A stretch of DNA of 63,098 nucleotides, the filler included. It is 3 parts of 3 records of this genome, joined end to end, with 100 filler letters (N's around TTAATTAATTAA, not from the genome) between each part and the next. Parts side by side here need not be neighbours in the genome. Positions count along the whole stretch, not along the records: positions 26,445 to 55,897 come from SRR31156797_11401; 2 more parts are not named here. The stretch is one strand, 5' to 3'. The position numbers and the translations under genes were made by a program. Every line of letters begins with the position of its first letter. Position 1 is the first letter of the stretch. A model generated the notes under the pieces. That model was not told the DNA's origin. It searched no databases and worked only from the letters and a program-made list of their open reading frames with translations. This document shows, one piece after another, positions 1 to 63,098 of the stretch.

Positions 1-1
1 T

Positions 2-904
2 ATGGATAGGGTATTCCTGGATGGACATGCAGAGGATAACCACGTAATCCATAGCCTCACCATAAACCAAAAATCCATCCTTCGGCGAAAAGGTCAACGC
101 ATCTTTTTTAACCGGGTGGTCCCCCTTAAAGCGGGAAAAAACCTTATCACCGTTAAGGCCGCGGATGCAGCCGGAAATATATCCACCCGGGAACTGGTTG
201 TCACCCGGCACATCCCCAAAGCCCTTCACCTGGCCGAACGTCTCAGTATGACGGTATTCCCTTTTGAGCAGAAGGGGAAGGTTCCGGAAGCAAGTCTTTC
301 ATTTCAGGAAAATTTGACGGATGCCCTGCTTGATCGAAAACGGTTCCGCCTCATTGAAAGAGAAAAGCTGGACCTGATCCTTCAAGAGCAGAAGCTCAGC
401 CGCTCCAAACTCATCGATAAAACCACCGCACTCAAGTTAGGCCGGCTGGCGGCCGCGCATACCATCGTCGCCGGAACCATCGTGGAATCCGGCATGGGTG
501 TTGAGATCATCGGCCGTGTCATTGACACCGAGACCTCTGAAATCCTGGCCAGTGAAGATGTTTACGATGAAATAAAGAATCTCCGGGGCTTGAAAAATCT
601 GGCCGAGGGCATGGCCATCCGGATACACCGCAAATTCCCCTTAGTGGACGGCACGGTCATCAAGCAAAGCGGCAAGTGGATCACTACGGACCTGGGGAGG
701 GAAAAAATCGGTCTTCAGCGGCGGCTGATCGTTTACCGGGAGGCGCCGGTGAAACATCCGGCCACCGGAAAAAACCTCGGATGGGACAACAAAATCCTGG
801 GACGGGCTCGAGTGGTTCAAGTCATGCCCGGTATGTCAAAAGCTGAGATTGTAGATGGTATTGCAACGTCAATGGCGCCGTTTGACAAGGTGATCAGCCA
901 GTAG
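2..904 (+). CDS. CsgG/HfaB-like (curli-assembly/TolB-N type) periplasmic protein, 5'-truncated by the window edge, with preceding Ig-like segment
   Basis: ORF with RFRLIEREKLDLILQEQKLS...TALKLGRLAAAHTIVAG...RVIDTETSEILAS, the typical CsgG-family pattern; N-terminal VPLKAGKNLITVKAADAAGN Ig-like strand. Confidence 0.75.
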   Translation: MDRVFLDGHAEDNHVIHSLTINQKSILRRKGQRIFFNRVVPLKAGKNLITVKAADAAGNISTRELVVTRHIPKALHLAERLSMTVFPFEQKGKVPEASLSFQENLTDALLDRKRFRLIEREKLDLILQEQKLSRSKLIDKTTALKLGRLAAAHTIVAGTIVESGMGVEIIGRVIDTETSEILASEDVYDEIKNLRGLKNLAEGMAIRIHRKFPLVDGTVIKQSGKWITTDLGREKIGLQRRLIVYREAPVKHPATGKNLGWDNKILGRARVVQVMPGMSKAEIVDGIATSMAPFDKVISQ

Positions 905-920
905 TGCAGGGAGAAGGGTG

Positions 921-3089
921 ATGGAGAAAGTCGCTCACGGACGGGAAATTCTACATATGGAGGTGGCCAGGGAAGGGAATCGCATCAAGCTCTGCGTCTA
1001 TGAAGAGGAACCGGGGCAGGTTACATCCATCCAGCAATATGAAGAGACGAACGTGAGCATGGAGCGCATCGACTCCCGCTGCCGAGAAATCATTGAGACC
1101 CTTAACAAAGTCAATGGCAGAGGTTTGGTTTCAAGGGAGAATTTAGCAAGGTTGCGGGAAATCGGGCAGATTTTCTCCGACGAACTGCTTACCCTGACTG
1201 TCAAGGAGAAACTGAGGGATTCCAGGGCGGAACATCTGGTCATGCATCTGGATGATCAATTGGTTCACGTCCCCTGGGAACTCCTTTTTGACGGCCGGCA
1301 CTTTCTCTGTCGAAGATTCGGCATGGGCCGTCTGGTGAAAACCCGGCAGACGGTGAGTAAAGGGATGGCCCGTGTTTTGGCCCGACCGCTGAAAATGCTG
1401 GTACTGGCCGATCCGAGAGGAGATCTGAAAGGCGCCTATAACGAAGGGATCTGGATTCGCGATACCATGGATCTGCACAAGGATTGGGTCAATGCCACCC
1501 TCCGTTCCGGAGATCTCACCCCGGATTTTATCAAACAAAAGATCCGGAATTTTGACTTGATTCATTTTGCGGGACACTCGGATTACGATCCCCGAAATCC
1601 GGCGGAAAGCGGGTGGCGCCTGAGCGGCGGCAGTCTCAAAGCCGCTGATGTGAAAAAAATGGCGGGCACGGGCCCCATGCCGGCCCTCATCTTCTCCAAT
1701 GCCTGCCAATCGGCCCGGACCGAAGAGTGGGGATTGAGGGAATCTTCCCAGGAAGAGATTTTCGGTTTGGCCAACGGGTTCCTCCTGTCCGGCGTAAAAC
1801 ATTTTGTGGGGACTTTCTGGGAAATACTGGATGAACCGAGCAGCCGTTTCGCCTCTGAGTTCTATAAGTGCTTCCTGTCCGGCATGACCATGGGTGAAGC
1901 CGTACGCGGTGCAAGGCATACCATCATTCAGGAATACGGCGAGGAGAATATGGTATGGGCAAGCTATCTCCTCTACGGCGACCCCACCTCAAACTACAGG
2001 GATCAGATTGAGGGAGGCACACCATGGGAAAGATTTGAACCTGTTTTTACAGACCCGCCGGGCGGAGCGCCTTCAAATGATATCCGCGGTCCCAGGCCCC
2101 ATGATGTTACCCAAGGGGAAAAGGGCCCAAAGAGGAGAAGCGGCTGGATGGCCCTTGCGGCAGGGATCCTTATGATTGCCGCCGTACTGCTTTGGGGATA
2201 CCCGGGATTCTTACTACTTGACACTGCAACATCCCGGCGTGAGGCGGCAGCCTATCACCGTCAGGGGGATTTCCATAAAGCCTTGAATGCCTGCCCGACC
2301 TTGGACCAGAGGGTTTCGGCGTTCAGGAAAGAAATAGAAAAGAGAGCCGACATGTCCCTTGATGGGGAAAAGCGGGCCCGCATCGACCGAATGATCCGGG
2401 AGTTGGTGGAAACCATGACGCCTGAGCCGCCATCGGATCAAAGGGATCATTGGACTTCAAAGCCCCTCACCTTATGGGTCACGGAATTCGGCATCCCCGG
2501 GCATTCCCAACAGGAAGGAAAAGAGAAGTTCCTGATGGCAGGCATTCAGGATCAATTGATTCAGCACGGCCGGGTGCGCGTGGTGGAACGGGCGCTTCTG
2601 GATAAACTCCTTGAGGAATTGAAGCTGGGCACCTCCCAACTGGCGGATAAAGGGACCATGCTTTCCCTGGGCCGAATTCTGGCGGCCCGGCTGGTTTTGG
2701 TGGGAAAGGCCATCTATTCGGGATCCCGGCTCCGGGTTTCCATGCGCCTGATCGAAACCGAAACCGGACGTATCGCGGCCGCGATCAACGAAACCTTCCT
2801 TGCGGCTGTTCCCGCTTCCACCTTATCTAAAAAATTGTCCGAAAACCTGTTAATCAAATTGAATGAAGCCTATCCCCTTCGGGGAAAGATTGTGAAAGTA
2901 AACGGTGATGAAGTTGAATTGAACATCGGGCATTTGGCCGGCATCCGGAAAGGCCGGCGATTCGGCGTTGTGGGTGAAGACGCGCGTCTGGAGGTCGTCT
3001 CCGAACAACCCGAAAGGGCCTTTGCCAGGGTCATTGGGGGAAATCCCCGGCTGACCGATGGCATGCGGGTTGAAGCAGCAAGTGACTGA
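921..3089 (+). CDS. CHAT-domain (caspase-like) protease with single TM helix and C-terminal CsgG-like domain
   Basis: LVHVPWELL, IHFAGH (catalytic His), FSNACQS (catalytic Cys), GLANGFLLSGV, WASYLLYGDP; TM WMALAAGILMIAAVLLWGY; C-terminal RVRVVERALLDKLLEELKLG...RLIETETGRI; RBS GGAG upstream. Confidence 0.85.
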   Translation: MEKVAHGREILHMEVAREGNRIKLCVYEEEPGQVTSIQQYEETNVSMERIDSRCREIIETLNKVNGRGLVSRENLARLREIGQIFSDELLTLTVKEKLRDSRAEHLVMHLDDQLVHVPWELLFDGRHFLCRRFGMGRLVKTRQTVSKGMARVLARPLKMLVLADPRGDLKGAYNEGIWIRDTMDLHKDWVNATLRSGDLTPDFIKQKIRNFDLIHFAGHSDYDPRNPAESGWRLSGGSLKAADVKKMAGTGPMPALIFSNACQSARTEEWGLRESSQEEIFGLANGFLLSGVKHFVGTFWEILDEPSSRFASEFYKCFLSGMTMGEAVRGARHTIIQEYGEENMVWASYLLYGDPTSNYRDQIEGGTPWERFEPVFTDPPGGAPSNDIRGPRPHDVTQGEKGPKRRSGWMALAAGILMIAAVLLWGYPGFLLLDTATSRREAAAYHRQGDFHKALNACPTLDQRVSAFRKEIEKRADMSLDGEKRARIDRMIRELVETMTPEPPSDQRDHWTSKPLTLWVTEFGIPGHSQQEGKEKFLMAGIQDQLIQHGRVRVVERALLDKLLEELKLGTSQLADKGTMLSLGRILAARLVLVGKAIYSGSRLRVSMRLIETETGRIAAAINETFLAAVPASTLSKKLSENLLIKLNEAYPLRGKIVKVNGDEVELNIGHLAGIRKGRRFGVVGEDARLEVVSEQPERAFARVIGGNPRLTDGMRVEAASD

Positions 3090-3132
3090 AATTCTGACAT
3101 TCCGTTTTATTGAGGGTGGAGGGATTAATAAA

Positions 3133-6100
3133 ATGCATAAAACAGGGGTGCCATATTTAAAACGACGTCTGATCCAAAACGTTTTTGCGGCTGTGGTATC
3201 GGTTTCCGTTTTTTTTACGGTCGTTCCTGGATCCCATGCCGATCTCAGTTCAGGGCTGATCGCTCACTACCCATTAAACGGCAATACCATTGATGAAACA
3301 TCAAATTATCCCGCGACTGCGTACAATGTCGAGTGGCAGTCCGGGAAATTGGGTGAGGCGGCCTATTTTGGCGGAGACAGGGAAACCGTTCAGTATATCG
3401 ATTGCGGCAATATTCCATTGCCTCCCCGGTTTACCGTTTCCGCCTGGGTGCAGTCCAACGGTTTCAACATCAATGGAGACAGCATGACCATAATGGAAAA
3501 GCGAAATTTTCCGTCCGGCATGGAAATTCTTCATTTTGGCATTGAATTAAACCGAAAAATCAAATGGGAACAAGGTTTTGGTTCTTCAGGGGTGGACTTC
3601 TACAGTGATGTTGAATTTCCCTTCGATGAAGATTGGCACCTTGTGGGCATAACCTATGATCAACAATTTCAGACAATCTATCTGGACGGGGTTGAGGTGG
3701 CACAGCAGGTTCAAAGCGCCCCTGTTCCATCTTATGATAGCCACCTTTATCTGGGAATCGAGGTGGACAATCATTTTCCACAAAGAATCTGGAACGGGCG
3801 CATCGATGACGTTCGAATTTATAACCGCGCACTTTCCTTGGCTGAAATTCAGGGACTCTATTCGGGTCTTTCCCCTTCCGGTCCAACGGTTACAACCGCT
3901 GTCGTATCTTCCATAACATCGAACAGTGCTTCAAGCGGCGGAAGCGTAACATCCGATGGTGGGGCCGCCGTGGAGGCCAGAGGCGTATGTTGGAGCACCT
4001 CGCCGAACCCCACCATCGAAAACAATAAAACAATGGATGGAAGTGGGACAGGCGCTTTTACCAGCGACATCAACGGATTGTCTCCCAGTACACAGTATTA
4101 CGTCAGAGGCTATGCAACGAATAGGGCCGGTACGGGGTACGGTGATCAAATCTCTTTTTTCACGGCCCCTGATATTCCGGCCAATGTGCGGGGAATACCT
4201 GGGAACCGATCGGTCACCCTCATGTGGGATGCCGATACGGAGTCCAACCTGGCCGGTTACAATGTGTATCGAAGTCAAGCTTTAAACGGCGTATATATGA
4301 AGCTGAATACATCTCCAATGGGCGGTTTGTATTACGACGATCCTGGATTAAGCAATTTCCTGGATTACTTCTACAAAGTTACGGCAATGGATACGAATGG
4401 CAACGAGAGCGGACAATCAGATCCCGTGAAAGTCGTTCCCTCAAGTCCAGGGCCGACAAACATTAGCGGGATTATCTCCCAAAACACCACCTGGACCCTG
4501 GCGGGAAATCCTTACATGGTAACCGAGAATATAATGGTGAATGAAGAGGTGACACTGACCATTGAACCTGGGGTAACAGTGAAGTTTGGCAACAATAAGG
4601 GGCTTCAAGTAAACGGCCAACTGATCGCCCGGGCAACCGGTGAAGAGCAGATTCTAATGACATCGAACCTGGCCTCACCGTCAGCAGGCGACTGGAATTA
4701 TATTTTTTTTACAGATTCGGCCATTGATGCAACCTTTGATATTGACGGTAATTATGTAAACGGATCCATAATCCAATATTGCATCATTGAATACGGAGGC
4801 GGGATTGACGGCGCATTGAAATGCCAAGACTCCTCCCCTTTTATCACGAATTCGATCATACGCCACAGCGCAGCGGACGGGCTATACCTGGCAGGTGATT
4901 CAAATACCTTTTCCGCCGTAATCCATAGCAACAGGATCTGTAATAATGGAAATGATGCGATACATCTATATGGATGGGGATGCAATGGAACTATTTTAAT
5001 AAATGATAACCAGCTGGAAAACAATGGCGGATGGGGATTTAACGGGTCTGATTGCTCCTATGTCAGTTTAGACATTACAAGCAATAAAATATCGCAAAAT
5101 AGCGGTGGCCTAACAATGTGGGCGCTCACTAAAAACACAATTTCAGGAAACTGCATAACCGGTAATCAGGGAAAAGCTATAAACGCACACGGTTCTGGAG
5201 AATTTTTCGTTAAAAACAACATCATATCCGAAAACATGACAGGCGTTAATTTTGGATGGAGCGGTAATTGGGTATTTGAAAATAATATCGTGTCGGATAA
5301 TTTATCGGAGGGTGTCCGTTTAACGGATTCCGATGGAACCTATAATATTATAATGAATCATATTATCAGGAATATATCCAATTCGACAACCGGATTATAT
5401 GATAAAACGGATGATTCAAACGGTAATATTGATTATAATACGTTCAATGGAAACATTTCTAATGAAAAAGATTCATCCACCATCAGTATGGTTAGCCCTT
5501 TCTCCTTCAATAACAACAATATATTTCAAAACATATCCAGTTTCGACCTCTATAATGATAGAAACGCAGGATCCCCTAAATTAAATGCAGAAAATAATTA
5601 TTGGGGAACATCTTCGGAAGTCGACGTAGCGGAAAAGATATACGATTGGCTGGATGATGCGTCTAAAGGCTTTGTTGATCACACTCCTTTCCTGACATCC
5701 CCCGACACGACCGCCCCCATCTCCCCTCCCGCAGATCTATCAGTTATAATCTCTCCCACCAGCATGACCCTCAATTGGAAGCCAAATCCCGAGTCCGATG
5801 TATCGGGATACAGGGTCTATTATGATACGGATCAATCTGGATTTCCGTATGCAAACGGAGTCGATATAGGCAATACCACCGGTTACACGATTGATGGCCT
5901 TGTTCAGGGCGTCACCTACCATGTTGCAGTGACGGCCTATGATTCCGATTACGATCCCGCAGACGACGATTCCGATACCATTGTTAACGAAAATCAGACC
6001 AATGGAAACGAAAGCTGGTACAGCAATGAAAAAACCGTTGAACCCACAAATCCTCCCGATATCCCTTCTTTGCCGGCGCCAGATAATGGCGCTTCCCATG

Positions 6101-9100
6101 TCTCCATTGTCACTGGGCTTTCTTGGACCGGCGGAGATCCGGATGCGGGAGACACCGTAACCTATGATATCTACTTCAGCATGTCAAATCCTCCCGCCTT
6201 GGTTTCGACCGGCCAGTCCTCCACCGCTTATGATCCCGGTTCGCTGTTAAACTGTACAACCTACTACTGGAAAATCGTTGCCACGGACAACCATGGCGCG
6301 CAAACCCAAGGTCCGATCTGGCGTTTCTCCACGGATGGGGATTCGGACTCGGACGGTATGTTGGACAGTTGGGAGTTTGATCGATTCGGAGATCTTTCCC
6401 ACGACGGTACCGTAGATTCCGATGGGGATGGACTGACGGACCGGGAGGAGTACGAGAACCTCACGGACCCCAGCGATTCGGACAGTGATGATGACGGCAT
6501 GCCCGACGGGTGGGAGGTGGAACATACCCTGAACCCGAATGAAAACGATGCGGGGGAAGATCCCGACCGCGATAAATTCACCAACGGGAGGGAATACCAG
6601 GATCGGACGGATCCCCAAGACGGATCCTCCCATCTTATTTTTCCGGTGGTAACGGGACGACTCCCCGATACGGGTCAAAAAAAATGCTACAATAATTCCG
6701 AGGAGATACCCTGTCCTGAGCCGGGAAATGATTTCTATGGCCAGGATGCCGGCTATACCATCAATCCACCTTCTTATATCAAAATGGATGCTCAGGGAAA
6801 TTATCTGCCGGACAATACTACGGAATGGGCGATGGTTCGGGACAATGTGACGGGATTGATCTGGGAGGTGAAGACCGATGACGGGTCGGTTCATGACAAG
6901 GACAAACAGTACACCTGGTATGACAGCAACCCTGCCACCAACGGCGGGAACGCCGGAACGCCGGGAGACGGAACGGACACGGAAGACTTCCTAAATACCC
7001 TGAATGCGGAAAGTTTCGGAGGGTATTCCGATTGGCGCCTTCCGACCATAAAGGAACTGGCTTCAATGGCAAATTTGGGGACGTTTGATCCAGCAGTAAA
7101 TAATGATTATTTCCCAAATACGGTGTCGTCCACCGATTCCCATTATTGGTCCTTTTCCACCAATGCCAGCAATTCTGCAAAGGCGTGGTATTTCCTTTTC
7201 TACTATGGCTACGATTACCGCAATTACTATGATAAGTCCCATTCTTATTATGTTCGTGCCGTGCGAGGTGGACAGGTTGGGTTATCTGACACTTTGACCG
7301 ATAATGGTGATGGTACCGTCACGGATAAATCGACAGGTCTTATGTGGCAGCAGTCTGGAACTGAGAGCATGAATTGGGAAACGGCTCTTTCTTATTGCGA
7401 TGAATTAACCCTTGCCGGCTACTCGGACTGGCGTCTTCCCAATTGTTCAGAATTGAGATCAATTGTCGATTACACCGTTTTCAACCCCTCAATAAACACC
7501 CAATATTTCCCTGATATGTTGTCTCTCAATTATTGGGCCTCTTCAAACTATGCAATTTCTGACAGCATGGCCTGGGGCGTCGATTTGGGTTTGGGCTATA
7601 GCAATCTCAGCACCAAAACTTATTCTTATTATGTAATTGCCGTTCGTGGCGGACAACTTCAATTTCCGGATCATTTATTGATCTTGAACCCTGTCCAGGC
7701 ATCCAACTGGAAAAAAGGGGATGCCATGTCCATTGAGTGGGATACCCGGAGCATTTCCGGAAATGTATCCATATCCATATCGCGCCAAGGCGGCAAAACG
7801 GGCACTTTCGAAACCATCGTTGAATCTACCGAAAACAATGGGTCGTACGAATGGATCGTAACGGGGCCCATATCCGCCAATTGCGCTTTGAAGATCGAAC
7901 CCCTGAACGACTCTTCTAAAAGCACAATCCAGAGCCTTTTCACCATCGCCTCCACCATACCTCCGTCAGCCACCATTTCCGGCGTTCCGACCAGCCCCAC
8001 CAACCAGACCTGCGCAACTTTCACCATCGGCGGTAATGCCATCACTTCCTACAAATATAAACTGGATGATGACGACTACGGAGATGAAACCCTTATCGCC
8101 CTGCAAATCACGCTTGCCGATCTGGCTGAGGGAACACATACCGTTTATGTTCTGGGAAAAGATGCCGTAGGCTACTGGCAAACCGACCCCACAACCGCCT
8201 TATGGACCGTGGATACCATCAAGCCGGGCACACCCGTTGTAACGGGTCCCGCCCAGACCGGCAACGGAAAGCCCACCTGGACCTGGATTTCCGGCGGCAA
8301 CGGCAACGGTACATTCCGCCACAAGTTAGACGATGCCGATCTCACAAGCGGGGCTTTTGAAACGACAAAAACCGAGTACACACCGGTTGACGCACTTTCC
8401 GAAGGATCTCACACTCTTTATGTACAGGAGCGGGATCAGGCCCTTAACTGGTCGGATTCAGGCAGTTTCACGATTCAGGTCGATTTACAGGCGCCAAATC
8501 CCCCTGCCGACCTGACATTGGCCCCGGAAGATGACAGCGGTATCAGCGACAGTGATTGCGTCACACGAAACACGACGGGCCTGACCATCACCGGATCTGG
8601 TGAAGTGGGTGCCACAGTGGAACTTTTCGATAATGGCGAAGCAATACCCGGTGCTTGGGCGACTGCTTCAGCCGGCGCTTTTGCCATCGACATATTGTTG
8701 GAAGCGGGTGAACATAGTATTACCGCCACCCAGAAGGATCCCGGGGGAAATGTCTCCGGCCCTTCAGCGCCCCTTCTTGTTACCGTGGATACCCAAAAGC
8801 CCTCCGCACCCACGGGACTCACCCTCTCCTCCGCAGATGACAGCGGGACGAGCAATAGCGACTCTATTACGCGGAACACCAGCGGTTTGACCATCACGGG
8901 CCACGGTGAAGAAGATTCCATTGTTAAAGTCTATGACAATGGTGGCGAGATTTCCGGCGCGGAGACAGCTGTATCGAATGGTTTTTTTAGTATCGATATT
9001 TCCCTTTCTTCAGGCAATCATAATATCACCGCCCGGCAGGGGGATGTGGCCGGAAATATTTCCGACAGCGGCACAGGTCTTTCCATATTGGTGGATCCGA

Positions 9101-12100
9101 CACCGCCGATGACCGCTGCAAACCCCGAGGGGAAGGCTTACGGGTCTGCACAGCAGGTTGTTCTGACCTGCAACGACGGCACGGGTTCCGGTTGTGACGG
9201 TACCTATTACACTTTAAATGGAGATGAACCGGATACGGCCGATCCAGAATACCATGGCCCCATCCCAGTCGGTACCGCTACCACCGTAAAGTTCTTTTCA
9301 AGGGATGTGGCCGGAAATTCGGAGGCCTTTAAGACGGAAACATACACAATTGATACCGTGGGACCCGAAATCACCATTACCAGCCCCCAAGACGGTTCGA
9401 GGAAAATCCCGGTCCTCGAAATAACCGGTAGAGCCATGGACGATTTGACGGATGTTACTCAGGTCTCGTTACTCCTTGATACGGAGATCGGTGGCAGCAC
9501 CTATTATATGAAGATGGATGGAGGACTTACATCAATTCCCGTATGGCATGGGGCCACAGGGACGGATCCGTGGCAATTGAATACGGAACAGGTGGGTTGG
9601 AGCGAAGAAAAAACCTACACCATTACGGTGCGCGCAATCGACGGTGCGGACAACCCATCGGAAAACAGTTTTTCCTTCACCTATGGCAACCCCAAGGAGA
9701 CATCCACCATCACCTGCTTACTTTCCGGTGAAAGCATAACCCTTGGTGAACCGTTGACGGTTACGGGGCAAATCAGCCCGCGGCCCGATCCCGGCGAAAC
9801 GGTGTTGGTCATCCTGAGTCCCGCCAGCGGCGGCCCTTCCGACGACGGCAGCACCATTACCAAGATCGATGGATCCTTTGAATATGCCGTACCTTGCGGA
9901 CTTCTTTACAAGGCAGACACCTGGGAAGTCCGGACCAGTTGGGGGGGTGACCATAAACTGGAACCGGCCAGCAGCGATACCAAGACCCTGACAGTTGAAA
10001 AGGCCCGATCCAGGGTCACCCTGGATGTCAGTTCCCATGCCGTAAAGCTGGGTGAAACATTTGATATTGCAGGTAAATTCACCCCTATACCCCATTGCGG
10101 CAGCGGCCTTTTTGATATTCCCTTAACCGTGATTGTATCCGGACCGGAGCTGAGGGAGGCAAAGGTCATCAACATTTCAACAATCGATCAATACGGTCAT
10201 TTCCTGGTTCGGGATTATGACGGCCTCAACGGCCTTGGCCAATGGACAATCCAGGTGAATTTCGCGGGGAACGATGCCTACGAACCCGCCGGGAGCGACT
10301 CCCTCAAGGTAAGCGTTCTTGAAACCGCCGGGTATGCCGTCATTGTAGAGGGAAAAGTTTCGAGCGAAGAAGGGTTGGCATCCCATAACAAAACCGCCAA
10401 TTTTGTTTATGAAAAAATGAAAAACAGGGGGCTCCTCCATGAGGATATCCAATATTTCAATTATAACGTAAATCAGGAAGGCGTTTCCGGCGTGCCCTCT
10501 AAAGCGGCCATCGGAAACGCCATTCAAAATTGGGCCAAGGAAAAAATGAACGCCAAGGCCGCCAATCTGTATATTATATTGCTGAACCACGGCCTGGATG
10601 AAAGATTTTTCATTTACCCGGATACCATTACCGCCACTGACCTTGCCGGATGGCTCAACACCCTTCAGGCCGGCCTGTGGGGGCAGGCGGCGGAACAGGA
10701 GATCATCGTGATGCTGGGATTTTGTCATTCCGGTTCCTTTATGGAGGATCTTTCCGGAAACAATCGGGTGATTATTGCCAGCGCTGCCGAAGATGAGGTT
10801 TCCTTCAAGGGGCCCCTTGACGAGGACGGTATTCGGGAAGGGGAATACTTTGTGGCGGCCTTTTTCAGGGAAGTCTCTTTCGGAAAGTCCATTAAGGAAT
10901 GTTTTGAAAATGCAACAAAGCTCACGGAAACCTTTACCCAGTGGGGACACAAAAAGGATGTAACCGCTCCCTACTTCGACCTTTCCCCCCAGCATCCGCT
11001 TCTGGATGATAACGGCGACGGCATGGGCAGCAATGACTTATCCCTTTCAGGCGCCGACGGTGCGCTGAGCGAAAACCTCTTCATCGGTGTCAGCGGCATC
11101 ACGGGCAACGATCCCGGAGATGTCATGGTGGACCGGGTGACCGAGACGAAATTTCTTGCCGCCGAAGGGGATTCCGCCTTGTTGTGGGCCACGGTGGACG
11201 ACCACAGCCGGCTGAGGAGTATCTGGGTGGAAGTCAAACCTCCCGGCTATGAACCGGCCGGCGGCGGTTCCGGCCAGGTGGAAATGGACCTGCTTAAAAA
11301 GGCGGGGGCCCTGAACGGCGACCGATATGAATGGAACATGGGCGGGTTTTCAAAGGCCGGCGCCTATCAGCTCTTTTATTTTGCCAAGGACGACCATACC
11401 GGACATGTCTCTCCCCTGAAGGAATCAAGGGTATACAAAGCCAAAGATGGAAACCGACCGCCCGCCCCTTTCTCCCTCATTGCCCCTGATAACGGAGCCA
11501 CCGTAAGGGATACCTTCATATTGGTATGGGAAGAAACCATGGATCCGGATGGAGATGCCCTGACCTACACGGTACTGGTGTCCAAAGATGACAGTGCCTT
11601 TGCCGATCCGATCCGAAAGGAGGGCCTGTTGTGGGGCGGTTGCTTCATGTCTCCTTCGGACGGCATAGAGGATCTGAGCCACTATTACTGGAAAGTCCTG
11701 GCCGTCGATTCATACGGGGCCGTAAGGGAATCAAACACAAGGGAGCTTTACACCAACAATACCAACCTCATCCCCGGCTGGCTGACCGGCAATGTTTACG
11801 ACACGGATACCGGGGAGCCCATGGAAAATGTGGACATTGTACTTTCAGGCGCCGGCAATTGCATCATATCCACGAGGTCCGGCGGCAATTACCTGTCTCA
11901 ACTGTATCCCGGCAATTATACCCTTACGATCCATGCGGACGGCTACAATCCCATGAGCCGCAGCATCTACATACCGGAAGGTCAAACCGTAACCTTGAAT
12001 ATCGGGCTCACCGCCACAGCGACGACAACAACAACCACAAGTACGACAACAACCACAAGTACGACGACCACCACGAGTTCAACCACCACAACAACAACCA

Positions 12101-12396
12101 CCACCACAACAACAACCACGACCAACGCCCCAACCACAACCACGCCTACCACCACCCTTTCCAGTACGACCACAACGCTTATGGACATATGTCCGGATTG
12201 CTCAAACGGTTCGGTCACAAAGGTTACATTTCCAAAAGGCGTCGAATGCCGATGCAAAAATGATAAAACCCTGACCATCGGTCCGGACGTAATAATACCC
12301 AAAGGGGCCAAAGTCGTCTTTGAGGCTCCCTGTGTAAAAATGATGAGCGTTATCCAAGCGGAAGAAGGTTCAACGGTTCACATACGGCAAAAATAG
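3133..12396 (+). CDS. Giant secreted multidomain protein: LamG, FN3, right-handed beta-helix, Ca-binding DxDxDG repeats, 2x DUF1566, Ig-like repeats, C13/caspase-fold peptidase, carboxypeptidase-regulatory-like domain, Thr-rich linker, Cys-containing C-terminal domain
   Basis: ORF 3058..12396; likely start ATG 3133 with signal peptide ending SHA|DL; motifs GLIAHYPLNGN/GRIDDVRIYNRALS, DSDGDGLTD, DNVTGLIWE/DWRLPT, LLNHG...GFCHSGSF, QHPLLDDNGDG. Confidence 0.85.
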   Translation: MHKTGVPYLKRRLIQNVFAAVVSVSVFFTVVPGSHADLSSGLIAHYPLNGNTIDETSNYPATAYNVEWQSGKLGEAAYFGGDRETVQYIDCGNIPLPPRFTVSAWVQSNGFNINGDSMTIMEKRNFPSGMEILHFGIELNRKIKWEQGFGSSGVDFYSDVEFPFDEDWHLVGITYDQQFQTIYLDGVEVAQQVQSAPVPSYDSHLYLGIEVDNHFPQRIWNGRIDDVRIYNRALSLAEIQGLYSGLSPSGPTVTTAVVSSITSNSASSGGSVTSDGGAAVEARGVCWSTSPNPTIENNKTMDGSGTGAFTSDINGLSPSTQYYVRGYATNRAGTGYGDQISFFTAPDIPANVRGIPGNRSVTLMWDADTESNLAGYNVYRSQALNGVYMKLNTSPMGGLYYDDPGLSNFLDYFYKVTAMDTNGNESGQSDPVKVVPSSPGPTNISGIISQNTTWTLAGNPYMVTENIMVNEEVTLTIEPGVTVKFGNNKGLQVNGQLIARATGEEQILMTSNLASPSAGDWNYIFFTDSAIDATFDIDGNYVNGSIIQYCIIEYGGGIDGALKCQDSSPFITNSIIRHSAADGLYLAGDSNTFSAVIHSNRICNNGNDAIHLYGWGCNGTILINDNQLENNGGWGFNGSDCSYVSLDITSNKISQNSGGLTMWALTKNTISGNCITGNQGKAINAHGSGEFFVKNNIISENMTGVNFGWSGNWVFENNIVSDNLSEGVRLTDSDGTYNIIMNHIIRNISNSTTGLYDKTDDSNGNIDYNTFNGNISNEKDSSTISMVSPFSFNNNNIFQNISSFDLYNDRNAGSPKLNAENNYWGTSSEVDVAEKIYDWLDDASKGFVDHTPFLTSPDTTAPISPPADLSVIISPTSMTLNWKPNPESDVSGYRVYYDTDQSGFPYANGVDIGNTTGYTIDGLVQGVTYHVAVTAYDSDYDPADDDSDTIVNENQTNGNESWYSNEKTVEPTNPPDIPSLPAPDNGASHVSIVTGLSWTGGDPDAGDTVTYDIYFSMSNPPALVSTGQSSTAYDPGSLLNCTTYYWKIVATDNHGAQTQGPIWRFSTDGDSDSDGMLDSWEFDRFGDLSHDGTVDSDGDGLTDREEYENLTDPSDSDSDDDGMPDGWEVEHTLNPNENDAGEDPDRDKFTNGREYQDRTDPQDGSSHLIFPVVTGRLPDTGQKKCYNNSEEIPCPEPGNDFYGQDAGYTINPPSYIKMDAQGNYLPDNTTEWAMVRDNVTGLIWEVKTDDGSVHDKDKQYTWYDSNPATNGGNAGTPGDGTDTEDFLNTLNAESFGGYSDWRLPTIKELASMANLGTFDPAVNNDYFPNTVSSTDSHYWSFSTNASNSAKAWYFLFYYGYDYRNYYDKSHSYYVRAVRGGQVGLSDTLTDNGDGTVTDKSTGLMWQQSGTESMNWETALSYCDELTLAGYSDWRLPNCSELRSIVDYTVFNPSINTQYFPDMLSLNYWASSNYAISDSMAWGVDLGLGYSNLSTKTYSYYVIAVRGGQLQFPDHLLILNPVQASNWKKGDAMSIEWDTRSISGNVSISISRQGGKTGTFETIVESTENNGSYEWIVTGPISANCALKIEPLNDSSKSTIQSLFTIASTIPPSATISGVPTSPTNQTCATFTIGGNAITSYKYKLDDDDYGDETLIALQITLADLAEGTHTVYVLGKDAVGYWQTDPTTALWTVDTIKPGTPVVTGPAQTGNGKPTWTWISGGNGNGTFRHKLDDADLTSGAFETTKTEYTPVDALSEGSHTLYVQERDQALNWSDSGSFTIQVDLQAPNPPADLTLAPEDDSGISDSDCVTRNTTGLTITGSGEVGATVELFDNGEAIPGAWATASAGAFAIDILLEAGEHSITATQKDPGGNVSGPSAPLLVTVDTQKPSAPTGLTLSSADDSGTSNSDSITRNTSGLTITGHGEEDSIVKVYDNGGEISGAETAVSNGFFSIDISLSSGNHNITARQGDVAGNISDSGTGLSILVDPTPPMTAANPEGKAYGSAQQVVLTCNDGTGSGCDGTYYTLNGDEPDTADPEYHGPIPVGTATTVKFFSRDVAGNSEAFKTETYTIDTVGPEITITSPQDGSRKIPVLEITGRAMDDLTDVTQVSLLLDTEIGGSTYYMKMDGGLTSIPVWHGATGTDPWQLNTEQVGWSEEKTYTITVRAIDGADNPSENSFSFTYGNPKETSTITCLLSGESITLGEPLTVTGQISPRPDPGETVLVILSPASGGPSDDGSTITKIDGSFEYAVPCGLLYKADTWEVRTSWGGDHKLEPASSDTKTLTVEKARSRVTLDVSSHAVKLGETFDIAGKFTPIPHCGSGLFDIPLTVIVSGPELREAKVINISTIDQYGHFLVRDYDGLNGLGQWTIQVNFAGNDAYEPAGSDSLKVSVLETAGYAVIVEGKVSSEEGLASHNKTANFVYEKMKNRGLLHEDIQYFNYNVNQEGVSGVPSKAAIGNAIQNWAKEKMNAKAANLYIILLNHGLDERFFIYPDTITATDLAGWLNTLQAGLWGQAAEQEIIVMLGFCHSGSFMEDLSGNNRVIIASAAEDEVSFKGPLDEDGIREGEYFVAAFFREVSFGKSIKECFENATKLTETFTQWGHKKDVTAPYFDLSPQHPLLDDNGDGMGSNDLSLSGADGALSENLFIGVSGITGNDPGDVMVDRVTETKFLAAEGDSALLWATVDDHSRLRSIWVEVKPPGYEPAGGGSGQVEMDLLKKAGALNGDRYEWNMGGFSKAGAYQLFYFAKDDHTGHVSPLKESRVYKAKDGNRPPAPFSLIAPDNGATVRDTFILVWEETMDPDGDALTYTVLVSKDDSAFADPIRKEGLLWGGCFMSPSDGIEDLSHYYWKVLAVDSYGAVRESNTRELYTNNTNLIPGWLTGNVYDTDTGEPMENVDIVLSGAGNCIISTRSGGNYLSQLYPGNYTLTIHADGYNPMSRSIYIPEGQTVTLNIGLTATATTTTTTSTTTTTSTTTTTSSTTTTTTTTTTTTTTNAPTTTTPTTTLSSTTTTLMDICPDCSNGSVTKVTFPKGVECRCKNDKTLTIGPDVIIPKGAKVVFEAPCVKMMSVIQAEEGSTVHIRQK
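12010..12177 (+). repeat. ACN-codon low-complexity tract encoding a poly-Thr linker
   Basis: (ACA/ACC/ACG)n runs in frame in the giant ORF. Confidence 0.9.
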
Positions 12397-12482
12397 GCGG
12401 TACGGTGGAACCGTGGAAAATCTTTTCAAGAAATATTATTGGAAACTTTAACAGGTAAAATGCAAAACCGGATCGGGCTATC

Positions 12483-13847
12483 ATGAATCAATCAATCTGG
12501 AGACCCAATGAAAAAGTCCTTTTTTTATTCTTCTTTCTATTTTTTTACCCCGGCGCTTTTTTTCCCCCGGGTTCTGAAGCCATGGCGGGATCGCCCCTTC
12601 AGAGGATTGAAGTCCCGTCGTCGCCCAATCCCGTGGGTTCCGGGGCCCGGGCCCTGGGGATGGGAGGGGCCTTTATCGCCGTTGCGGATGACGCCACGGC
12701 GGCCTCCTGGAACCCCGGAGGTCTCATCCAATTGGAGACCCCGGAGGTTTCCATGGTGGGTGCCTATTTCCATCGAAGCGAAGAGAATACTTTCGGCACC
12801 GATCCGGAGGCCTCCGGTGAACAGTCCGTCCACGCCGCGAGGCTCAACTATCTCAGCGCAACCTACCCTTTCACCCTTTTTGATCGCAACATGGTGGTTT
12901 CCGTCAATTACCAGAACCTCTACGATTTCAGCCGGGAATGGCGGTTTCAATTGAACCGGTCTTCCCAAACGATTTCCAAAAACGAGCATATTGATTATCA
13001 GCAACACGGGACCCTCTCCGCCTATGGGCTGGCCTACGCCGTACAGGTGATTCCGGAGCTTTCTTTCGGTTTTACCCTGAATATGTGGAAAAACGGGATT
13101 TATCCGAACCGGTGGGTGCAGAATGTCCAGACCCGGGGTTCCGGGACCTTCCACGGCGACCCCTTTGTCAACGGGTATGAGAGCAGGGATCAATATACCT
13201 TCAGCGGTTTTAACGCCAACCTGGGCGTTTTGTGGAACGTAAACGGCAAACTGACGGTTGGCGTAGTTTACAAAACCCCTTTTACCGCTGATCTCAGGCG
13301 GAGCATGAAGTTCAGCTCATACCTGGATTTTCCGGATACGCCCCACATCGATAACAAGGTCAGCGGCAGCTACAATGACGACGGCAGGCTGGATATGCCC
13401 ATGAGCTACGGGATAGGGGCGGCTTACCGGTTTTCCGATGCATTTACCCTGGCGCTGGATATCTACCGTACCCAATGGGGGGACTACATCCACGAGGATT
13501 CCAAGGGCCGTAAAACTTGTCCCATTACCGGGCTGCCGGCCAGTGAATCGGATGTGGAGGCCACCCACCAGGTCCGGGTCGGCGGGGAATATCTGTTTAT
13601 CAGGGAAGACTATGTAATTCCCCTGCGAGGGGGTGTTTTTTACGATCCCTCTCCGGCCCAGGGAAGCCCGGACGACTATTTCGGATTCAGCGTGGGTTCC
13701 GGGATTGCCTACGGCCGGTATGTCTTTGACCTGGCCTATCAGTACCGGTTCGGCAATAATGTGGGGGATTCCATCCTGACGGATTTTGATTTCTCCCAGG
13801 ATGTGCATGAGCATACGGTTTATGCCTCGGTTATCGTTCACTTTTGA
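12483..13847 (+). CDS. FadL/TodX/PorV-like outer-membrane beta-barrel
   Basis: Signal peptide; GSGARALGMGGAFIAVADDATAASWNPGGL hatch motif; C-terminal Phe. Confidence 0.85.
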   Translation: MNQSIWRPNEKVLFLFFFLFFYPGAFFPPGSEAMAGSPLQRIEVPSSPNPVGSGARALGMGGAFIAVADDATAASWNPGGLIQLETPEVSMVGAYFHRSEENTFGTDPEASGEQSVHAARLNYLSATYPFTLFDRNMVVSVNYQNLYDFSREWRFQLNRSSQTISKNEHIDYQQHGTLSAYGLAYAVQVIPELSFGFTLNMWKNGIYPNRWVQNVQTRGSGTFHGDPFVNGYESRDQYTFSGFNANLGVLWNVNGKLTVGVVYKTPFTADLRRSMKFSSYLDFPDTPHIDNKVSGSYNDDGRLDMPMSYGIGAAYRFSDAFTLALDIYRTQWGDYIHEDSKGRKTCPITGLPASESDVEATHQVRVGGEYLFIREDYVIPLRGGVFYDPSPAQGSPDDYFGFSVGSGIAYGRYVFDLAYQYRFGNNVGDSILTDFDFSQDVHEHTVYASVIVHF

Positions 13848-14047
13848 TGGAGAAAGGGAGTGTCCGTTTTATTTAGAGCCGACAATATCTCCTCTTCAAT
13901 ATCCTCTCCGTTCACCTTGATTTTTTGCTGCATGATTTCTAAGCTGATTTCCGTTATCAACACATCTGGATTCAGTTTCGGCGCCAATCGGACCGCCGAT
14001 TCACCTGAATCCGCTACCCCTACCACGTGGTATGACATGTGCCGCAA
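13838..14047 (-). pseudogene. Receiver (REC) domain remnant
   Basis: YHVVGVADSGESAVRLAPKLNPDVLITEISL resembles REC beta2-beta3 but lacks the phospho-Asp and the rest of the domain. Confidence 0.5.
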
Positions 14048-14265
14048 ACCTTAAAACGCAAAGTATGAGATAGGGCGTTTTAATTAATGTGCCGTTTTAT
14101 TGCTGAACTGATCGTAAAAAATTACATTATCAACAAAATCAAAAAGTTGATTGACTTGGAACAACATTCTGGGTAGATTTGAGGCCCTTGAAAAATGCCC
14201 TTCCGATATTTATTCCTGAAAATTGTAGGAAGACGGCTGCAGGGTTGATCAGTAATAAGGGCGCT

Positions 14266-14898
14266 ATGAATTTTACAGGTGAAAAGGATGTCCTGGTACA
14301 ATGCATCCGGGGAAACGGGCTGGCCCAGGAGGCGTTTGTCAAAATGTTTTCGGATCTGGTATACAGATCGGTCCAGCATGCGCTGAAGGTGAACCATGTC
14401 CCTTATAATGAAAAAGATTTGGAGGATCTGCACAACACGGTTTTCCTTAAGCTTTTCGAAAAAGGATGCTGGAAACTGAAACAGTATAAAGGTACCAATG
14501 GATGCAGCCTGAAGTCGTGGATTCGGCTTATAACGGTCCGTCTGGTGATCGATTCCCTTCGTAAATCCAATACCGATGCATTGACCAAGGAAGGGCGCTC
14601 CCTGCCCCTTGAGGCCATCGCTCAAATGAAAGAAGAGGGGCCGGAAATCTGGCGCTTGATTGAAAAAAAGGAGCAGATTCAAGTGATAACGGAAGGGCTT
14701 GAGAAGATGTTGCCAAGAGACAAACTTTTTTTAAAGCTCCATTTTTTTAAGGGCCTCTCAGTACCGAAAGCAGCCGCTGTTATGGGGATCCCGGAGACCA
14801 ATGCCCATTCATTAAAACATCGCGCCGTCAAAAGATTAAAAAAGGAAGTCGTCCAAAATTCAAGAAAGGATCTTGTAAAGGATAAAGGTGCAAGATAA
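14266..14898 (+). CDS. ECF-type RNA polymerase sigma factor
   Basis: Region 2 DLEDLHNTVFLKL...SLKSWIRLITVRLVIDSLRK; region 4 LPRDKLFLKLHFFKGLSVPKAAAVMGIPETNAHSLKHRAVKRLK; ATG 14266 chosen over TTG 14179. Confidence 0.9.
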   Translation: MNFTGEKDVLVQCIRGNGLAQEAFVKMFSDLVYRSVQHALKVNHVPYNEKDLEDLHNTVFLKLFEKGCWKLKQYKGTNGCSLKSWIRLITVRLVIDSLRKSNTDALTKEGRSLPLEAIAQMKEEGPEIWRLIEKKEQIQVITEGLEKMLPRDKLFLKLHFFKGLSVPKAAAVMGIPETNAHSLKHRAVKRLKKEVVQNSRKDLVKDKGAR

Positions 14899-14988
14899 GT
14901 TTCGCTTTTTCGTCTATAATAATGAAACGCGGCATAAATGGAATAAAATGGTAATTGAGAAAAATTTTTGCTCAACCGGAGTCACGTT

Positions 14989-15624
14989 ATGAAAACAGAA
15001 TGTATCAAGGAAGAAATTTTCATGGATTACATGGAAAATCGTCTTCCTTTAAAGCGGCGTGATGCGGTCGAGAAACACATTGCCGAATGCGACGATTGTC
15101 TCAGTGTCCTGTCCGTGATGGCCGAGGACCATGAAATTTCGGCTCTGGAACCGGTGCCGGGGCACGTGACCCGGCAGGCTGTCAGGAAAGTGAAGGATCT
15201 GGCGAAAAAGTCTATCCGGGGAAAGTTGTCCGGATATGTGCGTCATTTTGCCGACACTTGTTCCGATGCATTAACAGGAACCCGGACATTCAAAACGCCG
15301 GCGCCTGTAGCTGTTCGGAGCAGGCGGAAGAAGGTAAACGATGATGTGGTCCACTTGAGGCATACTGTTCTGGATTTAAAGGCTGAAGTTGAAATTGAAA
15401 AAAAGAATGAGACTGAAGCGTCCGTCCGGGTAAATTTGACCGGCAAAGTCGGACCGGCAAACCATGTAAGAATATCACTCATTCTTAAAGGCCGTGAAAT
15501 CGCCTCCTATCTGGATTATGATGCTCTGTTTGAAGATGTTCCTCCTGGCCAGTATGTTCTTAGGTTTACTGTTTTTAGAGAGAAAAAAAACAAGATAGTA
15601 GAGTTTCCTATCCAAGTCTCCTAA
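14989..15624 (+). CDS. zf-HC2 (ZAS) anti-sigma factor, soluble, with C-terminal beta-sandwich
   Basis: HIAECDDC (HxxxCxxC) directly downstream of the ECF sigma; no hydrophobic TM segment. Confidence 0.8.
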   Translation: MKTECIKEEIFMDYMENRLPLKRRDAVEKHIAECDDCLSVLSVMAEDHEISALEPVPGHVTRQAVRKVKDLAKKSIRGKLSGYVRHFADTCSDALTGTRTFKTPAPVAVRSRRKKVNDDVVHLRHTVLDLKAEVEIEKKNETEASVRVNLTGKVGPANHVRISLILKGREIASYLDYDALFEDVPPGQYVLRFTVFREKKNKIVEFPIQVS

Positions 15625-16052
15625 TCCCAATCCGCCTGGGATCGACCGACTTTTTTCCTCAGGGTTTTGATTCTTCCCCTGTTGATTTTGCTTTGCAGGC
15701 GTCTTTCCCTGGCATTTCGGGTGGGGCGTGTGGGTTTACGCTTTTTGGGTGTGGAAAGGATGCCGCGAACCAGATCCCGCAGTCGTATCAGGGCCTCTGC
15801 CCTGTTTTTCCCCTGAGTGCGGTGTTGCTGCGCCTTGATGATGATGACCCCGTCTCCCGTGATACGATGATCTTTCAGTTTCATAAGACGTTCTTTGACG
15901 AAATCGGGAAGGGACGAGGTGTTGATGTTGAAGCGCAGGTGTACGGCGGTGGAAACCTTGTTGACATTCTGTCCCCCCGCGCCCTGGGCCCGAATGGCAT
16001 GGAATTCGATTTCACCCAAGGGAATGGAAATGTTTTCTGAGATTTGAAGCAT
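15621..16052 (-). CDS. arfB: Alternative ribosome rescue peptidyl-tRNA hydrolase ArfB (YaeJ)
   Basis: RAQGAGGQNVNKVSTAVHLRF with GGQ; basic C-tail PKKRKPTRPT. Confidence 0.95.
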   Translation of the reverse strand: MLQISENISIPLGEIEFHAIRAQGAGGQNVNKVSTAVHLRFNINTSSLPDFVKERLMKLKDHRITGDGVIIIKAQQHRTQGKNRAEALIRLRDLVRGILSTPKKRKPTRPTRNARERRLQSKINRGRIKTLRKKVGRSQADWD

Positions 16053-16313
16053 ACCTGATGGTTCCTGTCCCATATGAAATGCAACCGTTTGTTGACCGTT
16101 GCTCGTTCACGGTTATCCGGAATTCTAACAAATGAAATAAATTTCGTAAATCTTTAAGCGCCGGACCAACTTTCCTGAAAATGAAGCCTGAGTGCACACA
16201 TGTTGTGGTCATTTTATACTTGCCCCACAACGGGAATTTCTCTATGATCCTGAGACCCTCCGACCTTTTGCAAATCAAACATTTCAGGTTCACGCTCTGA
16301 GGAGCTTTTATAA

Positions 16314-17825
16314 TTGTCCACATTCGACTTCAAACACAGTATCAAAGATTCCCTGACTAACTTTAGTTTATTAAGCGCTTCAAAAGTTCTGGTTCAGCTT
16401 CTTCACCTGGCCATTCTCGCTTTGATAGCGAGGCAACTCGGGACCGAATCCTTTGGAAAGTTGAATGTTTTTTTAATGGTGGCCCAATTCATTTTTCTCA
16501 TCACGGTAAAATGGACCGCCACAGGGTTTACCCGGTTTTCAATAACCCACATGATTGAAAACAGACCCATCAGCCATATTTTTTGGGCACGCAATCTGAT
16601 TGCCGGCGTTTTACTGATTGTGATTATTTTCGGGGTGATTTTTCAAAAAGGTGCCATCTCAAATTATATCGGCCTGCCGCGGTCCTGCCTGATACTTCTT
16701 TTTTGCTACTATATGGGACTCTTATTGACCGATTACTCACGACAAATTTCAGAAATCACGACCTCTTTTAAAGCACTGTCCGCTGTTCAGGTAATTGAGA
16801 AGGTAGTGCTCTTTCTATTGTTGTACAAATTCGGGACCCACGTTTTTTCAATCATTTATATCACCATCATCGCGGTCGTCGGCTCTCGCATCTGGCTGCT
16901 GGTGCCCGTCAGGCGAAAGCTGTTGTACCCTTTAAAAACCAGCACCCGGGAATGTACCGCCCTGTTGCGTTTCTCCTTACCCCTGCTGCTTGTTTCCATC
17001 GGAGGATTTATATTTGGATGGGTTGATATTGCCGTTATCAAATATTTCATGGAAATGGAAAAGGTCGGTTTATACTCTCTTGCCTATAACGGCCTAAATG
17101 CCGTCGAATCCGTGGCCCTGTTGATGGCGACCGTATTAACACCCATATTTATCTCTTTGATAGCCAATGAAAAAAAAGAATATGTCATGGCTTTCGGGCG
17201 ACGGATATTACCCCAAATTCAATTTATCTGGGGGCTTGCTTTTATCGCCCTGGGATGGATTTCAACCTGGATGATTCCATGGGTCTTTGGGCGGGATTTT
17301 GCGCCGTCATCCCCCGTATTCATTATCCTATTAATCAGCCTTAATTTTACCGTTTTTAATACAATTGCCCAATCCATTTTCATCGGATTAAGCAAAGTGG
17401 GAACCGTGGCCAAAATAAGTGCCAGTGCATCATTGATAAATCTAATCCTGGATTGTATCTTTGTTCCGCTTTTCGGGATCATGGGCGCTGCCCTGGCAAC
17501 ACTCATTTCATGCTTATGGATCAGTCTCTGGTATTATAAAACCTTACATAAAATCATGCCGCTGGAAATATCGGCACCGGTTCTAATGGTAACCGTGATC
17601 GCCATGCAGGCCCTTGGACTTGTATGGACCGGCAGGACGGGAACAAGTGCGGCAATATCCGCCGTTGCAATGATTGCCTGTGTTCTTATCAGTAAGAAGA
17701 TGTCCCTGTTTCAAGTGTCCGATAAGATAATATATGAAAAGCTGACATTGCCGGGAGCTGCGGGAGGTGTTTTGTGTTGGCTCTGTGATTTTTATGAACG
17801 GCCCGTACCAAATAAAAAGATATGA
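16314..17825 (+). CDS. Wzx-type oligosaccharide flippase (MOP superfamily)
   Basis: Many TM segments; IARQLGTESFG, VGLYSLAY, FVPLFGIMGAALAT. Confidence 0.85.
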   Translation: MSTFDFKHSIKDSLTNFSLLSASKVLVQLLHLAILALIARQLGTESFGKLNVFLMVAQFIFLITVKWTATGFTRFSITHMIENRPISHIFWARNLIAGVLLIVIIFGVIFQKGAISNYIGLPRSCLILLFCYYMGLLLTDYSRQISEITTSFKALSAVQVIEKVVLFLLLYKFGTHVFSIIYITIIAVVGSRIWLLVPVRRKLLYPLKTSTRECTALLRFSLPLLLVSIGGFIFGWVDIAVIKYFMEMEKVGLYSLAYNGLNAVESVALLMATVLTPIFISLIANEKKEYVMAFGRRILPQIQFIWGLAFIALGWISTWMIPWVFGRDFAPSSPVFIILLISLNFTVFNTIAQSIFIGLSKVGTVAKISASASLINLILDCIFVPLFGIMGAALATLISCLWISLWYYKTLHKIMPLEISAPVLMVTVIAMQALGLVWTGRTGTSAAISAVAMIACVLISKKMSLFQVSDKIIYEKLTLPGAAGGVLCWLCDFYERPVPNKKI

Positions 17826-19468
17826 ACTCAACGATGATATATTTAATAATATTGGTTTTAATATCTCTGTTCACGCGATCTCTACCTCGCTTCATCTGCC
17901 CTGGGGCACGGGGAAAAGATGCCTATTATCACCTCCTGGCGGCCAAGAGGATCAGGAACAATGGCATGCGGATACCCACGACCTTAAAAGAATTCATACT
18001 GCCCGGGATCTATGATTATCCGCCTTTGCTTCACTATCTGTGGGCCATGTTTCCCTTGGGACGTCATTTAACGGTGGAACGGTGGTCAAGTGCTTTTATC
18101 GATGCCTTACATGCCGTGGCCGTCTATTTTTTTGCTGACTACTTTTTCAGTTTGATGCCGTCTTCACAGGATCAATCATTTATGGCATTCAACAGCGCTC
18201 TTATTTTTATACTCTCCCCCGCACTGCTAACCATCGGTACGGGACCGCGTGCTTATCAGGGTACACCGCGAACATTGGGAGAATTGCTATTTTCGCTAAC
18301 ATTTTGCTTTTCGCTAGCCGGTTACTTAAACGGCATGATCATCCCTTTTTTTTTAGCGGTAATTTTCGGAGCATTCTTGTGCCTGACCAGCAAATTTGCA
18401 GTACAAGCAATGGTTTTCTTTTATTTTATGTTTGCATCGGTTACGTTGCATATCTACTGGATTGTTCTACCGGTCAGCATATTCATGGCGGCACTGATCA
18501 TTTCGAAAGGCCATTACGCAAAGGTAGCGGTCGGTCATATTGGGCACAGTCGATATTATCTGAATGCCATCAGCAAACGCTTCTATCTGTTGACCCAACG
18601 GAACAGTTGGAATGAACTCAGGCAAACGGTTCGTACCATCTTCAAAAATCCCTTGAAGGCCGCCAAAAGTTTATTTTTTTATCACTCCTGGACCCACTTG
18701 TTGGTCAACCATCCACTGTTATTTGCAATCATATATATCTCCATAACGAACCCTCCCGCGGTCGGTCACCGTATCGCTTTTTTTCTATTGCTGTGGATAG
18801 GGGCCGGGCTGGTTGCTTTTATACTCACTTCAATGAAACCCTTCCTCTTTCTGGGGGAAGCCGAACGTTATCTGGAATATGCATTGCTGCCGCAGGTATT
18901 GTTCTTTGGAATTTCACATAATTTGAATTCAACCCCCTATTTTTTATTGGGCTATTTCGTCGCGCTGTACCTGTTTTTCAGTGTCGGTTTTATCTATGGT
19001 TACCGCAAGAACGAAAAGATGCTGCCGAAGTTCAGGGAGTTGGTCAATTTTGTATGTGAAAATGATACAATACACAGGATATTGCCCATATACCTGAACG
19101 ATGCCGTCCAGCTTGCTTTTGAATCAGAAAAAGGGATCGCCCATTTTCCGGCGAATTTCAGGAAAAAATTCATGCCGTACGAGAAGTTCTTTGATTTCTA
19201 CCCAAAAATTTATCCCTTTCCAAATGAGAATTTGAAGCAGTTGATGATGGAATATGATCTCGACACACTCTATTACTCATCAAGCGATCTGGAAAAAGCC
19301 GTATCCTTTGGGCTGAATTACAATTTTAATTCATTTAAAATCATCTTTTCCAATGAACAATATAATGTTTTGCAAATTAAAACAGAGATTGAAACCGATC
19401 ATAAAATGGGAGCCCACTCGAAAAGCCGGCAAATGGACAGCAGACGCCTATCCGGGACAGGGGATTAG
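17822..19468 (+). CDS. Polytopic membrane protein, possibly GT-C-fold glycosyltransferase
   Basis: Coupled to flippase (ATGA overlap); DAYYHL and DYPPLLHYL near the N-terminus, many TMs, GEAERYLEY. Confidence 0.55.
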   Translation: MNSTMIYLIILVLISLFTRSLPRFICPGARGKDAYYHLLAAKRIRNNGMRIPTTLKEFILPGIYDYPPLLHYLWAMFPLGRHLTVERWSSAFIDALHAVAVYFFADYFFSLMPSSQDQSFMAFNSALIFILSPALLTIGTGPRAYQGTPRTLGELLFSLTFCFSLAGYLNGMIIPFFLAVIFGAFLCLTSKFAVQAMVFFYFMFASVTLHIYWIVLPVSIFMAALIISKGHYAKVAVGHIGHSRYYLNAISKRFYLLTQRNSWNELRQTVRTIFKNPLKAAKSLFFYHSWTHLLVNHPLLFAIIYISITNPPAVGHRIAFFLLLWIGAGLVAFILTSMKPFLFLGEAERYLEYALLPQVLFFGISHNLNSTPYFLLGYFVALYLFFSVGFIYGYRKNEKMLPKFRELVNFVCENDTIHRILPIYLNDAVQLAFESEKGIAHFPANFRKKFMPYEKFFDFYPKIYPFPNENLKQLMMEYDLDTLYYSSSDLEKAVSFGLNYNFNSFKIIFSNEQYNVLQIKTEIETDHKMGAHSKSRQMDSRRLSGTGD

Positions 19469-19571
19469 AGACGGGTCTCTTCCGAATATATCTTAAAAAA
19501 ACGCTTTTCCGAATCATCCGTGCCAGCTCTGGTGCTTTCCGTATATCTTCGCAGATAATGACATATTCATA

Positions 19572-20285
19572 CTAAGACGTCTTGATCCGAGTGTTATTAT
19601 CATTGTTGATCAGCGCGGGGGCAATACCCCTCGCCCAGGTTCTGATGGACTTCCAGTCCCTGTAGTCCCCTTCGGCCACATCTTTTCCCTGCAGTTTCAT
19701 TTTCATGATCATCCGCACCATGAAAGGGAGTTTATCATATGCCAGAGCACCTGCAAAGAGGCCCGTGTCAACGGGTATCACATGAGGCGTCTTTTGGCGA
19801 AGGGGCCCCATGAAGGCAAGCGCTTTTTTCCGATTTTCCTCCGTGGATCCGGCCAGCGTCAGGCACGTGAGAAAATAGGCAACGGGGAGGCGGCTCAAAA
19901 CCTTCCGATGCCGTTCCACGAAATCCGTTGCCTCCGGTAACCAATGATCGCTGCGGACGGCGCTCCCGATAACAACGGCGTGATAGGACGTCAGATCCGA
20001 AACGTTTTCCACTCTGAGCACATCCACTGAGGCACCGCTGTCGCAAAATTGTCCTGCAATGGCCCCGGCCACACCTCCCGTTGAGCCGCATTGACTGGCA
20101 TAGGTCACCAGAATTTTGGGTTTTGCCAGGCTTTCGTTGCATCGGCTCTCCAGGAAATGGACCCTGGCGGTCGGCTCCCTTTCAGCGGACATTGCATTTC
20201 GCCCCATGGCCAGACTTCCCAGGGCACCCCCTGCCATCAAAGCACTTTTGCCGATGAATTCTCTTCTTGAGAAATATTCTATCAT
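19572..20285 (-). CDS. Tat-exported flavodoxin-domain protein (HemG-like fold)
   Basis: SRREFI twin-Arg signal; ILVTYASQCGSTGGVA, YHAVVIGSAV, GDYRDW. Confidence 0.85.
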   Translation of the reverse strand: MIEYFSRREFIGKSALMAGGALGSLAMGRNAMSAEREPTARVHFLESRCNESLAKPKILVTYASQCGSTGGVAGAIAGQFCDSGASVDVLRVENVSDLTSYHAVVIGSAVRSDHWLPEATDFVERHRKVLSRLPVAYFLTCLTLAGSTEENRKKALAFMGPLRQKTPHVIPVDTGLFAGALAYDKLPFMVRMIMKMKLQGKDVAEGDYRDWKSIRTWARGIAPALINNDNNTRIKTS

Positions 20286-20417
20286 GTTTTTTCCTTTCTT
20301 GATGATGCTCTTTTACCCATGCCTGTTTGATCCAGGGCGAATCTTCGCGCAAGTCATCTAAATCGTGCTGATGTTTCCCTGAGAAACGTTCAAATCTCAG
20401 GGAAACCCAAAAATTTT

Positions 20418-20912
20418 CTATGAGCACATGAGCCCCTTGAACGCCTCAAATTTTTGGAATTTGTCTTTCAGGTGATCCGTGATTACACGCTTCTGCTTTT
20501 CATCCAGAATCTCATAGAATTCCATGAAATCATCAATGAACATATCCACACGGATCGGAAAGTTATCCACGTGAGATTTCACAAGGGTTGAAAGAACATT
20601 CAAGTCCGGCTTTTCCCGGTCCATTTCAACTTTCACTTTCTCAAAGAAGGCTTTTCGTTGATTGCCCACCACAACCAGTTCATTTTCAACTTTCGCTCGA
20701 ATCTCTTCATAGCGGACCATTTGAGCCTCGGAGAGGTTCAGTGCTTCCACCTCGGCGTCAATTTTTTCAAGAACATGTTTTGGAAATTCTTTCCCGTGAA
20801 ACCCGCCGCCGCAAAACATGGGCGGCTTTTGGCACCCCAAAAATCCCATTCCGGCAACCACGATGGCGCCGAGCAGTGCCAAACCCAGAATCAAAGACCT
20901 TTTTTTCCGCAT
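20418..20912 (-). CDS. Spy/CpxP-family periplasmic chaperone-like lipoprotein
   Basis: Lipobox-like FLGC; LNLSEAQ and ILDEKQK LTxxQ-like motifs; divergent from OmpR-family regulator. Confidence 0.75.
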   Translation of the reverse strand: MRKKRSLILGLALLGAIVVAGMGFLGCQKPPMFCGGGFHGKEFPKHVLEKIDAEVEALNLSEAQMVRYEEIRAKVENELVVVGNQRKAFFEKVKVEMDREKPDLNVLSTLVKSHVDNFPIRVDMFIDDFMEFYEILDEKQKRVITDHLKDKFQKFEAFKGLMCS

Positions 20913-21001
20913 GATGAATCCTCCTTTTTCGGATGTTTTGACGCTTTGTGCGCCCTTTTGATTTCAAAATAAACCCGGAACGTAAAGAAAGTTTGTGATG
21001 G

Positions 21002-21040
21002 ATGTTAAAAAATGTTAAAATATGTAAAAATTTGATAAAT
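21002..21040. promoter_or_regulatory. Tandem 10-bp-periodic direct repeats, probable OmpR/CpxR-family binding boxes
   Basis: ATGTTAAAA / ATGTTAAAA / ATGTAAAAA / TTGATAAAT at 10-bp spacing in the divergent intergenic region. Confidence 0.6.
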
Positions 21041-21053
21041 TGCGGGGACTTAT

Positions 21054-21758
21054 ATGGACAAAAAGGTTTTGATCGTAGATGATGACCAAAAGCTTCGGGA
21101 ACTTTTGACCGAGTACCTGAAGGAATTCGGGTTTCAGGTCTCAACGCTTTCGGACGGCCGGCGGATTTTTTCGGCCATCAAAACCGAAAACCCGGACATC
21201 ATCATACTGGACATCATGTTGCCCCATAAGGACGGATTTGAAATTCTGAGGGAGATCAGAACAGCGTTTTCTGTCCCGGTGATCATGCTCACGGCCAGAG
21301 GAGAGGATGCGGACCGCATTGTGGGACTTGAGCTCGGCGCCGACGATTATCTCCCCAAACCTTTCAATCCACGCGAATTGCTGGCCCGGATCAGGGCCGT
21401 GCTTAGAAGGTCCGCCGCACCCATTGCCGATGAAACCATACGGAATGAGGGCCATTTGATTGAAACCGGCGGGTTGATTCTGGACAAAGCAAAGCGTGTC
21501 GTCAAAGTGGGGGATGAAGAAGTGGAATTGTCTTCAACGGAATACGAAATCCTGAAGGTGTTGATGGAACATCCCAACAGGACCCTCAGCCGGGATCAGC
21601 TCATGAACATGGCCAAGGGTCGGGATTTTATGGCATTTGATAGAAGCATTGACGTGCATATCAGCAAGCTACGGGCAAAATTGGAAGTCAATCCCCGCTC
21701 CCCGAAGCGCATCAAAACGGTCTGGGGCACCGGGTATATCTTTGTGGATACAAAATGA
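21054..21758 (+). CDS. OmpR-family response regulator (CpxR-like)
   Basis: VLIVDDD, ILDIMLP, GADDYLPKPF, DRSIDVHISKLR, TVWGTGY. Confidence 0.95.
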   Translation: MDKKVLIVDDDQKLRELLTEYLKEFGFQVSTLSDGRRIFSAIKTENPDIIILDIMLPHKDGFEILREIRTAFSVPVIMLTARGEDADRIVGLELGADDYLPKPFNPRELLARIRAVLRRSAAPIADETIRNEGHLIETGGLILDKAKRVVKVGDEEVELSSTEYEILKVLMEHPNRTLSRDQLMNMAKGRDFMAFDRSIDVHISKLRAKLEVNPRSPKRIKTVWGTGYIFVDTK

Positions 21759-23143
21759 AAATTGGACGGCTCTATACCAAAATATTCCTCTGTTTTCTGG
21801 CGATTCTGGTAATCACACAGCTGTTGACCTTCGCGCTCTTCATCCGTTTTCCGGGAAAATACTTTCATGAACGCTTTGAGCAATATGCAAAAGGGCACGC
21901 CATACTGATCAAAACCTTTCTGGAGGAAAAGATCCATTCAGATGTCTTGGGGTCCCCGCCGGAAAAGCGGGTCCTTCAGGATTTTGTTGTTCGGATGGGA
22001 GAAATCTACGGGGCCCGGTTTTGGCTCACCGATCCCCATGGAAAGCTTCTGGTGAAATCCTTTGCCGACGGCATACCGGATGTGTCCGGAAAGCGGATTT
22101 GTATGGAAATGAAAGGAGACATGGGTGCTTTTGAAATTCAGAGAAGTTTTTCAAAGGACTACGGCCTGTATATGCGTATCCCCATTCAATTGTCGGACGG
22201 ACAAACCGCTATCCTCCATTCCCTGTTTGAACCCGTGGAAACGTCCCGCCATAAAGGCGGATTTGCCATGGGCCTGTTGGTGATCGGCGTCTTTATCGCA
22301 CTCTTGGTGGTCCCGGTTGCACGGCTTATCACCAGGCCTTTGAGCAGATTAAGAAATTCAGCCATCCGGTTTTCAAAGGGGGAGTTGTCCCACCGTATCT
22401 TTTTGGATGGAAAGGACGAGATTGCGCAGTTGGGGAACACCTTCAACATCATGGCGGAAAAACTGGATCGGATGATACGCGGCGGAAAGGAGTTGACGGC
22501 CAATGTTTCCCATGAGTTGCGAAGTCCCCTGGCCAGAATCCGCGTTGCGGAAGAAATCATGCGCCAGCAGATGAAAAAGGGGAAATCGGGGGAAACGGAA
22601 AAACATCTGAACAACATCCGGGAAGATATCCATGAACTGGACCGTCTCATCGGACGGATTCTGGAATTTTCCAAACTGGACATTCACGAAGGATCTTTTA
22701 AAGATGAGCCCATGGACCTGTCGGCGCTGCTTCACAAACTGCTGAAGCGGTTTGAAACCACAATGAAGAAAAAGAGGCTGGAATCCCATGTGGAAATACC
22801 CTCAAATGTTTTTATCTCAGGGGACGGCGGAAGCCTGGAATCCGCTTTTTCCAACCTTTTGGACAACGCCATCAAGTTTGTTCCCGAAGGGGGCCGGGTG
22901 GCGGTTGGTGTGGAGGAGATGTCCGATCATCTGCAATTGCGCATTTTCAACACCTATGGAAAGCTTACCGATAATGAGCTGGAAAACCTCTTTGAACCCT
23001 TCTACCGGGTGGAAAATGTCAGTGAGTCGGGCACGGGCCTGGGTCTTGCCATCGCCAAGAAAATCATCGAACGGCACGGTGGCAATATCAGCGCCGTCAA
23101 TGCCAAAAGTGGAATTGAATTTTTCATTCGGTTTCCCGGATAA
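21755..23143 (+). CDS. HAMP-domain sensor histidine kinase (CpxA-like)
   Basis: Two TMs, HAMP, H-box NVSHELRSPL, NLLDNAIK, FEPFYR, GTGLGLAI. Confidence 0.95.
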   Translation: MKIGRLYTKIFLCFLAILVITQLLTFALFIRFPGKYFHERFEQYAKGHAILIKTFLEEKIHSDVLGSPPEKRVLQDFVVRMGEIYGARFWLTDPHGKLLVKSFADGIPDVSGKRICMEMKGDMGAFEIQRSFSKDYGLYMRIPIQLSDGQTAILHSLFEPVETSRHKGGFAMGLLVIGVFIALLVVPVARLITRPLSRLRNSAIRFSKGELSHRIFLDGKDEIAQLGNTFNIMAEKLDRMIRGGKELTANVSHELRSPLARIRVAEEIMRQQMKKGKSGETEKHLNNIREDIHELDRLIGRILEFSKLDIHEGSFKDEPMDLSALLHKLLKRFETTMKKKRLESHVEIPSNVFISGDGGSLESAFSNLLDNAIKFVPEGGRVAVGVEEMSDHLQLRIFNTYGKLTDNELENLFEPFYRVENVSESGTGLGLAIAKKIIERHGGNISAVNAKSGIEFFIRFPG

Positions 23144-23233
23144 AACTGATTATTTCCGGTTGAACTCAATTTTTTTTGTGTTTGATCCATCTCTGTTTTT
23201 TTGCACCATGAGTGTCAGAATTAGGGGAAATGT

Positions 23234-23707
23234 ATGATTGACATTAATAACGGACTGTTTCTGCCTGAAGATTCGCCCGCTTCTCCTGAAATCCTGGCGA
23301 CGCTTCTCTATTTTGGATTGAAAAAAGACCGCTTTACATTCGCGCCCGCATCGGGAGGTGTCCTGGCGTTTTCTCTGGATCATGGCATTTTATGGTTCCC
23401 CAAAACCATACTGGATCTTCTGGGCGTGCAGATGATTCGATCCCGTGGCGTGGAGGAAACCCTCCAGTACCTTGGTGAAATTGCCGGGTCCAGGGCGGGT
23501 TGGGCCGTGGGGTGGACGGCCGGGGGAGCCGCTGCCGCGGTTGCCACCATTGCGGGCTTTAGTACCGGCCTTTGGATCCCTGTGGCCGCCGGAACATTCA
23601 TCGGGTCCCAGATCGGGGCCATGGCCATGAAGCGATTGGGGTTTCGAGGGCCTCCCAAAGAGCTGGCGGCATATCCGCTTCTCCTCGTGGATCACTGGAA
23701 ATATTGA
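23234..23707 (+). CDS. Hypothetical glycine-zipper protein (possibly 5' half of a split gene)
   Basis: ORF with Gly/Ala-rich hydrophobic segments. Confidence 0.55.
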   Translation: MIDINNGLFLPEDSPASPEILATLLYFGLKKDRFTFAPASGGVLAFSLDHGILWFPKTILDLLGVQMIRSRGVEETLQYLGEIAGSRAGWAVGWTAGGAAAAVATIAGFSTGLWIPVAAGTFIGSQIGAMAMKRLGFRGPPKELAAYPLLLVDHWKY

Positions 23708-24075
23708 CGCCGTCTTACCTGGTGCAGGCGTATGAACAAACAAAGAGCCTGGTCAATAAATCCAAAGAACGGCTCACGGGCGTAAGCGGCGAAGATAAAA
23801 ACCCCATTGTCATAACCGTGGTCAAGCGGTTCAAATCATCCACCGAGGAATTGAAATCATTAAAGAAAATCCATGATCAAGAGCAGAAAAAGAAAAGCAT
23901 CGGAAGTGCCATCGGAGGATTTGTGGGTGGTGCGGTTGATCTATTGAAAGGCACCCACTCCGTTTTTGATCTTCTGGATACGGAAACCGAAACCTTTGCT
24001 TTTGATGATTCGTCCTATTGCAGGGCATTAATTGAATCCATGAAACATCATGATGTGAAAGTAATCCAAAAATAA
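23704..24075 (+). CDS. Hypothetical protein (TTG start overlapping upstream TGA, or 3' half of a frameshifted gene)
   Basis: Frame of ORF 23572..24075; TTGA overlap at 23704-23707. Confidence 0.45.
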   Translation: MTPSYLVQAYEQTKSLVNKSKERLTGVSGEDKNPIVITVVKRFKSSTEELKSLKKIHDQEQKKKSIGSAIGGFVGGAVDLLKGTHSVFDLLDTETETFAFDDSSYCRALIESMKHHDVKVIQK

Positions 24076-24081
24076 ATTGTT

Positions 24082-24378
24082 ATGAAAACACCTGTCTATA
24101 CCATATCGGGATTTCTGGGCGCGGGAAAAACAACCTTTGTAAACGGCCTTCTTTCCCGGTTACCGGGCAATGTCAATGTGGCCATTATCGTCAATGAGCT
24201 GGGCGAAATCCACATGTACGGAAGAATTATTGAGAAAAAGGACTATTCGCTAAGCGGCCTTCAAATGGAAGATTTCAACAAAGGCCTTAACAAAAGTGAG
24301 CTTGTCCTCATCGTAAAGGATAAAGACAGAGAATATCTTGAAGCCTCAATTCCAGATGGGTTTTCCCGCTACCTTTAG
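24082..24378 (+). pseudogene. CobW/COG0523 GTPase with large internal deletion
   Basis: ISGFLGAGKTT and IIVNELGEI N-terminus fused to the C-terminal SELVLI motif in only 98 aa; CxCC and G3-G4 motifs missing. Confidence 0.75.
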
Positions 24379-24494
24379 GCTTCACCCAAAATAAAAGTTC
24401 ATAGTAAAAATTTTGGGTATTGAGCGATATTTCGGCCTTTTAGCCTCCCGATGAATAAATTGATATTAACAGGCTTGGGCATCCAAGAATTTGA

Positions 24495-24980
24495 CTAACT
24501 TCCCTCAGTTGTTTCCGGCCACGGTAGGCAATTGCAGTATCGACATAGAGAATGGTCGTTTTTGATGTAACGCGCTTTCCAGGAGCAGTATTTGCGGCGG
24601 TCGGTATCTTCGGGTGGGTCGTTTTCCAAATGGCGCACTTCCAATGGATGTAGTGGCTGTCGCGCCACTAACGCCAGATACTCGGAAACAATGGCGATAT
24701 AACGATCATACCCTTTGTTGCCGGTACCGTTTTTACCCAGGTAGGCGGTGATATGTTTTCTGAAGTCATCAATTTTTCGGTCACTTACAACGCCATTTAC
24801 CGATGAGGCGTCCAGGTGCAGTATCTCTTCGGACATGGCCATATTGTGGGCGATAAGAGCGTCTTCAAGGCCCCCCACCCTTTGGGTGGCCCGATCCTGC
24901 CGGGCTTTGGCAAACACCGGGTCTTCCAGATGGGAGGTAAGCCGATGCTGCAGGTCTCTGACGAGTTGTGACGCATTCAT
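24495..24980 (-). CDS. DUF2115 (UPF0305)-like protein
   Basis: YLALVARQPLHP...KYC..K...LCRYC pattern. Confidence 0.6.
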   Translation of the reverse strand: MNASQLVRDLQHRLTSHLEDPVFAKARQDRATQRVGGLEDALIAHNMAMSEEILHLDASSVNGVVSDRKIDDFRKHITAYLGKNGTGNKGYDRYIAIVSEYLALVARQPLHPLEVRHLENDPPEDTDRRKYCSWKARYIKNDHSLCRYCNCLPWPETTEGS

Positions 24981-25042
24981 GTCGAATGAACCCTATTTTT
25001 CATATTCCCGGAGCGCCCTCACAAAAGCTTCGATATTTTCAA

Positions 25043-25672
25043 TCATGCGACCTGCTCCTTGTTGACGGTGCGTTTCCTTCGATTCCGCTCCAGAGCTTCC
25101 GCGAGAACATTTTTCAGGCCATTGACACCTATTTTTTTACGATCGAGAATCGGAAGACCGGTATGGTCCACGATCTCATCGATTCTTGACTGGTAAGCGT
25201 CCAAATCGCCCATGGCATCTAAAAGAATGATGCCATCGAGCATGCTATACATCTCCCGGGTCCATTCTTTTTCTCCCCTTATCATCTCGCCAAATTCAAT
25301 GAATGCCGGGTTCAAAAAGAGAATTTTATGATCCGGGTCCATTTCCAGCAATTTTCCCTTTCCCCCGAGCAAGCAGTCGATGCAGTTCAACCCGTCGACC
25401 TTGACCGCATCGTATTTTTCCATCAGCGCTCTCATTTCACCGTTAAAACCCAGGCAGACATCGCCATATACAACGATAATCCCCTTCGAGTTTTGGTTTC
25501 CATATTTTTTGAGGGCACCGTTTAACCCGCGATCCAGAAGATTGTAATCCATGTGAAGTCTTTCACTCAGGAAATGAACCTCCGCGTCAATATCGCCATT
25601 TTCCAGTAGGCGCCCGATTTCTTTTCGCAAAATTCCACATGAAATCAAACAAGGTTTGTTTGTCCGGTCCAT
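25043..25672 (-). CDS. DUF1638-family protein
   Basis: ISCGIL, LH, VYGDVC, NCIDCLLGG. Confidence 0.8.
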   Translation of the reverse strand: MDRTNKPCLISCGILRKEIGRLLENGDIDAEVHFLSERLHMDYNLLDRGLNGALKKYGNQNSKGIIVVYGDVCLGFNGEMRALMEKYDAVKVDGLNCIDCLLGGKGKLLEMDPDHKILFLNPAFIEFGEMIRGEKEWTREMYSMLDGIILLDAMGDLDAYQSRIDEIVDHTGLPILDRKKIGVNGLKNVLAEALERNRRKRTVNKEQVA

Positions 25673-25755
25673 TCCACACTCCTGTTCGGGATTAATTGGC
25701 GAAGAATATGATTGTCAAACAATCAGTCTCTTTTCATCGCGTTTATACCATATCA

Positions 25756-26178
25756 TTACGAGATCCATATGATCAGATTTTCCTGTTCCTTTTTCACCGG
25801 ATAAGGGGTGATCGGGTGGGGCGTGGGGCCAAAGATTTTATTCCCACCCGAATCGTAAGTCGATTTGTTAACGCTGCAACACTGCACGGTGTCGGTTCCG
25901 GGAACCGGATCCAATCGGCGATGGCCCAAATGGGTACACCGATTGTGAAACGCGCGATACTCTCCGTCCTCTCCGCAAACAACGAGTACCCGTTTGGGAA
26001 GAGTTTTACCTTCGATCCGTATTGCGCCACCGGGGGTTTTCAGTTCCAATGCCTTACCCAAATCGATGGTCAACTTTCCAGCAGCATAATTCCAGCAGCC
26101 ATCTATTCCGGGTTTGGTGGTCGCCGATATGCCCAACAACCGCTGAAAAAAGCTTCTTTTCAAAACTTTTGTATCCAT
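25756..26178 (-). CDS. Rieske-like [2Fe-2S] protein with atypical second ligand box
   Basis: NRCTHLG...VQCCSVNKSTYD.G...GP. Confidence 0.75.
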   Translation of the reverse strand: MDTKVLKRSFFQRLLGISATTKPGIDGCWNYAAGKLTIDLGKALELKTPGGAIRIEGKTLPKRVLVVCGEDGEYRAFHNRCTHLGHRRLDPVPGTDTVQCCSVNKSTYDSGGNKIFGPTPHPITPYPVKKEQENLIIWIS

Positions 26179-26217
26179 GTTTCCCTCATTAAGTTTAAAT
26201 TTCTCTTAAGTATCATT

Positions 26218-26343
26218 TCATATTCCTAAATAAACACCCCAAAGTCCCAGGTGGCTCCGTAGTGCCAGCCCGTAAATTTTCTCCTGAATGAGACTGGCAA
26301 CCGTTTCGAGTGTATGCCGATCTCCATTTTTAGCCTGCCTGAC
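26218..26343 (-). pseudogene. ECF sigma factor N-terminal remnant at contig end
   Basis: Hand translation VRQAKNGDRHTLETVASLIQEKIYGLALR, then divergence and stop. Confidence 0.5.
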
Positions 26344-26344
26344 A

Positions 26345-26444
26345 NNNNNNNNNNNNNNNNNNNNNNNNNNNNNNNNNNNNNNNNNNNNTTAATTAATTAA
26401 NNNNNNNNNNNNNNNNNNNNNNNNNNNNNNNNNNNNNNNNNNNN
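26345..26444. other. Artificial contig linker
   Basis: N44-TTAATTAATTAA-N44 (stop codons in all six frames). Confidence 0.99.
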
Positions 26445-26474
26445 ATTCGAACACGCGGCCTACGGATTAGAAGT
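26445..26474 (-). other. att core: 3' fragment of tRNA-Arg(UCU), anticodon loop through T-loop
   Basis: Minus strand ACTTCTAATCCGTAGGCCGCGTGTTCGAAT; anticodon TCT and GTTCGAAT; no 5' half; ~135 bp downstream of integrase. Confidence 0.85.
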
Positions 26475-26499
26475 ATCCACGCCGTTAACAGTTCACCAC

Positions 26500-26597
26500 A
26501 TGTGAACGCTCAATGATAATGAATTTAGTGACTTATGCAAAACCACAGCTTCCAAGTGTGGTCAGCGCGTTGTTGTCAACCGTTAAGCGTTCACATT
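26500..26597. repeat. Inverted repeat, putative integrase arm-type sites
   Basis: ATGTGAACGCT (26500-26510) and AGCGTTCACAT (26587-26597); related CCGTTAA..GTTCAC copy near 26482. Confidence 0.55.
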
Positions 26598-26608
26598 TGG
26601 AAGTGTTA

Positions 26609-27706
26609 TCATCGTGCAAGGAGCGCTCCACTCACGTCTTCAGCAACCAGGTGAGAGTATATCATGGTGGTCGATACCGACCGGTGACCGAGCAAGGATT
26701 GTACCTCAGCGGTTGACCGGCCTTCCCTCAACAAATCGGTAGCCACAGTGTGTCGTATGGCATGTGGTACAAAGTTAGGATCATCAATGCCCATCTCATC
26801 CCGTGCCTGCCTGAAGCACTTACTGACAAAGTTCACATCGAAGGGGTAAATCACCCCGTCCTTGTCAGGCACCACGTTGTCCAGAATCTTGAATACTTTG
26901 TCATGCATAGCCAGTGTACGGATGGCTTTACCCTTGGCAATATCTGCGGTAATCATAATGGTCCGACGCTGCATATTGATGTGCCGCCCGAACCTGATGT
27001 CCAGGATCTCTCCGATCCGCATTCCGGTGTACCATGCAATGGTCAAAACCTCAGCCACCTGTTTACGCATGGCCGTACTCTTGGGTATCCGACGATCACG
27101 CAGAAGGATCTGCCGCACCTCATTGAACTCAGCCTTACTGATCAGACGATCACGCCTGAACTGGGTCTCACTGACCATCACCTTCTTGAAGTTTGGGAGC
27201 TTAGGGATCAGGTCCTCGTCGTGGCAGGCCATCAGTATAGTCTTCAGGCTCACCATGTACCGGTTGATCGTACCAGGGCGGCGATACCTGGGGCACTCCT
27301 TGGTCCCGATGTTCTCGGACTCCAGGTGCCGCTTCAGTTGCTTCAGTTTGCTGGTGCTTATGTCCATGCAGCGGGGATTACCCAGGAATTCACTGGTCTG
27401 CTGTACCCGGCTGATGCTATCCCTTTGATGTATCGACTCATCCCCCCAGTCGCCCGCCTTGAAGGAATCCAGGGCCTGATTCAAGGTGATGTCCTCCCCG
27501 AATATTTCAAGTTCAACCGCCTGCTCAAGCTGACTGTCGATCTCATCCTTCTTGTCCCGGACTGCCTGCCGTCCAGTTGCAATATCACTGGTCTCAAGAG
27601 TCTGGAACACACGCTCACCCTTGTACTTGAACTGGATGACCAGGTTGCCGGGTACTCCCTCATTGTTGAAGTATTGATAGATTCCATATTCAATTCTCTT
27701 GCGCAT
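26609..27706 (-). CDS. int: Tyrosine recombinase / phage integrase
   Basis: TGMRIGE (R), K, HAIRH, LLGH, TTMIY catalytic residues. Confidence 0.95.
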   Translation of the reverse strand: MRKRIEYGIYQYFNNEGVPGNLVIQFKYKGERVFQTLETSDIATGRQAVRDKKDEIDSQLEQAVELEIFGEDITLNQALDSFKAGDWGDESIHQRDSISRVQQTSEFLGNPRCMDISTSKLKQLKRHLESENIGTKECPRYRRPGTINRYMVSLKTILMACHDEDLIPKLPNFKKVMVSETQFRRDRLISKAEFNEVRQILLRDRRIPKSTAMRKQVAEVLTIAWYTGMRIGEILDIRFGRHINMQRRTIMITADIAKGKAIRTLAMHDKVFKILDNVVPDKDGVIYPFDVNFVSKCFRQARDEMGIDDPNFVPHAIRHTVATDLLREGRSTAEVQSLLGHRSVSTTMIYSHLVAEDVSGALLAR

Positions 27707-28034
27707 TAAGGATCTCCTCTATTGCTTTAATAGTTTGCTTACCTTTTGGGGTAAGATATACACAGGTAAACCTGCGGTTCATGGGATCAGGAACCTGGGT
27801 TACAAGCCCCAGTCCCGTCTCCCTCTCTAACTTCTTGTTATAGAACTTGCCCATATCCCTCAGATGTCTACTCACGCTGCCTGATAACAACCCCGTGGTA
27901 TCCTTCAGTTCTTGCTGATGGATACCATCGTTGAGTGCAACGGTTAACAAGAGGTCAATCTTCTGGGCTCCGATTTCAGGGTTAACATTTTGTCTGATCC
28001 ATGTGATTGCTTTGGCGAAGTTCTTCAGGCTCAT
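27690..28034 (-). CDS. MarR-like winged-helix regulator
   Basis: QQEL...SGSVSRHL...GLV...DPMNRR...VYLTPKG. Confidence 0.85.
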   Translation of the reverse strand: MSLKNFAKAITWIRQNVNPEIGAQKIDLLLTVALNDGIHQQELKDTTGLLSGSVSRHLRDMGKFYNKKLERETGLGLVTQVPDPMNRRFTCVYLTPKGKQTIKAIEEILNAQEN

Positions 28035-28056
28035 TTTTATTTCCTTTATATGTATG

Positions 28057-28260
28057 TCAACATGCCTCCCCCCATGGTACTAACATGTCGCTGGTGGTTT
28101 GGTCACAGACCCCAATGAGACTCACTGCCTGGGCCTCTTGGTCGGGGGTAAGGTCTGACCATTCAATATAAATGTCGGTGTTCTTATACTGGAGATACAC
28201 ATAACACTGATCGTTAACAACTACAATATTACCATCGTCATCTTGGATATGGACTTCCAT
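28057..28260 (-). CDS. Phage hypothetical protein (acidic)
   Basis: 67-aa ORF co-oriented with neighbours. Confidence 0.6.
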   Translation of the reverse strand: MEVHIQDDDGNIVVVNDQCYVYLQYKNTDIYIEWSDLTPDQEAQAVSLIGVCDQTTSDMLVPWGEAC

Positions 28261-28369
28261 AGTACACTACCTTTTCAAGTTCATGATTAGTATCACATGA
28301 TTGCAACTGTTGCAATGTGGTAGGTGTTCTATCTTATTAGATTCAACCTGTCCAGTCTCATTCGCGGGA

Positions 28370-28951
28370 CTATTGGGACTTTGTGCGGGACAATTGAGAC
28401 TTTGTGTGGAATGGATTGAGAGCGAACTGCTCGTACCACTCCTCCTCAATGCGGAATTGTTTCTTGTAGGGGATAGGATGAACCCAAAGAAATGAGAGCC
28501 GCACAGTGTCACCTATCTTGCGGCATATCTCAAAGGCTATAGATGTTGTGGACCCAGTCACATAGAAGTTTACAATTGCGTGTGCTACAGGGGGTAAGAT
28601 GTCATAGAGGTGTTCGCCAGTTATGTTCCGGCGGAATATGGGATTGATGAAAGGCTCGGAGTGAATGATCAGGCTATCATAGTCAACCAGCATGACCACC
28701 TGGCCGTTCTGTTTATCCTGTACCTCTTGCTGTACGTCCTGTACCTTTTCCAGAAAATCATAATCTGTATGGAGTAGCTTACTGAGTTTAACTCTGGCCT
28801 CACCCGTAGGTACGGACGTTCCATTCAACCAGCGGTAAACCGTTGATTTTGTAACGCCACAGTGCTCACGGATGTTGCCAACACTACGCTCATGTTCATA
28901 CATCAGGCCTCTTATACGCTTATGCAACTCCATAGTCCGATTGTATAACAT
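28370..28951 (-). CDS. XRE/Cro-CI HTH regulator with PAS-like C-terminal domain
   Basis: CGVTKSTVYRWLNGTSVP HTH; VMLVDYDSLIIH...NITGEHLYDILP. Confidence 0.75.
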   Translation of the reverse strand: MLYNRTMELHKRIRGLMYEHERSVGNIREHCGVTKSTVYRWLNGTSVPTGEARVKLSKLLHTDYDFLEKVQDVQQEVQDKQNGQVVMLVDYDSLIIHSEPFINPIFRRNITGEHLYDILPPVAHAIVNFYVTGSTTSIAFEICRKIGDTVRLSFLWVHPIPYKKQFRIEEEWYEQFALNPFHTKSQLSRTKSQ

Positions 28952-29088
28952 AGACCTACTGCTATCTCAATTATCTCAAGCGCTTCAACAGCCATGCAAG
29001 TAGGACTGCCGGGCCATATACTACGGTCAGCATGGCGAGTATTTTCAACAAAAAGGCACCTTCTATCATACACAGGGTTAACGCGGGG

Positions 29089-29370
29089 TTAAAACTCATA
29101 GGGCACCCCCATCATATGGGTTAGATCATTAACCAGGACCCGACTGTACTCTTTGGTTGGCATTTTGCCTTTCCTGGGGAGAGGGACCCCGTGTTCCTTA
29201 TAAGTGTGGATGACCAGCCAGCACCAATTGGTGAAGCACCAGTGGGACGCGCAGTTATCATGCTGTTCAAACATGGTGTCTATCCAGGCGTCACGGGACA
29301 CCGGGCCGAACGTGATGCAGTCCCATGTGTCAGGTAAGGTGTCGATCCTTCCTATTATCTTAGCGGCCAT
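29089..29370 (-). CDS. Phage early hypothetical protein
   Basis: ORF with GGAGG RBS. Confidence 0.65.
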   Translation of the reverse strand: MAAKIIGRIDTLPDTWDCITFGPVSRDAWIDTMFEQHDNCASHWCFTNWCWLVIHTYKEHGVPLPRKGKMPTKEYSRVLVNDLTHMMGVPYEF

Positions 29371-29533
29371 TGTTGATCCTCCGAATTTCGTTAAGCTTCC
29401 ACCATAAGGGCATGGCGTAAATCTGATTCATTGTGATCTGATTGTGGACCTGGCGTTGCTCCGGAGTGGTGGGCCTCTTGCCGTATGGTTCGATCATAAA
29501 GGCATACTTCATGGCTCGCTGTTTACTTGTCAT
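29360..29533 (-). CDS. Phage early hypothetical protein (57 aa, not in ORF track)
   Basis: GAGGAGG RBS; MTSKQRAMKYAFMIEPYGKRP...NNGR*. Confidence 0.55.
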   Translation of the reverse strand: MTSKQRAMKYAFMIEPYGKRPTTPEQRQVHNQITMNQIYAMPLWWKLNEIRRINNGR

Positions 29534-29641
29534 CGGTGTGATCCTCCTCGCTGTTTACAATGAGTGGTCCCAGGGCCAGGACCCCAAAGATTCCGGCACA
29601 TATGAGGGTTAAAACGATGTGTGCTACCATGTGCTGTTCTC

Positions 29642-30013
29642 CTATCTATAATGCCAGACGGCGTTGAATTCGTTATCGTTTAGGTCCTCGGCCCAGTCAG
29701 GTCTTTGGTTGCAACCGGCTGTGGTACACCAGCCATCCCAGGTGTTAACCTGATGGGCACAATATGTGGTGGGGATCACCCGGTAGCCCCGGTTTAAGCA
29801 GAACATGCGGCCAGATTCCTTATGGGTTACCGTGACATAAGGCAGGCTGTCCCGGTATCGGTTCTCCCGGAAGGCCTTAAGCTGCCGATCATACCGATAT
29901 TTGCTGATCTTCACGGCCCGGCTGGTGCCCTTGATTTTCATGTAGTAGTGACCGCAGGCGTAGGCGGTCAGGCTGTATGTCTGATTGGTGTGTATGTCCT
30001 TGGATGGCTTCAT
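29642..30013 (-). CDS. Phage early hypothetical protein
   Basis: ORF, AGGAG RBS, ATGA coupling with upstream gene. Confidence 0.65.
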   Translation of the reverse strand: MKPSKDIHTNQTYSLTAYACGHYYMKIKGTSRAVKISKYRYDRQLKAFRENRYRDSLPYVTVTHKESGRMFCLNRGYRVIPTTYCAHQVNTWDGWCTTAGCNQRPDWAEDLNDNEFNAVWHYR

Positions 30014-30345
30014 GATGGCTTGTTCTCCTGTACGGTTTTAATGATCCAGGCAGGCGATGCTATCCGGCAGTGTTCCAGGGTGTTATAAGACTGGGTGTCA
30101 TACCAAAAGGCATCTTGCAGACTCCTGATATGCTGTTCATTCAAGGTGTTCCATCTCTCGAAATCCTTTTGCGTTTCGATCTTATGGAAGAGTTCATCCA
30201 GGCGTTTTTCCAGGCGGTTGTGGATGGGGATCAAGGCCCTGGTGTGCTTAAATTGGTCGGTCATGTCATTACTCCTCATAGTCGTAGTGGTTATCGTAAA
30301 CAATTTCGGTGTCTGATCCTGCTGCCAGTTCTTCAAGATACTCAA
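30010..30345 (-). CDS. Phage early hypothetical protein (start uncertain)
   Basis: ORF; internal AGGAG RBS before MTDQF may mark the true start. Confidence 0.55.
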   Translation of the reverse strand: MSILKNWQQDQTPKLFTITTTTMRSNDMTDQFKHTRALIPIHNRLEKRLDELFHKIETQKDFERWNTLNEQHIRSLQDAFWYDTQSYNTLEHCRIASPAWIIKTVQENKPS

Positions 30346-30443
30346 TCATAGGGTTCTCCTTGTGTATTGGTTATGGGTTAAGCGCTCAGACAGACCCATC
30401 ATGGATCTCATGGTAGGCCTGCGCTCAAGGCTCAACACCAGGA

Positions 30444-30923
30444 TTAGAACACCTCCTGGACTTTGCGTTTTGCCGTTGAGATTTCCCCATGAACAGCCAT
30501 GGAGTAGGTCAACCCAGCGTCACCCACTATGATATGCTCATGGAGCTGAATCCCCATGACGTGACATGCTGCGGCTATGGTCTCAGTTATCTTGATATCA
30601 GCAGTGCTGGGCGCAGTGTCCCCGGACGGGTGATTGTGTCCCAGGATCAGGGATGCGGCGTTGACATTCAGTGCCTCTTTGATGATTTCACGGGGATAGA
30701 CAGCGCAACTGGTCAAGGTGCCCTGGAACATTTGTTTGACCATCAGGCTGCGGTTCTTTGAGTCCAAGAAGATCACATAAAAGGCCTCATTACCTTCATG
30801 CTGTGACATAAGGGGTTTCAAGACGTTGTACAGGGTGTCAGGGCTGCTGATCACCTCACCATGGACGGCTTCATTGACGCGATCTGCCAGTTTACCGCTA
30901 AGGAGCGACTGCTTGAAGTTCAT
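30444..30923 (-). CDS. RadC-like JAB-domain protein
   Basis: EAFYVIFLD, GTLT...VYPREI, HNHPSGD..PS.AD, HIIVG; GGAGG RBS before ATG 30923. Confidence 0.9.
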   Translation of the reverse strand: MNFKQSLLSGKLADRVNEAVHGEVISSPDTLYNVLKPLMSQHEGNEAFYVIFLDSKNRSLMVKQMFQGTLTSCAVYPREIIKEALNVNAASLILGHNHPSGDTAPSTADIKITETIAAACHVMGIQLHEHIIVGDAGLTYSMAVHGEISTAKRKVQEVF

Positions 30924-30939
30924 GCGGATACCTCCCGGT

Positions 30940-31584
30940 TTAATGTTGGACGAAAACAACGTACTTGTGAGTTTGGCAGGCCTTACATTCAACGCCACAG
31001 GTCAGGGTAGTTCGGGCCAGGCCGTATGGGCAGACTTTCGCCCGGAACCTCTTGGCCTTTGCGATCACCTCTGCGTGGGAGCCATAGTTAATAGAGCCGT
31101 CCGGTAGGATAGATTCCACGATGTTAAACCCCGTGGCCGGGCGGTATGGGCTTTTGGTATAGGCGAAGAACTTGATAGAGGGATAGACCATGTGAATCCG
31201 GAAGGCGATTTCCTCCCAGGCGTCAGCATAGGTCTGATTGTAGAAGTCGCCGGACTCATGAACGCGCACGGCCTTGACACCATACTTTTCAACGCTTTGT
31301 GTGATCAAAACGGCCATCCGGTCGGCGAAGGCATCAGGTGCCAGCGTGGCTTGATAATTGCGTTCGCGGCAGGCTACAACCGCAGGGTATCGCTTTTCGG
31401 CCTTTCTGGCATAGCAGGTTGCGGCGCATTGCTCATGGTTCGGGCAGGTCGTAACAGCAGGTAGGTTCCAAATCAGAATGCCATGGCTTAACTTGCTGTT
31501 ACCAAGGGAAAGGGAAATATCGTGATTGTTGGGTGTAATGGCCTTGACATAATTGCCAGACCGCTTGATTTTTGTTATGGTCAT
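30940..31584 (-). CDS. GP88-family (radical-SAM-like) phage protein
   Basis: GNSKL, WNLPAVTTCP...C...CYA, VRVHESGDF, YTK. Confidence 0.75.
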   Translation of the reverse strand: MTITKIKRSGNYVKAITPNNHDISLSLGNSKLSHGILIWNLPAVTTCPNHEQCAATCYARKAEKRYPAVVACRERNYQATLAPDAFADRMAVLITQSVEKYGVKAVRVHESGDFYNQTYADAWEEIAFRIHMVYPSIKFFAYTKSPYRPATGFNIVESILPDGSINYGSHAEVIAKAKRFRAKVCPYGLARTTLTCGVECKACQTHKYVVFVQH

Positions 31585-31658
31585 TGCGATTTATCCTTGT
31601 AGTGGGGATGGTCATGGCACCGGGTAATACTTGGCGGTTTTACTCGGTGCCGCTTTCG

Positions 31659-32141
31659 TTAATATTGCAGGCCTAATCCTTCGATATCGTGCTTGAATGA
31701 CGCCATGAGAGCTGGCAGGCGTTCATTTAGTGATATCAGGTTGATATCGCCGGGCTCTGCATCGGGCCAGACAGCCGATTTCCGGGCAAAGTCGAGGTTC
31801 CCTTGATCGATCCAATACATGGTATTAGCGATGTAGTAGAGTGGGCCGTCTGTGGATGTCATGTGCCATTTCAAGAGATGGCTTAACTCTGGGAAAACCC
31901 GCCGGATAACGTCATGCTGACACCCACAGGCGTTAAGCCAGGCAAGGTTATTATTGGAAAGTCTCACCGTGGGTTCGCCAGGCTGCCGGTATTGTTCATA
32001 GATCTCAGCCGTTATGGCGAACGAGTTGTGACCATTGCCGCATTCATCGTCATGTCTGATCTCAGCAACCACAAGGGCAAGCTTGCCGTCAATGATCGTT
32101 TCCCGGCTGTGTTTCTGTGTTTGACGTTTGATTGTTTCCAT
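31659..32141 (-). CDS. Phage early hypothetical protein
   Basis: ORF with AGGAG RBS; DDECGNGHNSFAITA, CGCQHD, LKWH. Confidence 0.7.
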   Translation of the reverse strand: METIKRQTQKHSRETIIDGKLALVVAEIRHDDECGNGHNSFAITAEIYEQYRQPGEPTVRLSNNNLAWLNACGCQHDVIRRVFPELSHLLKWHMTSTDGPLYYIANTMYWIDQGNLDFARKSAVWPDAEPGDINLISLNERLPALMASFKHDIEGLGLQY

Positions 32142-32153
32142 GATGTTTTCTCC

Positions 32154-32540
32154 TTATGCTGCGTATCTTAGGCCTGACAGGAAGTCCGGCATGTAGTCGT
32201 CCTCTTCGATGATCGACCAGAACCCATAATCTGAGCCGTTCCCAGGGTGTGCCCCAAAGTCGTAACCGGCAGGCGCGTAGACATTCAGGATGTCAAAGAG
32301 TTCATAGAGCAGATCGTGGGCGTCCTCAGAGTTCCACCATTCGCTGTCGTCGTCCTCTATGGCGTAGGCCGGAATCGGGCCAAACGGGTTGATTATCATT
32401 TGACAGTATTCGTTAGTGTGCCGGATCGCTTCCATGAAGTCTGGTATCAAATCAGCGTTGCGCATGGTGCCACTAATCAGGGTGCCCTTGCATTCGCTTA
32501 GGTAAAAAGTGTCAGTATTGGGATTGATTTCGTATTTCAT
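32154..32540 (-). CDS. Acidic phage early protein
   Basis: ORF with AGGAG RBS; D/E-rich; FGAHPGNGSDYGFW. Confidence 0.7.
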   Translation of the reverse strand: MKYEINPNTDTFYLSECKGTLISGTMRNADLIPDFMEAIRHTNEYCQMIINPFGPIPAYAIEDDDSEWWNSEDAHDLLYELFDILNVYAPAGYDFGAHPGNGSDYGFWSIIEEDDYMPDFLSGLRYAA

Positions 32541-32543
32541 GGG

Positions 32544-32678
32544 TTAGCTCCTTGTTTTTTTCACGACGGTTTTTGATACTCGGATCACCTTTGACGTGGT
32601 TGACTCCTCGACAATCGGCGTTATTGGCTCATAGTGCCGGTCGTTGTGAATGTGGCGTGCTCCTCTTTGGTTCTTCAT
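32544..32678 (-). CDS. First early-region ORF (44 aa, not in ORF track)
   Basis: AAAGGA RBS; MKNQRGARHIHNDRHYEP...KKTRS*. Confidence 0.5.
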   Translation of the reverse strand: MKNQRGARHIHNDRHYEPITPIVEESTTSKVIRVSKTVVKKTRS

Positions 32679-32719
32679 GGAATGTTTCCTTTTGTGAATG
32701 ATTGTTGTTTGGTAGCTGA

Positions 32720-33055
32720 TTTGTCAAAACTTAGCGACCCCTTATCGAGTGATAAGAGGCCCACGAGACTTGACAAAGAAGTGAAAATACCCGATTTTGG
32801 ACGTGGTCCGGGTGACCAAATCGCAGAGTTATAGGATCGGGGCTGCGAACCCTTGTCTTAAGACAGTGGTAAACGTCCGGTTAGTCTCCCTTAGTCTGTC
32901 TTATGGCTGTTAACCCGCAGTTGGTCCCGCCCCGTCGTTTACGTTCTGGTTAACTTCCGGTCGTGATCACTCGTTACGTTATCAGGAGTGAACCCGTGTA
33001 GGCCGGAAGACCTGCCCGACAGTATTCCCGCCGGGTGTCCTTGACTGGCTGTCAA
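32720..33055 (-). ncRNA. Candidate structured RNA / long 5' leader of the early operon
   Basis: Series of adjacent stems with G-U pairs valid only on the minus strand; no convincing ORF. Confidence 0.5.
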
Positions 33056-33065
33056 TGACGTGTAA

Positions 33066-33095
33066 ACCGTACAACCAAACACGAACGATTGTCAA
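33066..33095 (-). promoter_or_regulatory. Host sigma70-type early promoter
   Basis: TTGACA-18 nt-TACGGT on minus strand, AT-rich upstream, pointing into the early genes. Confidence 0.6.
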
Positions 33096-33660
33096 ATGGA
33101 ATCTTAATAAAAGAACATATTAAATTGCAAGTGACTATAATCATTTGGTTAATGTGTGAGTTGTTGAATGTGTCATAATCGAATGGTTCACAATATGAGC
33201 GTTATTAACAAGGTGTGGTCGAGGAGGCAAGACAGCATGAAAACAGTGGGCTGAAACCCCGTGCCGGACAGATGGTCATTACCCAATGGCAGGATGAACG
33301 GCAGGTCAACCCGGCGATGATCAAAACAGATATTCACACATTGATACACATGTGTATCATGTCAGGAAAACACCTCGATAACGTCCCATGCCATGCGTCC
33401 CACCTCATGATGCACCCAATGACCGACGGATTGCCCATCCGTAGGCCCTTCAAACCCCTTGTGGGCAGCAGGTCAGAGCTAATTGATACCACGCTGTGGT
33501 GCAAAATGATTGAATCCACTCTGTTTCAGCACTAAAAAAGGTACACGGGGGGTATGCGCGGGCCTGGATATTAATCCTGGGGCTTCAAATTTTTGTGCCA
33601 AAATCTCGGGGTTCAACGGCATGATAACCAGAGACCTCCATGAGCCGTGGGTTTGAGCGC

Positions 33661-33779
33661 TTCGATCATGCGGCAGGTGATCTGGCACTTCGATCAAACA
33701 GGGCGTTTCAGTAGATCACTCAGACCCTTATTTGACGCTTCGATCAGGCCTGTGGTAATCTATCAGATCGATTCGATCA
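33661..33779. repeat. Short repeats TTCGATCA x4 within a GATC-dense tract
   Basis: Copies at 33661, 33689, 33739 and 33772; 7 GATC in ~120 bp. Confidence 0.7.
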
Positions 33780-33796
33780 CACATGTAGGGAGGCAC

Positions 33797-34000
33797 ATGG
33801 GTAAGCTGGAAGATGTCCTGGAAGATTTGATGAGTGAGATAGGCTTCGAGGTAACGACTCTGGAGTATCTTATTGGTCACAGTGAGGTGAGTCAGATTGT
33901 TAATGAGGAGGAAGCCGGGGTTAACAATGTGGAGCAACTCAAGGGCCGTAGAGATATGGCCTTGATGGTGATGAAGATGATTGAAGAGAGGATGGAATGA
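33797..34000 (+). CDS. Small acidic protein; only plausible plus-strand gene in the prophage
   Basis: GGGAGG RBS then ATG 33797; MGKLEDVLEDLMSE... Confidence 0.6.
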   Translation: MGKLEDVLEDLMSEIGFEVTTLEYLIGHSEVSQIVNEEEAGVNNVEQLKGRRDMALMVMKMIEERME

Positions 34001-34111
34001 CAGCCGTTTCTATATCCTTATATATAGTGGGTATATGACCCTATGTGCTTACCTTTAGATCAGGCAGGGGGCTATGACACTATGTTAGGACACAGTGTAG
34101 TTTACCCTTAG

Positions 34112-34136
34112 CTCCCTCTTAAGTGAGGGAGTTAAT
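34112..34136 (-). promoter_or_regulatory. Phage single-subunit RNAP promoter (T3-like), copy A, phiOR-like position
   Basis: ATTAACTCCCTCACTTAAGAGGGAG; repeated at 52001-52024. Confidence 0.7.
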
Positions 34137-34190
34137 GTTCCCGAAATCATTGGTAAAACCTACTGATAAAACCAAATGCTAATCAAGGAC

Positions 34191-34262
34191 AAAAACAAGC
34201 CGATACAGAGCCATGGGGTTCGACGTTTACTACGCCATTCCTTATGGTCCATATCGGCTTGT
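34191..34262 (-). terminator. Long hairpin plus U-tract after large terminase
   Basis: ACAAGCCGATA...TATCGGCTTGT 11-bp basal stem running into a T tract on the minus strand. Confidence 0.55.
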
Positions 34263-34280
34263 ATGAGAATCCTCAGAGCC

Positions 34281-36020
34281 CTAAATTCTCCAAAGGTCTA
34301 CTGAATTTTGAGGTTGGAAGCCTGCCAGGTTCTGAAGGTGGACCTTAAGTTCCTGTTCCAGTAGTTTCTCCTGCTGTGCTGCCATTGCCATCTTGGTGTC
34401 ACGGCCCATGGAATCGGTCCAGTAGGCTACCGCGATGGCAAGAACGTCGATCATATCGTCATGCTTGAGAGCCCCACGATCCTTTGTGAGCCTCGTTAGC
34501 TGATAGAAAGCACTGTAGGCCAACCGCCGTTCAACCGTCACGTTGGACCCAATGTCCTCCCTTATTATTCGCTCATCGACGATAAGACGATGTTGGTTCA
34601 TCACGGGCTCCAGGGTGTCGATTATACGGGCTTCTTTCTGTTTACTGTGATTCACTTCCTCAAGCTTACAAGTTCCGTGGATGCGCTTCATATGGGGCTG
34701 TATCAGCTTGGTAAACATGCCGTCACCAAAGTTGGATTCGATAATGGTGTGCTTCACTTTGTAATGCGCAGCCAGGGCACACAGGGCCTTGAGAGTTTCA
34801 TCATCGTAGCCACCTGCGAATCCACCCAGGGCTAACAGGAAGAGATTTCCATGAAGCTGGGCCACAATGGCATAGGTGGTCTCATCAGATCCCCGGCCAG
34901 AAGGGTCAATCGCCATGACAATACCCTCATAGTCGGCATACTGGCTGTCGATATAAAGAGGTCGATACCACTTGTCACCACTGAAACCGACATTCGGAAT
35001 ATCCTTGGCCTGCTGCTGTGGACCCGAGCCATACTGAATGCTGATTGGTCCCTTGCCCTTACCCAAGTTGGTAACAATGAGGTCGCTTGTCTTAAGGGGA
35101 TAACGCTCCTGGTCACTCAATGACGTATCAAGCTGGAACTGAAGGGCAAACCCACTGCGGCCATAACTGGCTTCACGGTCGGCCAGCTCAAAATCATTGA
35201 ATCGTTGGGGGTCTGTTGCTCGACCTGCAAGCTTGGGGTCCCCGGTAAGACGCTTGATTAGCGTAGGGCTGAGGCATCCATGGTAGGCTGCAATTTTGTC
35301 CTCGGAAGGGTAACGACTGGGCCATATACGGGTCTCATACTGGAGTTCTCGCAGCTTGTTATAGATGGATTCTTCGGACTGAGGAGTCCCCAGAAAGGTG
35401 ATCCTCGGGTTTCCCTCGGGTATGATCAAGGCGTTGAACTCGGATACCGCTGTGATCAACTTGGAGCGCATATCCTGGGTTGCACTATTGGATGGAACCT
35501 CCACATCATCAGCGATAACATGATGGGCACGGCCACCAGTGATCTGACCATTAATACCAACGGCCCGGACACTCGCCTGCTGTGCCGCTTTCGCAGGGCC
35601 TACATCAAATTCAACCATAGATTCCCGCTGATCCGGCCTGGGAATCAGGTGTCGGCACATGGGAATCTCTTTGATCAACCTTAATGTAAAGATTGTGAAG
35701 GCATCGGAACGCTGTTTACTGGCTGATACCACAAGGAATTGGAGCTGAGGGTTGCGTAACAGTCGCCAAATCACGAATGCCGCTGTGATCCACGACTTGC
35801 CACAACCCCTGAACGCTTGTATGATCTGCCTTTTAGGTCCGGCCTGGAGCCAATAGGCGATCTCGAACTGCATGGGGGTCGGCGAGGGTAACCCCAAGAA
35901 CTTCCAAACGTAAGCCAGAAAGTTCCTGAAGTCGTCAAGAAATGGGTTCCCACTGATGACCGTTCCATCAATGGGATTCCGATCCCCTTTCTTGAGCCCC
36001 CCGATATTATGGGGCTGTAT
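34281..36020 (-). CDS. Terminase large subunit (T7 gp19-like), probable AUA start
   Basis: AFRGCGKSWIT Walker A, IADDVEVP, AIDPSGRGSDET, HDD; frame open upstream of TTG 35897 through DDFRNFLAYVW to ATA 36020. Confidence 0.95.
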   Translation of the reverse strand: MQPHNIGGLKKGDRNPIDGTVISGNPFLDDFRNFLAYVWKFLGLPSPTPMQFEIAYWLQAGPKRQIIQAFRGCGKSWITAAFVIWRLLRNPQLQFLVVSASKQRSDAFTIFTLRLIKEIPMCRHLIPRPDQRESMVEFDVGPAKAAQQASVRAVGINGQITGGRAHHVIADDVEVPSNSATQDMRSKLITAVSEFNALIIPEGNPRITFLGTPQSEESIYNKLRELQYETRIWPSRYPSEDKIAAYHGCLSPTLIKRLTGDPKLAGRATDPQRFNDFELADREASYGRSGFALQFQLDTSLSDQERYPLKTSDLIVTNLGKGKGPISIQYGSGPQQQAKDIPNVGFSGDKWYRPLYIDSQYADYEGIVMAIDPSGRGSDETTYAIVAQLHGNLFLLALGGFAGGYDDETLKALCALAAHYKVKHTIIESNFGDGMFTKLIQPHMKRIHGTCKLEEVNHSKQKEARIIDTLEPVMNQHRLIVDERIIREDIGSNVTVERRLAYSAFYQLTRLTKDRGALKHDDMIDVLAIAVAYWTDSMGRDTKMAMAAQQEKLLEQELKVHLQNLAGFQPQNSVDLWRI

Positions 36021-36256
36021 TAGTCCTCCGCACCTACCGTCAGATCATCCAGGCTAAAAGGAATGTCAAAATCATCATCAGATCCGGTCAAAGGGTTGCC
36101 CGGCATTTCCGTATCCACGTCAACACCGTGCCTCTGAGCAATCGAATCAATGAGCTTTCGGTCCTGTGGGGAGGCCTCTCCGTTTGCTATCCGCTTCTTT
36201 AGGTCACGCAGCATGTCATCGTAAAGGTCTTCCACAAAGTCGCACCTGTTGTCCAT
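36020..36256 (-). CDS. Terminase small subunit (gp18-like)
   Basis: Position; LKKRIANGEASPQD. Confidence 0.75.
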   Translation of the reverse strand: MDNRCDFVEDLYDDMLRDLKKRIANGEASPQDRKLIDSIAQRHGVDVDTEMPGNPLTGSDDDFDIPFSLDDLTVGAED

Positions 36257-36573
36257 TAAATGGTCTCCTTAACCTTGAATTTAAACCAACCGGTCCACTG
36301 CAAGATGCCTAACTTCACGATGCCACGGCCCGGCCAGTCAACATACACGCCACGTTTGTCCCCATTGAAGGACCAAATGTAGTCAACCACGGTGACGGTC
36401 GCTCCCCAATCACCGGTTGCACTGTTCCAAAGAGTGGCCTTATCGCCAATCTTAAAGATCCGTTTACACCAGGCCATGAAGGTGGCGAACAGTTTGCCTA
36501 ATTCAGCCTTGAATGCGTTAAGAACCAACAGCCCAATGGGTGCCCATAGCCAGGTGTTAATCATTGTTTCCAT
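36256..36573 (-). CDS. Small membrane protein with MscS-like TM3/beta-domain pattern
   Basis: One TM then ELGKLFA...RIFKIGD. Confidence 0.55.
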   Translation of the reverse strand: METMINTWLWAPIGLLVLNAFKAELGKLFATFMAWCKRIFKIGDKATLWNSATGDWGATVTVVDYIWSFNGDKRGVYVDWPGRGIVKLGILQWTGWFKFKVKETI

Positions 36574-36574
36574 G

Positions 36575-36781
36575 TTATTTATCTCCTTTTCTTGCGTTAA
36601 GTTTGTCCTGAATGCTCACATAGATGTAGATGATCTGGAGGATCAACACTGCGGCACCCAGGATCTTGCTATAATTGTCTATGATCAGACCCAATGTCGT
36701 CACGAACGGTTGCGGTATAAGGGATTTCCAGCTCATGTCCATCGCGGCCCGGCAAAACTCTTTCAGGAAATTCATGATCAT
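36575..36781 (-). CDS. Putative holin
   Basis: ATGA-coupled start 36781; hydrophobic ILGAAVLILQIIYIYV plus basic C-tail; T7 gp17.5 position. Confidence 0.55.
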   Translation of the reverse strand: MIMNFLKEFCRAAMDMSWKSLIPQPFVTTLGLIIDNYSKILGAAVLILQIIYIYVSIQDKLNARKGDK

Positions 36782-37176
36782 GAAGGTGTTGTCGGCCACT
36801 TGACATCGGTGGGGTAGCCTGCCTGGGTGGTGACATCCCTTAATGCCTGCCGGTAGGAGGCCCAATCGGTGGTCTGATAGAACTCATTCCCCTTGAGATA
36901 TCTCCAATCGCTGGAAGACAGCAGGACATCCCGTTGTTCCTTGACGTGAGCCTTGAGAGCATCCAGGTGCCCGTCTTCATCAAATGTAAACGTGATGTTC
37001 CCATCTTCATCAACAGTGGTATTCTGCGGGCCAGCCCATTGTGGATAGTCACCAAACGCCTCAGTGATCTCATCCTCGGTGAGTTCCCGCACCATGTTCG
37101 GATCATCCAGAATTCTTACCGCAGCAATCTCATCATGGGCTCCGACTACAGTAGATCCATATATAAATAGTCTCAT
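36778..37176 (-). CDS. Tail fibre assembly chaperone
   Basis: RDVLLSSSDW...WASYRQALRD...YP..VKWP. Confidence 0.8.
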   Translation of the reverse strand: MRLFIYGSTVVGAHDEIAAVRILDDPNMVRELTEDEITEAFGDYPQWAGPQNTTVDEDGNITFTFDEDGHLDALKAHVKEQRDVLLSSSDWRYLKGNEFYQTTDWASYRQALRDVTTQAGYPTDVKWPTTPS

Positions 37177-37185
37177 TTCTTCTCC

Positions 37186-38448
37186 TTACGTGTATGCGTG
37201 TAGGTTCATATAAACCAAGGTAGCCACTTCAAGTACCACTGAGGTAGCTATTGGGATGAGGGTACATGATGGTGCCGTCGCAGCACTTCGAGAGGAATCC
37301 GCAGCTAAACAGAAATGGCGACTTGGTGAGTAACCACCATGAGAACCACTAACAACCCTGAAGGATGCATGGGCATCGGCATTTGCGGTGGCACTTGCGA
37401 CGATGACCAGGGGGCGGCCAATGGTACATCCAGTGATGGTCACAGTGCCTGTAGCAGAGATCGAGGTGGCAATAGCATAGCCATCATTGTTCAGGCGCTC
37501 CCAGGCGGTCCAGCTACTCCCAGTATACTGCCGGTAAAGTACCCGAACGACATCACCCACCCTGAAAGCCATCTGGCACTTCTTACCCACGGTATGATCT
37601 ACCACGGTGTGTATCAGCCAGTGTGCCCCATAATAGGGTGTATTCGCATGATTCGATAAGATGTAACCTGCCGGGGTAGTGTTAGGATCTGAAGCAGAAC
37701 CTAATGCTGCATTGGTCAGACCCATGAGTTCGGTCGCATGTAAGCCGTCCACCTTGTCAGCATCGAGGCCACTACCGGCCCCATCATTGGTTTTGAGATC
37801 ATTCAGAAGAGTCGCCGCAGCCGTATCAACTATTGACTGGCAGGATGCCTCAAGGGTGGTACAGGACGCTTTACTGGCCGTACAGGACGTTGCACTTGTG
37901 GTACAAGTCCCTCTACTGGTCGTACAGGATGCCTCAAGGGTGGTGCAAGATTCTTTGCTGGCCTGACACCCTGCCAAACTTGTGGCCGCGTCCTTTGCAT
38001 ATCCTTCAGCTTCATCCACAGCACCTTGGTCCACATACGCCTTGTTGGCCGCATCGGTGTCCTCCGTGGGTGTTGCCACGTTAATGATCCGTCGTTCCAG
38101 GGCATCCAGGTTCCCGCTGTTATCATTCACCAGTGCCGTCTTGGCCCACTCCGTCAGCTCCTGCATGACGTAAATGAGCTGGTTACTATCGTAGTCCAGG
38201 ACCCCTTCGGTCAGGATGTTCTCGTTCACAAAGTTCACCACACGCTCCAATGGGGTAACACGATAGACCTTTACGATTTTACCAGAGGCAGGCGCACTGG
38301 ATAGCTTAATGGTGCTATTGGTTAACCATTCAAAGCTGGTGTCCACGTTATCAATAGCCACCTTTATGTTATCCTTATCAAGATAATCAGGGGTGCTAAA
38401 CACTGTGGTCGAGCCGTCCCCCTCCACCTGCTTATAACTATAAGCCAT
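37186..38448 (-). CDS. Tail fibre protein (T7 gp17-like N-terminus)
   Basis: GDGSTTVF...YRVTP...QLIYVMQE; RIINVATP..DTDAANKAYVD; GLDADKVDGLH. Confidence 0.9.
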   Translation of the reverse strand: MAYSYKQVEGDGSTTVFSTPDYLDKDNIKVAIDNVDTSFEWLTNSTIKLSSAPASGKIVKVYRVTPLERVVNFVNENILTEGVLDYDSNQLIYVMQELTEWAKTALVNDNSGNLDALERRIINVATPTEDTDAANKAYVDQGAVDEAEGYAKDAATSLAGCQASKESCTTLEASCTTSRGTCTTSATSCTASKASCTTLEASCQSIVDTAAATLLNDLKTNDGAGSGLDADKVDGLHATELMGLTNAALGSASDPNTTPAGYILSNHANTPYYGAHWLIHTVVDHTVGKKCQMAFRVGDVVRVLYRQYTGSSWTAWERLNNDGYAIATSISATGTVTITGCTIGRPLVIVASATANADAHASFRVVSGSHGGYSPSRHFCLAADSSRSAATAPSCTLIPIATSVVLEVATLVYMNLHAYT

Positions 38449-38449
38449 G

Positions 38450-41400
38450 CTATTCATTCTCCTTTATGATTTTATCAATGTCGTCGTACACTTGGAGCCC
38501 CCGCTTGGCTGCTTCCACCATGCCCGCGTACAGTTGCTCTATTTGTATAGCCTTCTGTTGGGCCAGATCCTTATCTGATAGTCCGTCTGTACCTGGAGGT
38601 AAGTGGTATATCTTACTTATAAGGCTGCCCATTTCCCGGATGGTGTTGTAAGAGGCTTCATTCTTGATCCATCGCTTCTTATCAAGCCGGTCCCGCATGT
38701 CCCCAAACAGGAAATTATTCTTCAGAAAACTAACTGAATTAGATTCGGTGAGGGCCTTTTGGTGTCTCTTCCTAAACTGCTCAATAACTCTGGCACGACC
38801 TGTGGCTTCAGGGTCTCTTGCTATAAAGGATTTGATTACCGGTAGCTCCTGCCAAGAATCCCACCCCCAATCCCCAGTCTTCAGTTGTCCATGACCCGGT
38901 CGCACCTCATTGTCCGTGAGTATTGTGTCAACCAGGCCGGTTACATACTTGCCAGCACCTGCGGTCCACGCCTGAATAAAGTTGTCAATCACAATAGGGC
39001 TGCTATCCCGGCCAAGCTTACCTATGACACCTGAGATTGCACGGGCAGTCTCTGTGGTATTCTGACTGTATTGCAACTCCGGGGCGACATCCTCCAAGTA
39101 ATGGGGAATCAATTGAGTATCTCTGAAAAAGTTGTGGTTCGCTGCTGCCTCAATGAAAGGTTTAAGCGCAGTGATACTCCCTATGAAGTCTTCGGGGCCT
39201 CCCAGACCTCCAGGCACCATCTTGGCAAGTACACTATCCATGTAACCATCCCAAGCGTGGGGATCATCCCGCCTCCAGGAATCCATGGCCCGTTCAATAC
39301 TGCTGCCAAAGATTATCCCAACCTCATGTGGCTTCGGAAGGCGCATCAGGCTGTCACCAACAGGAACGATCCAATAGAGATCACGCTCCCATTGTGGGAC
39401 CTGCTGTACCCGCTCATCATCACCAAAGGCCCAATTGAGTACAATACTGGGTAGCACAACGCCGGTTGTAAGCGCTGTTACTGTCTTGAGTCGTTGGGCT
39501 GGTGTACCTGTTGTCATAACCGTATGTAGCTTATTCAATGATTGAATCCCGGCGTTATGGAACGTCACGATATCATTGATGTAGCGGCCCACATATCCGG
39601 CCCTGGCAAAGTCGAGGGTAATATCCCGGTGTCGGTATGCTGCCTCCAGACCTCCTTGACCATCAGCTCTTGCAGCAAGGTACTCACCGATACGGGCCGC
39701 ACCTTCGGTTAAATCACTGACGTTATCCTTCAACTTGTTGAGCGTCTCGATACTCAACTTGTTCTTGACTGGGCGTTTGCTTAACTCATTGTAGATATCC
39801 CGGTTCAGGTGGGGACTTGTTCCATCACGATGTTGTCCCATGACCTGCCCACCATTCCTCAACATCTCTTTGTAGGACTCAGATTTACCTTTGGTGAGCA
39901 GTTTGCTGGCACCTTCGGCCCAACTGAATAGGTGTCCATTTGTGGATTTACTAAATGCAAAGCTGGCGGTGACATCCCTCAAAAGGTTGGCTACCATGAA
40001 GTCCGGGGTCGTTGTGGCCCCAAACCTCAAGATATCAGATGGTTTCTTCAGGATGGTCCATACCAACTTGGCCGCAGGATTGTCCGTATTGATGAGCTTA
40101 TGGCCCCGACCTGTCAGATTCTGGAAGGATGTCGCCATATCCTTGGGTACTTCATAACCCACCCGCTGGCCGTTTTCGTATCCATAGATCACAGCCGTCT
40201 TGGAGCCTTTCATTTTAACGGTCTCCATCATGTCAAACGCCGTGACATCATCCCGATCAATCCCAAGCTTGCTGGCGACCTGTTCAATAGTCTGATCCTT
40301 CTTGGAGAGAGGAATTTTCTTGATGAATTTACCATTATCATCCCAGGCGCTCAGGTGTTGCAGGACAGTATTATGCTCGATCCCTCTGAGGTTCTTGCGG
40401 ATTGACTCAATGTAAACTTCAAAGGGATTACGGATTGGCCGGTCTGATCCTCCGAACAGCTTGGGCTTGGTGGAGCCGTCACCACCTATTTCAGAAATGC
40501 TGTCCATCAGGCGTTGGAACGGGACGTATGACTCATTGTCTCTCATGATCCTTGTCATGTCGTCCTCACTCAGGATACCAGCATCCTTGAGCTGCTTGAG
40601 CATTGACCTGTTGAAATCCATGAAGTCCTTTTCATGCTGGGCATACTTGGACTCCATCTCCCTGACAGTCTTGGCATTATCAAACTGCTTCATGCCGGTA
40701 TGCTTGTTGTTATCACGCTTATGCTGGACCTTCTTGTACTCCTTCGTGAGGCTCTTGATCTTGTCCTCAATCCGTACCAGATCCTTGTGATCCTTCCGGG
40801 TCAGCTCATTGATGATCGGCTTACCATCGGCGTCGAACTCCAGGATATCCCGGTAATGAGCAGCTTGTTTCTTGAGATCACGCATCTCAATACGATGATC
40901 CCGTCGCTGCTTACTGAACTGCTGTTCCTTCTCAATGGACCTCCGGCTTACCATCCATTTGGCGAATCCCTGTAGACTGGTCCCAGCATCCTTGTTCTCT
41001 ACATCCTGGAGGATCTTGAGGATACCTTTTGAGTCATCAGTCTTACCGGTCAGGACATCCCAACCACCATGTTCCAAGAGGTGTTCATACTTCCCGGCCC
41101 AGCCCCTGGCGAGAGCAGCACGTTTATAAGGATTCATCCACGCTGCAGCTCTATCCCAGGCATCCTTAGATCCGGCCATCTGGTTAAAGGCCCGTTTGAT
41201 AGGCCCCAGGTCATCTACCATGGCGTCGGCCACACCGTTCTTAAGGCTTTTGGCATCATCCTTCAGGGTTCTTGTGGGCTGTGACCCATCATCCACCTTG
41301 CTCATAATGTCTGAGCCATCCATGTGCATCAGGGAGTCAGGGATAGTCATCTTGGTATCCATGAGCTGGTTCAGCATGTGAGGATCGTTCTGTGCCAACT

Positions 41401-42271
41401 TGCTGATCACCTGGGGCTCCACACCTGTCTTGGCATAGATGTGGGCCAACTTGGCCTCCATATGCTCCTTGGCCTGGAGTTTCTTATTAAAGTGTGCATC
41501 CTGGGCTTTACCGGTAATATGACCCACTGATTTGCCGGCGATCATACTGATGGCTGATGTCTTAAAGTCGGATGCTGAAGGTAACTGTCCATGCTGGATC
41601 AAGCCCTGGGTCGTGGACATAGCGGCCAGTTCAAAGGGACTACTGAGCCATGAGGCTACCTTCTTGCCATAGATGGGCGCGGTCTTCCCTACGATTGTGC
41701 CGCCGACCTTACCACCAACCACGCCACCCGCAGCGCCACCCGCTGTTGCCTTGAGTGTACTCATGAACCGGCCTGTCAGATCATTGGGATCAACATTACC
41801 GGCACCATATTGATCCATGAGCCATTGTCTGAAACCACTGGAAAGACCAGCACTGGTTGCTACACCACCGATCCCTCCGCCCCAAATCGCCCCAGGTATT
41901 GCAGCCAAGATATCAATTGGTAGATCAATGAAGGCCTGGGACACCTCCTTAATGAACTGGTGGCGACCTTTCATATCTGGGTCATGCTCGTAGGTTGGAC
42001 TATAAGATAACATCCTGGTGGTTGAGTCTTGCCACCCGCCCTTGATGGCCTCACCCCAGGCTTCCATCTCCTGACCAAACGTAGCCATAAGACCATCATC
42101 CGCCACGGGAGTGTCATCATCCATAGGTACACCCTTTGTGTTGATTGGTCCCTCCATGTCGGCCAGTTTATCCTCATCAGATGGTTCCCCTATATGCTCC
42201 CAACCTGTAGAAATAGGTTTTGGTTCGGGCGAGGTTTCTACTGCTGGCGTACCTATCTGGTCCCAATCCAT
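38450..42271 (-). CDS. Internal virion protein D-like (LPD38-type C-terminal domain)
   Basis: 1273 aa in gp16 position; RDITLDFARAG, RLPKPHEVG, IEAAANHNFFRD. Confidence 0.8.
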   Translation of the reverse strand: MDWDQIGTPAVETSPEPKPISTGWEHIGEPSDEDKLADMEGPINTKGVPMDDDTPVADDGLMATFGQEMEAWGEAIKGGWQDSTTRMLSYSPTYEHDPDMKGRHQFIKEVSQAFIDLPIDILAAIPGAIWGGGIGGVATSAGLSSGFRQWLMDQYGAGNVDPNDLTGRFMSTLKATAGGAAGGVVGGKVGGTIVGKTAPIYGKKVASWLSSPFELAAMSTTQGLIQHGQLPSASDFKTSAISMIAGKSVGHITGKAQDAHFNKKLQAKEHMEAKLAHIYAKTGVEPQVISKLAQNDPHMLNQLMDTKMTIPDSLMHMDGSDIMSKVDDGSQPTRTLKDDAKSLKNGVADAMVDDLGPIKRAFNQMAGSKDAWDRAAAWMNPYKRAALARGWAGKYEHLLEHGGWDVLTGKTDDSKGILKILQDVENKDAGTSLQGFAKWMVSRRSIEKEQQFSKQRRDHRIEMRDLKKQAAHYRDILEFDADGKPIINELTRKDHKDLVRIEDKIKSLTKEYKKVQHKRDNNKHTGMKQFDNAKTVREMESKYAQHEKDFMDFNRSMLKQLKDAGILSEDDMTRIMRDNESYVPFQRLMDSISEIGGDGSTKPKLFGGSDRPIRNPFEVYIESIRKNLRGIEHNTVLQHLSAWDDNGKFIKKIPLSKKDQTIEQVASKLGIDRDDVTAFDMMETVKMKGSKTAVIYGYENGQRVGYEVPKDMATSFQNLTGRGHKLINTDNPAAKLVWTILKKPSDILRFGATTTPDFMVANLLRDVTASFAFSKSTNGHLFSWAEGASKLLTKGKSESYKEMLRNGGQVMGQHRDGTSPHLNRDIYNELSKRPVKNKLSIETLNKLKDNVSDLTEGAARIGEYLAARADGQGGLEAAYRHRDITLDFARAGYVGRYINDIVTFHNAGIQSLNKLHTVMTTGTPAQRLKTVTALTTGVVLPSIVLNWAFGDDERVQQVPQWERDLYWIVPVGDSLMRLPKPHEVGIIFGSSIERAMDSWRRDDPHAWDGYMDSVLAKMVPGGLGGPEDFIGSITALKPFIEAAANHNFFRDTQLIPHYLEDVAPELQYSQNTTETARAISGVIGKLGRDSSPIVIDNFIQAWTAGAGKYVTGLVDTILTDNEVRPGHGQLKTGDWGWDSWQELPVIKSFIARDPEATGRARVIEQFRKRHQKALTESNSVSFLKNNFLFGDMRDRLDKKRWIKNEASYNTIREMGSLISKIYHLPPGTDGLSDKDLAQQKAIQIEQLYAGMVEAAKRGLQVYDDIDKIIKENE

Positions 42272-42280
42272 ATATCCTCC

Positions 42281-44146
42281 TTAGTTATGCTTCTTGATAT
42301 ACTGTGTTATTATGAAATCGCGCTGTTTAGCATCGGTGAGTGCGGTCTTGACACCAGCGTCGGTGATGCCTGGTCTCATTCCCCGGATGTATTCACTCAA
42401 AAGATCCACTGAGATGGGGACCTGGGTGTAAGTCCTGAAGCCTCTATCAAGATCATCTTTCCATGCATCCGGCTTATCCTTAGCCCATCTTGATTTCCTC
42501 TTCTTGCTGACACCTACCCGGCCAAGCAACTCTTGAATTGAGTCCTGCAGGGTGGGCTGATTATCTTTGATCTCCTCAAAGAGCCAATGGCCCTCCTTAT
42601 CAACCCCCTCTTCAAGTTCGGTCCAGTTGATCTGCTCACCGGCATCCTGCATCTTCTGGATACGTTCATTGAATGCAAGGCGAGTTGCCAGAGCGCCCCT
42701 TTGATTAGGCACTGTGAACCCTTTGTCCGGCGAATAGTCATACCGCCCGTTGATCTGTTCGATCACCCGACAGTAGCTCTTCTTGGCAGGCGACTGGAGG
42801 ATATTCCAGGAAGTATTCATCAGCTTCAAGGTGTCAAAATCAATGGGTATACCCTGGGATTCCATCGTAGCGATGGCATCATTCATGTCCATCAATGGGT
42901 TATCCTTCATGTCCATCAAGAGATGTACAACTGCCGATTCACTGGCCGCATCATTAGCTGGCTTGTCACCGGCTGCTGCCCTTTTGACATCACTTTCGAT
43001 GGTACGCTGCAGTGCGACAAGGGTGATCGGGTCGGCTTCAGGGTGATTGAGCAGCTCGTCCATGGCCCCTTTGTAATTCTTCTTGAGGATCATGGAGCTA
43101 ATCTGCTTGACCACATTCTCAGTGACTTGGGCCTTCTGTTGTTTGACCATCTGTACTGACGTCTGATAATCACTTAGGTGAGTATTCATGACGGTGTTCC
43201 GCTGGGCCAGAGTAATGTTGCCAGCCTCCACTTCTGAATCCAGGTGTGCCCCAATCTGCTTAAGATCCGGTGCCCCGGTCGATGTCTTCATACCTTTGGT
43301 ATCCAGATAGGTCTGCCCGGATACTCCAGCGCTGGCTTTCTTCTTGAGGTATTCCAGATCGTTCATGATCGCTGGGTTCAACTCAGTGTCCTTGAGCCGC
43401 TGGCCTTTATCCTCGGGCCTTACACTGGGCCTGTTCACCAGATCCTTCATCAGCTCGTAGGCTTTCTTGGCGTCCCTCCCTTCACAACCCTTTGCCCAGT
43501 TGGAGATTGACTCATAGGCCTTTGCCTCGGTCACCTTCGGGTCACTGAAGTAGTCAGCACCCATTGTCTTCTCCTGGGCCAGATGGTTCATCAACCCGTC
43601 AACCGTGGCTCCTTCGGCAAGTAGGCCATCGGTGCGCTGCTTGGTTCCGCTGCTCCATGTATCGGCGAGTTTCCCCCGTTGAGCCTGGTGCCTCTTTGCC
43701 AGGGTCCGGTCTTCGGCGTCGAGCCCTCCGGCTGCAACGAGCCCGTTGAGGAAGGATGGCGTCTTACCTTTGAAGTATTTCCTCTTAAATTGCCCCATCT
43801 TGAGATCGTACTGCTCATCAGGGAGGTCATTGTACTTCGCGGATTCGGCGTCCATGTCGGTCTTGAACTGGATCACTGTGGCCCGGCCATTCATATGCTC
43901 AAGGTTTCGGTCGTATTTGTTCTCTGATCTCGGGGATAGGACCCCAGCAAGCCCCATGCTCTCCTGGAGGGCCTGTTGTTTAGCCTTATGATCCTGCACA
44001 TTTTGGATACTACCCAGGGTGCTAATAATCCCCTGGGCAGTCCGGGTGTAATCAACCTTGGAGGATCTCACATAGACATCCTTGGCTGATTTTTGAAACT
44101 TATCTTCGGTTACCTGAACATCATCAGCTCCGTAACGTCCTGCCAT
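42281..44146 (-). CDS. Internal virion protein C-like
   Basis: Helical 621-aa ORF in gp15 position. Confidence 0.65.
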   Translation of the reverse strand: MAGRYGADDVQVTEDKFQKSAKDVYVRSSKVDYTRTAQGIISTLGSIQNVQDHKAKQQALQESMGLAGVLSPRSENKYDRNLEHMNGRATVIQFKTDMDAESAKYNDLPDEQYDLKMGQFKRKYFKGKTPSFLNGLVAAGGLDAEDRTLAKRHQAQRGKLADTWSSGTKQRTDGLLAEGATVDGLMNHLAQEKTMGADYFSDPKVTEAKAYESISNWAKGCEGRDAKKAYELMKDLVNRPSVRPEDKGQRLKDTELNPAIMNDLEYLKKKASAGVSGQTYLDTKGMKTSTGAPDLKQIGAHLDSEVEAGNITLAQRNTVMNTHLSDYQTSVQMVKQQKAQVTENVVKQISSMILKKNYKGAMDELLNHPEADPITLVALQRTIESDVKRAAAGDKPANDAASESAVVHLLMDMKDNPLMDMNDAIATMESQGIPIDFDTLKLMNTSWNILQSPAKKSYCRVIEQINGRYDYSPDKGFTVPNQRGALATRLAFNERIQKMQDAGEQINWTELEEGVDKEGHWLFEEIKDNQPTLQDSIQELLGRVGVSKKRKSRWAKDKPDAWKDDLDRGFRTYTQVPISVDLLSEYIRGMRPGITDAGVKTALTDAKQRDFIITQYIKKHN

Positions 44147-44154
44147 AATTGCTC

Positions 44155-44631
44155 CTATTCAGTACCGGTTTTGGTTTCACCATCTTCATATGCTCCAGCT
44201 CCGGCAGCAGCGGCACCTGCTAATCCACCATAGAGAGTACCTTGGGCAGCGGCCATTTGTGATGCATAGGAAGCAGAGTTAGCGGCTGATTGATTCTCAA
44301 CCATGGCGTTGGCTCCAGCGCGTGTGGATTCAATGATCCCTTCATCATGCTGACCCTGGATCTCAAGGGTGGCATACTGCCTCAGCGTACTGTTCCCACC
44401 TACGCCTGCATCTGCGGCTCCAACTTCGGCTGCGGCCTTTTGCCTCTGAGTGTCCTGCTGATTCTTGAGTTTATCGAGTGCAGCCTGCTTGTTGTTCTGC
44501 TGGATCTGAAGCTTTGCTGCGGCATTCTGGACGTCCAGGGCATCATCGGCGCTCTTCTTTTGCTGGACGGCTGTTGCGGCACTACCGGCCACACTGATTA
44601 CGGCCATAGCGATAGCTGCCGGGTTACACAT
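44155..44631 (-). CDS. Internal virion protein B (gp14-like)
   Basis: MCNP start, Ala/Gln-rich, AGVGGNS. Confidence 0.8.
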   Translation of the reverse strand: MCNPAAIAMAVISVAGSAATAVQQKKSADDALDVQNAAAKLQIQQNNKQAALDKLKNQQDTQRQKAAAEVGAADAGVGGNSTLRQYATLEIQGQHDEGIIESTRAGANAMVENQSAANSASYASQMAAAQGTLYGGLAGAAAAGAGAYEDGETKTGTE

Positions 44632-45097
44632 CAGCCAGCCTCTTATGAAAAGCCTGGAAGGTCACCCCACTAAGCTTGAAGGGGACGTCTATAAACTTAA
44701 AGCCAAGCCTCTCGATCCATCCTACTGATGGGTTATTTTCGATGGACATGATGTTGCCCAGGCCGTAGGGATACTCGATAAGCCATTGGTCAATAAACCC
44801 CTTGGCTGTTACATTGAGTTCATCCATGGCCTCATAAGTGGCTGGTGTACCAAAGGCCCAGATCACGCCGAATTCTTCGTGGACACTATGGGGTGTGCAT
44901 CCGAAAAGCCCTTCAATCTGCCCATCAATTTCGATCACATAGCAGACATCCGACTCAAGAGCCTCTTCAATGATCTCCGGCATGTCCACTGCGGGTCTGA
45001 TCGCCATGAGTTCCTTGATATCATTGGCTCTGAGCTTCATGCTCCTGGCTTCCTCCAGATCAGCATATGTAAACTCTCTTGTAATTACTGTTGTCAT
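44624..45097 (-). CDS. gp13-like protein (GNAT-like fold)
   Basis: LRANDIKEL, GLFG, N...W..RLGF. Confidence 0.75.
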   Translation of the reverse strand: MTTVITREFTYADLEEARSMKLRANDIKELMAIRPAVDMPEIIEEALESDVCYVIEIDGQIEGLFGCTPHSVHEEFGVIWAFGTPATYEAMDELNVTAKGFIDQWLIEYPYGLGNIMSIENNPSVGWIERLGFKFIDVPFKLSGVTFQAFHKRLADV

Positions 45098-47406
45098 AAT
45101 GCTTGTCCTTTCTGAGTCAACAGGCCTTCATAACTCACTGCTGCAATCTGCACCGGTAAGTAGCTATCACTGCTGATCTTTATGGATGTGGTTGTGTTGC
45201 GGCCCCTAACGCCCACCTTCTCGTTGCCATCAAAAAGTTGGGTCTTGCCGTAGGCCATCTTGCCGATAACGTTGTTGGTACACTCAGATTCCCTGGCATC
45301 ACGGCCTTCGTTCTGGACCACCACCTTGAAGTACCCACTCTTAGCGTATTGGATTGTTACACTGCGGACCTGCAGCCGGTTATTGATGAGTGCTGTGCCC
45401 TTCTGATTCTTGATGTACCAGGGACTTAGGGTAGTCCAGGCGTCGTACTTGAGGCCCACCATGTAGTTACCGGTGCCTTTCACTCCTGACAGGGTAATGG
45501 TCTTGTCGTTATTGGCCTTATAGTTGAGGATAGCCCGGCCATACGTCGCGTCGATCACGATGATATTATCGCTGGTCACAGCATAAGGTAAGGTAAGGGT
45601 AGCCGTTCCGGCATCGCTGTTGTAATTGGTGCTGGTGGCCTGGACAAGCTGATCTATCCGCACATTCCAATCAAAGTCACCATCGGATATACAGCCGGGA
45701 CTTAGGGTCACCATCCCCAGGCCGGTCTCAATGATTTGGATGAGGACAATGTTGCCGTCAATGTATGCCATCGTCGCGATATCATTCTCAAAGGTCCACT
45801 GACTAAATGCCGACTGCGCCTTGACATCATCAATGGTCTGGGATCTGTAGACCCACAAGCTGTTTGGCGTGGCATCGCTGTGCATGATGATCATACTGTT
45901 CGTAGGCAAGGCCAACATCTGGATAAAACCGTCAGGTATGAGCCTTGGACAATGGGAGCTAACATTGGCTGCAGCCTCCATTACATCATTGAGGATGCCC
46001 TCGTACTCCATTAGATCCACATAATTGTTCTTGGGACTGAGAAAGAAACAGGAGGCTCCACATGTCGCTGTCTGGGAATCCTCTGTGGTTTCATAGGTGG
46101 TGCCGGGGTCGATCTGAATTGTTTTAGGCGTCAGGGCGTCATCATTTGAATGCACCGTGAACTGCTCCCGATCACTGTAGAGTATGAGCTTACGGCCCAG
46201 GATGTCAGTCTTATGGAGATTCGTGACCTGCCGTGTATTAGCACTCTCATCAATGGGATCATTGTCGAGAACCGAAAGGCTGGACAGGCTGAACAACTCA
46301 AAGTAATCACCTGGCTTGCTCATCACAAAAGTCGTGGCCGTCATGAAGCACAGGCGGTTCCGGTAAAAGAACATATGCTTGATGGAGTCATCAATGAAGC
46401 TGGGCAAAGGGTTCGTATCATCAGATCCGCACTGCCGTTCACCCCACGATAACGGTGTGAATACGAAAGTCCCATTACTGGCCCGAACGAGGGCATGTGG
46501 CATCGTGTCTGCGTTGATCTTATAAGTGGACCCTGGTTTACAGCATTCGGTCCACACTTCGTCCACGGTATAGATGACCCAATATTCATCGTTATCGGCT
46601 TTATCTGGATCTCCCTCAATATGGACGATATCACCGAGCGATGGCTTATAGTCCTTATCCTGTACGGCATCCTCAAGGGTACTGAAACTCTGATATCTGG
46701 AGGTTACACCGCCCGGCGTGGTTGTTACTGTGGTTATTGTCAGATCGTACCTATATGTCGTGACCCCCTCCACAGTATTTGTAGACCGGAAGACCAATGT
46801 GCTTGTTATGACTACACGAGTGCCATCGGTTTTCGTGGTATCGCTAATAAGCTTATCGGTATATACAGGCTGCTCCGCGCCGTATTCCTTAAGAGTGGTC
46901 TCTGTTGAGGTGTAGGCCCCTGAACCACTGGTGGTATCACTGGCCATAGCGGGGCTTATGTCCGACCGGCTGATAAACGTGTAGTCGGCAACCGTCAGAG
47001 CATTAAAGAGGATATTGGGGTTTTGGGGTTGATTGATCAGATACTGGGTGCGCACGGCTGCATCCTCGACATAGCTGTTGTCCACGAAGTTCATCCGACC
47101 GTACACCACGTTCTGCTTCACGCCCGCTTTATCCCATACGGTAATGTAGCCTTGCGACCCAATCATGTAGATATAGGACTCATTGGCATCACGGTTGATA
47201 GAGCCCCAGTAGGCACCAGCAGTATCCACATTGTCGAGCATCTTGGCAACCCACCTTGTTCCCGGCCTTTTGTACAGCCCATCGACAATCGTGGCGTCAA
47301 AGTTCATCTGCTCCGAATGTTGGGTTTCAAGGCGCATGGTTTCTGCCTGCTGGCTTTGACCATTGTAGAGGCCACCCAGGGTCCTGGTCACCAGGCGGCT
47401 ACTCAT
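45094..47406 (-). CDS. Tail tubular protein B (gp12-like)
   Basis: GQSQQ, GLYKRPG, TMPHALVR, NPLPSF, FFYRNRL, QSAFSQW. Confidence 0.95.
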   Translation of the reverse strand: MSSRLVTRTLGGLYNGQSQQAETMRLETQHSEQMNFDATIVDGLYKRPGTRWVAKMLDNVDTAGAYWGSINRDANESYIYMIGSQGYITVWDKAGVKQNVVYGRMNFVDNSYVEDAAVRTQYLINQPQNPNILFNALTVADYTFISRSDISPAMASDTTSGSGAYTSTETTLKEYGAEQPVYTDKLISDTTKTDGTRVVITSTLVFRSTNTVEGVTTYRYDLTITTVTTTPGGVTSRYQSFSTLEDAVQDKDYKPSLGDIVHIEGDPDKADNDEYWVIYTVDEVWTECCKPGSTYKINADTMPHALVRASNGTFVFTPLSWGERQCGSDDTNPLPSFIDDSIKHMFFYRNRLCFMTATTFVMSKPGDYFELFSLSSLSVLDNDPIDESANTRQVTNLHKTDILGRKLILYSDREQFTVHSNDDALTPKTIQIDPGTTYETTEDSQTATCGASCFFLSPKNNYVDLMEYEGILNDVMEAAANVSSHCPRLIPDGFIQMLALPTNSMIIMHSDATPNSLWVYRSQTIDDVKAQSAFSQWTFENDIATMAYIDGNIVLIQIIETGLGMVTLSPGCISDGDFDWNVRIDQLVQATSTNYNSDAGTATLTLPYAVTSDNIIVIDATYGRAILNYKANNDKTITLSGVKGTGNYMVGLKYDAWTTLSPWYIKNQKGTALINNRLQVRSVTIQYAKSGYFKVVVQNEGRDARESECTNNVIGKMAYGKTQLFDGNEKVGVRGRNTTTSIKISSDSYLPVQIAAVSYEGLLTQKGQAL

Positions 47407-47975
47407 GGGCGTCTCCTTCTTGCTCTCATTACATCGGCAGCATCCAGGAAGTTGTAATCACCGGCGTTGATCTCCCGGCTGACCATTGTGGCATAGGCCT
47501 GCTTCTCATCGTCCAGCGTCAGCTTCTCTGTGGTGTCGGACCCCAGGACCATACTCTGGAATTTCCTTGCGTTTTTGATGGCAATGTAAGACCGGGCGTA
47601 ACTGGGCAATTCGTCGAAGTCCAGCATCAACACAATCTCGGCATACATTGTGCCTGAGAACTTATAGGTATGATCCCGGCGGTTATAGAGGAAGAGCCCG
47701 CGCTGAACCAAATGGTTCTCCACCGGGTCCACGAATAATGTGTTGGAGGGGATCTCGATCTTACCGGTGGATGAGTTAACCAGGAGAGGGTAATTGTACT
47801 CCTTATTGAAGGTCCACCCACGCTCCTGGACAGCTCTCGACTCAGATGTGAGCATACGGTATGCGGTTGCAGCGTCTGTGGCACCGGTCGTATCAAGTGT
47901 GTTTATCGGTTCTTCACCTATGATATCCAGGCAAAGGTTAACAGCACCCAGCTCGGTCATTAAGATTGTATCCAT
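47403..47975 (-). CDS. Tail tubular protein A (gp11-like)
   Basis: TELGAVNLCL..IGEEPI, VQERGWTFN, FDELP. Confidence 0.95.
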   Translation of the reverse strand: MDTILMTELGAVNLCLDIIGEEPINTLDTTGATDAATAYRMLTSESRAVQERGWTFNKEYNYPLLVNSSTGKIEIPSNTLFVDPVENHLVQRGLFLYNRRDHTYKFSGTMYAEIVLMLDFDELPSYARSYIAIKNARKFQSMVLGSDTTEKLTLDDEKQAYATMVSREINAGDYNFLDAADVMRARRRRP

Positions 47976-47990
47976 GTGACTCCTTATGCG

Positions 47991-48031
47991 AAAAAATGGG
48001 AGGACCCAGCGATTAACTGTGATCCTCCCAT
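47991..48031 (-). terminator. T-phi-like terminator after major capsid gene
   Basis: ATGGGAGGATC...GGTCCTCCCAT followed by a T run on the minus strand. Confidence 0.85.
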
Positions 48032-48042
48032 GGGGTTAATGG

Positions 48043-49020
48043 TTACGCGGGCGCAGCAGTACGAACATGAACGGCAGCTTCAGGACGCAGGTAGGCGTGT
48101 CCCATGGCATAACGTGCAACCATGAGTGTGCCCTGGCGTCTGATGTCCCACTGGTTCTGGAGAGATATGTCCATCAATTTGACCGTACCCACAGCATCCT
48201 CAGTGAAGGCAATACACTTGGTATTCCTTGCGTCCACAGCGTGGTAGGTCGCAGTGCTAAGGTTCACGGTGGGCAGCATCGGGGAGCTGATCGGCTGGAT
48301 ACCGGCAATGGGAGGCAGTGCAGCCTGGGAGAAGTCACCCTGGGTTACACCGTGATCCCGATTCATCAGGGAGAAACCGGTGCTGGACACCAGTGTTGCC
48401 AGGCGGTTGTAATCGTCAGGCAGGATGATGGCGTAGCGGGTCCCGGTAACAAACTTGTTGTCAAAGTTCGTCTTGATTGCACGGAAGGCACTGATCCATG
48501 CTTTCAGAAACAGGTCATCATCAGCGTTTGCCAGATTGGTGTCAGTGATTACCAAACCACCGTCTTCACCGGTAATGTTGGCAGATGCCTGAGCAGCAAG
48601 AATAATATTGAGCATAACGTTGCGGTCAAAGGTCTGAGACAGCTTCTGGCCCTGCATATCAGCGTATTTGCCACGAACCTCAAAGTGCCTCATGGCGTCG
48701 TCCAGGTCATCAATGAAGATATGGGAGATCAACAGTTTATCCACCGGGATCACGCGCTCACTGTGCGGAACGTCCTGACCCAGGATCTCTTCGCCAGCGG
48801 TATGGTATTCAGCGTCCGGGATACGACCGATCACGGGCACCTGGGCAGATTTACCCTGAGAAATGGTTCTGATAGTATGCTTATCAAGGGTAACGGTGTG
48901 TTTCTCAAAGGAGGTAATAACCTCGCCAGCATAGAGTTTCAGGTAAAGTGCGCGATCTTTGGCGTCAGTTCCAGTAGAGAGATTGTCAGCACCCATTACA
49001 GTAGGATTAGCAGTAGTCAT
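48043..49020 (-). CDS. Major capsid protein (gp10-like)
   Basis: ALYLKLYAGEV, RTISQGKSAQ.P, YAMGH..LRPEAA. Confidence 0.95.
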   Translation of the reverse strand: MTTANPTVMGADNLSTGTDAKDRALYLKLYAGEVITSFEKHTVTLDKHTIRTISQGKSAQVPVIGRIPDAEYHTAGEEILGQDVPHSERVIPVDKLLISHIFIDDLDDAMRHFEVRGKYADMQGQKLSQTFDRNVMLNIILAAQASANITGEDGGLVITDTNLANADDDLFLKAWISAFRAIKTNFDNKFVTGTRYAIILPDDYNRLATLVSSTGFSLMNRDHGVTQGDFSQAALPPIAGIQPISSPMLPTVNLSTATYHAVDARNTKCIAFTEDAVGTVKLMDISLQNQWDIRRQGTLMVARYAMGHAYLRPEAAVHVRTAAPA

Positions 49021-49121
49021 GTGTTGTCGTTCCTTTCGAATTGTATTGAATTAGAGATGCCCTACAGAGGAATTCCGCAGGGCTTGGATTGGTGGGGGTT
49101 GTGCAGGATTACGGAGTGGAG

Positions 49122-49976
49122 CTATCCCATTCTGAATGCGGGAGAACGTCCGAGTTTCTTGGCGACATCGTTGCGATACGCCGGGTCTTTCTTATACTTA
49201 GGGTCATTCATAGCAGCAGTAAGTTCGGCCTGGGATCTGAATACATCAGTAGGCCCTGTGTTCGACTTCTTGCTGCCTCTTTGAATCTTACGGGGAGGGT
49301 TACCATTCTTGGCCGTGTAACGTTGATTCAGGCGCGTCATGGCGTCCTTGACCTTGGTGATATCACCGGAGGATAAATCAGCGTTGATCCCTTTGACATC
49401 TTTCATGGGCATGTTGTCTCCGGCCCACTCGATCATCTCAAGGTAACGCTCTTTGCCACCAACTTCACTGTAGACTTCGGCGGTAACTCTGGTTGCTTCA
49501 GCGGTTGCCAGCTTGTACTGGGCATCGACATACTTCTCGATCTCAGCCCGGTTGAAACCTGCAGCCTCAAGCTTGTCGAGGGAGGCATCGGTTAATTTGC
49601 CGTTGTTCTCGGTGACCTCAGTCTGGAGAGAATCAAGGGTTAGCCCCTCGGTATTCTCATCAGAAGTATCATCATTATTATCAGTTCCATCATTGCTATC
49701 AGAAGTATCATTGGCGCTGGAGCCGGAGTCACCAGTAGTGTCATCGTTGTTTTCCTCGTTGGGTTTGGTGTAGGAGGGGTCACTCTTCTGAGCGGCCTGC
49801 ACGATCATGGCGACCTCTTCATCCGAGGCACCACCGCGTTTAGCCATGTGGCCCAGGTACTCCGGGGACCCTGGGGTTGGGACACTATTGTCTTCCGTCT
49901 GGAGCCCGGCACCGGTATCACCGGAGGGCTGACCAAGGTTCGGGGCTTCGGGACTGGGCAGTTCTGTTACTTCCAT
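49122..49976 (-). CDS. Capsid scaffolding protein (gp9-like)
   Basis: Acidic N-terminus; VGG..Y.EMIEWA; FRSQAELTAAMNDPKYKKDPAYR. Confidence 0.9.
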   Translation of the reverse strand: MEVTELPSPEAPNLGQPSGDTGAGLQTEDNSVPTPGSPEYLGHMAKRGGASDEEVAMIVQAAQKSDPSYTKPNEENNDDTTGDSGSSANDTSDSNDGTDNNDDTSDENTEGLTLDSLQTEVTENNGKLTDASLDKLEAAGFNRAEIEKYVDAQYKLATAEATRVTAEVYSEVGGKERYLEMIEWAGDNMPMKDVKGINADLSSGDITKVKDAMTRLNQRYTAKNGNPPRKIQRGSKKSNTGPTDVFRSQAELTAAMNDPKYKKDPAYRNDVAKKLGRSPAFRMG

Positions 49977-49982
49977 ATGTGG

Positions 49983-51575
49983 TTATCCTTGGGGTTGAGG
50001 TGTTTGATTGACGTTCATTTTGGTGGGATCAGCGGCGTTACCGATGGCCTGAGCCAAAGGCCCGGCACCTGCTGACATTCCTTGCTGTGCCATCTGCTGC
50101 ATCATCAGCCGTTGTTCTTCCTTCTGGATCTGATCATCTGTCCGGACAAGGCCGTCAGTATTAAGACCCAGACCTGTGGCTACCCGTGTGCTGTAATCGC
50201 TGACGTCGATGCGTTTGGCGATCTCTTGGGCTCCGAATGGCTGGAGGTACTGCAGAAAGGTCTCAAGCTTGCGAAGATCATGTCCGCGACCCAGGGCTTC
50301 AAAGCCAGTTGTGATCGAGGGTTTGATATCGGAAGGGAGGCCCGGCAGTTTTTTACGCCTGGTCATCTCCTTGATAAGGACCTTGACCATTGGCAACTGG
50401 AGTTCCAGGGCGAGGGTACTGTAGATTCCACCCAGGGTATCTTCCAGCTCCTGAGCCATGGTTCGGATCTCTTCGGCTGTGACCCGTTCACCTTTACGTT
50501 GGATTGACTGCATCATCAGAAAGGCTGCACTGAGCTGCTCTTCCAGGGTTCTTGCTTCATTCTGTGCAACATTGAAGTCAGCACCTTTATCCACTTGGAC
50601 AGACTCTATGTCTTCACGGCGACCGGCACAGAATCCACCATTAGGTGTACGCTGCAGGTTGGCAACATCGGTCATCCCATTGGGATCAACCAAGAAGATC
50701 AATCGCGCTGCTGCCAGGGCACCTTCGGTAATCGCCTTGCGTAGACCCTCATAGGAATTGAAGTCGCCTATGTTATCCTGGACATGACCGGTTCCCCAGT
50801 CGTCACCATCATTGCGGTTCCAGGCAAGAGGCACGAACGGGCAGGTATCACGGGTGTAGGTGCCTTCAGAATCGCCCAGGGTATGGCCCAGGATCTCCTG
50901 ATGGAAATCCCAGAGTTTGCCATTCCAGGTCATCCCGGTGAAAAGTTCGACACCGTTGGTCTTACCTGACTCTTCTCCATGGCTTGCACTTTGGGCCTCT
51001 TCCTGGAGTTCTTCTGGCACTTCGGTAATGTCGATGATCTCTCGAATGATGATCTCTACGGCATCACCCAGGCTGTTACGCCGCAACACGTAGGCATCCA
51101 TCCGATGGACCCGCCCGCGCTCATCACTGAGATCAAGCAGGGCGTTGCCGGTAATGATCAGATACTTGAGTGCCCGAAACAGGACTACCCGAACGGCGGT
51201 TTCTTCGATGTACTTGGTGACGATCTCTTCGATCTGGCGCAGTTTGGAATCAATTTGGGTTTTGACACCCTTCTCTCCCAGTTGAGCCTTGAGTTCTTCA
51301 ATAAGCTGAACATCCATGCCGAGCTTGAAGAATGGACTATTAGGTGGAAGCAGGGTTAATAGGAGTTTTGATGCGAGGTTTTGGACGGCTCTGGCACCGA
51401 GTCCTTGGTAGGGTAACGGCAGGGGATCATTGATGTTGTGTCCTTCAGGGGGAAGGATGGTCGGGATCGTCAGGGCACTGCACTGTCGTGCGGCATCCAG
51501 TAGGCCAGACCTCTTTGAATCAAGATCATTAAAGCGTTCCTTAAGGGGAAACTCGGGGATCAGACCATCAAGCAC
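49983..51575 (-). CDS. Portal / head-tail connector (gp8-like)
   Basis: YQGLGARAVQNLASKLLL.L.PP, ERVTAEEIR, LGGIYS.L..ELQLP. Confidence 0.95.
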   Translation of the reverse strand: MLDGLIPEFPLKERFNDLDSKRSGLLDAARQCSALTIPTILPPEGHNINDPLPLPYQGLGARAVQNLASKLLLTLLPPNSPFFKLGMDVQLIEELKAQLGEKGVKTQIDSKLRQIEEIVTKYIEETAVRVVLFRALKYLIITGNALLDLSDERGRVHRMDAYVLRRNSLGDAVEIIIREIIDITEVPEELQEEAQSASHGEESGKTNGVELFTGMTWNGKLWDFHQEILGHTLGDSEGTYTRDTCPFVPLAWNRNDGDDWGTGHVQDNIGDFNSYEGLRKAITEGALAAARLIFLVDPNGMTDVANLQRTPNGGFCAGRREDIESVQVDKGADFNVAQNEARTLEEQLSAAFLMMQSIQRKGERVTAEEIRTMAQELEDTLGGIYSTLALELQLPMVKVLIKEMTRRKKLPGLPSDIKPSITTGFEALGRGHDLRKLETFLQYLQPFGAQEIAKRIDVSDYSTRVATGLGLNTDGLVRTDDQIQKEEQRLMMQQMAQQGMSAGAGPLAQAIGNAADPTKMNVNQTPQPQG

Positions 51576-51744
51576 TCAAGCCTGATCCATCCGAGCTGGA
51601 GCCAATGAGTGGTATCTTCAGACGATTCGTACTTTTATCATTAGAATCACCGTATTCATCACTGGTGGTCCCATCATCGATGAGGTCCATTTCTTCAGCA
51701 TCATCCTCTTCTTCCTCTTCGTATGTGTCTCCGCTAAAGCACAT
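51568..51744 (-). CDS. Small virion-associated protein (gp6.7/gp7.3-like position)
   Basis: MCFSG start at 51744 with AAGGA RBS; LKIPL...GL C-terminus. Confidence 0.65.
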   Translation of the reverse strand: MCFSGDTYEEEEEDDAEEMDLIDDGTTSDEYGDSNDKSTNRLKIPLIGSSSDGSGLSA

Positions 51745-51937
51745 GGTAATATGATCCTTTCGTTTTCTTGGTATTGGTGGTCGGGGATGTCCGGTCAATG
51801 AGTAGATCAATGAGTTCTCGTTTCCCGGCGTACATCCACATGTCCCTCTCGTTATCAGCAGGCCTTGGACACCTGTGAGGGAATATCTGGTCGAGTAGAT
51901 CTATTAACTCTTTGGTTAATGAGGGGATCTCTTTCAT
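51734..51937 (-). CDS. Conserved pre-portal protein (gp6.5-like position)
   Basis: LDQIFPHRCP...W.YAGKRELID; AAGGA RBS before ATG 51937. Confidence 0.7.
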   Translation of the reverse strand: MKEIPSLTKELIDLLDQIFPHRCPRPADNERDMWMYAGKRELIDLLIDRTSPTTNTKKTKGSYYHVL

Positions 51938-52000
51938 CGTTATCCTTGGATTAGGACCCATAGATCAGACACAATGTAAGGACACAGTATTGACCTTTGG

Positions 52001-52024
52001 CTCCTCTCAAGTGAGGGAGTTAAT
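52001..52024 (-). promoter_or_regulatory. Phage single-subunit RNAP promoter (T3-like), copy B, heads the virion operon
   Basis: ATTAACTCCCTCACTTGAGAGGAG, intergenic between ligase and structural genes. Confidence 0.7.
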
Positions 52025-52034
52025 GTGCCTGAAA

Positions 52035-53093
52035 TCATTCATAATTCCTGATGCAGATCCCAACTGGATTACCCTGGGGCACACCATCGGCACTGGTATC
52101 GCTGTACCTGACAGTCAACTGCTCACCACAGAACTGCCTCACCAGCTCATCGCTAATGAGGCGTCTCTCTTTGGCTCCATTAGGTACAACATCGAATTCG
52201 AGCCAGGCGTCAAGTTCACCAGGGCTGGTCTCGGTGGGCTCTACCACGCAGGTCCATATGATACAGCCATCGACATCGCGCTTATGGCCGACAATAGTGA
52301 ACTCCTCATCCTTGAAGCCCTTGCGTTTCATGAGATCGTAGGTCCGCTTCCCCTGGTATTGGGACTCGGGGTTCCTGATCATGATGCCTTCACCACCCTG
52401 GCCTATGATCGAGTTGTAATACAGGTCGATCCCGGACTCGGTGGGGCAGGTAAAGGTCTGGACCAGGCGTAGAATCATGGAGGGCTTGCAGAGGGCTGCA
52501 TTGAGATGAGCCAGGCGTTTCTTGAAGGTCCCAGGCATGATCGTGTCGTAGATCCAGTATTCCATCTCTGTGGCTATGCCTTTGGATTCGGATCGGCGTA
52601 CTGCACCGCTGATCTCCTGGAGGCTGTACTGGCGGTTGAATAGCTCACCATCCCAGGTTTCACCCGGAGACATGAACCGGCCAAGCTCCTTAACGATATG
52701 ACCCATACTGGTAATCGGCTTACCCTTGCGGGTGATCAGCTCGATGTTCCCATGATTATCGCAAAGGGCCAGGCACCGGATACCATTGAGTTTTTCCTGG
52801 ACTGATACCGGGTAATCCACACGATCCACATCATAGGAATGGGCCAACATAGGCTTGATGATCGCAGGCGGGTCCTCACCGGGGAGATGATAGCCTTTGT
52901 CCCGCTGCTTGTTGATCTTACTGTTGATCTCAAGTTCGACCTGCTGCCAAAACGTCCGGTTACTTTTGGGCTTAACAATCCGGGATTTAGTCTGTGTTTT
53001 ACCACCAACCACACCATAGCTTACCCGGTAACCGCTTACGGTGTCCTTGATGATCCACTCACGGTTGCCTTTGATCAGTCGCACACTACTCAT
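52035..53093 (-). CDS. ATP-dependent DNA ligase with WGR-like N-terminus
   Basis: PMLA, QEKLNGIRC (motif I), WDGEL, EGIMIR, LMKRK; start MSSVRL overlaps upstream stop. Confidence 0.9.
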   Translation of the reverse strand: MSSVRLIKGNREWIIKDTVSGYRVSYGVVGGKTQTKSRIVKPKSNRTFWQQVELEINSKINKQRDKGYHLPGEDPPAIIKPMLAHSYDVDRVDYPVSVQEKLNGIRCLALCDNHGNIELITRKGKPITSMGHIVKELGRFMSPGETWDGELFNRQYSLQEISGAVRRSESKGIATEMEYWIYDTIMPGTFKKRLAHLNAALCKPSMILRLVQTFTCPTESGIDLYYNSIIGQGGEGIMIRNPESQYQGKRTYDLMKRKGFKDEEFTIVGHKRDVDGCIIWTCVVEPTETSPGELDAWLEFDVVPNGAKERRLISDELVRQFCGEQLTVRYSDTSADGVPQGNPVGICIRNYE

Positions 53094-53580
53094 CAATGAC
53101 CTCCACAAGCGTGGGGTTAACAGGCGCACCGTAGGCATCGGTCGTGTCGTAACTCAGCTTGGCTTTCTTACCGACCACATCCTTGCCGAACTCTTGATCC
53201 GGGAACACCTTGAACCGGTAACCACTGGTCAGGGCACAGATCAAGACCGGATGTTTGATCCTGGCGTCCCTGACTTTCATGATCCGTTCAATGGGGAATA
53301 GGTCATCGGTAACTGCGGGAGTTTCAGGGACCGGGGGCTCATCAACCGTTCCTGTATCCTGGGGTTCATCCATAAGCTCGTATCCTTCCAGTATTTTCTT
53401 GTTGACCGCTTTCTCAGCGTCGGTCCGGGCCAGATCGGCATTGTCATAGGATCTTGTTGATTTTCTCAGCTTACCTCCATCCCAGCCATAGCGTTTGGTA
53501 AGGACATTACCTTCCAGCTCCATGATGTACAGGTAGTCTTTGCCATCACGTAGATCCTTCAGTTTCCAGGTGGTTGCCAT
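53086..53580 (-). CDS. WGR-like plus OB-fold-like protein; ligase paralogue lacking the catalytic domain
   Basis: RYGWDGGK...KKILEGY; GKKAKLSYDTTDAYGAPVNP. Confidence 0.65.
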   Translation of the reverse strand: MATTWKLKDLRDGKDYLYIMELEGNVLTKRYGWDGGKLRKSTRSYDNADLARTDAEKAVNKKILEGYELMDEPQDTGTVDEPPVPETPAVTDDLFPIERIMKVRDARIKHPVLICALTSGYRFKVFPDQEFGKDVVGKKAKLSYDTTDAYGAPVNPTLVEVIDE

Positions 53581-54371
53581 ACGTTCACTTCCTTTCGTGT
53601 CCAGTTGTATTCACCGTTTTGCAACATCCGAGCTACCCTGGCGTTGATCAGGGCGTGGCTCTCGTTGAGTTCACGGCAAAGGTATTGTTCATAGGCGAAG
53701 ACCCATTCGGTCGCCATGTACTCCTCGACCACTCGTTCCCACATGTCGCGATGCCACTGGGGTCCATAGGGTCCAGGGATCTCATTCACAATGTTCCAAG
53801 CCTTCTGGGGACCAATCTGAGGACAGCCGTAGTAACCATCGGTCCGATCACCGGCCAGGCACTGCATGTAAAAATAGCGGTCTCCCTCCAGGGGGCTAAC
53901 CTCCCGGACCCACTTGTCTTTGTTCCAGTTGAAGTGGAACCCTGGGATCTGCTCCAGGTCCTTATCGAGGGTGGCTATGACGTACTGGCCCGGACTTTCG
54001 GTAGCTATCAGACCCATCACGTCGTCAGCCTCAAGACCCTTGTACATTCTGGATTCATAGCGAGGGTGATTCAGGGCGTACTCGCGGAGCATGGGGTGTA
54101 GCTTGGGTTTCTCGACATCAGAGCGCTGATGCTTGTATGTAGGCATGACGCCGTACCTGAAGTTCTGAGGATGGGTCACACAGAGGATTACATTGCGGGC
54201 ATTCGTGGAGCGTTGCAGGTGGTTTACAAACCAGTCGAACTCTTCGACCGCCTTGTCGTAATCCACCTCAATGGTGATGTTCGCGGGGTTCCAATCATTC
54301 ACGATCTCATTGCCAACACTGAATTTGAAAAACAGGATGTCGGCATCAATGAGGATAGTGTGGGGCGCTAT
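53559..54371 (-). CDS. 5'-3' exonuclease (T7 gp6-like), probable AUA start
   Basis: LEADDVMG, DKDL.QIPG, GDRTDGY.GCP.IG; conserved LIDADIL lies upstream of the tracked GTG start. Confidence 0.9.
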   Translation of the reverse strand: MAPHTILIDADILFFKFSVGNEIVNDWNPANITIEVDYDKAVEEFDWFVNHLQRSTNARNVILCVTHPQNFRYGVMPTYKHQRSDVEKPKLHPMLREYALNHPRYESRMYKGLEADDVMGLIATESPGQYVIATLDKDLEQIPGFHFNWNKDKWVREVSPLEGDRYFYMQCLAGDRTDGYYGCPQIGPQKAWNIVNEIPGPYGPQWHRDMWERVVEEYMATEWVFAYEQYLCRELNESHALINARVARMLQNGEYNWTRKEVNVWQPPGN

Positions 54372-54601
54372 ACCAGGCCTTTTGACCAGTCCTGAACCAG
54401 AACGATCATGGTGTCCAGGCTGACATTGTGGTGAACGATGATTTTACCGGGCTGCTCCAGGGTCAGGGAATGGTTCCCTTTGATTATGCTATGGATGTCG
54501 ATGGGGCCTCTGATATCCAGATGTACCTTACAGCCAAGATGATTTTTGGCTACAGCACTTGCACATGTGGTAATATGATTGATCTTAGTTCCAGCTTTCA
54601 T
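54368..54601 (-). CDS. Phage hypothetical protein
   Basis: ORF with AGGAG RBS. Confidence 0.6.
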   Translation of the reverse strand: MKAGTKINHITTCASAVAKNHLGCKVHLDIRGPIDIHSIIKGNHSLTLEQPGKIIVHHNVSLDTMIVLVQDWSKGLV

Positions 54602-54655
54602 AAAGTTCTCCTTTGTTATCCATGTTGGGTTCCATGCAATCCCGGACGTATGGCA

Positions 54656-54886
54656 TCAGGCTCCACACTGAACCTCTTTCGGAATGATCGCGCTGATCAC
54701 ATTCAGGGATTCACGGGCCTTGTCAGCCTCAAGGTAGTGACATTGGGCTTTCTTCCTGAGTTTATCAGCCTTGTCATCAGCCTCGTTGCCCTGGATGTCC
54801 TGGTCAGCGATGAACTGTTCCAGGTCGGTTTTCATTTTGTTGAAGGGCTTCAGGATGGACGCAAGTGTTTTGTTGGGTTTGAACAT
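54656..54886 (-). CDS. Phage hypothetical coiled-coil protein
   Basis: ORF with AAGGAG RBS. Confidence 0.65.
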   Translation of the reverse strand: MFKPNKTLASILKPFNKMKTDLEQFIADQDIQGNEADDKADKLRKKAQCHYLEADKARESLNVISAIIPKEVQCGA

Positions 54887-55120
54887 GGTGATTCTCCTTG
54901 GTAGTAGTTGGTTGAACTTATGGGGGATTTGGAATGGTCTCCGATTAAATCAATCTTCGAGCCATAGAAAAAGATTAAAAACTAAGGGTTTCCCTGATAG
55001 ACATCTGTTTAAATGAATGATACGAATTAAGCAGAATTAATCGCTAATGTTATATTTTTTGCTTTAAACTTTTATATTTAAAGACCAATAGAAAGAATAT
55101 ACCTATCACCATACTGGCTC

Positions 55121-55145
55121 ATTCTGCCTAATACTGTGTTCGGTG
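55121..55145 (+). other. Putative integron recombination site (attI-like simple site)
   Basis: GCCTAATACTGT-GTTCGGTG; CCTAA-N6-GTT spacing as in attI1; core complementary to CACCGA[AC] after the downstream gene. Confidence 0.5.
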
Positions 55146-55184
55146 TACATAGAAACATCAGAAAATTTAATTAAAGATATAGTA

Positions 55185-55853
55185 ATGAATAATCAATCTG
55201 ATAAAGAAACTTATTATAAAATAAGGCAATCATATGATGATGCAGAACTTGAAGTAAGTGGGAGATATGACAAATGGATTCTAACATTATCCGGTGGTGC
55301 GTTGGGACTGTCAATCACATTCATCGAAAAAATTGCAAAGAATCCAACATCTGAAACCCTTTTTTGGCTCAAGCTTTCATGGGGATGTTTGGTTATATCA
55401 TTGCTATCCGCATTACTGTCGCTCGTTACAAGCCAATCTGCGATAAGGGAAAATCGAAAAGAACTAGATCTGGCATACTCAGAAAAACGAGACCCAAACT
55501 TAGGCTTTCCAAGATGGTTTACAAATTTCACGAATGTCTTAAACTGGGGATCTCTATTTTTTTTTATTATTGGAGTAATATTTTTGTGTGTTTTTTCTTT
55601 TAAAAATATAGATCAAAAAATAAAAGATGGAGGAAATAGCTATGGCAAAAAAACCACTCAAACCGCCAGTAGAAAAGCCCCGGAGGGAAAGGATAGAGGA
55701 AGGATACGTTCCACCGCCTCCCCCACCGAAGGAAGAACGCGGATACGTCCCGCCACCTCCTCCACCGAGAAAGGAGAAAAAATAAATGATGTCCCTAAAG
55801 GTACAGCTCTCAAGAAAAGGCGGGATGAAAAGGCCATGACAAATAAAAAATGA
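55185..55853 (+). CDS. 3-TM membrane protein (cassette ORF)
   Basis: YDKWILTLSGGALGLSITF, three hydrophobic helices; ATG 55185. Confidence 0.8.
   Translation: MNNQSDKETYYKIRQSYDDAELEVSGRYDKWILTLSGGALGLSITFIEKIAKNPTSETLFWLKLSWGCLVISLLSALLSLVTSQSAIRENRKELDLAYSEKRDPNLGFPRWFTNFTNVLNWGSLFFFIIGVIFLCVFSFKNIDQKIKDGGNSYGKKTTQTASRKAPEGKDRGRIRSTASPTEGRTRIRPATSSTEKGEKINDVPKGTALKKRRDEKAMTNKK
55642..55785 (+). CDS. 47-aa proline-rich peptide nested out of frame in the membrane-protein gene
   Basis: GGAGGA RBS; MAKKPLKPPVEKPRRERIEEGYVPPPPPPKEERGYVPPPPPPRKEKK*. Confidence 0.65.
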   Translation: MAKKPLKPPVEKPRRERIEEGYVPPPPPPKEERGYVPPPPPPRKEKK

Positions 55854-55869
55854 GACGATAATTCACCGA

Positions 55870-55897
55870 ATCGGGATAGGACTCCCCATCACTGAGG
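55870..55897 (-). mobile_element. 3' end (domain VI) of a group IIC intron
   Basis: Minus strand CCTCAGTGATGGGGAGTCCTATCCCGAT; CCTATCCCGAT terminus; contig breaks inside it. Confidence 0.65.
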
Positions 55898-55997
55898 NNN
55901 NNNNNNNNNNNNNNNNNNNNNNNNNNNNNNNNNNNNNNNNNTTAATTAATTAANNNNNNNNNNNNNNNNNNNNNNNNNNNNNNNNNNNNNNNNNNNN
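55898..55997. other. Artificial contig linker
   Basis: N44-TTAATTAATTAA-N44. Confidence 0.99.
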
Positions 55998-56144
55998 CAA
56001 AGAGGTTAGAGAGTAACGAGGTCTGGATTTAACAAAAAAAAGAGAGATTAGATCTGTCTATAAATTTTAAGACACTGTGGAGCATCTATAAACTCATAGA
56101 GGTTCCATATATGCAAAGCAATCAGATACCATGGAGAGTTTGTC

Positions 56145-56675
56145 ATGAATAGCACATCATTCGTTTTCTACGATGACGGTACCTATCCCAATAACGATCT
56201 CCCTTTGGTATTGTTTAAACAGGCCATGCCATCGACTGGGCCTATTACCCCCTCCAGCATTGAAAAAGTCTTCCATGAAAATAACTGGGTAAATTTCTGG
56301 CGCAACGGTCTGTATCCGTTTCATCATTATCACAGCACTGCTCATGAGGCACTTGGGATTTATTCTGGATGGGTGAAGGCGCAGCTCGGGGGGCCGGGCG
56401 GTAAAATTTTCACCATTGAGGCCGGTGATGTTGTTATCATTCCTGCTGGAGTTGCCCATAAAAATATTGACCAGTCCCCGGATTTCAAAGTGGTGGGTGC
56501 CTATCCCACCGGCCAAATTCCTGACATGAAATATGGCAAGCCCGGAGAACGCCCCGGTGCAGACCAGAACATCCAAAATGTTGACCTGCCTGAGTATGAT
56601 CCTGTTTATAGAAAAACCGGGCCTTTGATGGAACTTTGGAGCCGAATACATAACCGCAGTAAAAATCCCCTATGA
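56145..56675 (+). CDS. Cupin-domain protein (YjlB-like)
   Basis: PNN.LP, WRNG.YPFHHYHSTAHEAL, AGDVVIIPAGVAH, VVGAYP. Confidence 0.9.
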   Translation: MNSTSFVFYDDGTYPNNDLPLVLFKQAMPSTGPITPSSIEKVFHENNWVNFWRNGLYPFHHYHSTAHEALGIYSGWVKAQLGGPGGKIFTIEAGDVVIIPAGVAHKNIDQSPDFKVVGAYPTGQIPDMKYGKPGERPGADQNIQNVDLPEYDPVYRKTGPLMELWSRIHNRSKNPL

Positions 56676-56886
56676 TCAGCTGAGCCCCGAAGCTTTGCAT
56701 GGCGTCGTTGAAGAATTTGTAACCAGGGATGGCACGGACTATGGTGATGTTGAAGTGCCTTTAAGCACCAAGATTGCCCAGGTGATGGTCCAGCTAAAAT
56801 TCGGTAAGGCCGTTATCGTTTTTGACCAGGAAACTAAATCCCGCACTGTTTTGAGGATTAATCTCCAAATGATGATCTTGCGGTGA
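56650..56886 (+). CDS. YheU (UPF0270) family protein; start is ATA or mutated, C-terminus possibly frameshifted
   Basis: IPYDQLSPEALHGVVEEFVTRDGTDYG; no ATG in frame upstream. Confidence 0.7.
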   Translation: MTAVKIPYDQLSPEALHGVVEEFVTRDGTDYGDVEVPLSTKIAQVMVQLKFGKAVIVFDQETKSRTVLRINLQMMILR

Positions 56887-57059
56887 GGATGCTGGAGGGG
56901 GAACTTTAGTTGATTGTTATGATATCAATCATGATTCGGAGATTAATCCCAATAGAATGACTAATTTTCAAACAAGTTTTCAGAATGTTTACGTGCGTTG
57001 ACCCTGAGTCAAAATCGGTTTTGACATTAGGCCCACTTCATTATATTTTAAAAAGAAGA

Positions 57060-57382
57060 GGGTTAGCTGAAAGCTTGAGTCGGCATGTCATCTCTATAGA
57101 TTTCGTCTACGCTGGCGGAGGGGTCGGAAAGACCATGCTGACGGTAGAGGGGGAACAATGTGGCCAGTTAAAAGCTGCCAAAAACCATCGGATTCCGCAT
57201 GTCGCTGGACGAGACCTTGGATATCGACGAGGACACCGGTCAGTGAGCATCACCATATCCTGTTCAGCTTCACCGGTAAGCCGGAAAAGCTGACCCTTAA
57301 TATCACGGAAGAAAAGCTCCCCGAGGAGCAACTCAAAAAATATCGTGAAGGTCGAGCAAAGGCTGCTTTGGCTGACGAATAA
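57060..57382 (+). pseudogene. Arylsulfatase C-terminal relic
   Basis: Across three frames: DFVYAGGGVGK / LPKTIGFRMSLDETLDIDEDTG / PVSE...FSFTGK.EKLT. Confidence 0.6.
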
Positions 57383-57484
57383 CATCCTATATCGATTAAA
57401 AAACGGTTGCTGTAGCCGTGTCGCCATACTACCCGTTGCTGCAACCAGGATATTATATTTAAAACATAGACTGAAGAGGCATTT

Positions 57485-59848
57485 ATGAAACGACTGGGCA
57501 AAATTTTCCTCACTTTCATTCTTCTCATATGCGTAATACTGATTACCGCCACAGCATTACTTCATTTTGTCAATCTGGATCCTTATCGTGAACGTATAGC
57601 AAGTTTGGCAACCGAAGTATTAGGGCGTGAGATTAAAATCAATGGGCATATCGATATCAATCTGTTCCCTCATCCGGAAATCATACTCAACGATATAACC
57701 ATTGCCAATACCGACTGGGGAAGTGAACCGATAATGGCCAGCGCCAAGCATATTGATGCAACGTTTTATTTTCTTTCCATCTTTTCAGACACCATGGTCG
57801 TAAGAAAGGCACGGTTGCAGGATGTCAATGTACTGATCGAGAAAAATGAGCAAAATCTTGGCAATTGGGTCATGGGGACGACCGATCCCTCCGTGAAAAA
57901 AGAAATGAAAAATACCGGTCGAGATACCAATGAATTGGTTCATCTGCCGGTAATGGTCGATATGGCAGAATTAAACAACGTCACCCTCGCCGTACGCACC
58001 ACTGAAGACATCCTCCAGGTCTACCAGCTTTCATCATTCAGCCTGCTGCCCGATAAATCCGGCAATTTGATCATCAACTCATCCGGTGAACTGTTGGGCA
58101 AGTCCATGGTGCTCAATGGAAAAATCACCTCAAAAAAATCGCTATCCGCCTATGAATCAGTAAATGTAGGAATTCAAGCTTCATTGGAGAATGCCAACCT
58201 GACCGGCCAGATATCCACCAGTGGATTGGCAACCCTTGAAGATCTTAAAGGAACCATCAATGTTGGGATTGAGGACATCCAGAATTTTTTAAAGATGTTC
58301 AAAATAGAGGTACCGCTTACCGGACCACTGACGATGGATGCCACGACCAGTTTAGATAAGTCGGTCTATAAAACAACCGCCGAAGTCAAAGTTGATGGTA
58401 TCACTGTTAATGCGGAGGGCCTTTATACAGGCAAACAGGTGGCGATCAGTTCGACTCTGGCACCCCTACGCCGGGCCGGTGAACTATTTGGTTTAAAGAA
58501 CCTTCGTGCTGATGCCTTGACATTAAAAGGCAAAATGACTCTATCAGATGCCGGGAATTTTGATATCGAATCCTTACAGGCTGACATCGACCGAAATCGT
58601 CTTACCGCCAAAGGTTCCGTCAACACCAATGGCGATGCAGTGCTGTCCTTGAATCTATCGAGCCCTGACCTGAATTCGTTTCACGAAACATTGCCCAAAA
58701 TCAACCTCGAAGCCAAAGCAAAGGCTCAAAATTCGGCTGAAAAAATCTCTGTCTCAGATTTGTCGATCACCTTTAAAAACAGCAACATCCATGGCGATAT
58801 CGCTATGCTCAAAGGCGACAAACATAAGATAAATGTCCAGATGACTTCCAATTTGCTTGATTTACGCCCATTTAGCCAGGACAACGGGGCAAAACAGGCA
58901 ACGTCTACGTCTTCGGGGACTGCAAATAAAACTTCTGAGAAGAAAAATGCAACGGAGAATCAGTACATATTCAAAACAACACCAATTCAGCTATCCTTTG
59001 AAGCGGATGCAAAGATTGCGATAGATCAATTATTTTATAATTTTCTTGAGTTGAGGAAGGTAAAGATTGATACTGCTGTTCATGGGGGGCAGGCTAATGT
59101 TAAATTCAAGTGCGATTCTGCAAACGAGGGGCATGCCGCAGTAAAAATTGACCTGAAAACCGGTAATGCACAAGCCATAGTAGATACGGTGGTGAGTGTG
59201 TCTGATTTCCGCCCGAAAATCCTGCAAGCCGAGGGCGTCAGTCAGACAGAGGTGCCGCCCATCAATATCAGTCTTGAATTACAATCCATCGGTTCTTCCC
59301 CGCGGGAACTGGCTTCCGTCGCCAATGGCCGATTCCTGTTCACCCAGGGACCGGGCAAAATAAAGAACACTCTCTTGGCAACGTTCTCGGGCGACATTTT
59401 CTCTCAACTGTTCAGCACTCTAAACCCCTTTGCCAAGGATGAAGAATTTTCCAATTGGGACTGTACCGTCTTTAAAATCAATCTCGTCGATGGGCTGGCC
59501 AATATCGATGGTATGCTGACCCAAGGAGAAAAAGTGATGATTTTAGGCGGTGGAGACATCGATCTAAAAACCGAGAAACTGAATATTGAATTCAACACCA
59601 AGCCGCGAAAGGGTGTAGGCATCAGCGCCGATATGTTCGTTAAGCCTTTTGTCAAAGTCAAAGGCACACTGGCCAGTCCCAGGATTGGATTGAACAAAAA
59701 AGGTACATTGCTTACCGGTGGTGCCCACGTTGCCACTGGTGGTTTATCGCTGCTATTAAAAGGTATCTTCGATCGAACGACAGCGGAAGGTGACAAATGT
59801 AAAAAGGCGATGGAAAAGGCCGGTCAACATACTCGTTTCGATTTCTAA
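57485..59848 (+). CDS. AsmA-family protein
   Basis: N-terminal anchor, LGREIKING.IDINLFPHP, GNW, C-terminal GGGDIDLKTEKL...VKGTLASP. Confidence 0.9.
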   Translation: MKRLGKIFLTFILLICVILITATALLHFVNLDPYRERIASLATEVLGREIKINGHIDINLFPHPEIILNDITIANTDWGSEPIMASAKHIDATFYFLSIFSDTMVVRKARLQDVNVLIEKNEQNLGNWVMGTTDPSVKKEMKNTGRDTNELVHLPVMVDMAELNNVTLAVRTTEDILQVYQLSSFSLLPDKSGNLIINSSGELLGKSMVLNGKITSKKSLSAYESVNVGIQASLENANLTGQISTSGLATLEDLKGTINVGIEDIQNFLKMFKIEVPLTGPLTMDATTSLDKSVYKTTAEVKVDGITVNAEGLYTGKQVAISSTLAPLRRAGELFGLKNLRADALTLKGKMTLSDAGNFDIESLQADIDRNRLTAKGSVNTNGDAVLSLNLSSPDLNSFHETLPKINLEAKAKAQNSAEKISVSDLSITFKNSNIHGDIAMLKGDKHKINVQMTSNLLDLRPFSQDNGAKQATSTSSGTANKTSEKKNATENQYIFKTTPIQLSFEADAKIAIDQLFYNFLELRKVKIDTAVHGGQANVKFKCDSANEGHAAVKIDLKTGNAQAIVDTVVSVSDFRPKILQAEGVSQTEVPPINISLELQSIGSSPRELASVANGRFLFTQGPGKIKNTLLATFSGDIFSQLFSTLNPFAKDEEFSNWDCTVFKINLVDGLANIDGMLTQGEKVMILGGGDIDLKTEKLNIEFNTKPRKGVGISADMFVKPFVKVKGTLASPRIGLNKKGTLLTGGAHVATGGLSLLLKGIFDRTTAEGDKCKKAMEKAGQHTRFDF

Positions 59849-59856
59849 AGAATTCG

Positions 59857-60096
59857 GTGCGGTTATTTCGGCTTCTTATCATGACGATGAATTTGGTGTC
59901 CACAACTCTGTTGACCCCCGATCATGAGGGGATCGTCATCCCTAACAACAAGATCTGGGGGGACATCATCAAAAATGTAACGGCCCAGAACATTCGCCGG
60001 GTTGATATGGTCTTCGGCATCGGATACGGTGAAGATATACCCAAGGCTGAAGAGGTGCTGTATGATATCCTTAAATCCATGAAAAAACATTATTGA
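59857..60096 (+). pseudogene. MscS C-terminal fragment
   Basis: ST.L.TPD...IVIPNNKIWGDIIKNVT...RRVDMVFGIGY, no TM part. Confidence 0.8.
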
Positions 60097-60166
60097 TTTT
60101 AATACGGATTTCAGATCACTAAGGTATTGTTCCTATAACAAGGAATTTTTTAAGTAAAAAAAGGGG

Positions 60167-62995
60167 ATGATCATGCAAGACGTTTCAGATAAGAAACAGG
60201 CATGCGTCAAAGGTTTCAAAAAAATCGGATTGATTATCTCAGGATTGTTCGTGTTCTATGTGATTATCGGTTTCTGGGTTGTTCCCCCACTACTCAAGCC
60301 AAGACTGGAAGAGCATCTTTCCAGCTTGCTGGGTCGCCAGGTCACCATCGCCGAGATCAAATTCAATCCCTTGGTCCTCTCCGCAAGAATATCCAACTTG
60401 GTAATCCATGAAAAAGATGGCCAACCCTTTGCCGGCTTCGAAAATATGTACGCCAACGCCCAGCTCTCATCCCTTATCAAATGGGCATTTACCGTCCGGG
60501 AGATCCGCGTCCAAGCCCCCTTCGGGGTAGTCAAGCTACTGCCCAAACTTAAGCTCAATATTGATGACATCATAGCCAAACTCACCGAGCCCAAACCGGA
60601 ACCGAAGGAGGAGGATGTCGGATTGCCGCCCGCCATAATCGAAAAATTTCAGGTCATCGACGGCAAGGTGGCTGTTGAAGACTTGTCTGGAAAGGAACCA
60701 ATCCGTGAGGAGCTTGGCCTTATTTCATTCACGCTCGAGAACCTGAGTACCCTGAAGGGGCGGAAGGGCGAATATCGTTTCAAAGGAACAAGCTCCAGCG
60801 GTGAGCGCTATGAAGCCAATGGTCGGATTACCATCAACCCGGTTCGAGTTCAGGGAAGCGTTTCCGTTACCAGCATCCAGCTCAGCCATTACTGGAAACA
60901 TATCAAAGACATAGTCTCGTTTCAGATTGTCAACGGCACCACGGAGGTATCCGGCGAATACACGGTGGGTGTTGTCGATGGCCGGCTTAATGCCCGGCTG
61001 GAAAACGGCGCCTTTAAACTCAAAGATTTCGAACTGGTGGAAAAAGGCAAGAAAAAGGTGTTGATCGCGTTACCCGTTTTTTCCGTGAAGGGTATCGGCG
61101 CTGATCTGCAGGACAGAGAGATTACTGTCGAACAAATTCACACGGCGGATGGCAGGATCCAATCCAGTCTGTTGCCGGAAGGGAGTTTTGAACTCCAGGG
61201 GATCTTTCTGCCCGATTTCGAAAACTTGATGCAGAAGATAAAGAGCAAGGAAGCGGATGAACCGCCCCCTGCCGAACCCTGGCGGGTAGTGCTCAAAAAA
61301 ATGGAGGTGAAAAACGGGGAACTGTTTTTCGAGGACCGAACCCTGATCAAGCCGGCGAAATTGTCAGCCGACAAACTGAACGTAGTTGTGGAAAATCTTA
61401 CCAATGAAAAAAATAAGACAGCCACGATCGGCGTTGCCATGCGAATAAATCAAGCGGGAAATGTTAATGTCAAGGGAAAGGGGGGAATCGTTCCTTTACA
61501 GGCCGATCTGGACGTGGTTACCGACAAAATCACCCTGAAGACCTTTCAGCCCTATGTCAACGATGCCGTTAACACCCGGATTGTTTCCGGCACCATCAGC
61601 TCGAAAAGCCGCATTCGCTATCGCGGTAAGGACGTCCAGCCGCAAATCCGGTACGACGGTGAATTCAACATCGTTGATGTGGTGATTCAGGACCGCCTTC
61701 AGACCAAAGATTTCATAACCCTGGCCCAACTCAAGACCAGTGGAGTCGGTTTGGAACTAGGTCCCAATAAGTTGAACGTAGCTCAGATTCTCATCAAGCG
61801 GCCCCATGCCCGAATTACCGTCGACAAGGCCAGCATGGTCAATGTGGTCAATGCCTTCACTTCTGTCAAGAAAGAGAATAAAGAGAAACAAAAGAATTTG
61901 TTGCAGCGCCTGGTTAATTTTCTGATCCTGAACTTCAGGGGCCCCATACCAATGCGTATCGACAGGGTTCAGCTCAAGACGTTTACCGTTGATTTCATGG
62001 ATGGATCTGTCTCGCCCACCTTCGGCACCAACGTGGAGATCTCCGACGCCACGGCCACGGGGCTCTCCTCCGATCCGTCCGCCAAGGCCGATTTCAAGCT
62101 CACCGGAAACATCGACGATACAGCTACATTAAACGCTTCAGGCCAGATGAGTCCGATGAATGCACTGCAGGATAGCAATCTGGATGTGTCGTTAAAGGAT
62201 TTTACGTTGAAACCGGTATCCCCATACTCTGGAAAATTTATTGGCTATAAGATCGAACGGGGAACCCTGCATACGGACCTGAAATACCAAATAGCCAACG
62301 ATACTGTCGATGGTGACAATATTATTGTTATTGATCAACTGGAGATAGGCGAACGGGTCCACAGCCCCCATGCCCTCAAGCTGCCCATCAAGCTCGGGGT
62401 GACCCTGCTGAAGGACAGGGAAGGGCGCATCAAGGTTCAGGTACCGGTAAAGAGTAATGTCATGGATCCGCAGTTCAATTTCCGGAAAACCATTTGGAGT
62501 GCGCTCACAGGGATCATCAAAGATGTCGGTAGCACGCCGTTCAGTGCAATCTCAGAGGTCGATGGGTTCAGGGGAGAGGAATTAAGAAGGGTTGAATTCG
62601 AATTTGGATTTTTCCAATTGCAGGACCGTGAAGTCCAGAAATTGAATGCCCTAGCAAAACTGCTTAAGCAACGGGACGCCCTGGTCTTGGGCATCGTGGG
62701 AACGGCTGACCGGCAAATGGACGGGGCCGCGATCATGGGTGAATCGCCCGGTAAAATCCTGACCACCGATGCACCGGCATCGGAGCAAACGACACCGGCG
62801 AAATGGGTCGCCAAGCCCGTTGTCGATATTAAGCGCTTGGAGCAGCTGGCCCAGCGACGGGCCGACAAGGTGAGTGCATATCTGGTCGAGCAGGTCGGCG
62901 TCGACGTCAACCGTATTCAGATGAAACCGCTGCAGATAAAATCCGCGCCCAATGGTGAGCGGGGAGGGGTGGAGTTCTCCCTCTCGGTAAAATAA
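60167..62995 (+). CDS. DUF748-domain protein with OmpA-like C-terminus
   Basis: YVIIGFWVVP.LLK, FNPL.L, SPYSGKFIGY.I..G.L, LPIKLGVTLLKDREGRI, LAQRRA..V..YL. Confidence 0.9.
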   Translation: MIMQDVSDKKQACVKGFKKIGLIISGLFVFYVIIGFWVVPPLLKPRLEEHLSSLLGRQVTIAEIKFNPLVLSARISNLVIHEKDGQPFAGFENMYANAQLSSLIKWAFTVREIRVQAPFGVVKLLPKLKLNIDDIIAKLTEPKPEPKEEDVGLPPAIIEKFQVIDGKVAVEDLSGKEPIREELGLISFTLENLSTLKGRKGEYRFKGTSSSGERYEANGRITINPVRVQGSVSVTSIQLSHYWKHIKDIVSFQIVNGTTEVSGEYTVGVVDGRLNARLENGAFKLKDFELVEKGKKKVLIALPVFSVKGIGADLQDREITVEQIHTADGRIQSSLLPEGSFELQGIFLPDFENLMQKIKSKEADEPPPAEPWRVVLKKMEVKNGELFFEDRTLIKPAKLSADKLNVVVENLTNEKNKTATIGVAMRINQAGNVNVKGKGGIVPLQADLDVVTDKITLKTFQPYVNDAVNTRIVSGTISSKSRIRYRGKDVQPQIRYDGEFNIVDVVIQDRLQTKDFITLAQLKTSGVGLELGPNKLNVAQILIKRPHARITVDKASMVNVVNAFTSVKKENKEKQKNLLQRLVNFLILNFRGPIPMRIDRVQLKTFTVDFMDGSVSPTFGTNVEISDATATGLSSDPSAKADFKLTGNIDDTATLNASGQMSPMNALQDSNLDVSLKDFTLKPVSPYSGKFIGYKIERGTLHTDLKYQIANDTVDGDNIIVIDQLEIGERVHSPHALKLPIKLGVTLLKDREGRIKVQVPVKSNVMDPQFNFRKTIWSALTGIIKDVGSTPFSAISEVDGFRGEELRRVEFEFGFFQLQDREVQKLNALAKLLKQRDALVLGIVGTADRQMDGAAIMGESPGKILTTDAPASEQTTPAKWVAKPVVDIKRLEQLAQRRADKVSAYLVEQVGVDVNRIQMKPLQIKSAPNGERGGVEFSLSVK

Positions 62996-63098
62996 ATTTA
63001 CCTAAATATGACCGCTATTTAGAACATTTTATTTGTGCCAAGTCCCTTGATCGGTAATTTTTGGGCATAATTTAACACTACAACGACACTTTGATATT

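Follow-up and report, generated by a model that had tools for sequence, protein, structure and literature searches.

A membrane-anchored CHAT protease, an ECF sigma factor and a soluble anti-sigma factor encoded in a widespread, undescribed bacterial module that probably links envelope sensing to sigma release

ECF sigma factors are known to escape inhibition through partner switching, phosphorylation, redox changes or regulated intramembrane proteolysis. To our knowledge, Craspase, a CRISPR system, is so far the sole setting in which a releasing protease of the caspase fold has been characterized; for the fused anti-sigma factor DdvA, such an enzyme has been proposed. Six genes at the start of the window, which is the whole 63,098-nucleotide stretch of DNA analyzed here, raise the question of whether such a protease could act from the membrane on a soluble anti-sigma factor. 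Judging from sequence, these genes belong to a widespread bacterial module that has so far gone undescribed. Its caspase-like protease, anchored in the membrane, probably senses the envelope and frees an alternative sigma factor by cutting the soluble inhibitor of that factor. Domains were assigned by Pfam and NCBIfam profile searches with curated cut-offs. The original prediction had described six co-oriented genes, and all six open reading frames were found on the + strand (Table 1). Its account of their domain content was borne out by the profiles, except for a CsgG label; moreover, ORF1 turned out to be a partial gene, and the CHAT protein a shortened family member. The window also contains a prophage 11 kb downstream of the module, and no Rfam match was found in positions 1-26000.

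Table 1. Positions of the six genes and their main features along the window
Feature	Position	Strand	Basis or remark
ORF1, lipoprotein gene, 3′ part (300 codons)	2..904	+	gene truncated by window start
ORF2, membrane CHAT protease, 723 aa	918..3089	+	Pfam CHAT, predicted topology, predicted structure
Cytoplasmic CHAT domain of ORF2	1182-1982	+	Pfam PF12770
Catalytic His220 codon, ORF2	1575..1577	+	invariant, 93 sequences
Catalytic Cys263 codon, ORF2	1704..1706	+	invariant, 93 sequences
Single membrane-spanning segment, ORF2 residues 407-436	2136..2225	+	Kyte-Doolittle 19-residue mean 2.07
FlgT-like alpha/beta + beta-barrel module, ORF2	2466-3077	+	predicted structure
ORF3, giant secreted protein	3133..12396 (ORF from 3058)	+	likely start Met26 at 3133
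Peptidase_C13-like domain of ORF3	10546-10926	+	Pfam
ORF4, FadL/TodX-type outer-membrane barrel	12483..13847	+	Toluene_X match, signal peptide
ORF5, ECF sigma factor	14179..14898	+	TIGR02937; likely start Met30 at 14266
ORF6, soluble anti-sigma factor	14968..15624	+	zf-HC2; likely start Met8 at 14989
Predicted disordered linker of ORF6	15277-15345	+	predicted structure
Arg117 codon, ORF6, in predicted disordered linker	15316..15318	+	invariant in 121 anti-sigma family members

ORF2 matched the Pfam CHAT family (PF12770) over residues 89-355 with 121.5 bits (cut-off 24), and both His220 and Cys263 (ORF2 numbering) are kept in 93/93 aligned family members. The predicted CHAT part gave fold matches to Csx29 (8eey_B, E 4e-13; the best match), separase, DdvA (8rot_A, E 7.5e-8) and gingipain R. 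By profile and conserved His/Cys, ORF2 is a CHAT protease of clan CD (caspase fold) with predicted activity. One hydrophobic segment lies directly C-terminal to CHAT in ORF2 and in 18 of 19 relatives; in the predicted structure, the membrane helix begins at residue 411 and is joined to the FlgT-like module by a short helical periplasmic stretch. Most relatives carry a class III cyclase at the N-terminus and no signal peptide, indicating that the N-terminal half of the protein is cytoplasmic. The dyad was thus found where it had been predicted, on the cytoplasmic side of a single membrane helix. Comparison with one relative (P0014) gave 69% and 57% identity across two blocks. On alignment, ORF2 is a shortened member of an unnamed cyclase-CHAT-TM-TPR-LpoB-like family of ~1055 aa, without the cyclase (family residues 1-214) and the ~93 TPR residues that its closest relatives possess; no cyclase domain is on record in 11 of the 120 relatives listed (counted by eye). 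A likeness is found in HetF of Anabaena, which reportedly cleaves PatU3. As far as its available description goes, HetF shows the same order of N-terminal CHAT, one membrane helix and C-terminal TPRs, but acts in cell division and heterocyst development, and that text describes no ECF sigma/anti-sigma, barrel or FlgT-like module for it (PMC8406250).

The first residues of ORF1 align at about residue 315 of its relative in locus L001, indicating that ORF1 is the 3′ part of a truncated gene; identity to the C-terminal 300 residues of L001:3-1934 was 73%. Its full-length relatives measure ~690 aa and are lipoproteins; all 12 examined begin with a signal peptide and then Cys. ORF1 contains an Ig-like domain, a CsgG-N/LpoB/FlgT-M-like alpha/beta domain and a C-terminal beta domain. 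The original prediction had taken the periplasmic domains of ORF1 and ORF2 for CsgG-like and oligomerizing. However, the CsgG match of ORF1 (52.9 bits, cut-off 20.8) covered only profile positions 36-104 of 210, and that of ORF2 residues 539-619 (25.5 bits) only positions 46-97 of 210; the corresponding LpoB matches reached 24.8 and 28.2 bits. The predicted periplasmic part of ORF2 instead resembled FlgT (3w1e, E 3.8e-12) and TolB; the listed fold matches of the predicted ORF2 structure contain no chain of CsgG. Identity with the CsgG curli channel was rejected, since only its small alpha/beta domain was matched and not the whole profile with its membrane-spanning part. As modeled, these domains are FlgT/TolB-N/LpoB-type periplasmic modules and not curli channels, and the lipoprotein and the CHAT protein have a paralogous one in common (~33% identical).

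ORF4 matched Toluene_X/FadL with 50.7 bits (cut-off 29.7). It has a signal peptide, with an N-terminal hydrophobic segment at 12-30, and carries a SSPNPVGSGARA motif that is conserved at the N-terminus. Profile and signal peptide identify it as a member of the FadL/TodX outer-membrane transporter family, and a PorV/PorQ or BamG assignment was rejected (BamG, 82.6 bits versus a cut-off of 250; PorV_fam, 50 versus 90). The giant protein ORF3 matched 13 families, including LamG, fn3, beta-helix, Lcl_C, Big_13 and Peptidase_C13, and comprises a signal peptide, two Lcl_C domains, a CarboxypepD_reg-like domain, a Thr-rich linker and a Cys-rich C-terminal stretch of ~70 aa. Large secreted repeat proteins lie beside the module in the window and in L001, L035, L041, L046, L047, L049, L050 and L054. 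They change from locus to locus, with no common family or sorting tail; in L041, the neighbor is only a 589-aa Lcl_C protein, and in L039, L040, L042 and L043, no large protein adjoins the module. By these comparisons, the giant protein is a variable neighbor outside the module core, and its predicted place as a fixed component of the system was not upheld.

These surroundings could also be read differently. The barrel, the lipoprotein and the CHAT protein might form an envelope machine, for example one that processes, anchors or assembles large surface proteins; the sigma pair would then only regulate expression, the anti-sigma factor would be freed by another cue (such as oxidation of the thiols at its zinc site or a partner switch), and CHAT would cut something else. 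The large repeat proteins adjoining many loci fit such a machine, as do the resemblance of the barrel to PorV/BamG-type FadL-fold proteins, below their cut-offs, and that of the periplasmic modules to FlgT, a ring-forming structural protein. However, the CHAT domain is placed on the cytoplasmic face of the membrane, remote from secreted cargo, the flanking proteins lack the common family or tail noted above, and the four modules free of large proteins adjoin housekeeping genes (recJ). We therefore regard a machine of this kind as rather unlikely, but worth keeping in view.

ORF5 matched the ECF sigma model TIGR02937 (66.1 bits, cut-off 42.9) and Sigma70_r4_2 (33.1 bits, cut-off 25.7). With sigma-2 and sigma-4 regions only and a match to the ECF superfamily model, it classifies as an ECF (group 4) sigma factor; its likely start was chosen because relatives align from residue ~28-35. 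ORF6 matched zf-HC2 (27.1 bits, cut-off 22.2), and the zinc ligands C12, H37, C41 and C44 show at least 90% conservation among 121 sequences of a family with at least 272 representative clusters (E <= 1e-30). Its predicted structure consists of helices at 15-103 followed by a C-terminal beta-sandwich, and the H-x3-C-x2-C motif, the fourth ligand and the helical fold mark the N-terminus as a zinc-binding class I anti-sigma domain. The best 19-residue Kyte-Doolittle mean of ORF6 was 0.67, and no membrane helix was found by the 19-residue hydrophobicity cut-off in 13 anti-sigmas from the loci, four database relatives or 148 representatives. An RseP-type route is consequently unavailable, as the original prediction had argued. 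RsrA is a zinc anti-sigma factor with redox release, and the full CHCC zinc motif kept in ORF6 would likewise permit redox release without any protease, in line with the envelope machine. However, a purely redox mechanism does not explain the invariant arginine, Arg117, which lies in a stretch (108-120, pLDDT <50) that joins the helical domain to the beta-sandwich. Arg117 is a candidate cleavage or recognition site, as suggested by its conservation. Cleavage after Arg is not a rule among known CHAT proteases; Csx29 reportedly cuts after Met or Leu, and this counts against Arg117 as the cut site.

The original prediction had staked its case on these genes being conserved neighbors in other genomes. 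Flanking stretches were fetched and read for 21 loci with a CHAT relative at 32-69% identity. A sigma/anti-sigma pair lay near the CHAT gene in 12 of them (L035, L036, L038-L043, L045, L047, L049 and L052), and this linkage occurs in at least five gene orders, the window's own among them. Among the nine loci without the pair, four are truncated by contig ends (L001, L044, L046 and L053), and in five the flank is filled by other genes (L037, L048, L050 and L054, 3-5 kb read; L051, 1.8 kb to the contig end). These five, having CHAT, lipoprotein or barrel genes but no sigma pair, are consistent with the envelope machine. A barrel relative was present in 14/21 loci and a lipoprotein relative in 15/21; sigma factor, anti-sigma factor, CHAT protein, FadL-like barrel and CsgG-N/LpoB-like lipoprotein repeatedly occur as a group, arranged in several different orders, and the module adjoins recJ in six loci (L038-L043). 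For the reverse survey, the same 401 genomes were searched with an anti-sigma profile, and a match was taken as full-length if it spanned 200 or more of the 245 profile positions. By our reading there were 16 such matches, 13 of which lay beside a CHAT match on the same contig; no CHAT gene adjoined the other three, one of which is on a 3-kb contig. In G001, the genome of the closest relative, no anti-sigma match was found at E <= 1e-8 with 7 of 20 candidates scored, and the contig ends just upstream of the module. In G298, the sigma/anti-sigma pair and the CHAT/lipoprotein/barrel genes are on different contigs, and MopE-repeat giant proteins flank both sets.

Inherited synteny, with the sigma pair and the CHAT module as functionally unrelated neighbors, would produce such linkage if many sampled loci stem from related lineages, as they may. 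No shared promoter motif ties the genes together either: in the regions preceding 11 sigma genes and a lipoprotein gene that heads a sigma operon, the best motif occurred in 4/12 versus 3 in each of 20 shuffles. The originally predicted control of the giant and barrel genes by the sigma factor gained no support from this search. Nevertheless, the linkage survives the changes of gene order, persists down to 32% protein identity and holds in the reverse direction, and we consider mere synteny very improbable. The conserved neighborhood favors a functional link of the sigma/anti-sigma pair with the CHAT module.

We infer that signaling runs inward. A signal at a sensing arm, composed of the FadL-type barrel, the lipoprotein (TPR, Ig-like and FlgT-like module) and the periplasmic FlgT-like module of the CHAT protein, would turn the cytoplasmic CHAT (caspase-fold) domain active. 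CHAT would then cut the soluble zinc-type anti-sigma factor, most likely in the disordered linker around Arg117, and the freed ECF sigma factor would direct transcription, with the neighboring large surface proteins as its probable targets and the module itself as a further possible one. In most family members, the class III nucleotide cyclase before CHAT would provide a second, cyclic-nucleotide output; the window copy has lost the cyclase and part of the TPRs and keeps the protease arm alone. To us, the chances that the module signals across the envelope in this order, from envelope signal to CHAT activation, anti-sigma cleavage and sigma release, seem evenly balanced. A broader proposal is offered tentatively: the module may represent widespread, CRISPR-independent surface signaling, in which a HetF-type membrane CHAT protein is the transducer, the shared FlgT-like modules and FadL-type barrel report an envelope or extracellular cue, soluble anti-sigmas are cut at the invariant linker arginine and, in most cases, the fused cyclase adds its cyclic-nucleotide output, all as part of normal envelope physiology among sulfate reducers and related bacteria. 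If true, Craspase-like logic would exist as a free-standing, envelope-linked pathway, and proteolytic and cyclic-nucleotide outputs would be fused in one sensor in the module family. The module also offers a directly testable protease-substrate pair with a candidate cut site.

Similar logic is known from FecA-FecR-FecI, where an outer-membrane barrel acts through a membrane-spanning transducer to release an ECF sigma factor. However, the barrel here is of the FadL type and matched no TonB-dependent family, and the role of transducer falls to a protease instead of the anti-sigma factor, which is soluble. The Craspase precedent was confirmed as the original prediction gave it: in the available text of PMC10028731, Csx29 cuts Csx30 at aa 427-429, relieving inhibition of an ECF-like sigma factor. 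Like Craspase (Csx29 TPR-CHAT, Csx30 and CASP-sigma), the module encodes a cytoplasmic His/Cys CHAT protease beside an ECF-type sigma factor and a soluble inhibitor. In contrast, its protease is membrane-anchored with a periplasmic sensor module, its inhibitor is a zf-HC2 zinc anti-sigma factor with a beta-sandwich, set apart from Csx30 by description, and it has no Cas7-11, crRNA or CRISPR array, making RNA-guided activation impossible; no Cas family was matched among the 40 window ORFs scanned by profile, and no CRISPR-like tandem array was found in the window. In DdvA/DdvS of Myxococcus xanthus, a CHCC zinc anti-sigma domain likewise holds an ECF sigma factor, with CHAT in the same signaling unit. 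As described in the available part of PMC11506125, the TPR-CHAT of DdvA is fused to the anti-sigma factor, periplasmic and incomplete in its active site, and RseP has been proposed as a requirement for release. In the present module, the anti-sigma factor has no membrane helix, and CHAT faces the cytoplasm. A DdvA-type anti-sigma was rejected, as ORF6 and 164 relatives have no hydrophobic segment and CHAT is encoded by a gene of its own; a search of longer proteins revealed no fusion of anti-sigma and CHAT, which is weak evidence.

According to the available texts, both characterized CHAT/ECF links, Craspase and DdvA, have defense roles. The module might correspondingly be a conflict system, in which a membrane sensor with cyclase and caspase-like effectors answers attack, by phage or otherwise, with a transcriptional or suicidal response, comparable to CBASS/Pycsar, type III CRISPR and DdvA-controlled islands. 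The cyclase of relatives weakly matches Pycsar models (PycC, E 3.7e-9), the CHAT domain weakly matches BovA, and the downstream prophage would also fit. However, these PADLOC matches are weak and generic, with none for lipoprotein, barrel, sigma or anti-sigma factor, and Cas families and CRISPR-like arrays are absent as stated. The stable recJ-side position in L038-L043 and the barrel and lipoprotein partners fit envelope physiology better than a mobile defense island, and a defense role appears improbable. Consistent with the original prediction, no characterized example of the whole combination was found in the literature, as far as the available texts extend; DdvA/DdvS and the uncharacterized ECF54 context are near precedents. 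In the available parts of PMC7826278 and PMC8999054, ECF54 is reported only in Actinobacteria and described as without an anti-sigma factor and with a subtilase, and proteolytic control is proposed. No subtilase was among the Pfam matches of the window or related loci, and the ECF54 promoter motif GTATCAG...CTCC is absent from the window. In both settings, an ECF sigma factor has a TPR-CHAT protein nearby, and the carboxypeptidase-regulatory-like protein at +1 of ECF54 may have a counterpart in the anti-sigma beta-sandwich, which in one relative (L052) matches CarboxypepD_reg (E 0.0022).

ORF calling with Pfam and NCBIfam scans of bases 2-15624 revealed six ORFs on the + strand, as summarized in the table; the six co-oriented genes of the original prediction and the domains assigned to them were borne out, subject to three corrections. 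BamG and PorV were rejected as identities for ORF4, since their NCBIfam models scored far under their cut-offs. A hydrophobicity scan indicated a single membrane segment in ORF2 (residues 407-436, C-terminal to the CHAT domain), signal-peptide-like hydrophobic segments in ORF3 and ORF4, and no hydrophobic segment in ORF5 or ORF6. The first residues of ORF1 matched about residue 315 of its relative in L001, the locus of P0014, the closest CHAT relative with a genome. The window opens within the preceding codon, and ORF1 is only the 3′ part of a gene. Full-length relatives of this lipoprotein (685-710 aa) contain TPR, Ig-like domains, an alpha/beta domain and a C-terminal beta domain, and in all 12 examined the N-terminus is a signal peptide with a Cys after it in a lipobox-like context.

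Features of the window with their positions and matches
Feature	Position	Strand	Description
ORF1, lipoprotein	2-904	+	Partial CsgG hit (positions 36-104 of the 210-position profile; 52.9 bits); LpoB match; Ig-like stretch
ORF2, CHAT protease	918-3089	+	723 aa; CHAT at residues 89-355, 121.5 bits; LpoB/CsgG matches at 539-619
ORF3, giant secreted protein	3058-12396 (start probably 3133)	+	13 families including LamG, fn3, beta-helix, two Lcl_C and Big_13
C13-like domain in ORF3 (candidate)	10546-10926		Residues 2497-2623; weak match, 24.8 bits against 22.8
Tandem repeat in ORF3	12025-12124
Cys-rich domain in ORF3	12184-12393		After the Thr-rich linker
ORF4, barrel	12483-13847	+	FadL/TodX family, 50.7 bits (cut-off 29.7)
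Sigma-70-like site	14151-14179		TTGACT-17-TAGATT (9/12), upstream of the sigma gene
ORF5, ECF sigma	14179-14898	+	ECF sigma factor, TIGR02937, 66.1 bits against 42.9
ORF6, anti-sigma	14968-15624	+	zf-HC2 protein
T7-like integrated phage element	26609-54302	-

A word-index search with ORF2 gave 1062 relatives at E ≤ 0.001 among 8000 scored candidates. Nearly all of the best 120 of these were proteins of ~1050 aa with PF00211 (class III nucleotide cyclase), CHAT, TPRs and LpoB/CsgG; counted by eye, the cyclase was absent on record in 11 of the 120. ORF2 aligned with P0014, from a Desulfatiglandales MAG, in two blocks, residues 1-462 with 215-677 (69% identity) and residues 449-719 with 770-1046 (57% identity). 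Judged from these alignments, ORF2 is a shortened member of a large family, without the cyclase and about 93 residues of TPR. This shortening is a clean in-frame loss rather than a broken gene, because ORF1 and ORF2 are spaced just as their counterparts are in the relative.

His220 and Cys263 were invariant in an alignment of 93 family members, and a single membrane helix C-terminal to CHAT was observed in ORF2 as well as 18 of 19 relatives, confirming that the His/Cys dyad is kept on the N-terminal side of one TM helix. Since the helix follows the catalytic domain, and the usual N-terminal domain of the family is a cyclase without a signal peptide, the CHAT domain is predicted to lie in the cytoplasm, the compartment of sigma and anti-sigma. 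In the AlphaFold model of ORF2 (mean pLDDT 80.4), the periplasmic part consists of an alpha/beta domain (517-651) and then a beta-barrel (655-720). Foldseek matched the N-terminal half of the model to Csx29 (8eey_B, E 4e-13), separases, DdvA (8rot_A, 7.5e-8) and gingipain R, and the periplasmic part to the flagellar H-ring protein FlgT (3w1e, E 3.8e-12; LPHT ring 8z5n) and also to TolB; no CsgG chain was among the matches listed. The "CsgG-like" description proposed for these domains is overstated, since the profile match is confined to the small alpha/beta domain. A PADLOC scan returned weak generic matches only.

Next, we analyzed the gene neighbourhood. One protein was searched against 401 genomes of the relative's phylum with two candidates scored per genome, and 47 genomes matched at E ≤ 1e-20, the match including the CHAT part in 25 (read from the table). 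Tblastn, and blastp on ORFs, were used to compare the six window proteins with up to 20 kb around 20 of the matches and with L001 (n = 21), and doubtful flanks were checked by Pfam. In this check of conserved neighbours, set beforehand, the ECF sigma and an ORF6-type zf-HC2 gene occurred near the CHAT gene, within the stretch read, in 12 of 21 loci (L035, L036, L038-L043, L045, L047, L049, L052), in several gene orders. The barrel was found in 14 of the 21 and the lipoprotein in 15. The window order is lipoprotein, CHAT, giant, barrel, sigma, anti-sigma; other loci show sigma, anti-sigma, CHAT, barrel, lipoprotein (L039, L041, L042), the same with lipoprotein before barrel (L040, L049), lipoprotein, sigma, anti-sigma, CHAT with the barrel on the opposite strand (L035), or barrel, a gap, then sigma, anti-sigma, CHAT (L047).

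The sigma/anti-sigma pair was absent in 9 of the 21 loci, four of which are truncated by contig ends (L001, L044, L046, L053). In the remaining five, Pfam showed the flank to be occupied by other genes: recJ (L037), a cytidylate-kinase-like/BON protein (L048, L051), a large secreted protein (L050) and a cyclic-nucleotide-binding protein (L054). In six loci (L038-L043) the module lies directly downstream of recJ, whereas in L037 the CHAT gene directly adjoins recJ and the pair is missing between them, suggesting that the module has a fixed chromosomal site at which the pair was gained or lost.

In the reverse direction, the same 401 genomes were searched with a profile built from 121 anti-sigma relatives. 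It matched 65 genomes at E ≤ 1e-8, mostly over the zinc-finger part only; 16 matches spanned at least 200 of 245 profile positions, and 13 of these 16 adjoin a CHAT match of the forward search (read from the table). Three full-length anti-sigmas had no CHAT gene alongside. In L056 the contig is 3 kb long and stops just past the pair, and in L055 a Tn3 transposase lies nearby and no CHAT gene was found within 12 kb. In the third, from genome G298, the pair (L057, G298:C235) is followed by two giants that combine MopE repeats, one with a beta-helix and the other with an FGE-sulfatase domain; in this genome CHAT, lipoprotein and barrel are encoded on another contig (L050, G298:C107), likewise flanked by MopE-repeat giants. 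The MopE giants beside each set end in a membrane helix and basic tail. Linkage that persists through rearrangement, down to 32% identity and in both search directions, argues for function rather than chance.

Several loci carry further genes. The cytidylate-kinase-like/BON protein (L048:3398-4222, L051:13841-14665) lies directly upstream of a long CHAT member (about 1200 aa). In L045, the module CHAT gene is followed at 8116-17108 by three more CHAT proteins of 976, 859 and 838 aa, which share 24% identity with ORF2, and a DUF4384 protein lies between sigma and anti-sigma. In L054, the cyclic-nucleotide-binding protein (2501-3217) and a fusion of a Ser/Thr kinase with a cyclic-nucleotide-binding domain (8681-10117) flank a cyclase-CHAT gene and the lipoprotein gene after it, a hint that the family has a second output through its cyclase.

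The anti-sigma was then examined as the candidate substrate. A word-index search found four homologues and was superseded by a full profile scan against 1.84 billion representatives, which yielded 272 matches at E ≤ 1e-30 and 1458 at 1e-10, mostly of 205-250 aa and aligned over the full length. The anti-sigma is thus part of a sizeable, unnamed family; its nearest ESM Atlas clusters are all annotated "hypothetical protein". A metagenome scan with a single-protein query gave two loci, sharing only the zinc-finger part and containing no other module gene. As predicted, the anti-sigma has no TM helix: no hydrophobic 19-residue stretch reached the cut-off in ORF6, 148 representatives, 12 locus copies or 4 database relatives. 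Among longer proteins, no fused anti-sigma-CHAT form was found, which is weak evidence.

In the alignment of 121 anti-sigmas, the zinc ligands C12, H37, C41 and C44 were kept in at least 90%, and three residues, R117, R168 and S180, were invariant. The model (mean pLDDT 83.4) comprises helices at 15-103 and a beta-sandwich at 127-217. A fold search with the anti-sigma returned generic Ig/FN3-type sandwiches only (best E 8e-4). Between the helices and the beta-sandwich is a coil with pLDDT < 50 at 108-120, where R117 lies. An invariant residue in a predicted disordered linker would look like a protease site or docking motif, and R117 might be the cut site. To our knowledge, no single specificity is common to the known CHAT enzymes.

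Conserved linkage, predicted topology, the intact dyad, a soluble anti-sigma and the invariant linker arginine fit a protease-gated sigma switch, which is partly supported on these sequence grounds; we infer the cleavage of the anti-sigma, the signal and the regulon. The main alternative is that the module forms an envelope machine, that the pair only regulates it and that the anti-sigma is released by another cue, e.g., redox. We consider this less likely but plausible. For the protease-gated switch, the precedent invoked by the original prediction is sound: in Craspase, an ECF-like sigma is bound and inhibited by Csx30, and Csx30 is cleaved by Csx29 (PMC10028731). Regarding CRISPR, Cas families were absent from the 40 window ORFs scanned, no CRISPR-like array was detected in the window, and no Rfam match was found in window 1-26000. 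DdvA is a membrane anti-sigma whose CHCC zinc domain holds DdvS and to which a periplasmic TPR-CHAT is fused (PMC11506125), and HetF shares with the CHAT family described here the order CHAT, membrane helix, TPR (PMC8406250). For ECF54, PMC7826278 supplement file 1 recognises no anti-sigma; in the actinobacterial context it places a carboxypeptidase-regulatory-like protein at +1, together with a TPR-CHAT protein and a subtilase. A review repeats the proposal of proteolytic control (PMC8999054). The terms CHAT, caspase, FadL and CsgG do not occur in the main text of PMC7826278. A search of published full text for the combination found no description of the module, in agreement with the view that no example had been characterised.

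The giant protein, proposed as a fixed member of the system, was not conserved, and the large neighbours differ among loci: NHL plus a C13-like domain (L001), BNR/sortilin (L035), LVIVD (L047), MopE repeats (L046, L050) and PKD/Ig (L049). No large protein adjoins the module in L039, L040, L042 or L043, and L041 has a 589-aa Lcl_C protein only. ORF3 itself contains a Thr-rich linker, which was also picked up as the tandem repeat. Its last ~70 residues are related only to the C-terminus of the L001 NHL/C13 protein (L001:7831-11832; E 9e-10); this Cys-rich domain matched none of the families searched and is a candidate tag for sorting or anchoring. The L046 and L050 neighbours end in a membrane helix and basic tail. 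Because the tails are of unrelated types with no common cargo tag, a dedicated sorting machine for the giant was not supported. The Peptidase_C13-like domain (legumain-type, caspase-fold) of the giant, which also occurs in the large neighbours of L001 and L054, shows by eye N-H-G and later F-C-H-S-G, which we take to be a candidate catalytic His and Cys pattern.

Promoters were searched by enumerating 5-mer/4-mer pairs, set 14-19 nt apart, in the regions upstream of 12 genes, namely 11 sigma genes and one lipoprotein gene heading a sigma operon. No shared motif was found: the best occurred in 4 of 12 versus 3 in each of 20 shuffles, and the top pairs derived from the conserved end of recJ. The intergenic regions of L038-L043 are short and mutually unlike, and the ECF54 promoter motif was absent from the window. 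Sigma-70-like sites, such as that upstream of the sigma gene, were frequent (30 found versus 17.9 expected). The split arrangement in G298 points toward a surface-protein regulon, and a regulon of variable surface proteins is plausible.

No tRNA was found in the window, and neither an RNA polymerase nor a DNA polymerase was among the scanned ORFs of at least 120 aa. The T7-like integrated phage element encodes a tyrosine integrase, a repressor-like HTH protein, RadC, large terminase, a tail fibre and its assembly protein, internal virion proteins, nozzle, tail tube, major capsid, scaffold, portal, an ATP-dependent DNA ligase and a 5′-3′ exonuclease.

Follow-up and report, generated by a model that had tools for sequence, protein, structure and literature searches.

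Do the T7-like phage genes on the middle contig of this window (63,098 nucleotides in all, three contigs joined by N-linkers) form a resident prophage, and if so, in which host? The contig spans 29,453 bp, from 26445 to 55897, between linkers at 26345-26444 and 55898-55997. PHROGs and Pfam profile searches placed homologs of T7 gp6 to gp19 in order on the minus strand, followed by a genome-end region, early genes, an XRE-HTH regulator, a MarR-like regulator, a tyrosine integrase and the 3' part of a tRNA-Arg(UCU) gene that matched exactly (Table 1), and this layout bears out the first-pass annotation. The strand reads exonuclease, WGR protein, ATP-dependent ligase, portal, scaffold, capsid, tail tube, nozzle, gp13-gp16, T7-type fibre, chaperone, TerL, early genes (GP88-like, RadC/JAB), XRE-HTH, MarR and integrase. 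The structural and packaging set of the Autographiviridae (portal, scaffold, capsid, tail tube, nozzle, internal proteins, fibre and terminase) is thus present in T7 order on one strand.

Table 1. Features of the T7-like contig, in window coordinates.
Feature	Position	Strand	Evidence
att core, from anticodon loop to T-loop of tRNA-Arg(UCU) (3' part), truncated at contig end	26445..26474	-	exact match to tRNA genes
Tyrosine integrase, catalytic motifs intact (read by eye)	26609..27706	-	PF00589 1e-26, phrog_1
MarR-like regulator of integrating T7-like phages	27690..28034	-	phrog_9665 2e-23
67-aa ORF before marR	28057..28260	-	43% to G001 ORF
XRE-family HTH regulator, not found in G001	28370..28951	-	PF01381, phrog_3; atlas HTH_3 clusters 0.95
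Early-gene cluster: small ORFs, RadC/JAB, GP88-like, 160-aa and 128-aa ORFs	29089..32540	-	Pfam, G001 comparison
RadC/JAB protein	frame 30444-30998	-	PF04002 4e-41
GP88-like protein	30940-31584	-	PF17338 5e-26
Conserved non-coding segment of genome-end region	33544..33639	-	71% over 98 nt to same G001 region, E 1e-5
Candidate phage-RNAP promoter after TerL (phiOR position)	34113..34138	-	18 nt identical to copy at 52026
TerL, T7 RNase H-like domain	34281..36020	-	phrog_38 6e-107, PF22530
Probable TerS, two small membrane-type ORFs, fibre chaperone	36020..37176	-	TerS by position, 65% to G001
Tail tube A, nozzle B, gp13, gp14, gp15, gp16, T7-type tail fibre	37186..47975	-	PF17212, PF25675, phrog_308, PF24072, PF18857, PF03906
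Portal, scaffold, major capsid protein	48043..51575	-	PF12236, PF05396, PF21703; scaffold 46% to G001
Candidate phage-RNAP promoter before structural operon (phi6.5 position)	52003..52026	-	repeat shared with 34113..34138
gp6 exonuclease, WGR-domain protein, ATP-dependent DNA ligase	52035..54371	-	phrog_107, PF05406 (weak), phrog_114
Pair of small phage ORFs (77 and 76 aa), no phage-type gene beyond them on contig	54368..54886	-	77 aa 54% to G001; 76 aa phrog_2380
Desulfobacteraceae promoter-plus-attI module without intI; crossover core 55138-55144	54968..55144	+	core shared with intI loci
AT-rich gene cassette, GC 0.33	55138..55869	+	ends in visible 5 nt of matching inverse core
Cassette membrane-protein ORF	55185-55853	+	ORF call
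Cassette proline-rich 47-aa ORF	55642-55785	+	ORF call
3' end of Desulfobacteraceae group II intron, breaks contig	55870..55897	-	same 28 nt at intron loci elsewhere

The Autographiviridae are defined by a single-subunit phage RNA polymerase (RNAP). Among 36 contig ORFs scanned against PHROGs and Pfam, none matched an RNAP, SSB, endonuclease, primase/helicase or DNA polymerase (DNAP), and the exonuclease is the only gene of the T7-type replication module on the contig. The nearest relative, the IMG/VR provirus IMGVR_UViG_3300005589_000752 (G001; 39.9 kb, 98% complete), begins with RNAP (phrog_414, 1e-176), ends with int and holds the remaining replication genes. It is collinear with the contig (identity 78% for TerL, 80% for capsid, 70% for portal, 54% for integrase and 57% for MarR) and shares 23 of the 41 predicted contig ORFs at a mean of 49.5%. 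Because G001 carries the missing RNAP-DNAP block of ~12 kb after att, we consider the contig a fragment, with about three quarters of the phage genome. An RNAP-less T7-like lineage, a reading prompted by the lack of an RNAP before int, was rejected, since RNAP normally follows att, as in G001. The first-pass annotation was silent on this group-defining gene, which is missing from the contig.

The tRNA-Arg part lies 134 bp beyond int, and G001 is opened between int and RNAP. The 30-mer matches intact public tRNA genes exactly, with identity beginning precisely at its first base; it would be attR if the element is integrated. A tyrosine integrase, an adjacent MarR-family regulator and a tRNA-gene att site located between int and RNAP are what characterizes temperate phages of the MarR-int type, and the MarR family itself was matched in 35 phage records, including P-SSP7 and HTVC019P. 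The proposed permutation through a site downstream of int agrees with G001, which runs from RNAP to int, and with the order MarR-int-RNAP in HTVC019P. The att sequence is single-copy, with neither a second copy nor a whole tRNA found within the window; the contig ends inside it, and neither a phage-host junction nor attL or RNAP was observed for the element. The att pattern had no match in IMG/VR, where integrase and RNAP scans returned G001 alone. Taken together, we conclude, with a probability of roughly 0.6, that this is a temperate T7-like phage integrated in the tRNA-Arg(UCU) gene of a Desulfobacteraceae bacterium, an explanation that brings together which genes are present and in what order, the att sequence, markers of the host family at either end and synteny with an RNAP-bearing provirus.

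Three early-cluster ORFs are 60-67% identical to G001. PADLOC gave no match for the early genes, its only hits being weak HTH ones. A sigma-70-like site at 28060-28033 overlaps the end of the 67-aa ORF; counts from the sigma-70 and terminator scan of the contig were not above chance. The genome-end region, described earlier as non-coding, does contain a conserved non-coding segment, together with a plus-strand ORF (33647-34000) of no matching family. This segment is a candidate terminal-repeat region; of the direct terminal repeats of the virion, a prophage would keep one copy. The two candidate promoters share 18 identical nt, compared with a longest repeat of 13-17 nt in 30 shuffles, and fall at the positions of two of the three repeats of G001, whose repeat sequence is its own. 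T3-like specificity, a likeness by eye, was rejected, as the ungapped 14/23 match to T3 phiOR is not above background.

By analogy with known relatives, host RNA polymerase would transcribe the early genes and marR-int, and Int would recombine the tRNA anticodon loop with an attP located between int and RNAP. The resulting prophage would read tRNA-RNAP...gp19-early genes-marR-int-attR, an order that would separate RNAP from early transcription; the lytic cascade would meanwhile be kept silent by MarR, perhaps together with the XRE protein. Excision would rejoin int to RNAP, which would then use the two repeated promoter sites. The RNAP-DNAP arm would lie on another contig beyond the group II intron, and the intron would sit in a host-type attI-plus-cassette insert within a variable region between DNAP and gp6.

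That insert lies beyond the prophage as first annotated: 54925-55897 is host-type DNA made up of attI, a cassette and an intron end. In 3 of 5 genomes the same attI core precedes intI by 513-523 bp; the core also occurs in dispersed copies, and its GTT terminates conservation in 11 of 17 host copies, as expected of an integron attI. The contig does not hold a complete integron with intI beside attI; phage ORFs occupy the place of intI. The cassette, whose membrane protein and proline-rich peptide belong to no known family, had no match in PADLOC, and we did not accept its protein as a Pycsar effector (atlas 0.82, from 16% of members; unnamed clusters 0.94). The terminal 28 nt also end loci with a YADD reverse transcriptase (4/6) and Rfam group II matches (5/6), and it is by this end that we identified the intron as group II; it lies in intI-linked arrays in 2 genomes. 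An Rfam search of the contig gave 0 matches, and the intron-end pattern had none in IMG/VR. Group IIC-attC introns are described as entering the bottom strand of attC, so that they run against the cassette gene (PMC3001079), and the orientation here is the same. Integron attI/attC sites and cassettes have been reported in phages (PMC9892861); what differs here is a solo attI without intI, of host-family type and adjoining T7-like genes, with a putative place inside the phage. We tentatively suggest that an intact T7-like prophage may have taken up a host solo promoter-plus-attI module in its variable region. A T7-like genome could then have cassettes loaded and exchanged within it by a host integron integrase, and both cassettes and the attC-homing intron might travel with the phage from one sulfate reducer to another. 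The cassette seen here would be such cargo, possibly serving defence against other phages. If the module does lie inside a working prophage, it would offer integron cassettes a route to move by T7-like phage.

Alternatively, the contig could be a truncated relic whose RNAP-DNAP arm was lost or rearranged away, with attI, cassette and intron being host chromosome abutting a remnant that could not replicate or express its late genes without a helper. In keeping with this, all host-type copies of the attI module seen are chromosomal and dispersed, the contig lacks the ~12-kb arm, and TerL and the exonuclease have no canonical start codon. However, the genes shared with G001 are full length with no frameshifts seen, and no second att copy was found near 55 kb. 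Synonymous changes exceed amino-acid changes in capsid and TerL; in the integrase, amino-acid changes (166) exceed synonymous ones (99). The probable ATA start of TerL overlaps the TerS stop and aligns with the ATG of G001, and the exonuclease has a probable ATA at 54371. Both overlap an upstream stop, an arrangement more in line with translational coupling than with decay, and among 82 relatives 3 TerL frames have no ATG, GTG or TTG start and 15 have no ATG. We thus disfavour start-codon decay, given such non-canonical TerL starts. Fragment, intron and arm would sum to ~43 kb, a length that falls among those of relatives, and near-identical pieces occur in a low-depth run of a second study (8/58 at ≥99%). 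One Logan contig equals the T7-like contig; run X1 is possibly its source, and the two are hence not independent. Logan assemblies presumably use 31-mers, and the contig ends 28-30 nt into repeats, as such an assembly would give if tRNA and intron recur in the sample. A relic is unlikely in our judgement, though it deserves serious consideration.

Free or extrachromosomal phage DNA, with the 30-mer as attP and the contig binned by chance, is improbable. From the int side attP and attR look alike, and the contig has no host junction, but its other end has a host-type attI, a cassette and a host intron, more easily acquired by a resident element, and the nearest relative, G001, is integrated.

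An integrated phage raises the question of its host, which the first-pass annotation placed in the Desulfobacterota on the strength of binning. The phylum stands, but the bin does not serve as its basis, as the contig carries its own indications of the host. In searches covering Desulfobacterota genomes, the att 30-mer had exact matches in 16 of 161 genomes from the family that includes a named Desulfobacteraceae MAG (15 of 160 without G003, the genome seeding the search), in 0 of 105 of the family nearest the preceding contig and in 1 of 301 in a phylum sample. The last 1 kb of the contig matched 52 of the 161 genomes and 1 of the 105. Comparison with the tRNA-Arg of the presumed host, proposed earlier as a check, gave 3-4 mismatches in the genomes closest to the preceding contig (75-84% nucleotide identity; tRNA present in 3 of 5 checked) and exact matches in Desulfobacteraceae. 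From att, attI module and intron end the host appears to be Desulfobacteraceae, while the preceding contig points to another family, and the bin thus mixes the two. That the preceding contig's organism (of the Desulfobacterota family of G143) is the host is largely refuted: the contigs were binned together at similar GC (0.49 and 0.51) and a different 3' arm might in principle be compatible with a short crossover region, but the mismatches and the absence of attI module and intron end from that family leave it very improbable. The tetranucleotide comparison suggested at first pass was uninformative (correlation 0.56 and 0.52, families not separated), as was the 942-aa protein of the third contig, at 25% in both families. 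CRISPR spacers from the 161 genomes gave no match (20 of 28.5 kb queried, 2 candidates scored per genome); the best hit was 87% over 38 nt, with no repeat arrays at 5 loci checked. No T7-type TerL was found in 301, 161 or 96 Desulfobacterota genomes searched with a working positive control, so no named genome ties the lineage to Desulfobacteraceae. A GTDB scan with a two-sequence TerL alignment, a weak query of two patterns only, also returned nothing.

The claim of a divergent temperate T7-like lineage held in the TerL phylogeny proposed for it, where G001 is sister to the element (100% SH-aLRT) and the element falls in a separate, uncultured clade. G001 is undescribed. Its sequence was found inside a 211,975-bp contig, and 3 of 9 capsid relatives at 70-91% lie on contigs of 87-352 kb. 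Unlike the element, G001 includes the RNAP-to-DNAP block and two tRNAs; it has no XRE gene, no attI module and apparently no RadC, and its promoter repeat is a different one. The 76-aa ORF had no match in GenBank phages; gp15 was assigned by position, and gp16 carries an LPD38 domain.

The MarR-int-att-RNAP design is already known from HTVC019P, P-SSP7 and LUZ100. The temperate T7-like phages of Boeckman et al. 2022 reportedly also have MarR and integrase adjacent, upstream of RNAP. HTVC019P has MarR-int followed by RNAP, and it and P-SSP7 share the MarR family at 32-35%, but their TerL clade is separate and the element's host is anaerobic. Most described pelagiphage cases restore the 5' part of the tRNA, whereas here the 3' part adjoins int. 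In pelagiphages attP is described as lying between int and RNAP, with tRNA genes as integration sites, among them tRNA-Arg for HTVC120P (bioRxiv 10.1101/410191). Desulfovibrio phage ProddE (MZ666938), like the element T7-like, from a Desulfobacterota host and with its integrase upstream of RNAP, carries a CI-like repressor and excisionase instead of MarR (no MarR match) and shares 10 ORFs at 37%. A joint TerL clade was rejected (AU p = 0.00017, for a group chosen after seeing the tree), and the element has neither the TerL clade nor the CI-type repressor of the ProddE lineage. Literature searches on ProddE, or on attI in Desulfobacter, found nothing relevant. The novelty implied at first pass does not survive, with an integrase reported in 625 of 1143 marine T7-like populations (PMC12361551) and ProddE, of an anaerobic Desulfovibrio, in GenBank. 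What the element adds is a second, independent temperate T7-like lineage in sulfate-reducing bacteria, probably tied to Desulfobacteraceae by three on-contig markers; the sole printed link of this kind in the literature searched is one k-mer-based guess (PMC12361551). It supports, without changing, the view of integration as widespread and old in T7-like phages. LUZ100 of Pseudomonas has MarR and integrase adjacent and upstream of RNAP, like the element, and its MarR has been proposed as a lysogeny switch (PMC10134795); its TerL is 53.5% and its portal 44% identical, and the element differs by its extra XRE regulator and GP88-like, RadC, WGR and ligase genes.

Using PHROGs and Pfam on 36 ORFs, we found that the minus strand of the phage contig carries exonuclease, a WGR protein, ATP-dependent ligase, portal, scaffold, capsid, tail tube, nozzle, gp13, gp14, gp16 with LPD38, a T7-type fibre, chaperone and TerL. 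After TerL come the GP88-like and RadC/JAB early genes, an XRE-HTH gene, MarR and a tyrosine integrase, and 30 nt of tRNA-Arg(UCU) lie at the phage contig end, 134 bp past int. The first-pass annotation had placed T7-ordered genes, early genes, regulators, integrase and a tRNA end on one contig, and the domain matches bear this out. RNAP, SSB, primase and DNAP were absent from these ORFs. The nearest relative is a provirus (G001, IMGVR_UViG_3300005589_000752; 39,916 bp), whose TerL, at 78% to the window, was the top of 80 IMG/VR loci kept in a TerL scan, with the runner-up at 60%. IMG/VR lists it as a 98% complete provirus, and the same sequence occurs at 78-99 kb on a metagenome contig of 211,975 bp. 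Its first gene is RNAP and its last is int, with SSB, endonuclease, antirepressor, primase/helicase and DNAP ahead of the exonuclease; from a 77-aa ORF onward it is collinear with the phage contig. Because of this gene content, order and collinearity, we conclude that the phage contig is a permuted genome short of about 12 kb.

Features of the window by position
Feature	Position	Strand	Remark
Preceding contig	1-26344		
Surface protein	3058-12396		3112 aa
Phage contig	26445-55897		N-linker at each side
RadC/JAB gene	30444-30998	-	early region
GP88-like gene	30940-31584	-	early region
Acidic ORF	33647-34000	+	genome-end region, without family match
TerL, apparent start	36020	-	ATA, overlaps upstream stop
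Tail fibre repeats	37841-37968	-	21-nt (heptad)
Stretch in common with X1 contig	51686-51720		35 nt, 5 differences
WGR protein and ligase	52035-53580	-	after gp6
Exonuclease, apparent start	54371	-	ATA, overlaps upstream stop
Promoter-plus-attI module	54968-55144		
Dyad motif	54983		17 nt, promoter part
Segment matched near intI	55080-55144		
Following contig	55998-63098		

Several details of gene content were also noted. The WGR protein and the ligase share a similar N-terminus, as in G001; the ligase gene is early in T7, whereas it follows gp6 in both of these genomes. The GP88-like gene recurs in G001 and at two other loci (L013, L036), and an anti-defence role for it and RadC/JAB is a guess. 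In G001, tRNA-His and tRNA-Tyr are called in the part of the genome-end region where the window has the plus-strand ORF. Neither 26445-54925 nor the G001 ORFs scanned yielded a recognisable endolysin.

To place the phage, we built a TerL tree of 59 rows, drawn from 90 near-full-length rows after collapsing IMG/VR rows above 85% identity. The window and G001 were joined at 100% SH-aLRT within a 14-row clade that holds no cultured phage, which upholds the earlier proposal of a divergent lineage. An integrase follows TerL in 4 of 13 clade relatives, and the remaining nine loci have less than 5 kb of DNA there. GenBank phages reached at most 56% to the window's TerL among the matches listed. ProddE (MZ666938), a phage of Desulfovibrio desulfuricans with int, repressor and RNAP, was placed elsewhere, and forcing it together with the window and G001 was rejected (AU p = 0.00017; P-SSP7 left out, group picked after seeing the tree). 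In public data, nine capsid proteins matched at 70-91%, three of them on 87-352 kb contigs.

Temperate T7-like phages are already known. The preprint bioRxiv 10.1101/410191 describes attP between int and RNAP, and integration at tRNA genes, tRNA-Arg included. In HTVC019P the order is MarR, int, RNAP; in LUZ100, marR and int are cotranscribed and MarR is the proposed switch, according to parts of PMC10134795. The window MarR matches 35 phage records, with pelagiphages and cyanophages predominating. PMC12361551 reports that 625 of 1143 marine populations carry int, and for one it guesses a Desulfobacteraceae host by k-mers; G001 was not found in its readable supplements. Phage release from Desulfovibrio desulfuricans is cited in PMC12724379. 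Taken together, we conclude that the phage contig belongs to the known temperate T7-like phages as a genuine, divergent member. With RNAP missing from the phage contig, its formal place in Autographiviridae depends on the sister provirus.

The element would work in the same way as HTVC019P and LUZ100. The catalytic motifs of the integrase are intact and, by analogy, Int would integrate at the anticodon loop, integration would separate RNAP from early transcription, and MarR would be the likely repressor. Two sites, one before the structural operon and one after TerL, are identical over 18 nt and match in position two of the three repeats of G001; their shared length is above that of the longest repeat in each of 30 shuffles (13-17 nt), and we read them as candidate phage-RNAP promoters. 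TerL frames lacked ATG in 15 of 82 relatives, suggesting that the apparent ATA starts reflect damped, coupled translation rather than decay. Several related TerL genes lack a canonical start (L005, L006, L012, L034).

The first-pass annotation had proposed matching the att 30-mer, the 30 nt at the int end of the phage contig, to the host tRNA-Arg(UCU). The match was exact in Desulfobacteraceae (16 of 161 genomes; 39 within two mismatches), a label resting on a MAG titled so within that family, but not in the family nearest the preceding contig (0 of 105; 35 within three mismatches). In the latter family, the three closest genomes that carry the tRNA show 3-4 differences from the 30-mer. In a phylum sample the 30-mer was exact in 1 of 301 genomes, that one being G003 of the Desulfobacteraceae family. 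The last kb of the phage contig matched in 52/161 Desulfobacteraceae-family versus 1/105 genomes of the other family (with scoring of 2 and 4 candidates per genome), the sole latter match falling in a different part. Sequence markers thus fix the predicted host family of the phage contig. Composition, also suggested as a check, was neutral between host families, neither for nor against. Counting against the assignment, no CRISPR spacer matches were found, nor any T7-type TerL in the 301, 161 and 96 genomes searched (with a positive control). Several of the genomes matched by the att 30-mer hold a second partial tRNA-Arg(UCU) copy, so this tRNA is a common integration site; such copies from other islands occur in both families (L285, L294, L313).

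The preceding contig carries a regulator with relatives at 86-89%, one labelled Deltaproteobacteria; its best genomes in the phylum fall in the family without exact att matches, four genomes of which match 12 kb of this contig at 75-84%. Of five Desulfobacteraceae-family genomes, three match the first kb of the following contig, at 82-83%; none of four genomes from the other family does. The two flanking contigs resemble different Desulfobacterota families. The window thus mixes two families, and the bin looks mixed.

The phage contig stops within a group II intron, its last 28 nt being the intron's 3' end. Among six host loci with the same 28 nt, a YADD reverse transcriptase is present in four and Rfam group II matches in five; two hairpins folded by the contig end resemble, in our reading, domains V and VI. 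The segment before the cassette matched 513-523 bp upstream of intI in 3/5 genomes, with many further copies far from intI, and in 11 of the 17 host copies conservation stops once the GTT core is reached. The AT-rich stretch beyond opens with a 7-nt core and, where it meets the intron, closes with five bases complementary to that core. An attC split by a bottom-strand intron is a layout described in PMC3001079, and the predicted arrangement here is attI, cassette, and attC so split. This module could mark truncation of the phage, the less favoured explanation. Four points lead us to favour a position inside the phage: a second att is absent, the phage genes are intact, the overall size is compatible, and the module sits where G001 has its variable region. 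That the phage carries attI as a landing pad is a tentative, rather doubtful extension.

In Desulfobacteraceae-family genomes, which have a single intI each, several promoter-plus-attI modules lie at a distance from that gene (L314-L328, L341-L370); a 186-nt module query gave 4-9 matches per genome in 5 complete or near-complete genomes. The dyad motif recurs in G001, at its position 38044, upstream of the marR-int operon, a weak hint of a host regulator site and a similar host for G001. One Logan contig of sequencing run X1 equals the phage contig (29,453 bp, depth 16.3), and X1 is possibly its source. A 39,441-bp contig of the same run (depth 41.9), with a short stretch in common, is possibly another phage in the sample. 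On the preceding contig, the surface protein contains Ig-like repeats and has a tail of threonine-rich repeats; its gene is followed by one for a PorV/BamG-like barrel.
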